Below, one piece after another: positions 1-64,000 of a DNA stretch of 64,000 nt. The position numbers were made by a program, and so were the translations under genes. The stretch's first letter is position 1. Each line of letters begins with the position of its first letter. Origin of the DNA: Stegostoma tigrinum (taxonomy: Eukaryota); the NCBI RefSeq assembly GCF_030684315.1, contig NC_081368.1, positions 68,355,754 to 68,419,753 of the forward strand, written 5' to 3'. Under the pieces are notes generated by a model. It saw only the letters and a list, made by a program, of their open reading frames with translations, made no database searches and had not been told where the DNA came from.

Positions 1-1009
1 TTATGATTGGCTGTGTGACATGCAAATATTACCACATTTTCACACATTCAGTCTTCCATGTGTCATCAAGAAGCACAGGTGATATTATACAGTCAACCCA
101 TTGGCACAATAGTCCTGGTGAACAATCTGTTTTCAAAGGTAACGCAGTTTGGAGTAATAGTAAAATAGTGTTGTGACTCTAGGATAACCATGTGAAGTAG
201 CAGTGACTCTGTCAGGTAGCGTGCTTATGATAGAATTAGAATGCTCCCATTCCAAGATTGAATGACAATGGAAGGGAATATTCAGTCTACAAGTCTCTCC
301 AATGCTTCCTTGTTATCATTAGAAGAGGAAAAAGTGTGTGAAAATACATGGACCAAAACTTGAGTTTGTGGTCTCCATGGCAGAACTGGGTGAATCAAGT
401 TAATTATGTGTTTTCATATCCCTCCTTTCCATCTTCCAAAGCTGTCCTTAAACCCGCACCTAGTGCCAGGTTTTTGGAAAACCCCATATCCCGAAACACC
501 AAAAATGATCAAATGAGCATTCTTGTTGATGAGAGTACCATTTGTTGTGTGATAGCATAAAATCCATGAATAATTTCAAACACTCTGTCCTGTCTTCCTA
601 GTCTGTAATTAAACCAATGACAATCTGCTCATTGAATAGTGTAGAGTTGAGTGGACATACGTCATTAAAGCAGGATCTGAAAGAGGAACAATGAGTAAAC
701 CGGATTGATTTTTACTGTTCTCATCCTCTTCGTATCCTGCGTAACTGGAAACGTGATGATGATGGGAAGTCATTCTGCCCATAGGCAGAATCTTATAAGG
801 ATATGAGTGGATATGGGCTATGGCAAGTCGAGTGCAACATCACATGAGGAGTTAAGTGAGACCCGTTTCAATGTTGACAGAAACTGGCTTCATCTCTTAT
901 AACTCCGCCAGGTGGCGCGATGAGATTCCACTGGGCAGCAGAGAGTTGCCAACTAACAAGGATTGGAGCTGGGTAAATGCCTCATTAGTGTCTCAACTCG
1001 CCTCATTAA

Positions 1010-1975
1010 GTTTGGAGGCACTGGATACCAAAAAGGCGATGCGCCCTAACAACATTTGGGCAATAGTAATGGAGACCTGTGCTCCAGAACTTGCTGCTTC
1101 CCTAGTCAAGTTCATCCGGTACAGTTACCTAACAATCTGGAAAATTGTCCGGGTATGACCTGTACATAGAAAGCAGGAGAGATCCAACCCAGGTAATTAC
1201 CGCCCCATCAGTCCACTCTCAATCATCAGTAAAGTGATGGAAGGTGTCATCAACCGTGCTATCCAGCAACACCTGCACAGCAATAACCTCCTCAGTGATG
1301 CCCAGTTTGGGTTCCACCAGGGCCACTCAGCTCCTGACCTCATTGCAGCCTTGGTTCAAACACGGACAAAACAGCTAAATTCCAGAGGTGAGGTGAGAGT
1401 GACAGCCTTTGACATCAAGACCACATTCAATCAAGAATACTATCAAGGTTCCCGAGCAAAATGGAATTAATGGGTATCGGGGGCAAATTCTCCACGGGCT
1501 AAAATCATAACTGCATATACAAAAATGGCTGTGGTTATTAAGGGTATGTCATCTCAGCTCCAAGGCTTCTTTGCAGGAGTTCCTCAGGGTGGTGTCCTAG
1601 GCTCAACCACTTTCAGCTGCTTCACCAATGACCTTCCCTCATAAGGTCAGAAGTGGAAATGTTTGCTGACAATCGCAGAATGTTCAGTAAAATGTACAAC
1701 TCTTCAGATGCAGAAGGTAGCCCAAGTTCAAATGCAACAAGATCTGAAAAGTATCCAGGCTTGGGCTGACAAGTGGCAATTAGCATTCACACCATACAAA
1801 TGTCAAGTTATGACCATCTTCAATAAGAATCTATCTAAACATTTTGGCATTCAATGGTGTTGAATTCCCCTCTATCAAAATGCTGGGGTATCATTGACTA
1901 AAAACTCAACTAGGCTTGCCACATACTCACAGTGGCTACAAGATCAGGTCAGAGGGTAGGAATACTGTGGGGAGT
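1010..1975 (+). mobile_element. Degenerate non-LTR retrotransposon (CR1/L2-group, 'family B') RT fragment; its 3' tail resumes at 3820-3975
   Basis: Frame-broken RT motifs (NYRPIS, LLSDAQFGF, TAFDIK, GVPQG.VLG, FAD, QAWADKWQ); same family as 43870-47135 and 26305-27090. Confidence 0.85.
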
Positions 1976-1984
1976 TAGTTATAG

Positions 1985-3815
1985 TGAAAACAGTAAGAAA
2001 GATGAGGATGGGTCTGCATCAGAAAAGAGCAAGTTAATTAGAAAAGACAGGTAAGAGCAAATTAGTGAACAAAGTAACTCTGAAGCATTAAACTGCATTT
2101 ACTTCAATGCAAGAAGTCTTGCTGGTAAGGTGGATGAACTCAGAGCATATATCAGAACATGGGACTGGGACATTGTAACTGTTGCAGAAATTTGGCTGAG
2201 AGAAGGACAGGACTGACAGTTCAATGTTCTGAGTTTTAGAGGTTAAATTATGGATAGAAAGTGAGGCAAGATAGGAGGGGGAGTGGCATTTTTGATTAAG
2301 GGAAACATTACTACTGTAATTAGAAAAAGATTTCGGAGAGATCAGCTCGTGAAATTATATGGGTTGAAATTAGAAATAAGAAAGGGATGTTCACCTTAAT
2401 GAGATTGTACTGTAGGGAAGTTGAGAAGCAAATATGCAGAGACAGTTCAGATATATGTAAGAATAATAAGGTTGGAATAGTAAGGGATTTTAATTTTCCA
2501 AACATTAACTGGGACTGCAGTCCCATTAAAGATTTGGATCACATTAAACGTGTTCAAGAACACTTTCTTTACCAAAATGTAAATGTGCCTACTAGAGAAG
2601 GAGTAAAACATGATCTTCTCTTGGGAAATAAGGCAGGGCAAGTGACTGAAGTGTCAGTAGGGAAACACTTTGGGTCTAGAGATCATAACACTATTAGTTT
2701 TAAAATAGTTATGGAAAAGGATAAGTCTTCCATAAATTTAAGTTTCTTAACTTGAGTAAAGCAAATTTTAAGGATATGAAACGGAAACTTTCAAACATTG
2801 ATTGCAGTAGACAGTTAATAGGTAAAAGGACGACTGACAAGTGGGAAGCCTTCAAAAGAATGATAATGAGAGTTCAGAGGCATTGTGTTCCTTTTAGAGT
2901 GAAAGTAAGGCTGATAAAATTAGGGAACAATGCATGATAAAGATACAGAGATTCTAGTCAAGAATAAAAAAGACAGAATAATGTAATAGATGGAGGCAAC
3001 TGGGATCAATTGCATCTCTTGAAGTGCATAGAGAGTAGAGGCATTCTAAGAAGGGAACCAGGAAGAAAAAGCGGAATGAGATAGTCTTGACAGATGAGGC
3101 TAAGGATAAGCCAAAACATTTCTACAAATACATTAAGAGCAAGATACCAACGAGAAAGAGAGAAAAGGATCCCTTAAAGATCAACAAGGTCACCTATCTG
3201 TTGAACTTCAGCACATGGGAGGGATATTAAATGAATATTTTGCATCAGTTTTCATTGTTGAGAAAGAAATGGAAGCTGAAGTACTCAGGACAATAAACAT
3301 TGCCATTTTGAAAACAGTTCACATTACAGAAGAGGAAGTGCTGGAGATCTTGGAAACAAAAAGGCAGATAAATCTCCAAGACCTGATGAAACATATCTCA
3401 GGATATTGTGGGCAGTTAGGGATGAATTTTTTGGAGCAGAAATATCTGCATCATCTATAAATATGGGTAATGTATCAGAGGACTGGAGCATGGCTAATGT
3501 TGTACCATTGTTTAAGAAAAGCAGTGAGGACAATCCTAGAAACTATAGACCTGTGAATCTAATATTGGTGGTGGCTAAGTTTTTGGAGGTGATTCTGAAA
3601 GATAGGATTTGCATGCATTTAGGGAGGCTAGGATAAAATCATGTCTCACAATTTTTTTCATTGAGGTTTATTGAGTTTTTATTTATTGAAGTAACCAAAA
3701 AGATAGAGGGCAGAGTGGTTGGCGTTATTTACTTGGACCTTAGGGAAGCTTTTGACAAGGCTCTGCATGGTAGATTAAATGGTAAAGTTAGATCACATGG
3801 GATTCAGGGAGAGCT
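1985..3815 (+). mobile_element. Degenerate CR1 LINE ORF2 (endonuclease to start of RT), nested in the family B LINE
   Basis: CIYFNARSL..KVDELRA, DFNFPNINWD, PTREG..DLLLGN, DW..ANVVPLFKK, NYRPV, YLD..AFDK; many frameshifts. Confidence 0.88.
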
Positions 3816-4507
3816 TCCTGGAATTCTGTCCCTATTGGCATTGTGGAACAATCTGCAGCACATAGACTCCAGTGGTTCAAGAAGGCAGCTGACCATCATC
3901 TTCTCAAGGGCAACTAGGGGCAGGCAATAAACGCTGGCCCAATCAGTAACACCTAATCCCACGAATGAATAAAGAAGAAATTGGCTTTCTATTTTACCAA
4001 ATATACCAAACAATATTTAATTTGCAAAAACGTGACTTGAAAATCAGAGCACATACCCGGTGAATGCAGCTCACCATTGGCCGCAGCCAGCTTCAATGTT
4101 CTTCAGCACCTAACACCACCTCAGAGCATGAAATACGTGCGCTTCTCATCTATAGTCATTGGCATCCAGCAAATGCCAACCCCTAATGCGCATCACCGAT
4201 CCACTAGCATCAAAAGGCTGCAGCAAGGATACTTTGAGCAAATGGATAGGAACACAGCTCACGAATTAGACCACCATCTCTGGGCAATATATTTACTGTC
4301 TTAGCACTTGTTATCATAGCATCAGCCTACATGCGCTCATCACCTTGCCAGACCTCGAATTTATTAATACTGCTGTCATGACATGCTTTTTTTTCATGAG
4401 ATGCACAACCAAACAGGCCAACACCTACAGCACATGCTATTTTCCTGCATGATAAAATTGTACTCAACCATATAGCCAGATTGGAAACTGGGCAGGGACT
4501 CATTACT

Positions 4508-4633
4508 GATAATGGGAACTGCAGATGCTAGAGAATCCAAGATAACAAAGTGTGGAGCTGGATGAACACAGCAGGCCAGACAGCATCTCAGAAGCACAAA
4601 AGCTGATGTTTCGGGCCTAGACCCTTCATCAGA
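4508..4633 (-). mobile_element. Solo Penelope-like terminal repeat (PLE family 1) with hammerhead-like core
   Basis: Nearly identical to the 12553-12680 unit; minus strand reads CTGATGA AGGGTCTAGGCCC GAAACATC. Confidence 0.8.
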
Positions 4634-6039
4634 TGGCCAGCCCCAACTGAAGAATGACCAGATGCCTGGCCGGTCTCTTCAAGTTCCTCATTGTTTGCAC
4701 TGGATTGGAAGAACTGACCATGGCCCTTTACTCGGGCTGTAGTGAGACAGAGTCCCTACCCTGACCCTGCTAAAGCCTCTGAAATGCTAGTGGACAATGA
4801 ACTTGACTGACTATGCCCTGACCGATGGCAGTCCGCTTCTTGATTGTTTTCCATTGGCTTTGAGACTTAACTTTTGGGTTGAAGCATGTGCAGTCCATTA
4901 GCCATGTAAACTATCAATTTGTCTTCTATGTGTGAGATTGACAATCTGCCAGACTTTGTGTCTGTGCTAAACACTAAGGCCAGACAAAAATACCGTCAGC
5001 CCTTAGAGTGCCGCTGAAGATATGGCAAGGCATGGATGCTGTGAGCATTCAAGTAGGCAAAAGGTGAGTGAGTGCAAAGAGGGTGAGTCAGGAGCCTGGA
5101 GTTAAAGCCTGATCTACTTCATGAACTAGGTGCAGAAATGTCTTAAAGCAGCACTGCAGTAAGAGCTGCCAGGGCTACAAACTGCAGTATTGGACTGCAG
5201 ACGGAAGTGCAAGTGAAGTGTCCTAATAATGCATTGATGCTGATGGGTGTCCGAAGCTAATATCCTTGAACATGGACTGTGTGCAGTTGCTGTCCATGGT
5301 GCATACTCTGAGATGTTAGTGCTGGCATCCAAGGTGGAGTTCTGGAGTAATGAGCAGCAAACTCGAATTGCCAGGAGCCTGCTCTCAATTTCATGTTAGA
5401 AATTCTGGGGTCTAGTACAAATTCGAAATGAGATGGAGTGGGTCACTCCATTTGAATGTAGTGAGATTAAGTAATACTGAGCTGGTGATGAATGTTAATC
5501 CATCCACAAATATCTCAAGCCAAGGAGTAGTGATAATCTTGTTTCAATGTTTAGCATTTGTTTGGAAAACAGAACTTTTCAGTCTCAACATTGAGAAAGT
5601 CACAAAAGCCCATTCACGAAGACAGGAGGTCAGGAAGAATAAATCACCGATCATCCTTTTTCACTGTTTCATAGCAAACAAAATGAAGTTTGGGAAAGGA
5701 AAAGGTGAAATATTCTGCATGAGCATTAATTTAAAAAAAGTTTATTCTAAAAATCTGTGTGATATTATAAAAATCATGCTGGAAGAATTCCACCAACATT
5801 AAAATTAGTTTTTCAGGGCCAAGGTCGTTATTCATGAGAAACTATGAACTTAATACGCTGTTGCAAATACAGTTACAAGGCATAACTTTTGCAACTATTT
5901 TAATGATGAGGTAAATAGTGTTGATATGGAAGTTTGCATCTATTCATATGGAGCCTTCAATGAAGTACACATTGAAAGAACAGGAATAATTGACAGCAAC
6001 CTCTGGGCTTCAGTGTTTAAATATACAAATTTAAAACCC

Positions 6040-6045
6040 TTTATT
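6040..6045 (-). promoter_or_regulatory. Candidate polyadenylation signal AATAAA for the SLC6 gene (alternative at 5741-5746)
   Basis: TTTATT on the + strand about 600 nt past the stop codon; motif only. Confidence 0.3.
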
Positions 6046-6646
6046 TAGAAGAAAGGTGGACAAATAAATTAGGTGCATGTACAGGAGTCAAAACCTTACC
6101 ACTTCAAGTGATCAACTGCAAAACTACAGAGGGAAATTAACAATCAACAAGCAAAAGAGTTGTTGGTATTACTTGTAAAAGTATCCCTGAATGGCTTGCA
6201 GTATTCTTGTAGAAAATCGTTTAGTCCCTGGAAAGAAACCAGGTAAAACAATGACAGAATTCAACTTGTGCCCCAAAACAAGCACAAATCTGATGGAACT
6301 GCCACACTATGGTCAGATGCCCTGAGCCGTTTTGGCATTTGGTCTTCCCCTGAAGAGTTGTAATGAACCACGGGTACAATATGGGCCCCCATGCTGCACT
6401 GCACAAGTTGAGAGGAGCCAAGGTAATCAGCTGGCACTACTAGGATAGGAGATGAAATCAGTTACATGGAATAGGGAGAACACTTCTGACTCTTCCAGTC
6501 CTAGATAATCCTGTCCTTTACAAAAGAAAATTCCAGACCCTTTCCTAAAATTTCCATCGAGGATCTGTAGTTAGGCCACTAGCTGCCAAGGAAAGCAATG
6601 TGCCCATTTATACTTGAAAATTTCCTTCCCTATCCCTAAAACCTTC

Positions 6647-6796
6647 TTATTTCTCTTTGTTCCCGAAAGAAATAAATGAAGTCTTGGATTTGTGGAATCT
6701 CTCTATAGGCTGCTGTTGTCTTCTGTATTGCTCCCCTCGGTGTTGTTCCAAGAATGGACCCCAGTCAGGAGCTGGTCTGAAAACTGCAATGGCTTT
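6647..6796 (-). CDS. SLC6A14-like: SLC6A14-like terminal coding exon 14, 150 nt including TAA
   Basis: tttccacag|AAA; [49 protein letters not shown]; contains the typical RP..WGP.LEQHRGE.Y motif. Confidence 0.93.
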   Translation of the reverse strand, partial: KAIAVFRPAPDWGPFLEQHRGEQYRRQQQPIERFHKSKTSFISFGNKEK

Positions 6797-9700
6797 CTGT
6801 GGAAACAAGATTGAAATTATTAACATTTTTTTTGCAGCGTGTCAATCACATGAATGCATTGTAGTACTATTCACTTGCTGTTCTGTTACTATGACCCAAC
6901 CCATTCACACTGTATTCAAATCAGTGTGAAGCTGGATGAACACAGCAGGCCAAGCAACATCTCAGGAGCACAAAAGCTGACGTTTCGGGCCTAGACCCTT
7001 CATCACATCTGATGAAGGGTCTAGGCCCGAAACATCAGCTTTTGTGCTCCTGAGATGCTGCTTGGCCTGCTGTGTTCATCCAGCCTCACACTTTGTCACA
7101 CTGTATTCAAATTACTGCTTCTTATTTTTCCCGAAAAGCAATAACAGCTTTCATCAAATCACATGCAGTGTTTCTTTTTCCCACAAAGTTATATCCTTCC
7201 TAATCCCAACATAACAGCATGCTAACCCACTTAACATTGCACTTGCATGCACGTGCAGAGAGGCAAAAATAGAACTGTATAAAAAATGTGTTAGGCCAAA
7301 GTTAGAGTGTTATGTACAATTCCAGAAGTAGGATGCAATCAAGAACAGTGAATTTTATATATGAAAAGAGACTGGATGAGCTAAGGATGTTTCCTTTGGA
7401 TAGAAGAAGCCAATCGAGCATTTAACTGATTTACATAAAATGAATTGAGGCGTGGATAATATCCACTTCCCTTCATAAAGGTGCCAATAACCAGAAGACA
7501 AAGTAATTGGAAGGATTTGAGAAGAATTGAGGAACAAATTTCTTCACATAATCTGTGGTGGAATTTTGTTTTGAGCTGCCTGGAAAGGGCACGAAAGACA
7601 GAAATGCCCTTTGCAGTTAACAAAAGGGTAATGTAATTTCCAAGGCTATGGACAAAATGCCGAGACATGGGGTTGCATTGAGGGGTCAAAATGGATAAAA
7701 TGGGGTAACTATGCTTCCATTCTACTTTATCCAACACCCCATCATCTCCGAGCCAACACTGTAGTATCAATCTCCATCTTAAAAATGCATTAATTTCTTT
7801 CATCTCAAAACAGCTAGCTTTCTTCCAAACATTGAAGCATTCCATTACAATATGCAAAGCAGCATCCTACTGCAACTCAGCAACATATCAACTTGCTCCA
7901 GCTCCACAACACAGCATCCTGCTCCAGCTCCACAATGCAGTGACCTGCTGCAACTTAGCATCAATCTGCTCCAGCTCAGCAATGTAGCGCCCTACTGCCA
8001 CTCAGCAACCCAGCACCCTGCTCTCGCTCCACAATGCATCAACCTGCTCCAGCTCAGCAATGCATCAACCTTCTCTGGTTCATCTATATAACAAGCTGCT
8101 GTAGTTCAGTAATGCAGAATCCTGTTCCATCTTTGACATGTAGCCACCATCTCCAATACAGCAATGGAGCTTCCTTCTCCAGCACCAAGCTGCAGTTTCT
8201 CTATTCATCCCAACATTACGTCAGCTTTCCGCTCTTAAATGTGCAACAACTGCCTCCATGCCAGCACAGTAACATCATTCTCTATCCAAATGCAGTTTTA
8301 TCTTTTTCCATCCTGACTCTGGAGCACGCCTGCTGAGTTCAACAGCAGTCCATTCCAGTACTATAGCTCCTTCCTGCTGTGATACTGGTGCAAGTTTATC
8401 AGAAAATGGACTGGAACACCTTATTCCTACAGTGTGTATCCTGATCCCAACTGAAATAAGTCCTTCTTCATTCATCTGCTAGGATAGCCGCATCCACCTT
8501 CATATTTTGTTATGGTGAAGGCACCATTTAAATGCAACTTGTCATTGTAACAGCTTGCAGCATGATCATGTGATTCAGTTGTATTTTTCTCATATTTCTT
8601 AACTTATCCTTGAATTTTCATCATCTATATCATAATTGTTTTGGCATGTTTTTATATACTAGTTCCAATCATTAAAAACTGTACTACAACTAATCAAAAA
8701 GAAAGCAAGCCAATCACTAAGCTTCATCTCTAGTCATACAGAATTGAAACATGAATGACTAAACAGTCCTTAACGTTCAGTACACAGTTCAGGCCAACTT
8801 AATATAAAAGGACATAGAGAGGGTGTAGAGAAGATTTACAAGGATGATACCAGAATTTAGGAGTATACACATCAAGAAAGAATTGACAGGCAGGGTTCCT
8901 TATCCCTTGCTGAAAGAATGGAGAAATGTTGGCCACGGGCCACTCGCACATGAAGCTAGTATCTATAAACTGAATTTACCAGAGCCCTAGCTGCTGGTTT
9001 GAGCCAGTTTGTGCTTGTTCACCTCTGAGGATGACATTTGGGGAAATCACTATTTGGTGGAAGGGTAATGAGGTAATCCTAAAGGTGTCCTTGGAGTGGG
9101 CCTATAGTGGAAAGACACCAGCTTGTTCGATGTGCCATGAACAAACAGGAACAAGACAGCACAGTTTGGGGATAAGGAAAAGATAAAAATAGAGGAACAC
9201 AGCAGGCCAGGCAGCATCAGAGAAGCAGGAAAGTTGACGAGTCAGGTCTGAAGAAGGGTCCCGATCCTAAATGTCAACTTTCCTGCTCCTCTGATGTTAC
9301 CTGGCCTGTTGTGTTCCTCCAGCTCCATACTGCATTGTCTCTGACTCCAGCATCGGCAGTTCTTGTTACCTCCAAGATAAAGATGAAGGATTTTTGTGTG
9401 CCATCAGCGAAAACACTCGGCAGCAATCTTCGCAAAATCATGGGCCCCATGTGGAGAGGACTCCACGACCTGGGAGAAAACACTTGGCCAACATGATCTT
9501 CTATTCTTGGGTATTAGCCTTTAAATTTTTTGACTGTTCCAGGTACGACATTGAAAAACAATGGACGTGCACTTGTATTTTAGCCTTTTATGAATTGCAT
9601 GGCTACTGTTGATCTTTCCTTGACCAAATGGCATGAACTGTATGTCTGTTTTAACTAAACTAATAAAGTTAGTGATTATTTGAAACAGATTAGAATCTTT

Positions 9701-11104
9701 TCCTCTTTGTGCCAAGCCAATGACTGTTGTCAAGGAAGGTAGCCGGGCAACAGCGGTAACCTGAGAGATCTTTACAACAGTGAAAGGTTTGGATAGAGTG
9801 GATACAGAGCAATTGTGAACAGCAGAACCAGATTCCACCATGACCAGACAGTCACCAAGAATGTAATCAGGGATTCATCAGAATTGTCTTCGCCCAGAGA
9901 GTGATGAGAATGTGAAAATCTATACCATACAGAATGAATAATGAAGTGAACTATGCAGCTGCATTTAAGGGAGAGCTAGTCAACATGTAAAGGAACAGAA
10001 TATAGATAGCTACAAAGTCAGATTTATATAAAATGGGATGAAGCTCGAGGAGAGCGTAAAAAAAGGACTAATTACAACAAATGACCTGCTTCTGCTCTGT
10101 ATAACCTTCATAATCCCAACACACCAGCATCCCAGAACACCAATTGTCCCCATCTCTAAAAAGTAACATCTTTCCCCTTCCCCACATTGATCAAATTCCG
10201 AACAACTGACCATCATGCAACAGCCAGCACTATTGTGATGCTCTCGATTTAAAGACTCCAGCATCCATTTTTATCTAAACACTGCAGCATCCCCTTCCTT
10301 CCAACAGAGTTGTGCAATTCCTTGCCATAATGGCTCATCAATGTGTTATACTATCAAATATTGCATCCTTCACTTTGTAACTTCTTTCTTTCATGAGATA
10401 TGGGTGTTACTAGTAAGGCCAGCATTTGTTCCCCACCCCTCAACACTCCTTGAACTGAGTTGCTTGCAAGACTATTTCAGAGGGCAGTTAAAGTGAGATG
10501 TCGAGTCACATGTCAGTCAGACTAGGTAAGGCTAACAGACTGCCTTCTTTAAAGGACATATGGGTTTTTACAACTATCATTTCACAGTGATGTGTGCAGC
10601 ACAGTGGCTCAGTGACAGCACCAGGGAACTGGATTCAATTCCACCTTCAGTGTAAGTTTGCATATTCTCCCCTGTCTTTGTGGGTTTCCTTCCATAGTCC
10701 AAACATGTGCAGATCGGTGGATTGGCTATGTCAAATTGCCTATCATATGCAGGGATGTGCAGGCTAGACACTATGACAACGGTTGGATGGATACTGTGTA
10801 ACAATCATCAAACAAGGATGTTTCCTCCCAGTGGGGGATCACTTCAGTGGTCAAGGTCACTCGACCTCAGACCTTTGGGTAAGTGTTCTCCAAGGTAGCC
10901 TTCGGGATACACAACAACGCAGCGTCACCGAGCAGAGGCTGATAGCCAAGTTCGGTACCAATGAGGATGGCCTCAACTGGGATCTTGGATTCACATCGCA
11001 CTACAGGTGACCCCACCACACTATAAACTCTCTCACACACACATATACACACACTCTCTCATACAAACACACTTGCATAGACCCTCTCAGTCTTGTGCTC
11101 TTTC

Positions 11105-11145
<41 letters not shown>

Positions 11146-14100
11146 TGCTCTTTCTCTCTCTCACAAACACAGGTGCATGCGCACACACGCACTCTCTCAC
11201 ATGCACACACGTGCGCTGCTTCTCACACACACACACATGCACTCACAAATACACGTGCACTCTCTCTCACACACACGCGCACACACACTTTCACACACAC
11301 ACACATATGCTTTCTCCCAAACACACNNNNNNNNNNNNNNNNNNNNNNNNNNNNNNNNNNNNNNNNNNNNNNNNNNNNNNNNNNNNNNNNNNNNNNNNNN
11401 NNNNNNNNNNNNNNNNNNNNNNNNNNNNNNNNNNNNNNNNNNNNNNNNNNNNNNNNNNNNNNNNNNNNGCATTTGCAGACCTGTAATTGCAGATACGTTC
11501 TATTTTGTCCAAAAAGCACCCAATTTGTCGACGGTCATTGTGTATTTTTATAAATTCATCCTTTGGAAATAAAACCAATCTGACTCCAAGTTGTTACACA
11601 GCCAGATTCTAAACAAGGCCACACACTTAAAATGCACTATCCAACTTGAGATGTCAACCCTAGTATGCTAATAAAACCACTAGTTATCTCAGGGCAGTGA
11701 CTTGAAAGAAATTCTGATACTTGCATATTAACAATTTCTGATTGATCAGAGATTTAACAACTACCTTAGGTTTGTTCAACATAGCATCAGTTCATTGACC
11801 CTTTGATCTTTTGCTTATAAATTCTGTGTCCATGTTTGTAGATTCAGGAATTAGCCCACTTCAATGCATATAACAGAGGAGTGAAAATACAGACCTTTTT
11901 TTGAAATACAAACATTGAAACGACTTTATACCTTTATAAATCATGCTCACCCGCAGCAATGCGGCAGCCCTCCTTATCCCATCATTGCAGCATTTCTCTG
12001 TGTTCACATTGCAAAAACCTTTTCCATCCGAATGTGCCTGGCTAATTCTCACTGTGGGAATCTTTAGCCTGTGAATAATTGCACTGTGGAAAATTCTCAC
12101 GGGTTCAGTGCATGACGATGCTACTGGGTGTGATGGGAACATACGGTGCATCATTTATAAATGACAGATGAGCTGTTGGGGCAGGGATTGAGAAGGAAGT
12201 TACCACATTGAGATTGAGAAGGATGCTTGATATTTGCATTGCCAGGATGGAGAGAGCTTCTGCACCATTCTAAATGGCAAAAGATGTTGCTGAGCTAGTA
12301 TGTAGGAGAACTCTACTGCGTGACGTTGGATACGAAAACTGCAGCATTCTGGTTCACAGATGACAAAGTGGCATCCTTGAACACTGGGCCCCTTCCTTTT
12401 CAAATCCCTCTAGTGTCCTGCTAAATACAATCACTGCAGCATATATATCCACAATTTTCTACTGGTGACAAAAACTGCAGAATTCTTTTAGAACCAACCA
12501 TTGCAGTATCATTATACACCTTAGAAATCATTCACATCTCACCCATAGTTCTGAGATAATGGGAACTGCAGATGCTGGAGAATTCCAAGATAATAAAATG
12601 TGAGGCTGGATGAACACAGCAGGCCAAGCAGCATCTCAGGAGCACAAAAGCTGACGTTTCGGGCCTGGACCCTTCATCAGAGAGGGGGATGGGGAGAGGG
12701 AACTGGAATAAATAGGGACAAGAGAGTTGCAATGGGAGAGAGATTCCCTGAGGTTGGTCCGGAGGGAGGAGGGTAACTTCTTCAGGTTAGGCATCCCTGG
12801 AAGAGGCTTCGCAGTGAGGTTAAAATAGTATCAGAGATAATGGGAACTGCAGATGCTGGAGAATTCCAAGATAATAAAATGTGAGGCTGGATGAACACAG
12901 CAGGCCAAGCAGCATCTCAGGGGCACAAAAGCTGACGTTTCGGGCCTGGACCCTTCATCAGAGAGGGGGATTGGAGAGGGAACTGGAATAATTCCTTCTC
13001 CCCATCCGCCTCTCTGATGAAGGGTCCAGGCCCGAAACGTCAGCTTTTGTGCTCCTGAGATGCTGCTTGGCCTGCTGTGTTCATCCAGCCTCACATTTTA
13101 TTATCTTGGAATTCTCCAGCATCTGCAGTTCCCATTATCTCTGATACTATTTTAACCTCACTGCGAAGCCTCTTCCAGGGATGCCTAACCTGAAGAAGTT
13201 ACCCTCCTCCCTCCGGACCAACCTCAGGGAATCTCTCTCCCATTGCAACGCTCTTGTCCCTATTTATTCCAGTTCCCTCTCCCCATCCCCCTCTCTGATG
13301 AAGGGTCCAGGCCCGAAACGTCAGCTTTTGTGCTCCTGAGATGCTGCTTGGCCTGCTGTGTTCATCCAGCCTCACATTTTATTATCACCCATAGTTCTCT
13401 TGTCTTACCAACATAGGTATTTACCAAACAAGAAAACATCCTGTTGTCTACTAACTTCACACTCTCCCTCAGTGTGTCCATGCCTGTTAGCATTCCCATC
13501 TCGATCTGCAGCAGACTGACTCAATTAAATACTGCTGTATATTTTCTACGATGGTAATGTGGTACAACAGTGGTACATCCTCCTCCATCCCAGTACAATA
13601 GCAATGATCTTGATTTCAAAAAAGCAAACACACTTACTAAGTAACTTGCTTCAGTCAAACATTGTTGCACATAACACTGTTCGAAATACGAACTTAACGA
13701 ATTAGGCCAATCAGCCCCTTGAGCCTGGTCTTCCCTCACCCCACAACTTCTTTCTCCATGTAAACAGATTCCATCCCCATTCCAACACTGCAGAAACCTA
13801 TCCATTGCAACAAAGCAGCATTATTTCACATCTCAATACAGCAGCGTCTTCCAGCATCCCAACACAACCATACCATCTCAAGCCTCAGAGTGCAGCCTCT
13901 TCATCAAGCCCAACGGAGTAGCTTCATTCTCAATCCCAACATGTTAGCTTTCATCTTTGTCTAAATCTGCATTAACAAAAACCAATGAACAAGACATCAA
14001 TGTGCGGAAGCCAACCCTCAAAGAGGCAATTAATCCAGTTCACCTTGAAACATTTAAATGTAAATCAGTAAGTTTACTTTCAGAGTATAATATTTTGAGC

Positions 14101-17100
14101 ATAACATTTTAATCATCAATAACAGCAAACATGATGAGTGATGCTTGTAAGTGATTTAAGAACAAGGTTCCCAAAGATCTTCTCCAGTGGGTTTTTTCTC
14201 ATTTATTTAGCCCATTGTGGACTAATGGAAAGAACAGATCATCAACATTAGTCAACAGTTCCATGGTAAATTGCATTCCATGATGACCAGGATTGTAGAC
14301 AGTGAACTAGATGGATCTTGGTGAGCTTTGTTAACAAACCTTTAAGTTGCGATGTAGACTTAAAGTTCATTACAAAACGCAAACATGCATAAAAGTAACT
14401 CTCCTTGTTTCTTTGCTCCACAGTTTCTCCCTGTCGCTCTGCTCCAGAATAACTTACTGCCTCTTTTTCCACAATTCCAAAAATCACAACCTACTCCTGT
14501 GCTCCAGTATCTCTCCCTGACCCTCAACTCCAGAATCTGTCTGCTATCTCTCTCTGAATGTCGGCACCAGAAACTTTCCCTGTCACTTTATAACAGAATC
14601 TGGCTTTAACCCTCCAATCCTGGCTCTTGCCTTTTCCCTGTGTTCCAGAATTTGATCCAAGATCTTTCTCAGGCCCTCTGCTCCAGAATCTTTCTCTGTG
14701 TCTATGACCAAGAACAACTTCCCATCACTCAGCTCAAGAACCTTTCTATCACTCTTCTGCAGGCTCATCGTATGTCCCCCTATCCCAGGCTGTCTTCTTG
14801 GCCCTCTTTCACCACATTCCTGTGTTCCAGACTTTTTCTGAATCTCTCTACTGCAGAACCTCTCCTCCTGTGCACTGTCTCCTGTAATGACACAGAAATT
14901 GCTTCTCTTGAAAATTAAATGGAAAATGGTGAAGCAAAGCTTAGGACAGTGATAACCTGACTACCATTTCCAAGCACAAAAACAAAGTTGCTGGAAAAGC
15001 TCAGCAGGTCCGGCAGCATCTGCGAAGAAAAAAAATCAGAAGATAACATTTCAGGTCTAGTAAGCCTTCCTCAGAACATTATGTGAAAAAAAAACATCAG
15101 AGTTAACTTTTCGGGTCCGGTAGCTCTTCCTCGGAATGTTCTGAGTATGGGTCACCGGGCCCGAAACGTTAACTCTGATGTTTTTTCACAGATGCTGCTA
15201 GACCTGCTGAGATTTTTCAGCAGCTTTGTTTTTGTTCCTGATTTACAGCAGCTTGTAGTTCTTTCGGTTTTTATTATTTCCAGGCAGCCTTTGTAACTTT
15301 GCGCCTCCTTTAACCTAAAGAAGAGGTTACTTCTGTGTTTTGAATCACATCCAGTGTTACTACCCTAAAATAGCTCACATTATGTTTAGTTTAAATACAG
15401 ACATCACTATAAGCTCTATGTTTTTCTTCTCTTACCTGGCACAGGCTGTCACCTTCAGCATAAACAATGACAACCAGTGCAATAACAGGGACCCAAAGGA
15501 AACAAAATGTTAACATAAGCCAGCCAAGTGTTATTGCCCAAGAAGGATACGCCACAAGTCCATATTCTGGTGGTCTAAATATTATTATAGACCAGATTAG
15601 CATTAGCTAAAAAAACAGAAAAAGATGTTAAATGAGCCAAAAACATGCCACTTGATCAATGGTAGTTTAAGGCACTAAAAGATGCAACATCCACTCACAG
15701 TCAGCAGAATAGGTGTAACAACAATCCAACAGACTCTCCACCACAGCCAGAACAGCCAACTCCTTTCCCCAATCATCATCTCAATGTCCTTAATGAATCT
15801 GTTTATCCCTGTGAACAACAAGAAAACAGAGAGACACCATGACTCACGTTTTCCAGTCTTCTGGGCAGCCTATTTCTGAATTTGAAGTTCATCCTGTTTT
15901 GGGTGCTACTGTTGAACAGTCAACTTCCAATTATCAGTATTTTGGGCATGGCTGGTAAATAAATCCCAATACCAATTTACTTCCTTCTGCTAATCTACGT
16001 ACTTCAGGGATTCTAAGCACTTTAACCTTCGCTTACCATAAATCCAGCTTAAGCCGATGAGTTCCAGTATTGCAATCAAAATTAGGCCCCATCCAGAACA
16101 GAAGTGATCGATTAAAGTTATCCAGTAAATCCCAGACTAAAAAATACATTGAGAAAACGGATAAAGGAGATGGTCCTTTTCAGAATGTCAAATACTGAAC
16201 AAACCGCGTTTTACTGAAAACATAGATAACCACACATCCCATTCTCTTAGAGACAGTCACTAAAGTACAATACAGTATAACCTTTGTTAAAGTACAGTTG
16301 TAATAGAATTTATGGCTACTCAGCAATGCTGAGGGTTTATTTATTTGGCTCAGACAGTATTTCCTATTGTCTCTCTATAGCGTCTCTTCTCCCAATCCCC
16401 ATTGCCAATCCAGTCAGCCTGAAACAATTTCACAAACCAGCAGTGATGAACCTTGTTATTTCCCACATCCTAGCACACCCAATCACAGAATCAATTTCTA
16501 GACATCCATAAACATTTTTACGAAGGCTGTAATCAATTCTTTCTTAATTCAAGGATATTTAGTAGCAGTGGTTAAACCTATTTTGCTTCTCAGAGCCACT
16601 TGTATTTTTGGACTGATTTTCACTGCACTGAAATAAGTAGGTAAGATTACAGGAAGTTCTTGCTTAATGTTAATTGGTTATATGAAACCACAATGGTAAG
16701 TGGAAGAACATATTGCAAAACAGTCTGTCTGAGGCTCATAATCCTGTCCTGCTCCCCTCCTTACTCGAGACCTGCATCCCAGATCTGGCAAACTCAATAT
16801 GGGAGCTAGACCAAAACATCCTGACATGCAATGATATTAATGAAAAACAGCTGCAATGCAGTACAAATGCAGGGCTCTAACTGCAGGGTGTTGTTAATGC
16901 AAAATAATGTTGCATGTCATGACATTAAGTGAGGACTTCCTGTATTATAAAACTCTTAAAAATTGCTTGTAATTTTTATATTACCTCACAACTGCTGAAA
17001 GCAAGTCTGACTCATGGCTACAGAACATAGAACATAGAACAGTATAGCACAGAACAGGCCCTTCAGCCCATGATGTTGTGCCAACCATTTATCCTCATGT

Positions 17101-20100
17101 ATGCACCCTCAAATTTCTGTGACCATATACATGTCCAGTAGTCTCTTAAATGACCCCAATGACCTTGCTTCCACAACTGCTGCTGGCAATGCATTCCATG
17201 CTCTCACAACTCTCTGTGTAAAGAACCCGCCTCTGACATCCCCTCTATACTTTCCTCCAACCAGCTTAAAACTATGACCCCTCGTGTTAGCCATTTCTGC
17301 CCTGGGAAATAGTCTCTGGCTATCAACTCTATCTATGCCTCTCATTATCTTGTATACCTCAATTAGGTCCCCTCTCCTCCTCCTTTTCTCCAATGAAAAA
17401 TGTTCGAGCTCAGTCAACCTCTCTTCATAAGATAAGCCCTCCAGTCTAAGCAGCATCCTGGTAAACCTCCTCTGAACCCTCTCCAAAGCATCCACATCTT
17501 TCCTATAATAGGGCGACCAGAACTGGACGCAGTATTCCAAGTGCGGTCTAACCAAAGTTTTATAGAGCTGCAACAAGATCTCACGACTCTTAAACTCAAT
17601 CCCCCTGTTAATGAAAGCCAAACCACCATATGCTTTCTTAACAACCCTGTCTACTTGGGTGGTCATTTTAAGGGATCTATGTATCTGCACACCAAGATCC
17701 CTCTGTTCCTCCACACTGCCAAGAATCCTATCCTTAATCCTGTACTCAGCATTCAAATTCGACCTTCCAAAATGCATCACCTCGCATTTATCCAGGTTGA
17801 ACTCCATGTGCCACCTCTCAGCCCATCTCTGCATCCTGTCAATGTCCCGCTGCAGCCTACAACAGCCCTCTATACTGTCAACTACACCTCCAACCTTTGT
17901 GTCGTCTGCAAACTTGCTGACCCATCCTTCAATCGCCTCATCCAAGTCACTAATAAAAATTACAAACAGTAGAGGCCAAAGGACAGACCCCTCTGGAACA
18001 CCACTCACCACTGACTTCCAGGCAGAATATTTTCCTTCTACTACCACTCGCTGCCTTCTGTTGGCCAGCCAATTCTGTATCCAGACAGCTAAGATCCCCT
18101 GTATCCCATTCCTCCTGACCTTCTGATTGAGCCTACCATGGGGAACCTTATCAAATGCCTTACTGAAGTCCATATACACCACATCCACAGCTCGACCCTC
18201 ATCAACTTTTCTAGTCACATCCAGGTGGCTATGATTTACTTCCAAGATGCAGTGTACTTAAAGGACATCTTGACACTGAGCGACAGATTGGTTTTAATGC
18301 TTCACACATTTAGATATGTGCTCATTATTTCATTATTACAACAGCACGAAACCAGGGAAAAATTGATTGCGTTTGTCTAAAATGGAATATCCTGTACCAC
18401 TTAAAAATATTGATGTCTGTTTAATGTGTCCTATGGTAGAGGACTTTTTAACATCCTTTATGTGATGTGTACATCACTGGCAAGGGCAGTCTTGATTGCC
18501 CATCCCAAATGACTTTAGAGAGTGTGGTGGTGAGCCACCCTCTTGCAATGTTGCAGTCATGAAATGCTGGTACACCCACAGTGCTGTTAGGAAGGGAGTT
18601 TCAGAAGTTTGACCAGATGGCAATAGTTCCAAGTCAGGAGGGTATGTGGCTTGGATGGGAACCCGTGGCGATGGTATGCACATGCATCTTGAGTCATTGG
18701 CCTCATAGTTGGTAGAGGTTGCAAGTTTAGAAAATTCTGCTTAAAGCAGCCATGGCATGTTGTTCAGTAGACCTTGTACACTGGGCACACTGTGGCTTGG
18801 TAGTGGAGTGACTGACTGTTCAAGCTGGTGGATTGGGTGCTGATCAAACAGGGTGCCCAACTGAAGCAGCAGCAGAGAAAGCAAAAGAGTCTCTGTTCGA
18901 GACTCTGGGAGAGGGTATTGCCACAGCACAGATAAAGGAAGAGGAAGTGGAAATGAAAGAGTTGCTGTGAGACCTGCAGAGGCTTCCAACATTATAGGAA
19001 GCAAGCTAAGTAAATAGTCAATGAGTATTTGTCTTTCTTATTATTGAAACATATATCTTCTTAACTAGGAATTGGGCAATTAAGAATTTGAATAAAGTTA
19101 CTGAGGTACTACATGAATTAATAGGTTAAAAGCATAAAACAGTCGCAACTGAGGCATTAATTGAGGCCAATAGCTCAATCAGAGTAATACCCAGATTGTT
19201 AAAATGGTAATAGAGGTTTTCTTTTACATTATTGATGGGACTTCGTAATATGTGGGGCATTTTACGCATCTTAGGTGTCATGTATATTGGAAGTGTTCCC
19301 CCCGCTCCAGCTCAAGGTCAGGATTTGCAAGCTCCAGGGACAGCTGAACTCACTGAGGAGCATTACGAAGGATGAAAATTCCTTGATGGCATATTTCAGT
19401 AGGTGCTCATCCCCTGGCAGCGGAAGTTTAGGACAGCAGGTTGGAGGACATCCAAAAGATGCATGCTCCTTTTAAACCAGTACAACATTGGAACCTGTTG
19501 GGAGTGGCGATACCCTGAGTAGTGTGATTGAGAACATGATATTAATCACCAAATGGCAGCAAAGTATATAAATACATTTGTTATGGAACATTCCACAGAC
19601 AGGGAGACAGATATGCATTTCTGTGGCTATGATTGAGATTCCCATGTGGTGTTTTGCCTCCATGCTTCCAGGACATAAGTCACTACCAAAGAGAAGGAGA
19701 AATTGAGCCAGATGTTGTGGTACTCATTGATTCTAATATACAGAGGCAAACATTTATGGTCAGATTCCCAGGAGCTAGGAAGAAGTTAAAAAGTAGGACA
19801 TTAATGATGGTTTTGTTGGTTCCTTCCAGGGGCACATATTAGTGAAAGTACACCTAGGAAGATAGCTCGAGTCCTTGCATGTTTGGGAGCACATTGCAGG
19901 AGGAAGGACTTCAGGTTCCTCAGCATTGCAGTCAATACTGGGGAAGAAAGCATCTGTTCAAAACGAACAGTTTGCACTTGAACAGGCCTGGGATCATTGC
20001 CCTCACAGAGAGTTGCACAAGGGAGACTGGAGAGGATTTAAACTATACTGGTGATAATGGGTACCAACATAATGAAGTGGAGAAAAGTAAGCATAAAATC

Positions 20101-23100
20101 AGCAGAAAGCTAGAGTGCTTGGCAGTGAATGACAAGGAAATAGTTTCATATTGAATAGAAATTTTTTTAAAAATGTAATAGTGAGCTTTTAGGTAGGTTC
20201 AGTGTATGAGAGAAAGGAACAAAGCCTAATTTAAGCATTCTGTGGAACATGTATATGAATGCATGGAGTGTGTCGAAGACGACTAGGGAGTTATAGGTGC
20301 AAATTACAATTTGGAAATACCATGTGCTAATTGACAGCATGTGACAATGCTAAGGCTTTAAGAAGTTATTTTGTCCCTTTTTTAAAAGAGGTTTTAAGAC
20401 AGAGGTGGAGAGCTGTCTATTTTGCAAGCCAATAAAGTTACCAGCTTGTGACGTCTTGGGTTTTTCATTGAAGTTGAAACAATTGAAGCAGCCTGGATGC
20501 GTGTGGCCAGCTCTCACAGACCAGGGTTTTTAGTCTTTTAAGCAGTCTCACTCATGCCATGTATAGTAGCAACAACACTTCCATACTTTTAAACTCTATT
20601 CCTTGAGCTATAGATGCCTTCTTAATTACTTGCTGTACCTACATGCTGGTTTTTGGTGATTCACGCATGAGGCATTCAAATCCCTATGTACAAAATCACT
20701 CTGAAGTTTACCTCCATTTCTTCTATTCGTCCAATCAAATGACTAACCATTTTAACAATCTGGGTATTAATCTGATTGAGCTATTGGCCTCAATTAATGC
20801 CTCAGTTGCTACTGCTTTGTGTTTATAACCTATTAATTCATGTAGTACCTCAGTAACTTTATTCAAATTCTTAATTAACTTTCTGTTGGAATCTTACCCT
20901 TGCTCCTCATTCTTATGTTGCCCATCTTGGACTATTTCTTCGAATGATTAATGATTCCTGAAATGTTTCCTTCCCAACTTTGATACTTTACAACAAGAAA
21001 AGTTTTGTCTTCTCAAGTATGAATTAGGAGTAAGTAGTCCAGATATTTAAATGTTAGTTGCAGGGTGGGTTGGGGCAGTCATTAGTGTGAATCAGGCTCA
21101 ACATCCTAGGATACTCTATGGCGGCAACTAGACATGTGAACTTCGGGTGCAGAGGTGGGCTGTGTGAAAGATTGAACTCGGTGCTATAAAACATGTAAAA
21201 AAGTGAATGAATCATAAAAACCCTCACCCCCTCACAACTCCACATTCTCCCCATGGACCATCCATGTTAACGTATGCGTCAACACAAATTCCATGGCTCT
21301 TATACACTTCATACCAAACCTATGCCCCTCTACCTGTCTTTTGACCCTATGCCGCATGCCAAGTTAACACTAACCCATGCCCCATGAACAATCCCTTGAC
21401 TTAACCTCCCATTATAATTCTCTCAGTATCCCTCATTAACAGACTTCATTTGCCGTAGTAAAATTAAATAAAACAATATTTTAACTGTCTGCGGCAGCTT
21501 AAAAATCTCACTGATAAAATCCATTCATTTTATTTAAATTCATTCAAGTGTTTAAAGTCTTTAAAGAACTTTTTGTTCTGAAAGTCTGCATCAAAGACTT
21601 TATTACCACTTGGATTTGTCCATAAAACTGACAGGCACCCCACTGTAATAATGATAGGTGATGAAATCAGTAGTGCAACGCAAATCTTACAAGGATACAT
21701 CCTGGGCTTGGGTCAGCAGATTGCATTTGCGGGCAGTTTTTTTTTCAAACTAGGCGTGTGCTTTAATGCAAGGGGCAGGAGATATAAAAGCTTGGTAGTT
21801 CCACAGAGTTTAATGCATTTTTTTGTACAATCATGTTTACTCTGATGTGTGCCAAAGGATATCTTGCCTATACAAAAGGTGGCTCTGAATCTATCTGAAG
21901 TATACCCTCTCTCTTCAAACAGTTCTGACAGACTTTAACTTTTGGTCCAAAAATATGGTTCCAGTTTTGGACATCATCTTAATGAAAATTGGATCTGCTT
22001 ATAAAGCAGTGGAAAAGTATAGCCATCTGTATGAACTGCAGATAATGGAAACTACAATCCATCCCTGTCCCTCGTAGTGAAAACGGTCAGTGCTGTATTT
22101 GGGTGTGGCATTTCTAGAAATCAGGCTCCAGTGCCATTTTTACTGAAGCAGGAAGGCTTACCCACAAAAATTCAAGCCAAAATTTCCGTTGCCTTTGTCC
22201 TGTGACGGCAGGGTTTTTTTTTACCATTAAGCTGCATCAATGGTTTACACAAAATTAAATACATTTAAAAGCAATACTTCAATGCAAAGCAAAACAAAAT
22301 GCAGCACAAGTTGGAAATCTGAAATTAAAAGCAGGAAACTTGGACCTACTCAGCAGATCAAGCATCCTCTGTAGGGAGAGAGGCAGAGTTAGTTTTTCAG
22401 GTCAATGATATTTCAACAGAAACTATTAATGCGTTATGTTAACAGCCAGAATATAGTGCAATCCTTCCTTCAGTGCATAGCTACTAGAATCTACAAAAGA
22501 AATGCTATATGGCATTTTTAAAGGACTTTGTACCTCTGTTACGAGCAAAATTCCAAATAAAAGTGAGATCAAACACACGGCAACTGTCACATAAAAACGT
22601 TTGTTTCGCAGTAAACTGGGAAACTCATCCTGAAGACTTGTTATAATTGTTTCTGGTGAAAGAAAATGGAGTGACATCAATCAATAATTAGCGCACAGGA
22701 AAACAGATGAGATCATCTCCTTCACTTTTTCTCCATGCATATCCTTTCACTTCTGGGCTTTACAACAAATCAAACTTACACTGACCAGGCTCGGCGTGAG
22801 ATATTGCTTTTCCTGTGCCTACACTGGCCAGGATCAGTGATCTGGCAGTTGGAATTCTGAACGGTGTGGCTTCCTAGCAAGATAGCTGCTCATCCATAGT
22901 AGCCCATCTTTACTAGGAGCAAGGCATGTAACATTCAGTGAAAAATATGGGCAGTACTGGCAGGCATAACTCCATTTAACAAAGGGAGAGTCAGGGAGCC
23001 ATTAATGCATAGGATCATGTACTTTATAAGAACTTCTCCCAAACTCGCCTTCTAGAATCGTAAAATCCCTACAGTGTGGAAGCTGACAATTCAGCCCATT

Positions 23101-26100
23101 GAGTCCACACCCAGACTCAGCCCATTATCCTATTGCTGTAACTTTACATTTTCTCAAGGCTCATCCGCCTAGCCAGCACATCCCTGAACACCTTGAGACA
23201 ATTTAGCATTGCCGATCCATTTAACCTGCACACTTTTGGACTGTGGAAGGAAACAGCAAACACCACACAGACGGTTGCCAAAGGCCAGAATTCAACCCGG
23301 GTCCCTAGAATTGTGAGGCAGCAGTGCTAACAACTGAGCCACTGTGCTACTGTGCTATCCACTCAGTCAATTTAAATTAGTTCTTTTCTCTTGGGAAGCA
23401 TTTCATCGCAATTTAAGCTTGCTCGGTTCATAAAGCTAAACTTGGCAATATGGTTTTTGTATTAAATTGTCAGGGAGATGGTGGGTGCCTTGTCATCAAA
23501 TGGAACATGCATCTATCTGTACTCCTGCCTGCCTTCAGACACATGTGTCTAAAATGATTGCTTAGAGAACAAGGTAACGTTGAGGAGGTTGAAAATTGAA
23601 TATCAATTGTGCAGTGGTGGACAAAGAGTTGGAGTTGACAAGGTGAACTTATTTTGAATTGAATACAAGGTGAAAGGGAAATGGGTGGGACAAGCCAAAG
23701 AGGTATATAAAGAGAAATATAACTATTTGAAGTTAACTTACTGCAATAACCCACATAGGTCAGTAATAATGGGATCAGTTAGCAATTACGTGTGGGATAG
23801 CAGCCTTGTAATTTCTTAAACAACCTGGCACTTACAAACAAGCGAGGATGAAGGTTAGAGTCTGAACCAGGATAAATCCAACGTCTAGGGTAGCAATGTA
23901 TCTCACATTCTCAACCACCTTTAATAAGGTAAACCTCTGAACTTTTCAGCCAAAAATTGACATAGGGCTGATTGCAGATATTTGGACAGTAGACAGTAGG
24001 ACAGTCGACAAAGGCAAAAAAAACCATAATGGGAGTTATGTACAGACCTCCTAACAGTGATCAGGACCAGGGGTGCAAGATGCACTGGGAAATAGATAGG
24101 GCATGTCAGAAAGGCAAGGTCACGGTGATCTTGGGGGACTTCAATATGCAGGTGGACTGGGTGAATAATGTTGCCGGTGGATCCAAAGAAAGGGAATTCA
24201 TGGAATGCTTACAGGATGGCTTTTTGGAACAGCTTGTGATGGAGCCTACAAGGGAGCAGGCTATTCTGGACTTAGTGCTATGTAATGAGCCAGACTTTAT
24301 ATAAGATCTTAAAGTAAGGGAACACTTAGGAGGTAGTGATCATATTATGGCAGAGTTCAGTCTGCAGTTTGAAAGAGAGAAGGCAAAATCGGATGTAATG
24401 ATGTTACAGCTAAATAAAGGTAATTACAGGGGCATGAGAGAGGAATTGACGAAAATCAACTGGAAGCAGAGCCTAGCAGGGAAGACAGTAGAGCAACAAT
24501 GGCAGGAGGTTCTCTGTGTAATTGAGGACACAGTGCAGATTTTAATCCAAAGGACAAGAAAGGTTATCCAGGGGAAGGTGGGGGGGCGTGGAATTAGATA
24601 GCCATGGCTGACAAAGGAAATCAGGAAATGTATCAAATGTATCAAAGAAAAAGAGACAGCTTGTAAAGAGGCCAAGTGCACTGGGAAATTAGAAGATTGG
24701 GAAGGCTACAAAAACAAACAGAGGATAACAAAGAGAGAAATAAGGAAGGAGAGGATCAAATATGAAGGTAGGCTAGCTAGTAATACTAGCCTAACCTCGG
24801 TTGTTGGTAAAATTCTAGAATCCATTGTTAAGGATGAGATTTCTCAATTCTTTGAAGTGCAGGGTCGGATTAGAACAAGTCAGCATGGATTTAGTAAGGG
24901 GAGATCGTGCCTGACAAACCTGTTAGAAATCTTTGAAGAGGTAACAAGTAGATTAGACCAGGGAAACCCAGTGGATGTTATCTATCTAGACTTCCAAAAG
25001 GCCTTTGAAAAGGTGCCTCACGGGAGGCTGCTGAGCAAGGTGAGGGCCCATGGTGTTCAAGGTGAGCTACTGACTTGGATTGAGGATTGGATGTCTGACA
25101 GAAGGCAGAGAGTTGGGATAAAAGGCTCTTTTCAGAATGGCAACCGGTGACAAGTGGTGTCCAGTAGGGTTCAGTGTTGGGGCCGCAGCTGTTCACTTTA
25201 TATATTAATGATCTGGATGAAGGGACTGGGGGCATTCTGGCAAAGTTTGCCGATGGTACGAAGATAGGTGGACAGGCAGGTAGTACTGAGGAGGTGGGGA
25301 GGCTGCAGAAAGATTTAGACAGTTTAGGAGAGTGGACCAGGAAATGGCTGATGAAATTCAACGTGAGCAAATGCGAGGTCTTGCACTTTGGAAAAAAGAA
25401 TACAGGCATGGACTATTTTCTAAACAGTGCAAAAATTCATAAAGCCGAAGTACAAAGGGATCTGGGAGTGTTGGTCCAGGATTCTCGAAAGGTTAACTTG
25501 CAGGTAGAGTCCGTACTTAAGAAAGCAAATGTAATGTTGTTGTTTTTCTCAAGAGGGTTGGAATATAAAAGCAGTAATGTGCCTCTGAGACTTTATAAAG
25601 CTCTAGTTAGGCCCCATTTAGAATACTCTGTCCAGTTTTGGGCCCCACACCTCAGGAAGGACATACTGGCGCTGGAGTGTGTCCAGCGGAGATTCACACA
25701 GATGATCCCTGGAATGGTAGGTTTAACATATGATGAAGAGCTGAGGATCCTGGGATTGTATTCATTAGAGTTTTGAAGGTTGAGGGAGATCTAATAGAAA
25801 TGTATAAGATAATGCATGGTTTAGAAAGGGTGGACGCTGGGAAATTGTTTCCGTTAAGCGGGGAGACTAGGACCCGTGGGTATAGCCTTAGAATTAGAAG
25901 GGGTAGCTTTGGGAATCAGCAAATGTGTTATGTAAAGCAAGGGGAGGTGATGGCCTAGTGGTATTATTGCTGGACTGTTAATCCAGAGACCTAGGTAACA
26001 TCCTGAGGACCTGGGTTCAAATCCTGCCACAGCAGATGATGAAATTTTATTTCAATAAGTATCTGGAATTAAGAATTTAATGATGACCACGTGTTGACTG

Positions 26101-29100
26101 TTGGAAAGAAACCATCTGGTTTGCTAATGCCCTTTAGGGAAGGAAACTGCCATCCTTAGCTAATCTGGCCCACATGTGATGACAGACCCACAGCAATGTA
26201 GTTGACTCTTAACTACCCTTTGGGCAATTAGGGATGGGCAACAAATGCTGCCTAGCCAGTGACACCCTCATCCTGTGAATGAATAAAGGGAAAAAATAAC
26301 CTTGCTACAGGATTCCTAACATCTGACTTGCTCTTGAAGACACTGTATTTATACACCTAGTCCAGTTCTGTTTCTGGTCGATGGTAACCCCCAAGATGTT
26401 GATAGTGAAGGCTTCAGCAATGTTAATGCTGTTGATTGTCAAGGGGCGATGGTTAATTTCTTTATTTTTGGACATGATCATTACCCTGCACTTATGTAGT
26501 GCAAATGTCACTTACTATTTGTCAGCCCAAGACTGGACATTGTCCAGGTCTTGATATGTTTGGGCATGGGCTGCTTCAGCATCTGAGGACTCACAAACGG
26601 TGTTGAATATTGTGTGAACATCAGTGAACATCTTCAACCAACACAACTACCTTCTTTTCTGTCAGGTCTGACTCCAACCAACAGAGAACATCCCCCTTAA
26701 CTCGCATTGGCTCTAGTTTTGCTTCTGATGCCATGTTTAATTAAATGTGGCCTTTCGGCCATGGGCAGTCATTCTCACCTCAGCTGTGATATTCAGCTCT
26801 TTTGTCCACATTTGGCCTCAAACAATAATGAGGTCAGGAGCTGGGTGGGCTTGGCAAATCCCATACTGAACACCAAAGGATAGGTTATTGCTGAGCATGA
26901 ACTGCTCAATAGCGCTGTCATTGGCCTTTTCCATCATTGTGCGAATGACTGACAGGAGACTGATAAAGTGGTAACTGGCTGGATTCAATCTGATTCAGTG
27001 GACACGATAGACCTGAGCAATATTTAACATTGTCAGCTAGCTGCTGGTTTTGTTGCTGTAGTAGAACAGCTTGACTAGGGTACAGCTACTTCTGTCCGAC
27101 AAGTTTTCAATACACAACAAACATAACATAATGCATTGGAGTATTTGTCTATTTGAAAAAGTGAAATTATACTTTCATAACAGAAAAAAACTCTGCTTTC
27201 AAACTTTAGTATCACGATTTATAGCGATTTTAACATCCTGTGCCCTTTTAAATTAGAATAGAAAGATTCTACAGCTTTCCTTTTGTGAAGAAAATGTCAG
27301 CTGCATTGTTTGGCTGCATATTTAGAGTACATTAAGAGAAAAAACACTGTCTTTGTAGTTGCAATATTCTGTCTTGTTTGTGTTTCTAATGGTTGGCTTT
27401 GCAAACTGAGACATTATCAATGTCTGGCTTAGTTTCAAAGGCAACAAAGAAGTTTATTTTAGCAGGGGAGTTGCTCATAGAATGACTGACAGTTTTAGGA
27501 TGTTAACAAAGGATATTGTGTCTTTAAAAATGGCATCTGTGTATATTTTTGATTATGTTACAACTGTTTGGCCACTTGATGAAATTTAATTTTTTAATGT
27601 TTTTTTCAGGTGAATTGTGATAATATAACAGATTTATCAGATTGTGAGAAGTCTTTTCTTTAGGGTCCATTGCAAAGACATTTCTTCTGAAGCTAACCAG
27701 TAATGAATAGTGGGTGAGCAGCTATGGAGGGTACATTGAATGCAGAGAGGGGAATACACAGGGACATGCTGATGGGTTGGATGTGAGGAGGATTGGGAAT
27801 GAGTAAGGATGGGGTAAGGGTTAGAAAGATGAAAACCTAAATCAGAGAGCTGGCCCAATGTCTCAGCAAGTAAGGCAGATCTTGCAACCAGCCCACTTTG
27901 GCATCTGAACTCATCTGAAGCTGGTTCTGGAATAGGAAAAGACAAACACTCTCCGCCTATGTCTTTGGGAGTTGACTATAAAGGGTTAATGTGCAGACGG
28001 TGACAAGATTGGACTTTCAACTTCCATTTCCCATGGTCAACGTAAAAATCCAGACCAAGAGGTCAGTAATAAGACAAATGAGATTAATAGTTGCTGCGAG
28101 CACCAGTTTGAGGGAATAAAAACAATTGTTTTCTTTCTTTTTCTACCCAGAAGTGTTATCATACACAACTGAATGCCTTCCTACCACGAAAATCACTGTG
28201 ATTTCTATTTCCCTTTTATTTTGAAACTAGTAGCCACCACAAGTAGGAACATTAGTTGATCCAATTAAGAGTTTACAAGCAAAGCAAGTTAAGGGCAATG
28301 CAGTTATTACAATGTGAAGGTGAGGGGTGTGGTTAGGGAGAGAAGGAAAGGTTAAATCAAAATGGAGTAGGAGGGGAAAATAAAGCGCTTCAACCTCTGT
28401 GGTGTCCACCACTCCCAAAAAGGCATCAAGAACATTGATGGACACCACATGCTCCCTCTCCAAGGGCATCTGGGCTCAAAAGTAACCACAGAAGAGGTGC
28501 ATGCACTCAGCAGAGGTGCCTGCCTGGACCTGCTGAGAGCCAGCCTGACTAGGCCCAGAAGCAGGCCCACGGGGAAGTCCTTCGATCTCCCCCATTCCCT
28601 CTGCATCGGGTGCCCCAAAGCCAGGAGCATGGGGCTGAAGTGCAACCAAAACACAGCAAAAGGTTTTTCAAATAACTAAAGATGGGGTGCAAACACCCAC
28701 AACTAGTATATCCATGGACTACACATACTGTAAAGTAAACAGTGGAGCAATTGTTTACTTGGTGGTTAAGTTTCTTGATCAATATAACACAAGCTACTGC
28801 TTAATAAACAGACAGCCAAATCAACCTGTACTTCAGTTGCTGTGATCTGTCTGCTCGAAATGGCTGGATAATTCTGCAGAAGAATCAACATATTGCTGCT
28901 CTTGTTACTATTTGGGAATGGCTCAAACAGTTTTGCATACAACTCAGAAAAAAAGTGCAAAAATACTTTAAACAGTGAATTCACTAATTAATTTGATAGC
29001 TTCCTTCTTGGAAGATCGGATGTAAACTAAATTAGCAAATGCAGCACTCACCTACAATTGCAAACTGACTGGTTAATCCTGTAGTGGCAACCATACTAAA

Positions 29101-32100
29101 AAATACAGTGGACCAGAGAGAGGCAATTGGAAGGTGGAGAAGAGCTTCTGGGTATGCTAGAAAGATCAATCCTAAGCCTAGACAGTGAATAAAAGTATGC
29201 AGTGTTATTAATGAATTACAAGGTCATTGGCAAAATGTTGTACCTTATCTAACTTAACAGTAGTGGGGCGCAGTTCTAGTTTGCTATATGCTACTAATCC
29301 CACTATACCCTCTGCCATCGTGTTGGCTGGGACCTTCTGCTGGGCAGTTAAAATGGCTGTCCCCTCCACAGTGCAAACACATTGCAGTGTGCCAGATGCC
29401 GGGAGAATAGTTCCTAACTGACAAATAGCTTCCAGCTAACAGAAAGGGTAGCCATCTCCTACTAGGGCAAGAGGGAAATGTGCTATGTTTCACTGCCCTG
29501 CAGTGCCATGCCTGCCCTTAAACACAACTATATGTCAACTGACACCTTTCACTGCAGAATAGAAAGGAGTATAACTCCTCCAAAATGACCCAAATCTTGC
29601 TTTTGGCATTATATTGTCATTGGGTCCAACATTAAAAATGACACTTAGTCTGAGATCTAAAATGATGTAATTTGAAAATTCTTACATTTCATTTTCAACT
29701 TTCCCTCTGAGACCTGCCCAGAATTCAGGCTGGAATGGAAACCAGTAGATTTTTGGGATCAGAATTCCAAACTTGTCCCTCCATTCCCTATATCCTTCAC
29801 GAGCTACAGGATGTGTTGAATCACAATTTGACAGATACGTCCTAGGATATTAACATCTCTACATGAAGGCTTACAATACCCGCAACAAAAGGATTTGGGA
29901 GCCTGTGTGATCCCTATCAGGTAAATTAGTTTGTAAATCTCAGAACAAATATTACTTCGGTGTCAGGGACTTTTTGGCACTTACATTTAAAAGGTCTTTC
30001 TACTATCCCTTCATATCCTGTATACCCCTCAATGACCTGTCATATCTCTATGTACCCTATATGGCCCCTTTCCCCTAATTTACTGTATGCTTGCACCATG
30101 CCTCTTACACACTGTCCATTTCCCTTCAATTACCCCGCTATCCTTCTCATGCCCCTGGACATCATTCAAATGCATCTTACCAATACTAACAATGTAAGAA
30201 ACAATGTGTTGTTTCTTTGAAATGATTCCAAAACTGATTAAATCGACTAACAGATTATAAAAACTTCCTCTGCAAGTACCAATTAATAAAACAAAAGGAA
30301 AGGTTAGGCCCAAAACGTCAGCTTTTGTGCTCCTAAGATGCTGCTTGGCCTGCTGTGTTCATCCAGCTTCACACTTTGTTATCTTGAAAGGTTTTTTTCT
30401 CTCTTCTTAACCTTTCTTGATCTTGTCCAAACAAACAAACAAGTGCTTAGAAAATTCAAATACAGTTTGCACTCCCTTTCAAACTGTTTAACTATTCTTG
30501 GCAGTCAACAAAACACCCATAATGGAGATCAAATGGAGAAACGGATGCCTCAGAGGGTATCACAAAGAATGGTTGGTTGAGTGCCAAGACTGGTTATAAG
30601 ACCCAAACCTGTAGGCTAGAACAATAGTTTAGGTTCAAAAACAGATGTTGCTGGAAAAGCTCAGCATCTGTGAAGAAAAATCAGAGTTAAATTTTCGAGT
30701 CCGGTGACTGTTCCTCAGGACTGGTTTAGGTTGTTCTGGTGGAGGAGAAGGGAGAAACATTATTTGTCCCTGAGTAAGCCACCATTGGATAAATCAAGAT
30801 ATGAAAAAAGGTGTGAAAAGTTACAGCTAATTGACTACGCTTTGCAATAAACACCATGGAGACAATTTTAAACTTTGTCTACTGAGTGATAACATGGTAG
30901 AATAGATCTCCTGTCTGTGGCAGACAGCTATTGGGAGTGCCCCATCAGTAAGTTCAAATTGGACTCAAAGGGCCACAGTTCTTCATTAATAAAATATTAA
31001 GTCCTAACCTAAATCATTGGGAAAAATCTAAAAGACAGGTGGAGTGGTCTCCAAACTTTCAGATAGTCCAAAGTAGGGGATATAGCAAATAACCCTGTTG
31101 ACCAAAGGAAGTCAGAATGCCTAGAAGACAAAATGACCAAAAGGTGGAATCAGAGGTCACCTTTGTTAATGGTTAGATAAGATAAAATATTTTAAGTACT
31201 GTAGGTACCTGAATGTGAAACCTCTGAAACTGGTAAATGAATGTGATGAGCCACATGTCCGAGGATGGAAAAGATGGCAAATCCAACCAGCACGCTCGTA
31301 AGACAGTTAAGAAAAGCAACAATGAGGGTATCTGTGAAACAGTCATTCTGGAAGTTGTTATAAGATGACAGTGCTGTTACACCCCCTGGCGACACTGACA
31401 GAGAAATGAAAATTTGAGTTGCAGCGTCTTTCCAAACCTGATAAAATGTAAGATAGAATTAATTGGCAACAGTGATTTTTGGATGTTCCTTTGTGATAGC
31501 TTCACATTTACTGATATTTTACCCCATGCTTTGCCCCTGCCATCCCCACCCCTTGCCAATCTCACCGTGATGTCTCATGAACACTGACTTCAGCACTGTG
31601 GCTGCATTTTCCCATCATGTACACTGGGCCACATCTCCATCGCTCATGCATGTAATTTGATTGCTTGCTCATGAACCATTGTGTGTTTCATATGATTCAT
31701 CCAATTTTCTGGAGCTTCCAACAAACTTCATGGCTTCCATCACGAGGCTCTGTTCTGGGCAGGTATCTGTTTCTCTTGTTTTCTCAATAAATTAAACAAA
31801 AAGCTGTGGGCAACATTAGCAGGAGCTGCCCCAAACCCGGGTCAGGTCACACAGGCCAGGGATCAGCTCCTTTGGCTGAACATCTGGCTTGCAATGCAGG
31901 CTGATGCCATGGATACAGTTCCCACATTGGCTGAGGATAGCATGAAGATCTTTCCTTCACAACCTCTCACCTTATCTGAGGTGTAGTGGCCATTAGGTTA
32001 AACCAGCACCAGTTGACTCTCTGTAATGAAAGAGCATCCCGATGGTTTGGTAAGGCTATGGTGTCTTCACCTCTAGCACACACCCCCCACCCCCCCGCAC

Positions 32101-35100
32101 CCCCCCCCCCCCACATCTAACTGGCTTCTACTGAGAACACAGTCTTAAAACTACCCCTTTTGTTTCTCCATGCTTTTATTGTTGTGGGTTGCCTGGGGGA
32201 GTCTCACTGCTCAGCTATGTTGGTCAGTGTGTAAGCAAATTTCCTAATTGACAGTGCTAATGTGAATACTTGGCTCCATTTCTTGTTTGTTGCACTTGGT
32301 GGGGTTCTAAGGCTGGGGTTCGGGTATATTATTGGGGCACAGTCAAAAAAGTGTTTATCTGTACCCAGTTTTATGATAGTTGATCAGGGAACACTTGATC
32401 CCCGGGCAATGTTTCACTCCATGCTGCTAACGTCAGTTATTTTGATGGGCACAAATTTCACCAAGTCTTATTAATGTTCATATAAATGTGGCCTGTTGTT
32501 GTAGACTGTGACGCTTTATTTTTGTCCTTTATTGACACGTTACTTTGAAAAGGGATGTCAGCTTCTTCAGGGAATGCAAATTAACATTGCCATGAAAAAC
32601 ACAGACAAGAGACATTTCTCTTCTCAAGTAGTCTATACAGTAAGTTCGACATGTCAATGTTAGGCACGTCTTCAATCAAATTTACGATGTCCCTCAGGAA
32701 TTGCATACTCTTTATAAATTCAGGCCACTTTTCTATTTAGTTAGAAAGTGTTCATTTACTCAGAGATCAGAGTAATTTCATAACAGTGCATACTGGACTA
32801 ACTCTGTCACCCATCTTAAATTAGGGAAGAGCACATGGAACTTAAGGAATATTTCCCAAATCAAGAGAACTTTAGGACATTATTTTACAGTAATGTCAAT
32901 GTTCATTTTTCACTAGGATGGAAACCATCTAGGTTTTTCACTCTGCTACCATTATTTTCTTCCTGATTGTTGATTTTGCATTTAAGTTGAATGACTCCCT
33001 ATCTCAGATTTAGCAGTGACATTAGGATAGCCAGTATTCTAGCATTTTCTTGAAGATTAATATTGATGTAAAGCATTACTTCCAATTATAATATCTCAAC
33101 AAACAACTTATGAAAGTCCCACATTACCCTTAACCATACTTTTATTTTCCTCCTATTATGATCATTTTTCTTTTTGACTTGGATAACACTTGCGAAGTTT
33201 TCATCATACTGCCGTTTTGTTGCTTTCTTCCTTTGTACTAATTCCTCACAGTCCTCAACTTCTCAACATTTCAAAACTATATCTGCCAGCCCTTTAAGCA
33301 CTTTGCAATCTAGCCACCACAACTCTGATGTCGAGAATTTCAGACATCCATTACAGTCTGAGAAAAAGGATTCCCTTCATTCTAGTTTTAAATGACTGTC
33401 TCCTTCAACTGTAACTGCATTCCCTGGTTTGAGATTTCCCCAGTTGTGGAGATATCTCAAAATCTACCTTGTCAAGCCCCTTCAAAATCTTCCAAATTTC
33501 AATAAAAAAATCACTCCGCATTCTTCTAAACTCCACTTTTTTTTAAGAAAAGACATTTAATAATTCTTGACAGGGTCAATCCTTTCATTCTAGGAATCAA
33601 CTGAGTGAATCTCTTTTTATAGAATCAGAGAATCCCTACAGTGCAGAAAAAGGTTATTCGGCCCACTGCGTCTGCACCAACCCTTCAAAGGGTGTTCCTG
33701 TTCAGGCCCATTTATTACACATTGGTAGTGTAATGTCCCCACCGCTGGACCAGGAGACCTCGGTTCAAGACCCACCTGCTCCAGGTGTGTGATAACACCT
33801 CTGAATAGGTTCACTAGAAAAAATCGTGCTCTTTTGGGGGCCCTCTAGTGGCACCGTGACTGAGTCCCTACCTGGTTCAAGTTCCACCTGCTCCATAACA
33901 TCTATGAAGAGGTTAGTTAGAAAAATGGGTTAAATTTTTAATAAAAGGTTCTTGTATTGCAGTGGTAGCGTCCCTACTTCTGATCTTATATACCTGGGTT
34001 CAAGTCCTACCTGCTCAAGAGGTGTGTAATAACATCTCTGAACAGGTTGGTTACAAAGGGGAAAAAAAGGCACAGTCTGATCTCTTTCCCCGCTTCCTAC
34101 TTCTCCCTCACCATTGATGGTCTGCAATACTTTTAATGGGGCTTTACTGGTGAATGAATCAATAGCGGATTTACTGGTAGTGGGGATAATAGATCTAGTG
34201 ACTGAGATACAAAATAAAAGTTGTGTTTAAGAGCACTTCTGGATATGAAACAAAAAAAAGGTCCACTTTAGAGGGCCCTTATGGTACAATGGGATTATCC
34301 CTATCTCTGAGTCAGGAGGCTTGGGTTGAAGTCCAATCTTCTCCAGAGGCATTTAATAACATCTCTGAACAGGTTGGTTGGAAAATATCTTAAAAGGTAC
34401 AGATAGCCATCTTTTGTTTCTTTTTAAAGCTAAAGCAGATGGCCTGTCAATCAAATGAGTCCAGAGACATGGAAGTATTTTCATATCAAATCTTTTTCCC
34501 TCTGCATTTCTACATCTAGATGATCACCACAGAAGGATCCCCAAGCATCCAAAGATTTTGACTGTCACTGCATGGGAATATTTTCTCCAGATGGCAACAT
34601 TCCAATATGTTTCAACATGGACAGAATACAAGTTAATGCAATGGCCAACTTAACTTTTCAGGATGGAGGCATATGATCAATTACAACATTAAAACTACAA
34701 TTTGAAAAATATGCACTAACATAGCAGATGCTGTACAACATAATTAAATGTCAAGGTATATACATCAGTTTGAAAACCAGAAAGGCCAAGTATTGTTTGG
34801 AAAGTGATATATTTTGAAGCGTGGATGTGCACATGGATCGGAGTGCCCTTGTACACTCATCAATGACAGTAGACAGCAAGATGCAGCAAGCAGTTAGGAA
34901 TGTGAATGGTATATTGGCCTTCATTGCCAGAGGATTTGAATTCAGAAATGGAGATGTTTTATTGCAGTTATTCGGGGCCTTGGTGAGACCATACGTGAGG
35001 ATTATGTGCCGGTTGGTCTCCCTGACTAGGAAAGAATATACACGCCATAGAGGAAGTACACCAGAAGTTCACTAGGCTATTCTAGGGATGGCAAGATTGT

Positions 35101-38100
35101 CACACGAGATAGGCTGGTTCGATTGGTCCTGTACTTACTCAAGTTGAGAAGAATGAGAAGGGTATATGAATGAAATGTGGAAAATTCTAACATGGCTGGA
35201 CAGACTAGGAACACGGGGAATATTTTCACTGGTTGGAGTCTAGATCCAGAAGACAAAGTCTCAGGATATGGGGCTGTCCATTTAGGACAGAGATGAGGGA
35301 AGATTTCTTTACTCAAAGTGTCATTGACCCATGGATTTCTCCACCACTGAAGAATGTGGAGGTAAAAATCATTGAATATTTTCAAGAAAGAGGTAGATTT
35401 TCTTTTGGATTCTAAAGACATCAAGGGGTATGGGAAGAAAATGGGAATGTGGCATTGAGATAGAAGATAGGCCATGACCGTATTGAACGATGGAGCAGGC
35501 TCAAAAGACCGAATGACATATTCCTATAGATGTTTAAATGTTCCCCATGTTTAACAATGACATTTGAAGTTGTCAGTAGGTTTCTTACTCTACAGCAGCT
35601 TCTCCAAGAGTAGTGGTGACATTCCCAAGTAATTCCCATCACAAAGAAAATAGCATGCAAGGTGGAATTCATATCTTCCCTCTGCCTTTACAACAACAAT
35701 CCTGAAGTCTCAAGATAAGTGACCAGTGCCACAACATGTCACATTTTTTGACATGTGCTGATCTAGTTCCTGTGGATTAATATGTTCAGTCACTTCAGTG
35801 CTCTAGTGTGGGCTGGGCGCTGGTCTCTAAACAACTTCCAACATATAATACTTTGTATTCTCTGGCTTTTTATGTTATCCGTGAACTCTCTACCGTCTGC
35901 CTCCTTCTAATGTGTTATATCATATCTTGTCAGAATTAATCTCACCTTTCACTATTGTTGCAACACCTCCTTTCTACCAGATTCTCTCGTCTCACCACAG
36001 TTTAGTCTCTTGTGCTGATCAGCTTTTGGACCCATGTCTCAGCAATGGCCAGCACTCCATGTGTCTACAGTTAACCATAATGTATTTGAGTGGTTCCTTT
36101 TTTTGCAGTAATTTTAGTGTGTTTGTGTTTGGGTCATGCACATCCTAAGCTGTCCTTTCACTGTAACATTAATTCACTTTTTTTATTTCATTCTCTTTAC
36201 AGTTTAATCACTTTGCCCCTTTAAGAATAGAACAGAATAGAATAGAACCCCAACAGTGTGAAAACAGGCCCTTTGGCCCAACAAGTCCACACCGGCCATC
36301 AGATCATCACCCCCTCCCCACCAAGACCCATCCCCCTATCACCCACCTAATCTATACATCCCTGAACACTACAGGCAATTTAGCACGGCCAGTCCTCCTA
36401 ACCTGCACATCTTTGGACTGTGTGAGGAAACCGGAGCACCCAGAAGAAACCCAAGCAAAGTTTTCCTTTTTCCTATAGTAAATAACTCACAATTTCAGAT
36501 TGCTACTCTGTTCTCTATGGCTACTACTACACTACCTTTTTAACTCTGTCCTCCTCTAACTTACTACATCAGAAGTCGAACAACCCCAGCTTACAGTCCA
36601 ACCAGTGTACTTGAGATTACAAACTTTTGGAGTGCTGCTACTTCATCAGATGAAGTTGCCAAGTGATTTCAAATGAAGCTGCTATAAGCTGGTGTGGTGT
36701 GACTTCTGACTTTGTCCACCCCAGTCCAACACCGGCACCTACACATCCAACTTACTAGTTTAAAGTCCTCATGACTGTTTTATTTCTATTTTTTGCCTGG
36801 TTCAGGTGGAATCATTCCCAATAGATTCATTCTGTCTCAAAGATGGTTCCAGTGTCTCATGAAATGGAACCGTCGCTCATTTGCCATGCCTTTAACTTTA
36901 TGTTCACCTCCCTGGCCTGGTTATCCTGAATCCAATTTGTGCGGCCTTAGAGATTACTTAAAGACACTAACCTTTGAGATTCTGTTCTTTACTGTATCGT
37001 CTAGCTTCCCATATGATTCAAATTATGCCTCATATTCCCTATATTGTTGGCTTATGGACCACAATGATTGAATTCTCCCCTTCTGCACCAAGGTTCTTTC
37101 AGTCTCTTGCAACACTTAACCACAGAAGTGGTCCACTGATAAACACAATTAAGTACATTAATCTTTAAGAAATGTGATTGAATTCCATTATCCTGGTGTG
37201 CTTACCTGAGCATCAGCCAGTTTGGAGAAGTCTGAATGGCTTCCAATGTAGTATTTAATCCCTATATCAGCTCCCTCCAAGGTAACACCTCGGATCACAA
37301 GTAAAACTAGGGAAGCATATGGGACTGTCACAGCAACATAAGACACCTGACATAGAGGGTAGATTGTTAGACTTTTCTGTATTTTTGGTACAACATTTAC
37401 AATACTGAAACCAATTGAGTGAAAATCTAATATGATGCAAATCAATGCAGAGAATGAAGCAGAAACCAAGTACAATAATGCCATGAAGTGCATATTTGAT
37501 ATGGAGTGCAGATTGATTCCAAACAACAGAGTATTATTCTAATATTGATCAGTTTATTAACAACATATTAGCATGCTTTATGCATCAAAGACAGTGAAAG
37601 TTGATTCAAAAATTTCAATGCTTCTCCGGTAGTGTTTAAAAATTTAGTTCACTTGAATAATATCTCAATGAGCACAATGACTGAAGATTACCAAACTGAT
37701 AACAATCATCTTGATTTAATTTATAACTAATCAAGAGGTCGGCAACATAGTCACAGCTGCCACAGAAGCTATTTAACTCAGCAACACTCTACACATGGCA
37801 ATGAGATAAAGCAGGCCTGAGCGAGAACATTTTCTCAGGAAGCATTTTTTAACAATCCATAATTGATTCAGGAAGCATATTTCTGAGTTGCTTTGCTATT
37901 AATTTTGCCTTACTTTTGGTCAGCTGCTCATATAATAGTGTATCTCTCCCTCCCTTGTATATGTGGATTGTTGATTGGAATGATATAAAATGAGATATTT
38001 GCAAAAATTGCAGAGGGTAAATTATGTTCATTTGTCAAAAATATGGGAGTATGCAGCTACAAAGAGAAATTACAAGAAAATGCCTTGTTTTGATGGACAG

Positions 38101-41100
38101 AGTATGCACAGCAAAGTCTCCATTAGAGGGGGTGTTTCTACAGTATTTGAACACATGATTAACTTCTGAGCTGATTTTGCAAAAGAACTTTGATGTTCAA
38201 GGCAGCACTACATGAAAGAAAAAAGATTGCAGAATGATTAAGAGCTGGGTCAACGAAGGACAATCCCACCGGTAGTCCCACTACACATGACAATGGCAGT
38301 GAATGGAGTTCAATCTCAGGGTCTGGGTCAGAAAGACACAGCCATTGATTTGCTAGGGCATCTTTAGCTTCTACATGCTAGAAGGCTGGCATACTTGACA
38401 CGAAGTGGCACAATCAACTGTGCCGTAAAACTTGACTGGATCTCTTTGCAGAGAAATGCAGTGAACTAACCATGACGAGGCACAAAAGATAACGCTCACT
38501 CGAGTCAGTGCCTCATCGAAAAACGTCTGAACTGCAGCACACATTACTTATCGGCGGAACAAGGCTTGTATTTGGGGCTCATTGTGTGCTTGTTTCTGAG
38601 TTCTATTCCTTAAAACCGGACCCCTGTAGCTGTGGCCAATGTAAAAACGTTGTTTCAGCTACTCCAAAATTCATTTTACCTTTCCAGAAATTTTTATTCC
38701 TTTGCACAGCACGAATAAAACTATTATCCAAGTTATGAGTAGGCAGACAGCTAGATGCCAGATGACCTTCCCAGTCTCATTAATTGAACTTGAACGATGT
38801 AAAACTGTAACACTGAATGAATGAAGACAGAATTGGTTAGAGTAGTATTTATTACATTGAAGAATAAATTCTGTCCCTGTTCGAGGCTAAGTTCTCAAGG
38901 GAGCACTACAGCTTGTCTTGTTTCTTGGAAAAGAACATCACAAAAGAATAATAAAAATGTGTGAATAATTAAAGAAACCCAAAGGAAGACAAATTTTAAT
39001 CTAGCATGATTACCAATGTGAAGTATAAGAGAGACAATAGACATGTATATAGGTACCTGTATCACTGAGTGGAGCTAGAGGCACAGACATGAGCCAGCTG
39101 AGAGCCACTTATCAGGAACCAGACACTGGGAGCTGGGGGCTACATTATACCAACAGAAAGCCTGCAAAGCAGTTGTGATGCATCATGTTGCAGGAGGCTG
39201 GAGGCTCACTGCAATGTGTGAGCCACTGTTCACTGCTACCATTTTTCTTTAATAGTAAGAAACATGGTCTAGTGTGTTACAGGAAAAACACTTGCCTCAT
39301 CTAACTAGAAGAATCTCTCGTGGATAATGAGGTACAGCTTATTGCATGCCAGCAACTAGTTACACATTATATTTATAAGAAAGACTGATTTGAGGCAGAC
39401 CAGATATTAGGTCTTGACATCCCAAGGGGTTCAGTCCAGATGACATCGCCACAGTGGGTAGTGTATTGGACAACGATCAGTATTTACCTATTCAGGCCCT
39501 GAAGCACAACATGGAAGCAGTGAGAATTCGGTGATTCTCATTATAAAGGTAATCACCTCAAAGTCACATATCTCGAACGCTTGAATTCCAAATATAATGT
39601 GCGAGGCCATTGGGAACATATCCAAAAGGTGACAGCGTCGAGGCAAGGCCTCAGTATGTGTAGAGAAGATCAGGCTCTTCATAGCCAGAGTGGAGGAAAG
39701 GGTACCTCTTGTGAAAACTCCTCAGAGAGTAAGATCGAAGATGAACTCTGCTTTAGGGCTCTCAGATGACTCAAGTAATTTTAGAGCGATATATATTATA
39801 CTCTATCTGCTATACCATCTATCAGTGTACCTCTAGAATCTGGGGAGCTCTGGAAATTCAAAATCAATGCAGACATTGTATGCAGCCATTTGTTTTCACC
39901 ATTTATGCAGCAAAAATTTCACAAACCATTGTTTTTAAACAGTACAGTAAACAGCAAGCCCAATTTATCTTTCGTACACAAATTAAAAATGGGGTTGATA
40001 TCTTCCGTACACATATTAAAATTGGGGTTGATTTTCCTGTAAAATACCATTGCATTTGTATTTGAAAATAAGGCAGCGAAAGGAATGAAAGAACGTGATA
40101 AGTTGACACCACTGTCAATTTCTGAGTGCAATTTCATTTAGACTCCATTTGTAACTATGCGGAGGCCCTTTTTTATATGGTGACTGGGAGTATTGTGGCT
40201 CACAACCCCTCATATTCTCCCAGCTTTCAAAACTGTATGTAGGAAGATGTGTTACCAATGAAAACTCTTCATTGGATCTTCAACTGTAGGTCAGGCAAAG
40301 CAAACATTTTTGTGACAGTTATTCTTGGGTCTGGGGCCTTGTAGTCTTACAAGTTGATTACAAGATACCCACTGATCTCATGTGCTGCCCTTGACAGAGC
40401 CTCCACAGTTCCTGAAATTTTGGCTACACTGTACAATTCCTTCAACCCATAGACTGCTGAATTGCTTCTTGCAGATATTGTCATGCTTTCACAGTTTACC
40501 AAACTTTTGAAGAGCTGGAACCTCCAGGCCAAAAATTGGATCTGGTCCTACACCGATCATCAAGCGAACTGGTTCTACACTGATTCTATGATCACCTGGC
40601 AAACCATAGCCATCCGGTGCACAATAATGCTTAATGCAGAAATCAGTTCCCACCCTCAAATCTCTACATTAGTATTTGCATTTCGGTGAACTGACAAACA
40701 GTAATTCCAGAGCCCTAGCTTCACTAGCTTTTATAGTACCCACTTTGAGTAGAATGTGTACTCACTCCCAAAAGTGTTCACTTCGGATCTTATGGAATGA
40801 AGAATTCTGACAGTTTTTATTTCCATTAATTTCTGTAGACGATGTCAAGTTGCATGTGGGATCTGAAAAATGATAAATAATGCCTAAAATATTCACCTCG
40901 GGAGAACATCATTGGTCCTGTGCTGCATTCAGACTTTCTGATCTGTTCAGACTTTTCTACTCATTCTGTTTTATTATATGGTAAATGTGAATCAAATAGT
41001 GATTCAATCAGCCTCAACAATTAGTTGCAAAAAGTATTTGTTGAGATCATCCCGTTAAATAAAAATCAAATCATTTTTAACTCTCCTAATGATAAGATAA

Positions 41101-44100
41101 TATCCCTTTTGCATTTGTCTAAACACTAAAAGATAATCATTCTCTTATTTACCTTTTTAAAGTGTTTCCACCTTAACAACATCAGCTGCATTGAACACAG
41201 TCTGATTCATTGTGATTTTTTTTCTCTCAAGGTCACTTATATTCCTGTCAAGGTGTAAGTGTAGTTGTGGTATGACGCACTAACCTTTATATTGCTGAGG
41301 TCAGGGGCTAACTTGCTGACACCTCCACCTACCACCCTCTTAATCACGACCCCACCCCTGACCAGTAAAACATCATCTCTCAGACCTCCCATAACCTCAT
41401 CACCTCAGGTGACCTCCTGCCCACTGCCTCTAACCTCACTGTTCCCCAACCTCCCAGCACCCATTTCTATCTCCGTCCCAAAATCCATAAACCTGACTAC
41501 CCTGGTCAACCCAGTGTCTCCGCCTGCTCCTGCCAATTGAACATATCTCCACTTATCTCAACTCTTATTTCTCCCCCCAGTCCAGGAACTCCTCACCTAC
41601 ATCCGGGACAGCACCCACCCCTCCACCTCCTCAAAGAATTCCGATTCCCTGGCCCCCAACACCTCATCTTCACTACGGACATCTAGTCCCTATACACTTG
41701 CAATCCCCATGCAGATGGCCTAAAAGCCCTCCAACTTCCTCCTCTCCTGCAGGCCCGACCAGTGCTCCTCCACCAAGACCCTTATCCACTTAAGTGTACT
41801 CGTCCTTACACTGAACAACTTCTCCTTCAACTCCTCCCACTCCCTACAGTCAAAGTGTGTGGCCATGGGTACCCGCATGGGCCCAAGCTATGCCTGCCTC
41901 TTTGCAGGATACATGGAATGATCTCTCTTCCACAGCTACACAAGCACCATCCTCCACCTCTTCCTCCATTACATTGATGACTGTATTGGCACTGCCTCAT
42001 GCATCACCAGCTTTACTAACACCTTTCACTCCAACCTTAAGTTCACCTGGACCATCTCTGATACTTCTCTCTTCTTCCTGGACCTCTCTGTCTCCATCTC
42101 TGGTGACCACCTCAAAACTGATATCTATTTCAAGCCCACCGAATCCCACAGCTACCTAGACTACACCTCCTCTCACCCACCTTCCTGCAAGAATGCTTTC
42201 CCCTATTCCCAAGTCCTCCACCTCTGCCGCATCTGCTCCCAAGATGAGGCATTCCACTCCCGGACATCCCGATGTCCTTGTTTTTCAAGGGCCGCATTTT
42301 TCCCCCTTCAGTGATCAAAAACACTCTCAACCTCATCTTTTGCGTTTCCCATACCTCTGCCCTCACATCCCGTCCCCGCAGTAAAAACAAACACAGAAGT
42401 CCCCTTGTCCCCATATATCATCTAATTAACCTCTGGATTCAACGCATCATTCTCAACCATAGGCAATCTGACCCCACTACAAAGGATATATTTCCCTCCC
42501 CACCCTATGTGCCTTCCATAGGGACCGGTCTCTCTGCAGCTCCCTTGTCTGCTCCACACTGCCCACTAGCCCCACCACTCCCGGCACCGTTCCCTGCAAC
42601 CACAGGAAGTGCCATACTTGTCCCTACACCTCCTCCCTCACCTCTATCCCAGACCTCAAAAAAACCTTCTACATCAGACAGATGTTCACCCGCACATCTG
42701 CAAATGTGGTATATCCTATCCACTGGTCCCAATGTGCCCTCCTCTACATCAACGAGACCAAGTGGAGGCTCGAAGACCACTTTGTACAGCACCTGTGCTC
42801 TGTTTGCGACAAACGACAACACCTTCCAGTTGTGAACCACTTCACCTCCCCCTCCTACTCCCACTCCCTGGACAATATGTCCATCCTAGGCCTCCTCCAG
42901 TGTCACATCGGCACTACCCGGAAACTGGAGAAGCAGCACCTCATGTTCCGCCTTGGAAGCCTACAACCCAATGGTCTCAATGTGGTCTTTACTAGCTTCA
43001 AAATCTCCCCACCCTCAACCTCATCCCATGGCCAACCCTCCCTCTCATCCCCACCTCCTTGACCTGTCTGTCTTCTCTCCCATCTATCCACTCCTCCCAC
43101 CTCACTAACCAATCCCCACCACTACTGATCTTCACTCAACCATCACCATTCCACCTCCCTACCCCAACCTGACCAGCCCTCTAGTTATCTTAGAGTCCCT
43201 TTCCTCCTCCCCCATTTCTGAAGAAGGGTCCCAACCTAAAACGTCAGCTTTCCTGCTCCTCTGATGCTGCCTGGCCTGCTATATTCATTCAGCTCCACAC
43301 GGTGTTATCTCAGACTCCAGCATCAGCAGTTCTTACTATCTCAGGTGGAAATGTTGCTTTTCTTTACAGCAGGATGGATTGTGAGGTTACTTTTTTTTAA
43401 GTTGGAAGGTAACCAAGGCTAGGGAATAAATATTCAAGGGCATCTGATATTTCAGATGGGTAGAAAGAAATACAAAAAAGGTGGAGTAGATCTATGATAA
43501 AGCATTAAATTAGTGCAACTATGGGAAATGATCTTGGCTTCAAAGATCACAGTCTAGAATCAGTTTGGATGGAAATATGAAATATCAAGTGAAAAAAAAT
43601 CCCCGGTAGATGTACTTAAAAGTTCCTTCACCAAACTGCAATGTAGGATAGAGTTCATTCTGTAAAATAAGGAGAGCCATTAAGGAAAGTGATACTTACA
43701 TTGGTGATATTCATCCCTGCGTAACAATATGTCTCAAATTTGATAATTTTGCTTTCACAAATACAGTTTTTTGCTCGATTTAGCACCCATCTCAATGATT
43801 ATAATTATTTAAATAAATTTTCTATTTATTCTACATGCACCTTTTATGCCTTTCTGGATGCTACCCTATCATCCAATGGTACAATAGTCTGTGTCTGCAA
43901 AAGGTGGTGAAGGAGCCAACGAAAGAAAACATACTTGACATCACCCTCACCAATCTGCCAGCTGCTGCTGCACCTGTCCATGAAGGGCTTGGTAAGAGCA
44001 ACTACTACACAGTGCTTGTGGAAACAAAGTCCCACCTTCACATTGAGAATACCTAGCATCGTATTATGTGGTACTATCACTGAGCTTAACAGGACACACT

Positions 44101-47100
44101 TTGAACAGATCTACCAACTCATTACTGGGTTTCTATGAGGTACTGTGGGCCAACAACAGCTGCAGAATTGTACTCCTGCACAATCTGCAGCCTCATGGCT
44201 CGGCATATTCCCCCAAGCAACCATTACCATCAACCCAGGGGATCAACCCTGGTTCAATGGAGACTGCAGACCAGAAGCAACACTGGGCATTCCTAAAAAT
44301 GAGGTGCAAAACTCGTGAAACTATTAAACAGGACCACTTACATGCCAAGCAGCAAGTGATAGACAGAGCTAAATGAGCCCACAGCCAACAGATCAGATCT
44401 AATCTCTGCAGTCTTGCCACATCCAGTCATAAATGATGGTGGGCAGTTCAGCAACTCACTTTAAGAGTTTAACAAAGATTTGTAGTTCAGGTTATGGGTA
44501 AGGTTGTGGGCTTGCTCAGTGAGCGGGCTTGTTTGTGTTCAGATGTTTCGTCACCCTGCTCAGTAACATCATCAGTGACGCTTCCGCTGAACTGAAGTCG
44601 TTCTACTCCACTTGGAGCTTATATTGTCCGGTCTGTAATGGTGAGTACTGTTATTTCTGGTTTTGTTCTGTATGGGTTTGTATATGGGCTCCAATTCTAT
44701 AGTAATGTTGTCCTAGTTAAACTGATGGCGTTCATTGTCTAAATGCATTGATATTAAGGAAAGTTTGTTGTGTCATTTTGCTGCTAGCTGATGTTCATGT
44801 GTTCTGATGGCTAGTTCCTTCTTGGCTGTCCAATGTAATGTTTGTGGCCATCATTGGGACAATGTAACTCTCATAGCCCAAGCCAAACATAGACACACAT
44901 GGGAATTCCTAAAGGCATGCTTCTGAACCCATCATGCAATCAACAAATGTCTAGAATTGGACCCCATATACAAACCCATACGGAACAAAACCAGAAATGA
45001 CATCACTCACCATGACGGTCCAGACAGTATAAATTCCAAGTGGAGTAGAACAACATTGCTTCATCAGAGGCCTCACTGATTATGTTAACTTGCGTGGTGA
45101 TGAAACATCTGAACAAAAACAAGACAGCTTGGCAAGCAAGTCAACAACCTAAACAACTCACTGGAAGAGAAAGCTTCACAAATATCCCCATTCTCAAAGA
45201 TGGACAAGCCCAGCACATTAGTGTAAAAGATAAGGCTGAAGCATTTGTAACAACCTTCAACCAAAAGCGTCAAGTGGATGATCCATCTTAGACTCCTCCA
45301 GTGGTGTCTAATATCACAGATACCAGTCTTCAGCCAATTTAATTTAATTCACTCCATGCGATATCAAGATATGCTGGAGGCACTGGATACTGCAAAGGTC
45401 CTGGGCCCTGACAATATTCTGACAATAGTACTGAAGACTTGTGCTCTACAACTTGCTGCACCACTAGCCAAGCTGTTCCAGTATGTTTACAACATTGACA
45501 TCGACTCAGACATGTCCTGTACACAAAAAGCAGGGCCAATCAGTGCCCCATCAGTCTACTCCTGATGAACAGAAAATTGACGGAAATGTCATCCACAGTG
45601 CTATCAAGTAGCACCTGCTCAGCAATAACCTGCTCAGTGACACCCAGTTTGTGCTCCACTTGGGCCACTCAGCCCCTGACCTCATTACAGTCTTGGTAAA
45701 CATTGACAAAACTGTATTCAACTGAGTATAGCATCAAGGAACCATAGCAAAACTGGAATCAATGGGAATTGGGGGCAAACTTTCTACTGGCTGGAATCAT
45801 CCCTGGCACATATTTAGAAAATTAGTTGCATTTGTTGGAAGTCAGTCATATCAGTTCCATGAAATTATTGAATGAAATTCTTAGGGAACATGTCCTAGAC
45901 CTCTAGCCGCTTCATAATGACATCCCCTACATCATAAGGTCAGAAGTGGAGATGTTCACGGATGATTGCACAATGTTCAGCATCATTCACAATTCTTCAG
46001 TTACTGAAGCAGTCCATGTTCAAATTCAACACGATCTGAACAATATACCGGCTTAGGTTAACAAGTAGCAAGTAACATTCGCGCCACAAAAATGTGTGAG
46101 GGGATGACCATTTCCAATAAGAGATCATCTAACCAGCGAGTTTTGAGAAGATTTGTAGCTCAGGTTGAGGTTCTGGATGTGAGTTTGCTCGCTGAGCTGG
46201 AAGGTTCGTTTTCAGACGTTTCGTCACCATTCTAGGTAACATCATCAATGTGCCTCCGACGAAGCGCTGGTGTTATGTCCCGCTTTCTATTTATCTGGTT
46301 AGGTTTCCTTGGGTAAGGCTGATAAATAGAAAGCGGGACATAACACCAGCACTTCATCGGAGGCTCACTGATGATGTTACCTAGAATGGTGACGAAACGT
46401 CTAAAAACGAACCTTCCAGCTCAGCGAGCAAACTCACATCCAGATCATCTAACCTTTCACCCACCCCGACTGTTGACATTCAATACAGTTACCATCACTG
46501 AATCCTCCACTAACAATATCCTTAGGGCTACCCTTGACCAGAAACTTAACTAGACTTGCCAGACAAACATAGTGACTAAAAGTGCAGGTCACAGGCTAGG
46601 AATACTGCAGCGAGTTATTCGCCACCTGACTCCCCAAAATCTGTTCATATCTACAAGGCGCACTTGTCTGGATAAGTGCGGTTCTAACAAAACTCAAGAA
46701 GTTTGAACCCATCGTGAACAAAATAGCCCACATGATTGTATCATGTCTACAAGGTTCCACTCCCGACATCACCTAAGGTCAGTTGCAACAGCATGTACCA
46801 CCTACAAGACACATTGCAGAAATTCACCAAAGATTCTTAGATAGCACCTTCCAAACCTATGGCCACTTCCATCTCGAAGGACAAGAGCAGCGGATAAATA
46901 GGAACACCACTACCTTCAAGTTCCCCTCCAAGCCACTCACCATTCTGACTTGGAAATATATCACCATTCCTTTGCTGTCACTGAGTCAAAATCTGGAATT
47001 CTCACCCTAATAGGCCTACCTATTACACATAGACTGCAACAGTTCAAGAAGACAACTCACCACCACCTTCTCAAGGGCAAGCAGAGATAAATGCTGGCCA

Positions 47101-50100
47101 GCCAGCGATGACAAATCCCACAGTGAATAAAAAAATTACATAATTCAGTTATAACTCTGTTATTAATCATTGAAACGTGGATGGGGCATTCTTAAATCCA
47201 AAAGCCATAACCTAATATTGGTACAATCCATGGGTATGACAAAAATTTTCTTGGACAGGTCCCTGCCAGTATCCTTTCTACAAATCAATTTTTGGTTGAA
47301 AATGACAAGCTACCAACTCTGTCAATTCAAACATCTACAACACCAAAATAGGAATTACCAGAAAATCTCAGCCAGTCTGGCAGAAAGTCTGGAGAGAAAA
47401 CAGAGTTAACATTTTGGGTCTAGTGACCCTTCCTCTGACCTGGTTTTGTTTCTGCTTAACGAAATTTTCCAATCATAGAGTCATAGAGTGACAAAGCATG
47501 GAAACAGACCCCTTGGTCCAACAAGTCCATACCGAACATAATTCCAAACTAAGCTAGTCCCACCTGCCTGCCCCTGGCCTAAATCCCTCCAAACCTTTCC
47601 TATTCATGTACTTATCCAAAAGTCTTTTAAATATTGTAATTGTAACCACATCCATCTCTTCCTCAGGAAGCTCCCTCTGTTTAAAAAATTTCCCCCCATG
47701 TCTTTTTTGAATCCCTCTCCTCTCATCTCAAACGTGCCCCCTAGTCTTGAAATGCACCATCCAAGGGAAAACTTAACCCTGACTGTAGCCCTCCTGATAT
47801 CTGGGAAAGGGCACAAATCTACTTTTGCAATTGCATTCCCTTTCCTCCATAACATCTGATTGAACTACCTGGTTTAGAAACCAATTTGACTGGAAAAGTT
47901 CAATTACTCTGGCTCAGTTCAATCAGATGATGCTCCAACATATATATAAAATTTCTTTTGTTGCTTAGGCTTGGGTCTCTGGGTTCTGTCCCTGGGTTTA
48001 ATTGATAATGTGTCTTGTTTATTGCATGTGAATTGCCTGCAAACATCATGTTTGGTTAATGTGGTATGCCCATGTGTGTCTTTGGAAGTTTATTTGGATT
48101 TTCTGAGCAATCTCACTACATCTATCTGTTGATTTTTCTCTGACATCTCCAAATTTGTTAATCTAAGTTCACTTTGAAGATTGTTGCAGAGATAGTAGGA
48201 ACTGCCAATGTTGGAAAATCTGAGATAACACAGTGTGAAGCTGGATGAACACAGCAGGCCAAGTAGCATCAGAGGAGCAGGAAAGCTTGACGCTTTAGGT
48301 CAGGACCCTTCTTTGGAGATTGTTCATTTCTCCTCTTTGTCATCCTTGTTCTTTCTGTCATCCTCTATGACACTCCCTGATACACCTGTACATTCTCATT
48401 GTCTTTTCTATAATCCTGTTGTTTTAACATGTTCATGTCACAATTGATTCTTTCCCCTCCAATGAGGAGTATCAATTAAATACGTCACTTCATTCACAAT
48501 TTTAACTACTTTGGTTGGGAAAACTGAACATCGCTTTTCGTAGCTTTTCTTTAAAAGACAATTGTACAAAAACATTTTCATCAGCTTTGAAATGTTGAGT
48601 TGTCATATGTTTTTCTGATCACTCTTTCATTTTGTCTTGGGAATGTTTCAGACATTCCTGCACAACTCTACACATTCCTGTCAACCTCTTCGGAAATGTG
48701 AACACATTCTCTAACATTGAAAGTTCATTTATCTGACGTTGAACGATTTATCTCCGATCAATTTTAATGGCCATTTTATTTCATGGCCGGAGTTCACTGA
48801 ACAAAAGCCAGAAGATTCATTTTGGAGCATTTCTTGTCACAAATAAGCGAAAATCTAAACTTTTGACACCATCCTTTAGACACTCAGAATCATACAATCC
48901 CTACAGTGTGGAAGTAGGCTATTCAACCCATTGAGTCCACCTCAACCCTCCGAAGAGCATCCTACCCAGACACACCCCACCTACTCTATAACCCTGCATT
49001 TCCCATGGCTAATCCACATAGCCTGCACATACTTGGACTGTGGGGAAAATCTGGAGTACCTGGGGGAAACCCATGCAGATACAGGGAGAAAGTGCAGACT
49101 CCACAGACAGTTGCCCAAGTGTGGAATTGAACACAGGCCCTGGTGCTGTGAGGCAGCAGTGTTTTGAGTTTCATAACAATGAATACCTTCCCACCTGATA
49201 ATCGGTGAAATTTATTTAAGATAAATAAAAGGAGTGAGAGAGAACGCACAAAAATACATAAACAGATTCGGAAAGTGCATAGCAAACAGACTTTAACCGT
49301 GGTTTTGACAGTCTGGTAATATCTCTTCAAAGCACATTAGGTCTGTGGATGGTATGCAGTCGATTTAACTGTTAGCTCTCAAACTACTGATGATATCCTG
49401 TAAAGGTTTTGACATAAAGTTTGTTCCTTGATCAGATTATACTTCCATTGTTAGACCATAATGATTGAAAAACTATTAGTTTTTCGGCTACCACCTTAGC
49501 TTTCATTATTCTTAAGGGAATGGCTTCAGGAAATTGAGTAGTCATATCCATAATTATGAGGATTATATTTATTTATACTTTTCATTTTAGGTAATGGTCC
49601 TACACAATCCACTCAGACACAATCGAATGGTTCCTAAAAACTGGGACACTGGTTTAACTACATATTGAGGTTGACAAGTATAACATGTTTACAAAGCTGC
49701 ACAACATCTGATTTTGGCCATGTAAAATGCCTGCATTTGTTGAATTGCTACATGTCCTGCTATATGAATTTCATGTGCTACTCATAATATCTTCCTGTAA
49801 TAATTGGGCTGTCCCACAATCTGATGAATAAATATCCATTATTCATTTGCAGGTGTGTGAGGAGATCTTCATTTCCTCATCAGTACTCCATTTTTAAGAT
49901 GATGGTATTATCTCCTTCAGCCTCTCCCTCAGTAGGAGATGACTATGCTAATTCAGTTAATTCAAGGCCTGCTTTCTTTGCTTCAGTTGGGACCAAATAC
50001 ACTCTCTGGGTTACCTTTGCTTTTCAGAAAAGCCTTCCATTTGTTTATGGTGTCATATCAGCCTTTAATAATGGATTTTGTTTAACTATCACCCTAGTCA

Positions 50101-53100
50101 CCACTCATAAGGGAAAAATAGCAAGAACTGATTCCTGCAATTGTTTCTTGAACCTCCATTGGGCATTCCATAGTGATGAAAAAAGCTATGATTTTTAGTC
50201 CCACGAATTGCTATTCAGAAGTAAGTCTACTCCCACAATAGGTAATCTCTTGACTACACCAACAATCACTTCCCCCTAACAACAGATCACATTCCAATTG
50301 TACGTTGTTTCATGGAACCAGAATATATTTTCTATCAATCCCATTTAATAAGACCTTAGCTCCTGTCGAACCCACTGGAGGGAAAATTAAGTCTGTCTCC
50401 AGTAAGTGATTGTGTTGTCTCTGTATCTATTAGTATGATTATGAGTTTAACAACTCACCTGCAGAAAAAACGATTTACTTCTCCTTTCAACAAAAGCATT
50501 GCATGCTTCCCGTCTACATAATTATTTCTTTATTAACAACAGACCTCATTTCTGGCTTTTTTGTTCTAGGTAGAGGCACCATCTGGTTTGTGGCGTTGTC
50601 TTTTTGAACTCTCTTCCCAACTCGTTTTTACTAAGTCTTATATGCCTCATGGCATAAGCTTACAACTTCTAACATTCCAAATGAGCACGTGGCAACTTAT
50701 TACAATAGGAACATTTAAGTTTTCAAACGCCCCCTCCACCCTCAGCATTTCTGTCGTATTATGAGGAGATGTTCTTCAGCCACTCCTTATTGTCCATCCT
50801 CTATCCTGACTACCTGCCTTCCTTTCAGTCTCCCATATTTTACATTTCTTAAATTTCTGGAGGTGACAGTAAAAAGGTTTATCAATCAGTTCATAATCAT
50901 CGGCCACTATAACTACCTGCCTTACCATTGCAACCCCTTAGTCTTCTACAGGAGTTCTTATTACAGACGGGAGCAAACTTTTAAATTCTTCTAAAATAAT
51001 AATGTCTCTGAGAGTATCTTAAGTATTTTAGCCTTTAATGCACTTATCCACCTATCAACATTGTTTTATTTATTCCCTTAAGTTTCTGGGGTCAGCTGTA
51101 CAAGTCTGAGGTGGAAATAATCCGATATACTTGCTAAAAGTTTGCTCATGCTGTTGGAGAGGTTTTAAACTGATTTGGTAGGGGGTGGATGTAAAGTTGG
51201 GAGCAAGGCTTAATCAGGTATAGAACGAACACTGAAACAATCTAGCAAGTGGAAAAGATATAGACATGATAAGGCATGTAAGAGGACTGGGAAGCTAAAT
51301 TATATCCATTCTAATGTAAGGAGTCTGCCAGGTAAGGAGGATGAATGTAGAGCATTGAGCAGCACGTGAGTATACGATATTGCTGCAATCACTGAAACAT
51401 GGCTGAAGGAAGGGGAGGACTGACAGCTCAACACCCCAAGGTACAGCAATCTCAAACATGATGTTGGTGGGTGGGGGGAGTGGGGATGTAAGATTGTGGG
51501 GTCGTTACATTATTGCTAAAAGAAACCATCACTGTAGTAATGAGGAGGATGTTTTAGAAGGCTCTTCAAATGAGACCATCTGGATAGACCTTAGAAATAC
51601 AAAAGAGGTGACCCGTTTGCTAAGATTATACTGCAGGCCTTCCATCAGTCACAGGGAGTTAGAGGAGCAGATACATGGGCAAATCATTGACAATAATGGG
51701 GTTATAGTAGTAGTGGATTCCAACTTTGCTGACATTAACTGAAATCTAGCATGAAAGGATTAGACAGAATAGAATTTTTAAAAAGCATCCAGGAGAGATG
51801 ACTGTGACCATAACTCTATAGGTTTCACAGCAATTATGGAGAAGGATCAGGATAGTGCAGAAGTTAATTGGAGGAAGGCCAATTTCAATATCATTAGAGG
51901 AGATCTGACGAACATTGATTGCAGGTAAGTCTACATTTGTGAAGTGAAAGTCTTTCAAATGTAATATAGTGAGAGTTCAGGGCAAGCGTGTTCCTCAAAG
52001 AATGAAGAGTAAGGGCAGCAAGTCCAGGGATTTCTGGATATCAAGGGATATTGAGAGTTTGATAAAGAGAAAGGAAATATACGTCAGGTTTGATGCATTA
52101 AAAACAGGGACCGCCCATCAGGAGTACACACAGTGTAGGGGGTACTTAATAAAATTAGTCGGTCAAAGAGGTGCCATGAAATATTCTTAGCAAATAGGAT
52201 TAACGAGAAAACTCAAGGAATTTTGTAAATATAATAAGCACAAGAGAATTACCATTGAGAGAGTGGGAACTATTAGAGACCAAAGGAGGATAATCTGTTT
52301 GTGGAGCCAGGGGACATGATTTGAGATGTTTAAATTAATATTTCTTACCTGTATTCACAGAGGAGAAACACATTGTAGCTGAGGATTTTGATTGGGATGG
52401 TGAAATTCCAGAACATGTTAAGATGAATAAGGGTGATGTATTAAATGTTTTAGTAGGCACAAAGGTGCATAAATTCCTGGGGCTTGATGAGATCTATCCT
52501 AGGCGGCTATGCGAGGCAAGTGAGGAGATTGCTAGGGTCCTGGAAGAGATATGGCCACAGGTGAAACACCAGATGACTGGAGGATAGCTAGTGTGGTTCC
52601 TTTGTTCAAGGAAGGCAACAAGGATAGGCTAGGTAATTACAGAGCAGTTAGTCTGACATTAGTGACAGCGAAATTATTGGAAAAAGTCCTGAGTGACAGA
52701 ATTAATCAAAACTTGGAAAGGCAGGGATCAATAAGGGATGGTCAACATGGATAGGTTAGAGCGAGATACCATATCACAAAATTTAACTGAGTTTTTTGAA
52801 GAAGTGACTAAATATATTGATGTGGTTGATATGGTTTATATGGACTTCAATAGGCCTTTGGCGAGCTCCCACATGGAAGCCTGGTCCAAGAGAAACAGCC
52901 TATAGGATCCAAGGCAAATTGTCAAACCGGATACAAAATTGGCTTACAAATAGGAGGCAAAGAGTTTGTGGAGGGTTGTTTTTGTGGTCGGAAGCCTGTG
53001 GCTAGAAATATAGTAAAGGGATCAGTGCTGGGACCCTTGCTGCTTGTTTCTGTACAGTAGCAACTTGGATGCGATGTAGAACTTATAAATAATAAGTCTG

Positions 53101-56100
53101 CTGATTGGTGGAGTTGCTGACAGTGAGGAGGATAGTCTGACATTGATCAGCCAGTAAATTGGGCACAGCAGCAGTAGACAGAATTTTATCCTGATGCGTG
53201 AGGTGATGTATTTTGGGAGACCTAATAGTAAGAAAATATACACAATGAACGGTTGGTACCTGGGGAGCACTGAGGAGGAAAGGGACCTTGGTGTACAAGT
53301 TCATAGATCCCCGACGGTGTCAGCACAGATAGACAGGCAGAAGGCACATAGGATGCTTGCCTTTATTTGCCAGGGCCTAGAATATAGCAGCAAGAAAGTC
53401 TTTTCACAACTTATTAAAATATTGGTTAGCCCATAGGTGAAATATTGTGTGCAGTTCTAGTTGCCACACTAATGGAAAAACGTGATTGTTCTGGTCAAGA
53501 TGCAGAAGAGATTCACCAGGATGTTGCCTGGGATGAAAAATCTCATTTATGAGTCTGAAAGGATTTAAAAATTAACTTGTCGATATTTCTGTACTTATGT
53601 TGAATTATTTTAATTCATAGTATGACAGAAAGACTTTCTGGATAATAGAGGGAATGTGTTTACGCTGGGACAGTAAATGAGCAAGCACATGCATTTGCTG
53701 GGTAACAAAGTGTCTAAAATCTTCAATTTATGTCAGCCTAATCTCAACTGTAATTTGTAGTTGGATTAAATGTTTAAATTGCTGCTTGGAGCATATTCAT
53801 TTTCAAGGGACACAGTGAAAGTGCAGGCTAATTAAGAAGTGGCTGGAACTGGATCCTCATTAACTAACAAAGATAGGTGCTTTGTTTAGGGAATGTGTAT
53901 TTGTAACCAAATTATTGTAGCTGAGCACTATAATGAGACTTAGAACAGAGCTCTAGAATTGAGCATCTCAAGGAGATCAGCAGTAAAAGGAAAAAGAGGT
54001 GTTTGGTTGATTTTTGCATGAACAGCAACTGACTGGTGAGTAGAATTAGGGAACAGTTATAATCTTTAAAGTGAAAATAAGGCTTTCACTTTGTATTTAG
54101 GTCTCCAGTCTCTTTTTGCTACTTTTTTTTTCTTCTGTTGTTTTAAAGCACAGGTATAACAATGATACTAGTGCATTATAAAAAGAGAAAGGTATAAAAT
54201 AAAGCGGGGATCTCAGAGGCTGCAAAGTCAATAAGAAACTTAGAGGGAACACTATGAACTGAATGCTGTCAATTGTCTTTTCATTCACAGTTAAGCAGTA
54301 CCACTGCTCAGACCAAACAATTAGATTGTGCTAAAATAAACAAACATATGCAGATCATAAAAAATAAAAACCAAAAGAACTGCGGATACTGTAAATCAAG
54401 AACAAAAACAAAGTTGCTGTAAAAGGTCAGCAGGTCTGGCAGTAACTGTGAAGGAAAAGGCAGAGTTAACATTTCCGGTCTGGTGTCCCTTTCTCAGAAC
54501 CCACAGATAATACTGAAAAGATCCAGGCTGTTTTATTTACAGTGTTGTTGATTGCTTTAAAATGTTATTGGCTTTGACTTTAGGTTGGGGTCAGCTGTCA
54601 TAGTGGAATTTGTAACAGCTGTCAAAATGTGAGCAAAGTCTTCACAACAGGTTGTTAGATGCGGATTAGCTCTGAAGTTCCTCATGGGCTGAGAGGGACT
54701 AAAATCCACATTGGCTGAAATTGTACATTAATTAGTGTATAAGCAAGAGAACTTGAACAGCTTCCCTTGCAATGTTCATACCACACTTCACAAGAGTTTT
54801 AGGCAATGAGTATCAGCTCAGCAATGTTGAAGGACTGGCAATCTATATCTGTGCCAGGAAGATTTGAAAGAAACCTGAACTTAATGGTTTTCTAGAGAAA
54901 GATGATTGAGGGGAAGATGCAGTGGCAGTAACTTTCTGTTCAACTTACATACTATAGCAGTGGCATGCTGGCGTTGGAACAGGTAAGTATCAAGTCCGGC
55001 AATGTTAGCAATGTTTGGAAGGAAATAGATCCCAAGAGGTGACATCTGTGACAACCAGAATTATAGATATTGTCCATTATCTTGTTGGTGTCAGTAATAG
55101 CTTCATTACACTACTATATGATAACTCCTTGTAGGGCATCACAAATATACCAGTATTACTTCACACTCTGACATCTTCAGCCTACCTCTTTGTATTTACG
55201 GAAGCATTATTTATAACCTTTCTGTGGGGAATCAATACCAACAGTTTCTCAACCAAACAGAATGATAAATCACCAGAGGCAATGGCTTTATACATTCTTG
55301 AAATTATCACAGTACCTGTGGGAGTCTTGCGGCAGATTTTATCATTTTCCCCCCAACTGTAGCATTCTTGCCATGGCAGAGGTGTTTGGAAGGAAACAAA
55401 GAAGTAGAATAGGCAGTAGGTAACAATACAGTTGTAATATATGCCTTGAAATGTTGACGCAAAAAAGCTCAGGAGTCCCACACCTTCAATTGTGAACAAA
55501 AAGGAGTTCAGAATAGAATAGTAAGGACAAACCCTTTAATATTCAAAATTGTGCATGCCGGTCAGACTAAACAGATTTATTCTTTTGCAAATGGTTACTT
55601 CTAAGAGAGGCAGTGAGGACTCAAATAGTACTTGTCAGTTTACAGTCAATTCAGTACTTTCTGAAATGCTGTCACTGTTTTAACATGGAAAACTTCATAT
55701 CTGATATGCACACAACAAATTCCAATAGAGTAGAAACATGGAAAATAGGAACAGGACTATTTAAGCCTGCTCTGCCATTCAATATGATCACGGCCGATCA
55801 TCCTATTCAGTCTCGATTCCCACTTTCTCCCTATATCCTTTGATCCCTTTCAGCCTAAGAACTACATCTCGCTCCTTCCTGATAACAATGTGATGATCTG
55901 TTGTTGAACTGCTGTTTAAGGGATAAGTATCGACCAAGGACAGTGGGAAAACTCTGCAACTCTTCTCCAAAATATTATTATATAATCTTTTACCCAAGAA
56001 CGTTGACAAGACTTCACCTCGATGTCTCATTTGAGAATGATACCTTTGACAGAGCAGCATTCCCTCCAACTACCAGATTACAGGTTTAACACTAGTTAAA

Positions 56101-59100
56101 AACTTGACTACATTTTATAAACCGGCATTTTTTGCAGAGCTGAACAAGAAAGTCAAAGTAATGTGAAGCTATTACTGCTCAAATACAAAAAGCCGTTATA
56201 AGTTTCTTTCTTCCTGATAAACAAGATCATTTGATCGTGATTGAACGCAAGGGCCTCCCACATCATGTGTGTGTTTGATAGTTTGATACTGAGGCTCATT
56301 GTCCTATAAATGGTTAAGAGGTCCTAAAACCAACAAAAAACTTCAACTGGAAGCAGTGTTGAATCTTTCAGTTAACTATATTGCAGCAAGCCTCCAATTA
56401 GATGTGTCAGTTAGTACATAGGACCATAGCGAAATATCACATTATATAGCATGAAAAGGAATTACAATGGTTGAATGGAATAACTATTCTGAGCAGCTGC
56501 AAACATAAATAATTGATCACAGAGCAGAATAAATAATAAACTCTAAGAAAGCTGACTTGAAGGATGATGCAAGGACATTGTAGAGTTATCCAGGGGAATT
56601 CTACAGAATGAAATACAGGGAGATAAGTATAAACCCTGATTAAAAAGCTCATGGAAGGTGAATAGAATCAGGTCAGATTTCTACTCCATCGTATGAATAA
56701 CACTCTGACTGATCTTTAAAAACTGAAATGAACAAAGGTGGATAAATCCTCTAGAGATGATCAGGTATACCCCATAACTCTGTGAGAAGCTAGAAAGGGA
56801 TTGTTGATCCCTTGCTGAGTTATTTGTATCATCAATAGCCACATGTAAGGTACTGGAAGACTGGAGGGGTACCACTATTTAAGAAAGGTGGTAAGAAAAA
56901 GCCAGGGAATTACAGACAGTGAGCCAGGCATCAGTGGTGAGGAGGGTTTTGGAAGGGATGCTGAGGGACTGGATTTACATGTATTTGGAAAGCCAAGCAC
57001 TGATTAGGGAGAGTCAACATGGTTTGTGCATGGGGAATCATGACTCACTAATTTAATTGAGTTTTTTGAAGAAGTAACGAAGAGGATTGGTGAAGGCAGA
57101 GCAGTAGACATGATCCATATGGACTTCAGTTCAGTGTTCGACAAGGTTCCTTATGGTAGACTAGTTAGCCAGGTTAGATCGCATGGAATATAGGGAGAAC
57201 TAGCCATTTGGATATAGAATTCACTAGAAGGTAGAAGACACAGAGTGGTAGTGGAGTGTTGCTTTACAGACTGGAGGCCTGTGACCAGTAGTGCATCGCA
57301 AGGATCGATGCTGAATCCACTGCTTTTTGTCATTTATATAAAATGATTTGGATTTGAACATAGGAGGTATAGTTAATAGACACACAAGAAAGTTACCCCA
57401 GAGTACAATGGGATCTTGATCAGATGGGCCAATGGGCTGAGGAGTTGCAGATGGACTTTAAATGTTAGGTGTTGCATTTGGAAAGGCAAACCAGGGCAGG
57501 ACTTATACATTTAATGGTAAGGTCCTTGGGACTGTGCTAAATAAAGAGACCTTGAAGTGCAGGTTCATAGGAGTTGGGAGGTCAAGTTGCAGCAGTAGAG
57601 GACATTGGTGAACCCACATTTGACATATTATGTTTGATTCTGGTCTTCTTGCCACAGGAAAGATGACATGAAATTTGAAAGGGTTCAGAAAAGATTACAA
57701 GGATGTTGCCAGGGTTGGCAGGTTTGAGCTATAGGGAGAGGCTGAATAGGTTGGGGTATTTTCCCATTTAGGATTGAGGGGTAACCTTATAGAAGTTTAT
57801 ATAATCATGACGGACATGGATAGACTGAATAGCCAAGGTCTTTTCCCCAGGGTAGCAGAGTTCAAAACTAGAGGGCATAAGTTTAAGATGAGAGGGGATA
57901 GATTTTAAAAGGGATCTGAGGGGTAACTTTTTCATGCAGAGAGTGGCGCATGTATAGAATGAGCTGCCAGAGGAAGTGGTGGAGGCTGGTACAATTACAA
58001 CATTTAAAAGATACCTGGATGGGTATATGAATAGGGAGGGTTAACAGGGATATGGGCCAAATGGTGGCAAATGGGACTAGATTAATTTAGGATGTCTGGT
58101 CACCATGGACGAGTTGGACTGAAGGTCTGTTTCCGTACTGTACCGCGCTGTGACTCTATGACATCGAGGTAACTAATACCAGGAGAATTTCTGTAGGGCA
58201 ATATGATCCTGTCCATTCAATAACCCAGGTGCTCCCCTGAAAAATTATTTAAAGTAATCGTAAAAAGAACATGTATATCACAGCTAACATGTAATGGCTT
58301 GACCAGCCACACAGGCCTATAAAACACTTGGAGATAATCCTTTGCAGTTAAGTCTAATTGTAGTTTTCAATCTGTTTTTCAGAAAGTAACTCTTCACACA
58401 AAACTCAGATGTTACTGCCATTCACTCAAGATAAATAATTTTAAACCCACAAAACACTGCAGTGAAACCTCACACAGCTTAGATTACATTCTCAACTCTC
58501 TGGAATGGGGCTTGAACTCACAAATCTTCCAACTCAGACATAAAACTGTTATTAATGAAACAATAGCCGATGCCAACAGTGCAACTGTGCACTTGAGTTG
58601 TCAAAGGAGGGCAGTAACAGGACAGAGGAGAGACAAATCCAGCCAGTCCTCAGGATTAAAAGATGAAATATCCTGTACTGACAACTGGAACCTGGAGGTG
58701 TGGATATTTCACTTGTCTCAACTCAGCACTAACAGATGAGGTTTTCAGAAGTTGTATATAAAAATTTACACAGACACGCAGCATGTGCTGGAAAATGGTT
58801 GCTACTGCAGGAGGTCATCATTAAATTGCATGACAAAGTGGAAGTGATGATTAGACAAAGAGGTCGAACTTTTCAAGATTCTAAACGGAGAACATGGCAA
58901 AGTACAAATCCAGATGGTGTTGTGGAAGACAGCATTTACCTCCTGACTGGAGACTCTGCATCGCACAGGGAATCCTCAAGCTTGCAAGGCCTGTTTAAAT
59001 AACCCTCTAGTCTGAAAATGGAGTCCCTCATTGTCCCCCTCACTTTACACCCTGTTCAGCTCCACCCTGCACCCACATTCAGCTCCATCAGATTAACCAT

Positions 59101-61520
59101 GCTGTTATTGAATGGCAGAGCAGGCTGGAAGGATTGGGAGGTCCAACTTGCTTAAATGTTTGGTGGCCACTGCTTACACTGGCACTGCTACAGTTCAGGA
59201 GCTGGCAGCTCTTTGGTTAGCCAGCAGTTTTGGAGGTGAATCATCCTGCCTCATGGAGAGCAAAAGCCAAGACCACCCATCAGTTCACCATTGCCACACT
59301 GCACACTGCCCAGTTATACCAGGCAGGCTCACCACGTGATGTCTATCCCCATCTGCTAAAACAATGATGCTAAGCGTTTGACAGCTATCCCATTCCACTG
59401 CATTCCCAACTGCCAGAAAGTATCTGGGGCTGGTGGTGGAACAGGACGTAAAATTTTATTGTTCCCAAAGGAGTTTAGTATAATTGTAATGGAAAATGGT
59501 CACAAAATTTGATCTTTCATATTCTCAACCTAGCAGTGCTCTAAGAAATGGCACGGAGCTGGGAGTCTAACACCTCGTGCTCCCAATGCCATACTGCCAG
59601 TGTATGGGGCTGATATCCTGAGGCACTGGGAATGTATCAACACACCTGGAACATGTGTTTGTAAGAGGTTCATGGCTTATTGTTTGAAGTCTCACAGAAG
59701 TAACAGATACCTCAAGGAATCTCACGTCCAAAGCAATTTCAAAACCATTGTTTGAATAGCACCTGAGATTGTGTTACTGCCTGTCAACACTGACCTTGTA
59801 AGATGGGCACAGCTTTCCACACTTGAGCAGGCCCGAGGCTGGCAAACTGCCCCAAAGCCGACTCCATGAAAAACATCGGCATCCCAGCAAGTACCATCAT
59901 GATGATGTAGGGAATTAAAAAAGCACCTGGAAGACAATAGTTAGAGCAGAGAAAGGTTACTGTGGCATAGAATTTTCACAACTGTAGGTGCACTGGCAGA
60001 GTAGGCACTCTCTCCGAAACTGCAGCCTTGGGATAGAGGCTGTGTTATAGTTTGGATTTCACCAAATTTGAGCTGGGTGTAATGGTCAATAGGTGGGTCA
60101 GGCCAACCCTGGTTTGGTTAAGAATAGTCCAGTGACTAAGCAGTAGGTAAGTGGTAACAAGGCCAACACAATTGGCCACTAAGCCAAACTGTCAAGGTAA
60201 CAACCTTTTAAAATGCATGACGCATTGCATGCAGGAAAGGAGTGGGAAGTAACTCAGAGCTGCGCGCTTGTGTCATTTTGGCCCATAAATTCTACTGAAT
60301 TTACACAGCCTCCGTATAATGGAGCAAGGGGAGAATAATGACAGTGCCTTTATGGGCTTGGAAACAGGTAGCAGTTAGCACCACATGCCTTCCCTGTCAC
60401 CTACTGACACAGGCCCATCCTTTCTGATGCCCTCCCCCCTGCTTTAATGCTAGGGAGTTGTTCAGCAAGCCCCTTCACTGGCATTGGCACTTGATCTTAG
60501 GAGCATTATGGCACAAGCAGCAATTTGCAGTATCTGACAAGTCTGCCAATTTTATTTTCTAGCTCAAGGCTGTTTGACTTCATGATTTGGCACTTCCCAT
60601 CACAAACTGAACTGCCTTGGGTGGTCACAGAAGACAAAGCCCTGGCACTTCTGTTGTTTTCCAACATGGAAAAACAAATAACCAGTCTGGACTTTCAGAT
60701 TTACAACCTACAATATTACATCCAACACCCAGGCAGGCACCGTGCAAAAAGAAAGGCTTGCATTCACATAGTATCCCTCATAATCTCAGTATTTCCTAAA
60801 GCGTTTCACAACCATTTAGGTACTTTTGAAGTGTAGTTCTGGTTGTAATGCAAGTAAAATGGCACCCAATTTTGGTCAACAAGCCCTTATTAACAGTGGA
60901 CAGATAATTTTCTCATTTGATTAATAAAGCTGTACTTTCCCCTGCTCCCTAAAGCCCACTTCTAGAATTTAGAACCTCCAATCATTCTTAAAACAGAAGA
61001 CCATAAGAAATAGCAACAGGAGTAGGCTATTCGACCCCTCGAGCGTGCCCTGCCATTCAACAGGATCATGGCTAACCCGACATTTCTCATGTCCACATTT
61101 CCACCCTTTCTCCATAGCCCTCGAGTCCCTGGTTGTTCGAGAATCTAACTCAGCCTTAAACATGCACAAGGACTCTGTCTCCATATACTTCTGCTAATGT
61201 TTTACAATATTTTACTGCCTGTACAATTCAGGAATTTATTGTTTGTTTGTTAGTCGAATGTGGGTGCAGCTAAAATTCATAGATTTGGAGCCACGCACCA
61301 GCCAAGGTAAAGATTTTACATTTTATTAAAGATTTATTCAGTTTCATGGTCACCATTATGGAGCCAAGCATTCAATTCCAAATTTCTTTATTAATTAATT
61401 GAACTTAATGTGAATGGTGGGGCTTGTTTTAACCCATGCGGCCAAAGTTTCAATGGCCTGAATCTCTAGATTACTTGTGAGAGATGTTATATTATGTCAC
61501 AGTCTCCCCAGCGGGGTGGT

Positions 61521-61567
<47 letters not shown>

Positions 61568-61836
61568 GTGTGTGTGTGTGTGTGTTGGGGGTGGGGGGGG
61601 GCGTTATGACCATTTTGTCTGTATAAATCAATAAATTATTCCCCTTCATTTGTTTCTTTTTACTGTAAAATTGCTACAGTACCTCCACCATTTTTGTAAA
61701 CCAGGTAAGGGAATCGCCAGATATTACCCAGTCCCACAGTGTAGCCAATCACTGAGAGCAAGTAGTCAGCTTTCAAGGCCCAGGTACCTCGCCGTACATT
61801 CTCGTCATTTTTCTCCTGGTCCTCAGGATTTTCAGT
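6647..61836 (-). CDS. SLC6A14-like: SLC6A14-like (ATB0,+) sodium- and chloride-dependent amino acid transporter, spliced; 13 coding exons traced, first coding exon unresolved
   Basis: Manual splicing gives 609 aa without stops, with NSS/SLC6 motifs ([54 protein letters not shown]). Exon sizes 132/133/141/229/126/119/100/110 match the SLC6A14 pattern as I recall it. Ortholog versus paralog status cannot be settled from sequence alone. Confidence 0.92.
6922..7095. mobile_element. Short palindromic PLE family 1 insertion with 17-bp TSD
   Basis: Inverted arms about 6923-7005 and 7010-7092; TCACACTGTATTCAAAT duplicated at 6905-6921 and 7096-7112. Confidence 0.88.
7260..7700 (+). mobile_element. 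Old CR1 3' fragment
   Basis: LY..LVRP.LE..VQF-like remnants and CR1-type 3' sequence. Confidence 0.55.
7855..8345. repeat. Degenerate C/A-rich minisatellite (cctgctccagctcagcaat-like unit, about 20-25 bp)
   Basis: Repeated ctgctccagctc and gcatcaac motifs. Confidence 0.6.
9192..9372. mobile_element. Older palindromic PLE family 1 variant
   Basis: gaggaacacagcaggccaggcagcatcagag...gttgac versus gtcaactttcctgctcctctgatg...gtgttcctc inverted arms; degenerate CTGAAGAAGGGTC core. Confidence 0.75.
10595..10765 (+). mobile_element. HE1-type V-SINE, 5' part
   Basis: tRNA-like head followed by V-domain-like tttgcatattctcccctgtctttgtgggtttcct...ccaaacatgtgcag. Confidence 0.7.
11030..11326. repeat. 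Compound (CA)n/(CT)n microsatellite
   Basis: Directly visible. Confidence 0.97.
11327..11468. other. Assembly gap (142 N)
   Basis: Run of N. Confidence 1.
12553..13386. mobile_element. Young palindromic non-autonomous PLE family 1 element: tandem 281-bp units plus inverted copy, 14-bp TSD
   Basis: About 12589-12985 is the near-perfect reverse complement of about 12995-13386; internal period 281 bp; TCACCCATAGTTCT at 12539-12552 and 13385-13398. Confidence 0.92.
13014..13041 (+). ncRNA. Minimal type-I hammerhead ribozyme core (identical cores at 13295-13322 +, 12653-12680 -, 12934-12961 -)
   Basis: CUGAUGA-A-[GGGU CCAG GCCC]-GAAA-CG-UC: conserved core boxes, stem II, loopless palindromic stem III, GUC triplet; stem I only about 2 bp. 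Confidence 0.7.
14400..14880. repeat. Degenerate pyrimidine-rich minisatellite (ctgtgctccagaatcttt-like unit)
   Basis: Recurrent ctccagaat and ttccagaat motifs. Confidence 0.55.
14977..15275. mobile_element. Palindromic, partly tandem PLE-like family 2 insertion with imperfect 11-bp TSD
   Basis: Inverted arms; ATTTCCA(A/G)GCA at 14966-14976 and 15276-15286; HHR-like GTT-CTGAGTA-T-GGGTC ACCG GGCCC-GAAACGTT-AAC at about 15138-15173. Related solo copies near 22300-22425, 30640-30720, 47345-47440 and 54365-54500. Confidence 0.75.
15436..15606 (-). CDS. SLC6A14-like: SLC6A14-like exon 13 (TM12), 171 nt
   Basis: ttttttag|CTA...CAG|gtaaga; [57 protein letters not shown]. Confidence 0.95.
15699..15808 (-). 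CDS. SLC6A14-like: SLC6A14-like exon 12 (TM11), 110 nt
   Basis: gttcacag|GG...ACT|gtgagt; [37 protein letters not shown]. Confidence 0.95.
16037..16136 (-). CDS. SLC6A14-like: SLC6A14-like exon 11 (TM10), 100 nt
   Basis: ttttag|TCT...TAT G|gtaagc; [33 protein letters not shown]. Confidence 0.95.
16650..16942. mobile_element. Tc1/mariner-pogo (Tigger-like) MITE, 293 bp
   Basis: TIRs CAGGAAGTTCTTGCTTAATGT and ACATTAAGTGAGGACTTCCTG (3 mismatches in 21), flanked by TA at 16648-16649 and 16943-16944. Confidence 0.8.
17022..18222 (-). mobile_element. Young 5'-truncated CR1 LINE with an open RT C-terminal frame
   Basis: ORF 17109-18245: [48 protein letters not shown]; 3' UTR ending in (TTCTATG)n. 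Confidence 0.95.
18470..18850 (-). mobile_element. Family B LINE 3' fragment
   Basis: Reverse complement of the caccac...gggatgggcaat tail and upstream sequence seen at 46750-47135. Confidence 0.7.
19250..20320 (+). mobile_element. Degenerate CR1 ORF1 (SGNH/esterase-like) and start of ORF2
   Basis: Remnants [35 protein letters not shown], then ..YMNA..V. Confidence 0.6.
22534..22652 (-). CDS. SLC6A14-like: SLC6A14-like exon 10 (TM9), 119 nt
   Basis: tttcaccag|AA...GAG|gtacaa; [40 protein letters not shown]. Confidence 0.93.
23055..23350 (-). mobile_element. HE1-type V-SINE
   Basis: Minus strand: tRNA head (agtggctcagttgttagcactgctgcctcac...gggacccgggttgaattc), V-domain, CR1-like tail cacactgtagggatt. 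Confidence 0.8.
23995..25905 (+). mobile_element. CR1 LINE ORF2 with an internal deletion near 24785
   Basis: [69 protein letters not shown]. Confidence 0.93.
25940..26290 (+). mobile_element. tRNA-derived SINE sharing its 3' tail with the family B LINE
   Basis: A-box tggcctagtgg, B-box ggttcaaatcc, tail gggcaattagggatgggcaacaaatgctgcctagccagtgacacc...tgaatgaataaa; related minus-strand pieces near 10390-10580 and 63440-63520. Confidence 0.8.
26305..27090 (-). mobile_element. Family B LINE RT fragment
   Basis: [29 protein letters not shown]; reverse-complement similarity to 1010-1975. Confidence 0.75.
28240..28700 (-). mobile_element. L1/Tx1-like LINE ORF2 C-terminal fragment
   Basis: [19 protein letters not shown] and [16 protein letters not shown] resemble L1/Tx1-clade ORF2 ends (recalled similarity). 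Confidence 0.55.
29052..29177 (-). CDS. SLC6A14-like: SLC6A14-like exon 9 (EL4/TM8), 126 nt
   Basis: tgtctag|GC...GTA G|gtgagt; [42 protein letters not shown]. Confidence 0.95.
30305..30385 (+). mobile_element. PLE family 1 terminal fragment
   Basis: taggcccaaaacgtcagcttttgtgctcctaagatgctgcttggcctgctgtgttcatccagc. Confidence 0.8.
31209..31437 (-). CDS. SLC6A14-like: SLC6A14-like exon 8 (TM6-TM7), 229 nt
   Basis: ttttatcag|GTT...TCA G|gtacct; [76 protein letters not shown]. Confidence 0.95.
31860..32072 (+). mobile_element. Probable old tRNA-derived SINE
   Basis: tRNA-like head and SINE-like body; family not identified. Confidence 0.4.
33270..33690 (-). mobile_element. CR1 3' fragments and tail
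   Basis: Reverse-complement CR1 3' coding remnants; gaatccctacagtgcag tail. Confidence 0.6.
33718..34390 (+). repeat. Cluster of four co-oriented, about 90-120 bp tRNA-derived short elements
   Basis: Each has ...tcccta(c)...GGTT(C/G)AAG(T/A)(C/T)C..ctgctcc...ataacatctctgaacaggtt..ttagaaaa; copies at about 33718, 33838, 33946 and 34272. Confidence 0.7.
34730..35530 (+). mobile_element. CR1 LINE 3' fragment
   Basis: [28 protein letters not shown]; [14 protein letters not shown]; CR1 3' UTR. Confidence 0.85.
36226..36455 (-). mobile_element. HE1-type V-SINE 3' part
   Basis: V-domain and CR1-like tail with (TTCTA)n on the minus strand. Confidence 0.8.
36570..36750. mobile_element. Degenerate palindromic PLE-like family 4 element (related copy at 63200-63397)
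   Basis: agaagtc..acaac.ccag.tta.agt versus ctataa.ctggtgt.gtgtgacttct inverted ends; shared gactttgtccaccccagtccaacaccggcacct tail; decayed CTGATGA...ctccgaaa core. Confidence 0.6.
37206..37346 (-). CDS. SLC6A14-like: SLC6A14-like exon 7 (TM5), 141 nt
   Basis: tgtcag|GTG...CAG|gtaagc; [47 protein letters not shown]. Confidence 0.95.
38680..38812 (-). CDS. SLC6A14-like: SLC6A14-like exon 6 (TM4), 133 nt
   Basis: cattcag|T...AAG|gtaaaa; [44 protein letters not shown]. Confidence 0.95.
40766..40862 (-). CDS. SLC6A14-like: SLC6A14-like exon 5 (EL2), 97 nt
   Basis: tttttcag|AT...TGG GA|gtgagt; [32 protein letters not shown]; phase 1 in and phase 2 out bridges exons 4 and 6 exactly. Confidence 0.85.
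41300..43342 (+). mobile_element. Penelope-like retroelement (RT plus GIY-YIG endonuclease), 5'-truncated and frameshifted, ending in a family 1 terminal repeat
   Basis: [39 protein letters not shown], then [31 protein letters not shown] and [18 protein letters not shown]; terminal repeat 43218-43342. Confidence 0.92.
44461..45153. mobile_element. PLE family 3 insertion with inverted terminal repeats, GIY-YIG remnant and 9-bp TSD
   Basis: CAACTCACT at 44452-44460 and 45154-45162; arms about 44500-44700 and 44950-45150; remnant [33 protein letters not shown]; minus-strand HHR-like core at about 44543-44575. Confidence 0.78.
46135..46441. mobile_element. Young palindromic PLE family 3 insertion with 13-bp TSD
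   Basis: AGATCATCTAACC at 46122-46134 and 46442-46454; inverted arms about 46173-46296 and 46320-46444. Confidence 0.88.
46368..46401 (+). ncRNA. Minimal type-I hammerhead ribozyme core (family 3)
   Basis: CUGAUGA-U-[GUUACC UAGAAU GGUGAC]-GAAA-CG-UC with 6-bp stem II; the mirror copy at 46215-46248 (-) has C3 changed to U. Confidence 0.7.
47475..47770 (-). mobile_element. CR1 3' end
   Basis: catagagtcatagag tail; reverse complement of the 57850-58160 type sequence. Confidence 0.8.
48189..48312 (-). mobile_element. PLE family 1 solo terminal repeat
   Basis: Similar to 12553-12680 and to the reverse complement of 43218-43342. Confidence 0.75.
48430..51080 (-). mobile_element. Decayed Gmr1-like Ty3/gypsy LTR retrotransposon internal region (gag, protease, integrase)
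   Basis: Minus-strand remnants: [21 protein letters not shown]...VADDYEL (gag), CSYC zinc knuckle, [18 protein letters not shown] (protease), [35 protein letters not shown] (integrase). Confidence 0.8.
48885..49163 (-). mobile_element. HE1-type V-SINE inserted into the gypsy remnant
   Basis: tRNA head (cactgctgcctcacagcaccaggg), V-domain, CR1-like tail. Confidence 0.85.
51130..53550 (+). mobile_element. Degenerate CR1 LINE ORF2
   Basis: [64 protein letters not shown]. Confidence 0.88.
55316..55483 (-). CDS. SLC6A14-like: SLC6A14-like exon 4 (TM3/EL2), 168 nt
   Basis: attgaag|GT...ACA G|gtactg; [56 protein letters not shown]. Confidence 0.92.
55730..55885 (-). mobile_element. CR1-type 3' tail (similar piece at 60995-61185)
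   Basis: ataggaacagga...cctgctctgccattcaatatgatcacggc. Confidence 0.65.
55886..56075 (-). mobile_element. Deu-domain SINE (SacSINE1/AmnSINE1-like) central part; a 3' tail-like piece lies at 60750-60910
   Basis: Minus strand gagggaatgctgctctgtcaaagg...atgagac...taaaagat...gaagag...tgtccttggtcgatacttatccct resembles the Deu-domain consensus as I recall it. Confidence 0.65.
56440..58162 (+). mobile_element. Degenerate CR1 LINE (RT to 3' end)
   Basis: [30 protein letters not shown]; 3' tail tgtgactctatga. Confidence 0.9.
59795..59926 (-). CDS. SLC6A14-like: SLC6A14-like exon 3 (TM2), 132 nt
   Basis: cttccag|GT...CAA G|gtcagt; [44 protein letters not shown]. Confidence 0.95.
61522..61585. repeat. 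(GT)n microsatellite, about 32 units
   Basis: Directly visible. Confidence 0.97.
61683..61836 (-). CDS. SLC6A14-like: SLC6A14-like exon 2 (N-terminus/TM1), 154 nt
   Basis: ctcctgtag|ACT...GGA G|gtactg; [51 protein letters not shown]. Confidence 0.92.
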
Positions 61837-62409
61837 CTACAGGAGAGAAAAGAAACAGCATATTCAGGAAGTTAGAATTAAAATTTTTCTTTGCTGACCT
61901 AGGAAAAGAATGCCAAAAGCCCATGCCTTCCCAACACCAGAAACATGACCTTCTCACATTTGGTGGAGGTGGGGCAATCTGCATCACCCCTCCTCTCACC
62001 AACTCAGGGGGGAAGAAAGCTCCTGCACGGAGAGCTGATGGTCCTAGCAATGCCACGAAGTACAGTGGACAGGATCAGTACTGCAAGCAGTCCCCAGGGA
62101 GTCACAAGGAGTGACAAACTCAGGCAGACACAAGGCAATGAGAATTAGGGTTCGCGGAACACATAGCTAACAATTTATCCAAAATTCTGGACGTGAAACA
62201 AAGTACAGAAAGTTCAATTTGGAACCCGGGCATCTATTATACCATAATGGGGTGGGAGAGATCGAAAAGCATCCCAGAAAATCCTGCAAATCCTCCGAAG
62301 TAAAAACTGAAAGCTATAGAAATACTAAGCAGCATCTGAGCAAGGAGATACACGACTAAGTCTTCAAACCAAATTTAACTCTCATTACAAACTGTAAGAT
62401 AAAACTTGA

Positions 62410-63050
62410 GGAGAAGAATATTATTTAAATGGATGAAGACTGCAGAAAGCTGCAGCAGAGGGATTTTGGTGTCCTTGTGCATAAACCACAAAAAGATACT
62501 ACCAAGTTTAATGGGTAATAGGGAACTTGCCCTTCAATCCAAAGGGAATCAAGTATTAAAATAGAGAGATCTCACTATAACTATCCAAGGCACTAGATAT
62601 ACTATAGCTGGAATATTGTGAATTGCTTTGAGCCCTTTTCTAAAGGACGGTATACTGGCATTGGTGGCAGTCCAGAGAAGATTTACTTAGTTGATTCCAT
62701 GTGTGAAGGGATTTCCTCATGGGGAGAGTTTGAGCAAGGTGATTTGGCAGTTAGAAGAATGAGGAGGCATCTAAGTGAAACTTAAAACTCAATTCAAGAT
62801 TTTTAGGTGACATGACAGGGTAATCTGACAGGTCATTTCCCCTAGTAGGAGGGTCGAGCTTCGATGGGCATAATCTCAGAATAAGGGCTTTCAGGTTTAA
62901 AACAGAAATAAGGAAGAATTTCCTCCCTCAAAGGATACTTAATCTGTGGCTTTTTTTTCTTCCCCCACAGTGGGCTGGGCACATTTGAGGCTGGGGCAGA
63001 TTGTTCATTATTAGAGTCAATGATTAACATATCAGCTACGATCTCACCGA
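62410..63050 (+). mobile_element. Old CR1 3' fragment
   Basis: Remnants of DLGVLVH, LY.ALD..LEYC, LVAVQRRFT, FKTEIRKNF. Confidence 0.7.
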
Positions 63051-63524
63051 AAGGATATCTCCAATGTATTACAGTTTAGAGTTCACCATTGTAGAAAGAA
63101 GATCATTCCCATTCTGGAAACGAAGACAGAAATGAAGATGTTGCTGGCTGGACCAAGATTTGTTGCCCACCTTAATTCCCTGCCCCCTCAAACCAAGTCC
63201 GAAGTCACACAACAATAGGTTATAGTTGTACAGGTTTACTTAAATTCACAAGCTTTGTCAGGTGAAGACATAATACTCCAGCTTACAAAGCAGCAGCGCT
63301 CCGAAATCTTGTGACTTTTAATAAACCTGTTGGACTTGTAACCCGGTGTCATGTGACTTCTGACTTCGTCCATCCCAGTCAAACACTGGCACCTCCATAT
63401 GAAGGCTACCTTGAGAAATATGGCAATTTCATACTGCGGTTAATAGCCAACCAGATTTCTATGGGTCACTTTTATACCAGACCAAATAAAGACAGCCTTG
63501 TCTTCTCTAAGGGGCATTTTACTA

Positions 63525-63800
63525 TCTCTCTTTCCAGGCAGGAGTGTGGAGCAGGGTGGCATTAAATGCACCCTGGTTGATATGCAGGCATGGCATGAAA
63601 ATGTGGAGATATGCTGCAAACGTTCCCTCAATGCCCAGCTAGTGTATGAATATAATCAGCATATCATTCTTGTCTATGTTCGGGCAGTCGTCGCAATGCC
63701 TGTATTCTGCTCAATCTCCTTTCCCTTCAGTACAAGTGACCACGAGAGAACGCAGTGTGGCTTCTGGAAGGATGCAGGATCTCCATGGATCACTGGGCCA
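63525..63800 (+). mobile_element. PIF/Harbinger transposase remnant
   Basis: ORF 63498-63842 GGIKCTLV...SLNAQLVYEYNQHIILVYVR resembles Harbinger GAIDCTHV...SLNVQLVCD...I..V.AR; the first catalytic Asp is lost. Confidence 0.5.
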
Positions 63801-64000
63801 CACAATGTAATTCAGTCGATCAATGTGCTTTCACCAAGCTGAAATAACCCGGATAGGATGTCAGACTTGCCATAGGGTTTTTCACAAGTTATCATGGCCA
63901 ACTACATTCTGCACAACCACTGAGTTACTGCACAGTGCTTCCTGGTAGAGATACAGAATAGAAATCTGGAATAGAATAGAATGGGAATAGCCTTCATTGT

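Follow-up and report, generated by a model that had tools for sequence, protein, structure and literature searches.

An SLC6 transporter gene (Pfam SNF) spans 6.7–61.9 kb on the minus strand of the 64-kb window, by which we mean the whole stretch of DNA analysed, with about 13 coding exons seen; by its motifs it appears to be SLC6A14/A5-like. Host exons were sought among 77 frames of at least 70 aa from the first 30 kb, and the likely last coding exon was assigned by its RPAPDWGP motif, which we take to be a mark of that exon. Since a mirror-image insert of 832 bases lies between the SLC6 exons at ~15.5 kb and ~6.8 kb, it likely sits in the last intron of the gene. An earlier note on this DNA had placed it in intron 13: the intronic position agrees, as the last intron, and the number 13 would fit the 14-exon layout of SLC6A14.

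The features of the insert are collected in Table 1. Positions are counted from the C of CUGAUGA (window 13014), which is q1, with the cut predicted after q28, and e-n lies n bases upstream of the next hammerhead; parent coordinates follow the copy of a Penelope-like element (PLE) at locus L060 (see below), which lacks one base near q97. The left arm runs in the order pLTR, 5' body, deletion junction, second hammerhead and long (tailed) end near q128–130, while the right arm ends at a short site near q90–92, its final 2 nt being common to the TSD. The tail on the left arm is ~38 nt longer than that on the right, leaving the arms unequal. The arms align in inverted orientation (12589–12974 with 13001–13386) over 386 nt at 99%, and the full arms differ by five substitutions and one indel, of which three substitutions and the indel fall within ~25 nt of the centre. 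A 281-nt period is present on both strands, as are four CUGAUGA-A-stem II-GAAACGUC cores, whose predicted cut sites were placed by the hammerhead consensus, taken here as established. The earlier note had described an insert of about 830 bp with a 14-bp TSD, a tandem of period 281 fused to its own reverse complement with few mismatches, and four hammerhead cores; all of these reappear in our comparison, the cores at exactly the same coordinates.

Table 1. Features of the insert, the flanking host exons and a related element, in window coordinates
Feature	Position	Strand	Remarks
Likely last coding exon of host SLC6 gene	6700-6810, limits approximate	-	RPAPDWGP motif
Left TSD copy, 14 bp	12539-12552	.	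TCACCCATAGTTCT, 100% identical to 13385-13398
Left arm	12553-12991	-	begins 30 nt upstream of a hammerhead (e-30)
Minimal type-I hammerhead core	12653-12680	-	predicted cut after C12653
Mirror copy of deletion junction	12718	.	comparison with parent
Minimal type-I hammerhead core	12934-12961	-	predicted cut after C12934
Central head-to-head joint of two 5'-truncated arms	12975-13000	.	sequence comparison of arms
Right arm	12992-13386	+	begins 22 nt upstream of a hammerhead (e-22), same deletion junction
Minimal type-I hammerhead core (q1-q28)	13014-13041	+	predicted cut after C13041
First ~25 codons of parent PLE ORF, ended by deletion	13181-13257	+	translation against parent; start codon presumed
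Deletion junction, q243 joined via one shared T to e-38	13257	+	comparison with parent
Hammerhead core lying 281 nt downstream of the first on the plus strand	13295-13322	+	predicted cut after C13322
Right TSD copy, 14 bp	13385-13398	.	TCACCCATAGTTCT
Frame with host SLC6 exon upstream of insert	15394-15606	-	Pfam SNF 476-521
pLTR of older decayed PLE family, relative of unit	43196-43342	+	76% over 150 nt

In the core at 13014–13041 the 4-bp stem II is preceded by an extra A, stem III (ACGU) has no loop and stem I has 2 bp, in keeping with the minimal type-I hammerhead with palindromic stem III proposed earlier. It resembles the minimal hammerheads published for PLEs (Cervera and de la Pena 2014, PMC4209133) in the extra base between 9 and 10.1, in G10.1-C11.1, in its palindromic loopless stem III and in a 2-bp helix I as in D. 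virilis, but differs in stem II, which measures 7–8 bp in Schistosoma, and in a competing rod that pairs the core. This rod, an inactive fold pairing q1–6 with q25–30, is the preferred prediction (–11.4 kcal/mol, 81% of the ensemble). For the right arm the probability of the dimer stem III is 1e-4, and the forced cis dimer comes at +27.6 kcal/mol in a nearest-neighbour model that ignores tertiary contacts of the core. The 281-nt circle is predicted to be less stable than the mean of 100 shuffles (z +1.6, 49% paired, GC 51%). Minimal hammerheads in print cut weakly or only with protein (PMC11167929; PMC4209133), and eight of nine Xenopus dimers failed to cut according to the accessible part of Li et al. 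2026 (bioRxiv 10.64898/2026.07.22.740005). Given the rod, the dimer cost and the weak published cutting, these models make it unlikely that the host pre-mRNA releases a 281-nt monomer or circle, as had been suggested earlier. The hairpin of the whole transcript that had also been suggested is recovered in folding predictions on either strand, with 802 of 834 nt paired. As this ~390-bp hairpin in the host intron would bury all four cores, the insert is most likely an inert passenger.

A search with hammerhead models, proposed in the earlier note as a check, returned none: an Rfam scan of the window gave 10 matches up to E 1, all below gathering score and none a hammerhead, those at the insert being hairpin-driven miRNA hits. 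TRF reported no tandem array over 12300–13700.

Other elements are scattered over the window. The same host intron holds further hammerhead-bearing pLTR inserts at 6925–7094, 9192–9362 and 15096–15209: two of these are head-to-head pairs, one of them bounded by a TSD of its own, and the remaining one is an older copy, diverged and lying in a hairpin. Single pLTR fragments, belonging to the same family or to older ones, lie at 4508–4633, 30306–30389 and 48187–48319. A second PLE family contributes a divergent hammerhead pair, at 44542–44575 (minus strand) and 46368–46401 (plus strand), in which stem II is longer and stem I differs (UCA/UGA). Fragments of LINE-type RT and endonuclease are found at 1159–1467, 17112–18257 and 23993–25773, and a decayed older PLE at 41300–43342 retains RT and GIY-YIG remnants, recognized by eye, together with a mutated hammerhead core in which A replaces the G of GAAA.

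Parent family and deletion junction

The 39-nt hammerhead word has 3,126 exact occurrences in the assembly. A near full-length copy of the parent at L060 has a period of 3,645 nt, with hammerhead-bearing pLTRs in partial tandem. Frames of this copy and of those at L056 and L062 match RVT_1 (E 5e-5 to 5e-6) and GIY-YIG (E 5e-4 to 9e-3), both below the Pfam cut-offs; the family carries RT and, at the C terminus, GIY-YIG in one ORF, which is broken or truncated in the copies examined. The linker before the endonuclease reads CX4CxxC in L060, its last Cys being changed in L056, and the closest named proteins are from carpet sharks (87–92%). RT, GIY-YIG and the CX2-5CxxC linker are in common with the EN+ PLEs Neptune and Nematis. 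Judged by these sequences the parent is a young PLE, probably of Neptune type, with a linker mark that fits Nematis too. We found no description of this shark family in the literature searched, which did not cover Repbase, and Li et al. 2026 may list the unit among their chondrichthyan families.

Alignment to L060 leaves the parentage of the insert plain: its arms are 97.6–97.8% identical to the parent, bearing out both the PLE origin and the recent age given in the earlier note. The homology to the element at 43218–43342 reported there is likewise real (Table 1), but at only 76% identity that element was ruled out as the parent, a place taken by the L060 family. The deletion is equally plain. 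The unit consists of parent q1–243 joined via one shared T to e-38, and the missing ~3.36 kb comprises almost the whole RT and GIY-YIG ORF; by this comparison the unit is an internal-deletion, non-coding derivative of a young PLE.

The exact junction of the insert occurs seven times in five loci of the assembly. Two of the seven occurrences are the insert itself and the other five bear older subfamily markers; no locus of the young subfamily that could have been the source turned up with this junction in the rest of the assembly. As the exact junctions carry different subfamily markers, this junction formed on at least three occasions, and a single lineage for all 281-nt units is ruled out by the presence of markers of three subfamilies. 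Parent position q243 is also joined to other acceptors, and the recurrence of its junction in at least three subfamilies, with 1 nt of microhomology, makes random deletion alone an inadequate explanation. Splicing or back-splicing was ruled out as the source, the parent having no AG at the acceptor and the GT being retained. On the genome-wide copy number, for which the earlier note had called, seven exact junctions in five loci mean that the insert unit is no amplified retrozyme family. A figure of 29 matches was rejected as a copy number, being apparently enriched for a rare query variant and a lower bound, and the alignment of the 5' bodies of 281-nt units has too few informative sites for a tree. 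Many of the loci examined contain mini-tandems of other periods, ~250 to 640 nt. Three of these (L239:1166-1604, L241:993-1417 and L242:1027-1451) share a junction of q356 to q-1 with a period of about 363, and form a small lineage that was mobilised, with its joint at the likely cap site described below.

Head-to-head pairs and the mirror half

Using two exact 14-nt anchors, we found 27,868 short head-to-head pairs of the terminal repeat in the assembly and none in the controls, with 3,408 pairs at gaps of 0–30, 5,168 at 31–60, 17,563 at 61–90 and 1,729 at 91–120. The first 50, 50, 50 and 15 pairs listed in these bins, all on contig C1 and so not a random sample, obey a simple rule: 150 of the 165 combine one short end (q80–105) with one long end (q118–147), while two are short-short, one is long-long and 12 are unclassifiable (p 1e-40 on 150 of 153 classifiable pairs). 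A TSD was called in 143 of the 165 and measured 14–16 bp in 104. Longer pairs, judged by eye, follow the same rule in 11 of 12 cases. Among neighbours within 8 kb of the first 100 listed exact matches to the 39-mer, 12 are head-to-head and none is tail-to-tail; an inverted partner lies within 1.5 kb at 11 of 30 loci centred on an exact 39-mer. Two-ended insertion is common in this PLE family, though not universal.

The palindrome, read in the earlier note as a fold-back element, is nothing special but a common PLE product that is already in print. Published PLE units, as described in the accessible parts of Craig et al. 2021 (PMC8557442) and of PMC3846280, comprise a partial tandem, an inverted 5'-truncated copy and an optional 30–40-bp tail at one end, and minimal hammerhead pairs lie on opposite strands 100–700 bp apart in Schistosoma (PMC4209133). 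The insert has the features of these EN+ PLE units, namely a hammerhead pLTR, an inverted 5'-truncated copy, a tail at one end, a TSD and internal deletions, and differs from the units described there in that both of its arms are mini-tandems with the ORF deleted. It is a two-ended PLE insertion of a non-autonomous derivative. The locus is ordinary for a PLE-rich genome, and the family is the more important object: its long/short pairing, and the two 5' stops described below, were counted here and are not found in the accessible parts of PMC8557442 and PMC3846280.

The pairs also bear on the possibility, raised in the earlier note, that the inverted half is an assembly fold-back artefact. The 99% likeness of the arms would suit an artefact, and no contig listed from four runs compared with 12950–13280 crosses the centre stretch, which proves nothing as the contigs are short and the repeat is high-copy. 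However, the flanks are unique, the arms differ at six places, and the genome holds tens of thousands of similar pairs, some of them old and diverged. The perfect 14-bp TSD, together with unequal ends that follow the family rule, therefore argues that the mirror half is genuine, and we consider an artefact extremely improbable.

How the tandem and inverted structures of PLEs are formed is a question raised in PMC4209133, in PMC11167929 and in the accessible part of PMC8557442. We postulate that the insert is a shortened PLE copy laid down twice, head-to-head, by an enzyme that cuts both strands and copies RNA at each, which we regard as very probable. The RT/GIY-YIG protein of an intact copy would nick both strands ~14–16 bp apart, with one target end priming at a short internal site (~q92) and the other at a long site (~q130); both cDNAs would run toward the RNA 5' end and then be end-joined. 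The mirror half would thus be built at insertion, with no mobile palindrome involved. A parallel is offered by PAc, the Poseidon element of Anolis carolinensis (Frangieh et al. 2024, PMC11167929), whose protein cuts and extends both strands from two internal start sites that bound the tail, and whose hammerhead is inactive without protein. PAc belongs to another clade, and no RNA ends were seen at its cut, whereas copy ends cluster there in the shark family. In vitro, the PAc start site was the same between strands, so that the strict long/short pairing is unexplained by that assay. We found no description of twin priming in PLEs in the literature searched, most subscription journals and Repbase lying outside it.

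A different origin of the second arm was proposed by Arkhipova et al. 2013 (PMC3846280), the accessible part of which reads palindromes at inverted junctions as self-priming: one cDNA or antisense RNA would snap back and be copied on itself. This would explain the rare junction common to both arms in the insert and in L004, L005, L008, L010 and L015, and an overlap of at least 1 nt is indeed present at 70 of 165 joints. The other 95, however, are blunt or contain filler, with no microhomology, and neither arm type reaches consistently further toward the 5' end (the short arm does so in 67 pairs, the long arm in 59, and both are equal in 24). These two observations favour two joined cDNAs over fold-back. 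In addition, 595 joints show perfect symmetry and contain no loop, and at L063 the arms differ in make-up, making it the exception to the common junction. Fold-back self-priming thus appears improbable. A rare junction common to both arms suggests that each event drew on one template or one source.

Where the copies stop

Pair counts drop tenfold past a gap of 90. Joints were examined in detail in 185 of the 27,868 pairs, and 5' ends peak, under admittedly crude weights, at q-4, that is 4 nt before the hammerhead. Among the joints with filler (83 of 185, which may include some diverged partner sequence), a G precedes q-4 arms in 20 of 30 cases compared to 34 of 117 elsewhere (p 2e-4); the count was limited to filler joints, the unrestricted figure of 22 of 28 being confounded by the last base of the partner arm. 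An extra G is known from LINE work as the trace of a copied cap, and its presence here suggests that q-4 is likely the capped start of the RNA. The surrounding sequence (window 13009–13016) reads CC+1TCTCT, which we take to fit the TCT initiator of pyrimidine-start genes. Most templates of the family would then end at this likely capped start.

A second peak of 5' ends lies at q29, next to the predicted cleavage site. Pairs with both arms beginning at q27 or later were estimated at 3,387, compared to 921 under independence. Symmetric joints, counted with patterns unequal in length and degeneracy, number 595 at AGCT (q29–32), 154 at GGCC (q16–19) and 34 at ACGT (q24–27). We consider it somewhat probable that a minority of family templates end at the hammerhead cut, in which case the sharp stops at the predicted cleavage site could possibly be the footprint of cleavage in vivo. 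Whether minimal hammerheads cut in vivo is likewise a question in PMC4209133, PMC11167929 and the accessible part of PMC8557442.

The q29 stop could also reflect stalling of the RT at the base of the inactive hairpin (q30–31), or a preference for microhomology, and not ribozyme cleavage. The predicted rod closes at q30, GGCC collects joints as well as AGCT, 5' ends at q36–41 are frequent too, and in Anolis reads never ended at the cut, uncut RNA being the main substrate (PMC11167929). Since a symmetric AGCT joint cannot distinguish ends at q29, q30 and q31, unambiguous ends were counted, giving ~1,400 at q29 versus ~670 at q31 (estimates corrected for pattern coverage, resting on 327 and 489 matches, of which 24 of 30 and 23 of 30 checked were true truncations). 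Partner arms are without a hammerhead for 9 of 12 q29 arms but for only 3 of 15 q31 arms (p 0.007), and ACGT, equally palindromic and 5 nt away, has few joints. We regard stalling or microhomology as a possible rather than a probable cause of the q29 stop. The counts are in line with a cut template without being proof of one, and the q36–41 ends and the GGCC class indicate that the joints bear the mark of trimming and microhomology as well.

In the literature searched (most subscription journals and Repbase were outside it), we found no description of PLE copies stopping 5' at cap or cut. The ~28,000 short natural products supply exact coordinates for the process: starts near q92 and q130, of which every insertion uses each one once, a stagger of 14–16 bp, and q-4 and q28/29 as the likely positions of cap and cut.

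Template of the insert and the retrozyme question

Both arms of the insert pass two hammerheads and the q-4 stop, ending short of the second junction. Having crossed both stops, they call for a template that was uncut, multimeric or circular; uncut read-through or a multimer is the probable case, and a circle is doubtful. The circle belongs to a reading of the insert as a nascent non-LTR retrozyme, in which the tandem 281-nt unit would be cut at both hammerheads, with protein help, and ligated, and the PLE enzyme would copy the circle 1.4–1.6 times from each target end. This reading is, in our judgement, unlikely, and as it alters the template only, the two-ended insertion is unaffected.

Several observations would suit a circle. 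The stop at q-4 that both arms cross is usually a hard one, and copies of the family do end at the predicted cut. We surveyed 24 loci by eye, chosen by similarity to the spacer, a preselection that weakens the case. Of these, 10 have an upstream hammerhead together with a non-cap junction; in 9 of the 10 an arm passes q-4, and in none does it go beyond the donor point unless the same junction is repeated, as happens in five (L005, L007, L014, L063 and L236). Apart from three loci with a cap-type junction, the others have a junction arm without an upstream hammerhead, or no such junction. In the part accessible, Li et al. 2026 trace the retrozymes of animals to pLTRs, with one chondrichthyan on their list. 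Yet a tandem DNA array as source predicts an identical layout, the left arm of L063 spans 822 nt without any junction, and L239, L241 and L242, with their cap-type junction, reach far upstream. The small number of exact junctions, the absence of a TRF array, the minimal core with its 2-bp stem I and predicted inactive rod, and the uncut Xenopus dimers also weigh against a retrozyme.

Comparison with known non-LTR retrozymes gives a mixed picture. The insert shares with those in the accessible parts of Cervera and de la Pena 2020 (PMC7229834) and Li et al. 2026 a non-coding unit of 170–400 nt, a tandem type-I hammerhead, derivation from a pLTR and a TSD of >4 bp. It differs in its minimal core, its GC content, a predicted circle that is unstructured, only 1.4–1.6 units per arm and few copies. 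Specifically, the accessible part of PMC7229834 describes canonical hammerheads with normal helices and loop-loop contacts, whereas stem I here has 2 bp and stem III no loop. It also describes low GC (<45–50%) and highly self-paired circles, against 51% and z +1.6, and many tandem copies from dimers to multimers, against at most two successive junctions. Li et al. 2026 use TRF tandems and a motif MFE of <–5 kcal/mol. The insert has two cores per arm and –11.4 kcal/mol, a value that belongs to the inactive fold, while TRF, run with other settings, reported no array; its unit does derive from a PLE pLTR. Under the working definition in the accessible part of Li et al. 2026 the insert unit is therefore borderline.

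More broadly, the family might hold a fossil record of the PLE RNA cycle, with two-ended copies marking the capped start and the cut in vivo, and mini-tandems being rolling circle copies, a combination we think rather unlikely. Circles would then arise repeatedly at the same breakpoints, as retrozymes caught at birth. If the mini-tandems were circle copies, PLEs and animal retrozymes would be linked by mechanism, beyond sequence, and the fossil record, if true, would be genomic evidence that the minimal hammerhead of PLEs cuts in vivo and that the cut RNA is copied.

A separate array is present at L063:2606-4020, where a young 362-nt mini unit with four hammerheads, 98–99% identical to the parent, is fused head-to-head to a plain truncated arm. 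If any locus examined is a retrozyme of circle-derived or array type, this is the best candidate.

Follow-up and report, generated by a model that had tools for sequence, protein, structure and literature searches.

The stretch of zebra shark (Stegostoma tigrinum) DNA analysed here (the window; 64 kb, G000:C18:68355754-68419753) carries on its minus strand a gene for an SLC6A14-like transporter with 13 coding exons, running from 61836 to 6647. All 13 exons are bounded by AG and GT, and when joined they yield an open frame of 609 codons followed by TAA, with zero internal stops. An earlier note, made from the letters of the window alone, had claimed an open frame over 13 exons, and these joins bear it out. 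The note had placed the gene at 29052..61836, where its motifs were indeed found, but this span covers only 8 of the 13 exons. The start exon lies outside the window; with the likely candidate added, the predicted protein has 628 residues (14-exon model). The features are as follows, in window coordinates unless a C18 position is given.

C18:68434393-68434337 (G000), minus strand: likely start exon, ATG and 19 codons, phase-0 GTAAGT donor
61837..64000, minus strand: a portion of intron 1; likely start exon beyond the window
61683..61836, minus strand: exon 2, N-terminal R5 and W8, TM1 with T22, G24, N27 and R30; AG/GT, open frame
59795..59926, minus strand: exon 3, TM2 and the chloride-site Tyr; 132 nt, the canonical paralog's length
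55316..55483, minus strand: exon 4, TM3 with Q104, G105 and Y108, start of EL2; 168 nt, the canonical paralog's length
40766..40862, minus strand: exon 5, EL2; 97 nt versus 139 nt in the canonical copy; AG/GT and phases fit
38680..38812, minus strand: exon 6, TM4
37206..37346, minus strand: exon 7, TM5
31209..31437, minus strand: exon 8, TM6-TM7 in a single exon; I253, S256, S258, P259, Y268, N286 and S290
31398-31396, minus strand: S256 codon, in exon 8
29052..29177, minus strand: exon 9, EL4-TM8; T354, S355 and I359
29073-29071, minus strand: T354 codon, in exon 9
22534..22652, minus strand: exon 10, end of TM8 (D369), TM9
16037..16136, minus strand: exon 11, TM10; D404, S408 and the Glu of a proposed third sodium site
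15699..15808, minus strand: exon 12, TM11
15436..15606, minus strand: exon 13, TM12
6647..6796, minus strand: exon 14, C-terminus and TAA stop

The exon structure is that of SLC6A14, with lengths equal to those of the canonical paralog except in the EL2 exon. The TM6 exon matches, with 100% identity, the Stegostoma RefSeq model XP_059507245.1 ('B(0+)-like'; P0004 in our set), and the exon 2 product aligns to residues 8-58 of that protein. The RefSeq model skips the exon at 40862-40766 and runs into the intron there, and it is also without the homologous start exon, which suggests that it was built without transcript guidance. Its EL2 was rejected as intron read-through; exon 5 as modelled here shares 88% identity with the whale-shark ortholog. 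The likely start exon, some 14.6 kb beyond the window, was the best ungapped match to the N-terminus of the Chiloscyllium ortholog in 82 kb scanned (score 43, next best 21), and its product resembles the N-terminus of a related contig product, P0388. Three other kinds of start were rejected: the 7-codon RefSeq exon at C18:68420406, without similarity to orthologs; a candidate at 68443671 resembling two bamboo/epaulette-shark N-termini, whose donor was not seen at the expected place; and ATGs no more than 150 nt from exon 2, which are in the wrong phase.

Exon searches and fetched stretches located three clusters of SLC6A14-like genes on C18 (64.85-65.34, 68.03-68.43 and 70.9-71.33 Mb). Nine genes, including the window gene, have full open models over exons 2-14 (three of the models with small splice-choice errors), a copy at 64.89 Mb has all 13 exons free of stops, another at 64.99 Mb has two exons, both partial, and stops, frameshifts or missing exons break about 12 copies or fragments. 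These counts (about 10 open-frame and about 12 broken paralogs) are lower bounds, because sequence flanking and separating the clusters was only partly covered. The neighbouring canonical slc6a14 that the earlier note advised looking for was found on the same chromosome: a gene with the canonical ATB0,+ pocket (XP_048400385.1) lies at 65.31 Mb, about 3 Mb from the window gene. A further relative lies at C23:38.52 Mb, and separate GAT/creatine-type genes exist in the genome. The paralog pockets vary widely, and the window gene is the sole copy with T22 and Q104 seen in this genome. It stands in tandem with other SLC6A14 copies, and a DOCK exon, assigned to the DOCK-C/D family only, occurs at C18:70.35 Mb; human SLC6A14 presumably lies near DOCK11.

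Pocket residues and fold

Four pocket motifs named in the earlier note are all present on the minus strand: GYTVGLGN in TM1 (T22 codon, 61740-61738), FQGIYYN in TM3 (Q104, 55448-55446), a motif of 12 residues in TM6 (I253, 31407-31405; P259, 31389-31387) and TGLTSQFAI in TM8 (I359, 29058-29056). The SLC6A14 motifs with which its reader compared them agree with the mammalian records P0093 and P0058. Every residue described as retained was found, namely G24, N27, R30, D404 and Y108, R5, Y268 and D369, and Y47, Q250, S254 and S290 of the chloride site. Three changes had been overlooked: D354T in the Na2 site, T105G and A258S. Residues are given in LeuT numbering, in which all numbers other than V104, F259, T354, S355, N27 and I359 follow common usage. 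The mapping was checked against human GlyT2 numbering (F476, S479, W482, D577, T582, I283) and is also consistent with V128, Y321, S324, W327 and S427 of published SLC6A14, numbered after the available text of PMC12655857.

The Na1 site (N27, S254, N286) is intact, as are the chloride site and the inner gate. In the outer gate R30, D404 and Y108 are present, but position 253 is Ile, where 193 of 195 SLC6A14-like matches, 141 of 148 distant representatives and most orthologs have an aromatic residue (F or Y). The predicted Na2 site is T354/S355, as in LeuT (D354 in 172 of the 195 matches), and the Glu in TM10 that has been proposed for a third sodium site is kept.

The SNF domain (PF00209) extends across the core of P0004 (570.6 bits, positions 1-520 of 524). 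AlphaFold models, which lean on family alignments and so indicate fold, not function, gave a LeuT fold, with 12 TM segments and TM1 and TM6 unwound, for P0004 (pLDDT 85.9) and an ortholog (pLDDT 87.9), the best fold match of the latter being GlyT2 (TM 0.86). P259 (residue 310 of the P0004 model) is placed outside the helix, in an unwound stretch (307-311) between TM6a and TM6b.

DNA contigs from four runs of one sample, possibly the source of the assembly and hence non-independent, held no alternative letter over the TM6 exon; the TM8 exon was fully covered in three of the runs, with a gap in the fourth. An assembly artefact as the source of the pocket changes was rejected because orthologs share most of them.

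A subfamily of sharks and rays

In the final tree (64 sequences, LG+G4, SH-aLRT/UFBoot) the gene falls within a 13-sequence clade characterised by T22 and Q104 (support 100/100), and trees of 143 and 58 sequences agree; all were built on protein subsets picked for length and species spread. The clade comprises Heptranchias, Heterodontus, Scyliorhinus, five carpet sharks, Pristis, Rhinoraja, two Mobula and one contig product. It is nested inside chondrichthyan SLC6A14 (99.7/100) and vertebrate SLC6A14 (99.8/100), separate from GlyT1 and GlyT2, with PROT (SLC6A7) left out of the comparison; its placement as sister of the other cluster genes has lower support (90.9/72). Judged from these trees, the SLC6A14 duplication that gave rise to the subfamily is older than the shark-ray split, because the clade contains both sharks and rays. 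The elasmobranch ancestor is dated at more than 270 My in the available text of PMC11979771.

The shark orthologs are XP_048460906.1 (Rhincodon), XP_060688334.1 (Hemiscyllium), XP_072450722.1 and XP_043561218.1 (Chiloscyllium), XP_067903126.1 (Heterodontus), XP_038631014.1 (Scyliorhinus) and XP_067853471.1 (Heptranchias), and those of rays are XP_051878247.1 (Pristis), XP_072125841.1 and XP_062915867.1 (Mobula) and XP_078267992.1 (Rhinoraja); all are named by automatic family annotation only. The contig product, P0388, was the only addition made by a clade-profile search; it has 629 aa with T22, Q104, S256, L259 and T354, lies on a contig of 2,315 nt and groups with Rhinoraja. Because a 14-exon gene would be too long for 2,315 nt unspliced, this spliced-length contig indicates that at least this clade member is transcribed. 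In the main text of a catshark transcriptome paper the string 'slc6' was absent. Members were found in 13 named species, some as partial records; 9 of 22 elasmobranch record sets, and Callorhinchus, yielded none, which is weak evidence of absence because partial models rank low in the match lists.

Twelve clade members were tabulated. All of them carry T22, Q104, Y108 and S256, 11 have T or S at position 354, and position 359 is taken by I, L, V or T. At position 259 there is L in nine, M in one, V in one and P in the Stegostoma gene only; at position 253 there is Y or F in ten, L in one and I in the Stegostoma gene only, the whale-shark ortholog having Y253 and L259. Neither I253 nor P259 occurred in any of 343 other sequences (195 search matches and 148 distant representatives). 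Outside the clade, Q104 was seen in two arthropod proteins only and in none of the non-clade SLC6A14 proteins among the 195 matches. Since T22 and Q104 are shared and I253 and P259 are found nowhere else, the alignment points to two layers of change, their order being read from tip patterns only: the rebuilt pocket is an old, common layer (T22, Q104 and S256, with position 259 aliphatic and, in most members, T or S at 354), and the two most dramatic residues are a private layer restricted to Stegostoma tigrinum.

Constraint and probable substrate

A codon model was fitted with a custom GY94/F3x4 script to 9 paralogs of the Stegostoma genome (539 codons). The branch to the window gene, averaged over its whole lineage, has an omega of 0.48 (dN 0.233, dS 0.486), and omega = 1 is rejected (LRT 27.7, p=1.4e-7). 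The value is higher than on the other branches (0.38 and 0.32), a non-significant difference (p=0.19). The zebra and whale-shark ortholog proteins differ at 54 of 574 sites, compared with 13 of 574, none of them conserved, for the canonical pair; another paralog pair differs at 57. Differences between the orthologs avoid conserved sites (17 of 267 conserved versus 37 of 307 others, p=0.022). With chromosome-median dS values of 0.061-0.111 for zebra and whale shark (PMC13100897, available text), which diverged 50 My ago (zebra-shark genome preprint, available text), the species-pair omega would be 0.43-0.78, compared with 0.10-0.18 for the canonical gene, a rough estimate from protein differences and borrowed dS. 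Had the tip evolved neutrally after parting from the whale shark, 4.1-7.5 disabling changes (stop or splice hits) would be expected, and 0 were observed (P 0.016-0.0005, indels uncounted). The tip branches are of similar length (0.071 in zebra, 0.069 in whale shark; 64-sequence tree), and polarisation by outgroups assigns 20 changes to the zebra shark and 16 to the whale shark, with 4 of the 20 at conserved sites. Taken together, the lack of disabling hits and the implied omega of the species pair indicate that constraint on the zebra-shark gene is real but weak. Recent loss or decay in the zebra shark may have occurred.

The reading we favour, with confidence about evenly divided, is that the window gene belongs, intact, to a subfamily of SLC6A14 that is old and single-copy in elasmobranchs, and that its product would act as a Na+/Cl- symporter for a narrowed range of neutral alpha-amino acids, uptake of Lys and Arg having probably been lost. 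Residues of the ion sites and of both gate salt bridges are retained, as are G24, Y108, S256 and S355, and the alpha-amino and carboxyl groups would bind as in ATB0,+. Positions 104 (to Q), 105 (to G), 259 (to L, P in Stegostoma), 359 (to I) and 354 (D to Thr) are changed. In human SLC6A14, V128F is reported to abolish Lys/Arg transport and spare dipolar substrates, and W327 (cation-pi) together with S427, S125 and T129 has been proposed as a cationic subsite, the roles of W327 and S427 being model-based (PMC9599917, available text). Because four of these five positions are replaced (V, T, W and S427) and the S125 position alone is kept, uptake of Lys and Arg is likely lost, which is our firmest prediction. 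The Trp and the polar cleft for cationic side chains would be gone, and a roomier pocket with a Gln floor might, as we weakly hold, favour side chains that are polar but uncharged, such as those of Gln, Asn, His, Ser or Thr. In the zebra shark, I253 would leave the pocket without its aromatic lid and P259 without its volume sensor, and both would probably lower affinity, gating or coupling in a protein expected still to fold. Exchange of W for F at 259 is reported to widen GlyT2 (PMC9317360), and in LeuT F259 and I359 are described as volume-sensing residues coupled to Na2 release, with T354 as an Na2 ligand (PMC6689989; available text of both). No test of Ile at 253, Pro at 259 or Gln at 104 was found in the literature consulted, V128F being a different substitution at the last of these sites.

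The proposal of a neofunctionalised paralog with a new substrate thus stands for the subfamily, given its 100/100 clade, fixed T22, Q104 and S256, a canonical copy elsewhere and an omega of 0.48; its headline residues I253 and P259 do not belong to it, being private, and may reflect decay. The organic osmolytes that the earlier note had suggested as substrates fit poorly. The kept G24 implies a carboxylate-type substrate, and TMAO, which is without a carboxylate, is disfavoured. Ser at 256 blocks sarcosine in GlyT2, where exchange for G or A permits it, and ATB0,+ has the same Ser and the same intolerance (PMC9564218 and PMC9317360, available text). By analogy, the S256 invariant in the clade argues against sarcosine and, by extension, against betaine.

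The high divergence of the species pair and a branch omega similar to that of other paralogs were weighed against the favoured reading. A somewhat unlikely alternative is that the subfamily is a real specialised transporter of which the zebra-shark copy is decaying, I253 and P259 being damage in a hypomorph or a young pseudogene still in frame. The uniqueness of these residues would fit decay, as would other substitutions private to the zebra shark at conserved positions (K303N, P371S and W140G, model numbering), the rough species-pair omega, a RefSeq model apparently made without transcripts, the patchy presence in other species and the dozen or so broken copies nearby. Set against this are the missing stop and splice hits, a tip branch equal to that of the whale shark and polarised changes that are similar in number and mostly away from conserved sites; moreover, Pro259 sits in an unwound linker, and SERT has a Pro two residues earlier. 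Elasmobranchs use osmolytes of the kind proposed, and the subfamily is restricted to them among the sequences compared; that it became an osmolyte carrier is nevertheless quite improbable, a beta-amino acid or taurine being its plausible form and sarcosine, betaine and TMAO much less likely. Beta-amino acids remain in contention because the orthologs share Leu259 with the creatine, taurine and GAT3 transporters, and the title of a cited reference names human SLC6A14 as the beta-alanine carrier; yet BGT1, CT1, TauT and GAT3 all have Ala256, and GAT/creatine-type genes exist separately in the genome.

We consider it very improbable that the pocket changes are merely tolerated and the broad ATB0,+ profile kept, the duplicate being retained for tissue, timing or dose. 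The ATB0,+ pocket is tolerant, V128I having little effect and V128F keeping all dipolar substrates (PMC9599917, available text), and position 359 is highly variable among vertebrate SLC6A14 matches; but Q104, absent from non-clade SLC6A14, has been fixed since the shark-ray split, W259 is lost in every clade member, and canonical orthologs keep V104, W259 and D354 almost invariantly. A more far-reaching proposal, which we regard as unlikely, would see elasmobranch SLC6A14 as a large tandem family with individually rebuilt S1 pockets, in which the T22/Q104 gene is the oldest offshoot, transports polar or acidic amino acids or beta-amino osmolytes, a substrate class new to the glycine-transporter group, and works without lid and sensor in the zebra shark, and in which its Ala256 neighbours are the long-sought methylamine carriers. 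Whatever its merit as a whole, the residue at 256 would make the Ala256 paralogs (C18 68.35, 65.13 and 65.08 Mb) better candidates for methylamine osmolytes than the window gene.

The subfamily bears on a transporter that is a drug and cancer target with poorly understood broad specificity, and for which PDB sequence searches returned no SLC6A14 entry among their matches. Elasmobranchs offer about 10 open-frame natural pocket variants in one genome and one variant fixed for more than 270 My, which are ready tests of positions 104, 253, 256, 259, 354 and 359. The shark paralogs are also named candidates for amino-acid and osmolyte uptake, for which, to our knowledge, the carriers in sharks are largely unidentified. 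The proteins are already in RefSeq under one automatic 'B(0+)-like' name; no description of an SLC6A14 expansion or of the T22/Q104 subfamily was found in the literature searched, which mostly did not cover subscription journals.

Comparison with known transporters

Compared with canonical SLC6A14, 10 of the 11 internal exons agree in length, bar one 3-nt model difference, and the EL2 exon is 42 nt shorter in the window gene. S256, the TM10 Glu and the ion-site and gate residues occur in both proteins, and identity to the canonical whale-shark protein is 59.5%. The window gene differs by A22T, V104Q, T105G, A258S, W259P (L in orthologs), D354T, S359I and Y253I, and between the zebra and whale sharks has changed at about four times the rate. 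It is not ATB0,+ proper, which carries cationic and dipolar amino acids with 3 Na+:1 Cl-, V128, T129, W327 and S427 being Q, G, P and I; the gene that falls in the canonical clade is the one at 65.31 Mb. With its RefSeq 'B(0+)-like' orthologs it shares T22, Q104 and S256 (89.2% identity to the whale-shark protein); these have Y or F (one L) at 253 and L, M or V at 259, whereas I253 and P259 occur only in the zebra shark.

The closest solved structure is GlyT2 (SLC6A5; best PDB sequence match, E 4e-173), which has S256 and the TM10 Glu in common with the window gene but a glycine-specific pocket (I104/W259/T355/T359); in Stegostoma's own GlyT2, TM6-7 are split by an intron, whereas they lie in a single exon in the window gene. 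The Gly or Ala256 of the N-methyl and betaine carriers (GlyT1, PROT, BGT1, CT1) is replaced by Ser in 12 of 12 clade members. GAT3, TauT and CT1 have Leu259, like the orthologs; the GAT/TauT combination of Leu or Gln259 with Ala256 is absent, since Ser256 accompanies the Leu259 of most orthologs and the Pro of Stegostoma, and overall similarity to GAT3, TauT, CT1 and BGT1 is much lower. LeuT has T354 and S355 at the Na2 position and I359 in common with the window gene and differs in V104 and F259, where the window gene has Q104 and P259 (L in orthologs) together with a eukaryotic chloride site.

Expansion of SLC6A14 on chromosome C18

The SLC6A14 genes on zebra shark chromosome C18 constitute a large birth-and-death expansion. 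The fetched stretches of its clusters contained approximately 10 genes with an open reading frame and approximately 12 broken copies (both lower bounds), and the paralogs vary at residues 21, 104, 105, 107, 256, 259, 261, 354, 355 and 359 (LeuT numbering). A related gene is located on chromosome C23.

C18:64.85-65.34, 68.03-68.43 and 70.9-71.33 Mb: clusters of SLC6A14 copies
C18:70353065-70353181: exon of the DOCK-C/D family, between the second and third clusters
C23:38.52-38.57 Mb, plus strand: SLC6A14-like gene with F259 and M359

Among the database records seen, multi-copy sets like that of the zebra shark were present in most elasmobranchs, and Callorhinchus had a single cluster of SLC6A14-like records. 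The C23 gene possibly dates from the early genome duplications; a possible ortholog of it is recorded in Heptranchias, likewise on a different chromosome.

Gene model and intronic repeats

The RefSeq model of the window gene (XP_059507245.1) is likely wrong in EL2 (window 55316-55190 and 40862-40766) and at the start codon. Intron 10 contains an ordinary LINE-type element.

Window 17112-18257, minus strand: reverse transcriptase (RVT_1) frame of 382 codons

Shorter repeat pieces, including one of very high copy number near 30300-30700, are scattered through the introns.

Pocket variants among relatives and paralogs

Within the T22/Q104 clade, the Na1 ligand N286 is replaced by Asp in the whale shark and two ray members (P0007, P0193, P0200), and ray members carry Phe at position 21. 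The identical T22 and Q104 pair occurs in an unrelated SLC6 protein of a sea spider (P0270; CAM1329523.1), a possible case of convergence in the pocket. A large subfamily (database proteins P0031-P0204 and C18 paralogs) has Cys/Ser21, Asn/Asp105, Ser107, Gly258 and Thr355; these residues suggest a second type of rebuilt pocket, which appears to have expanded independently in many lineages.

Ala256 is present in the next gene downstream of the window gene and in the C18 copies at 65.13 and 65.08 Mb.

C18:68.306-68.353 Mb, minus strand: Ala256 paralog XP_048400834.2

This 68.35 Mb gene combines A256 with F259 and falls in a separate shark clade of its own. Ala256 is the sarcosine-permitting state in GlyT2 mutants (PMC9564218), and all three paralogs are better candidates for transporters of N-methylated osmolytes than the window gene.
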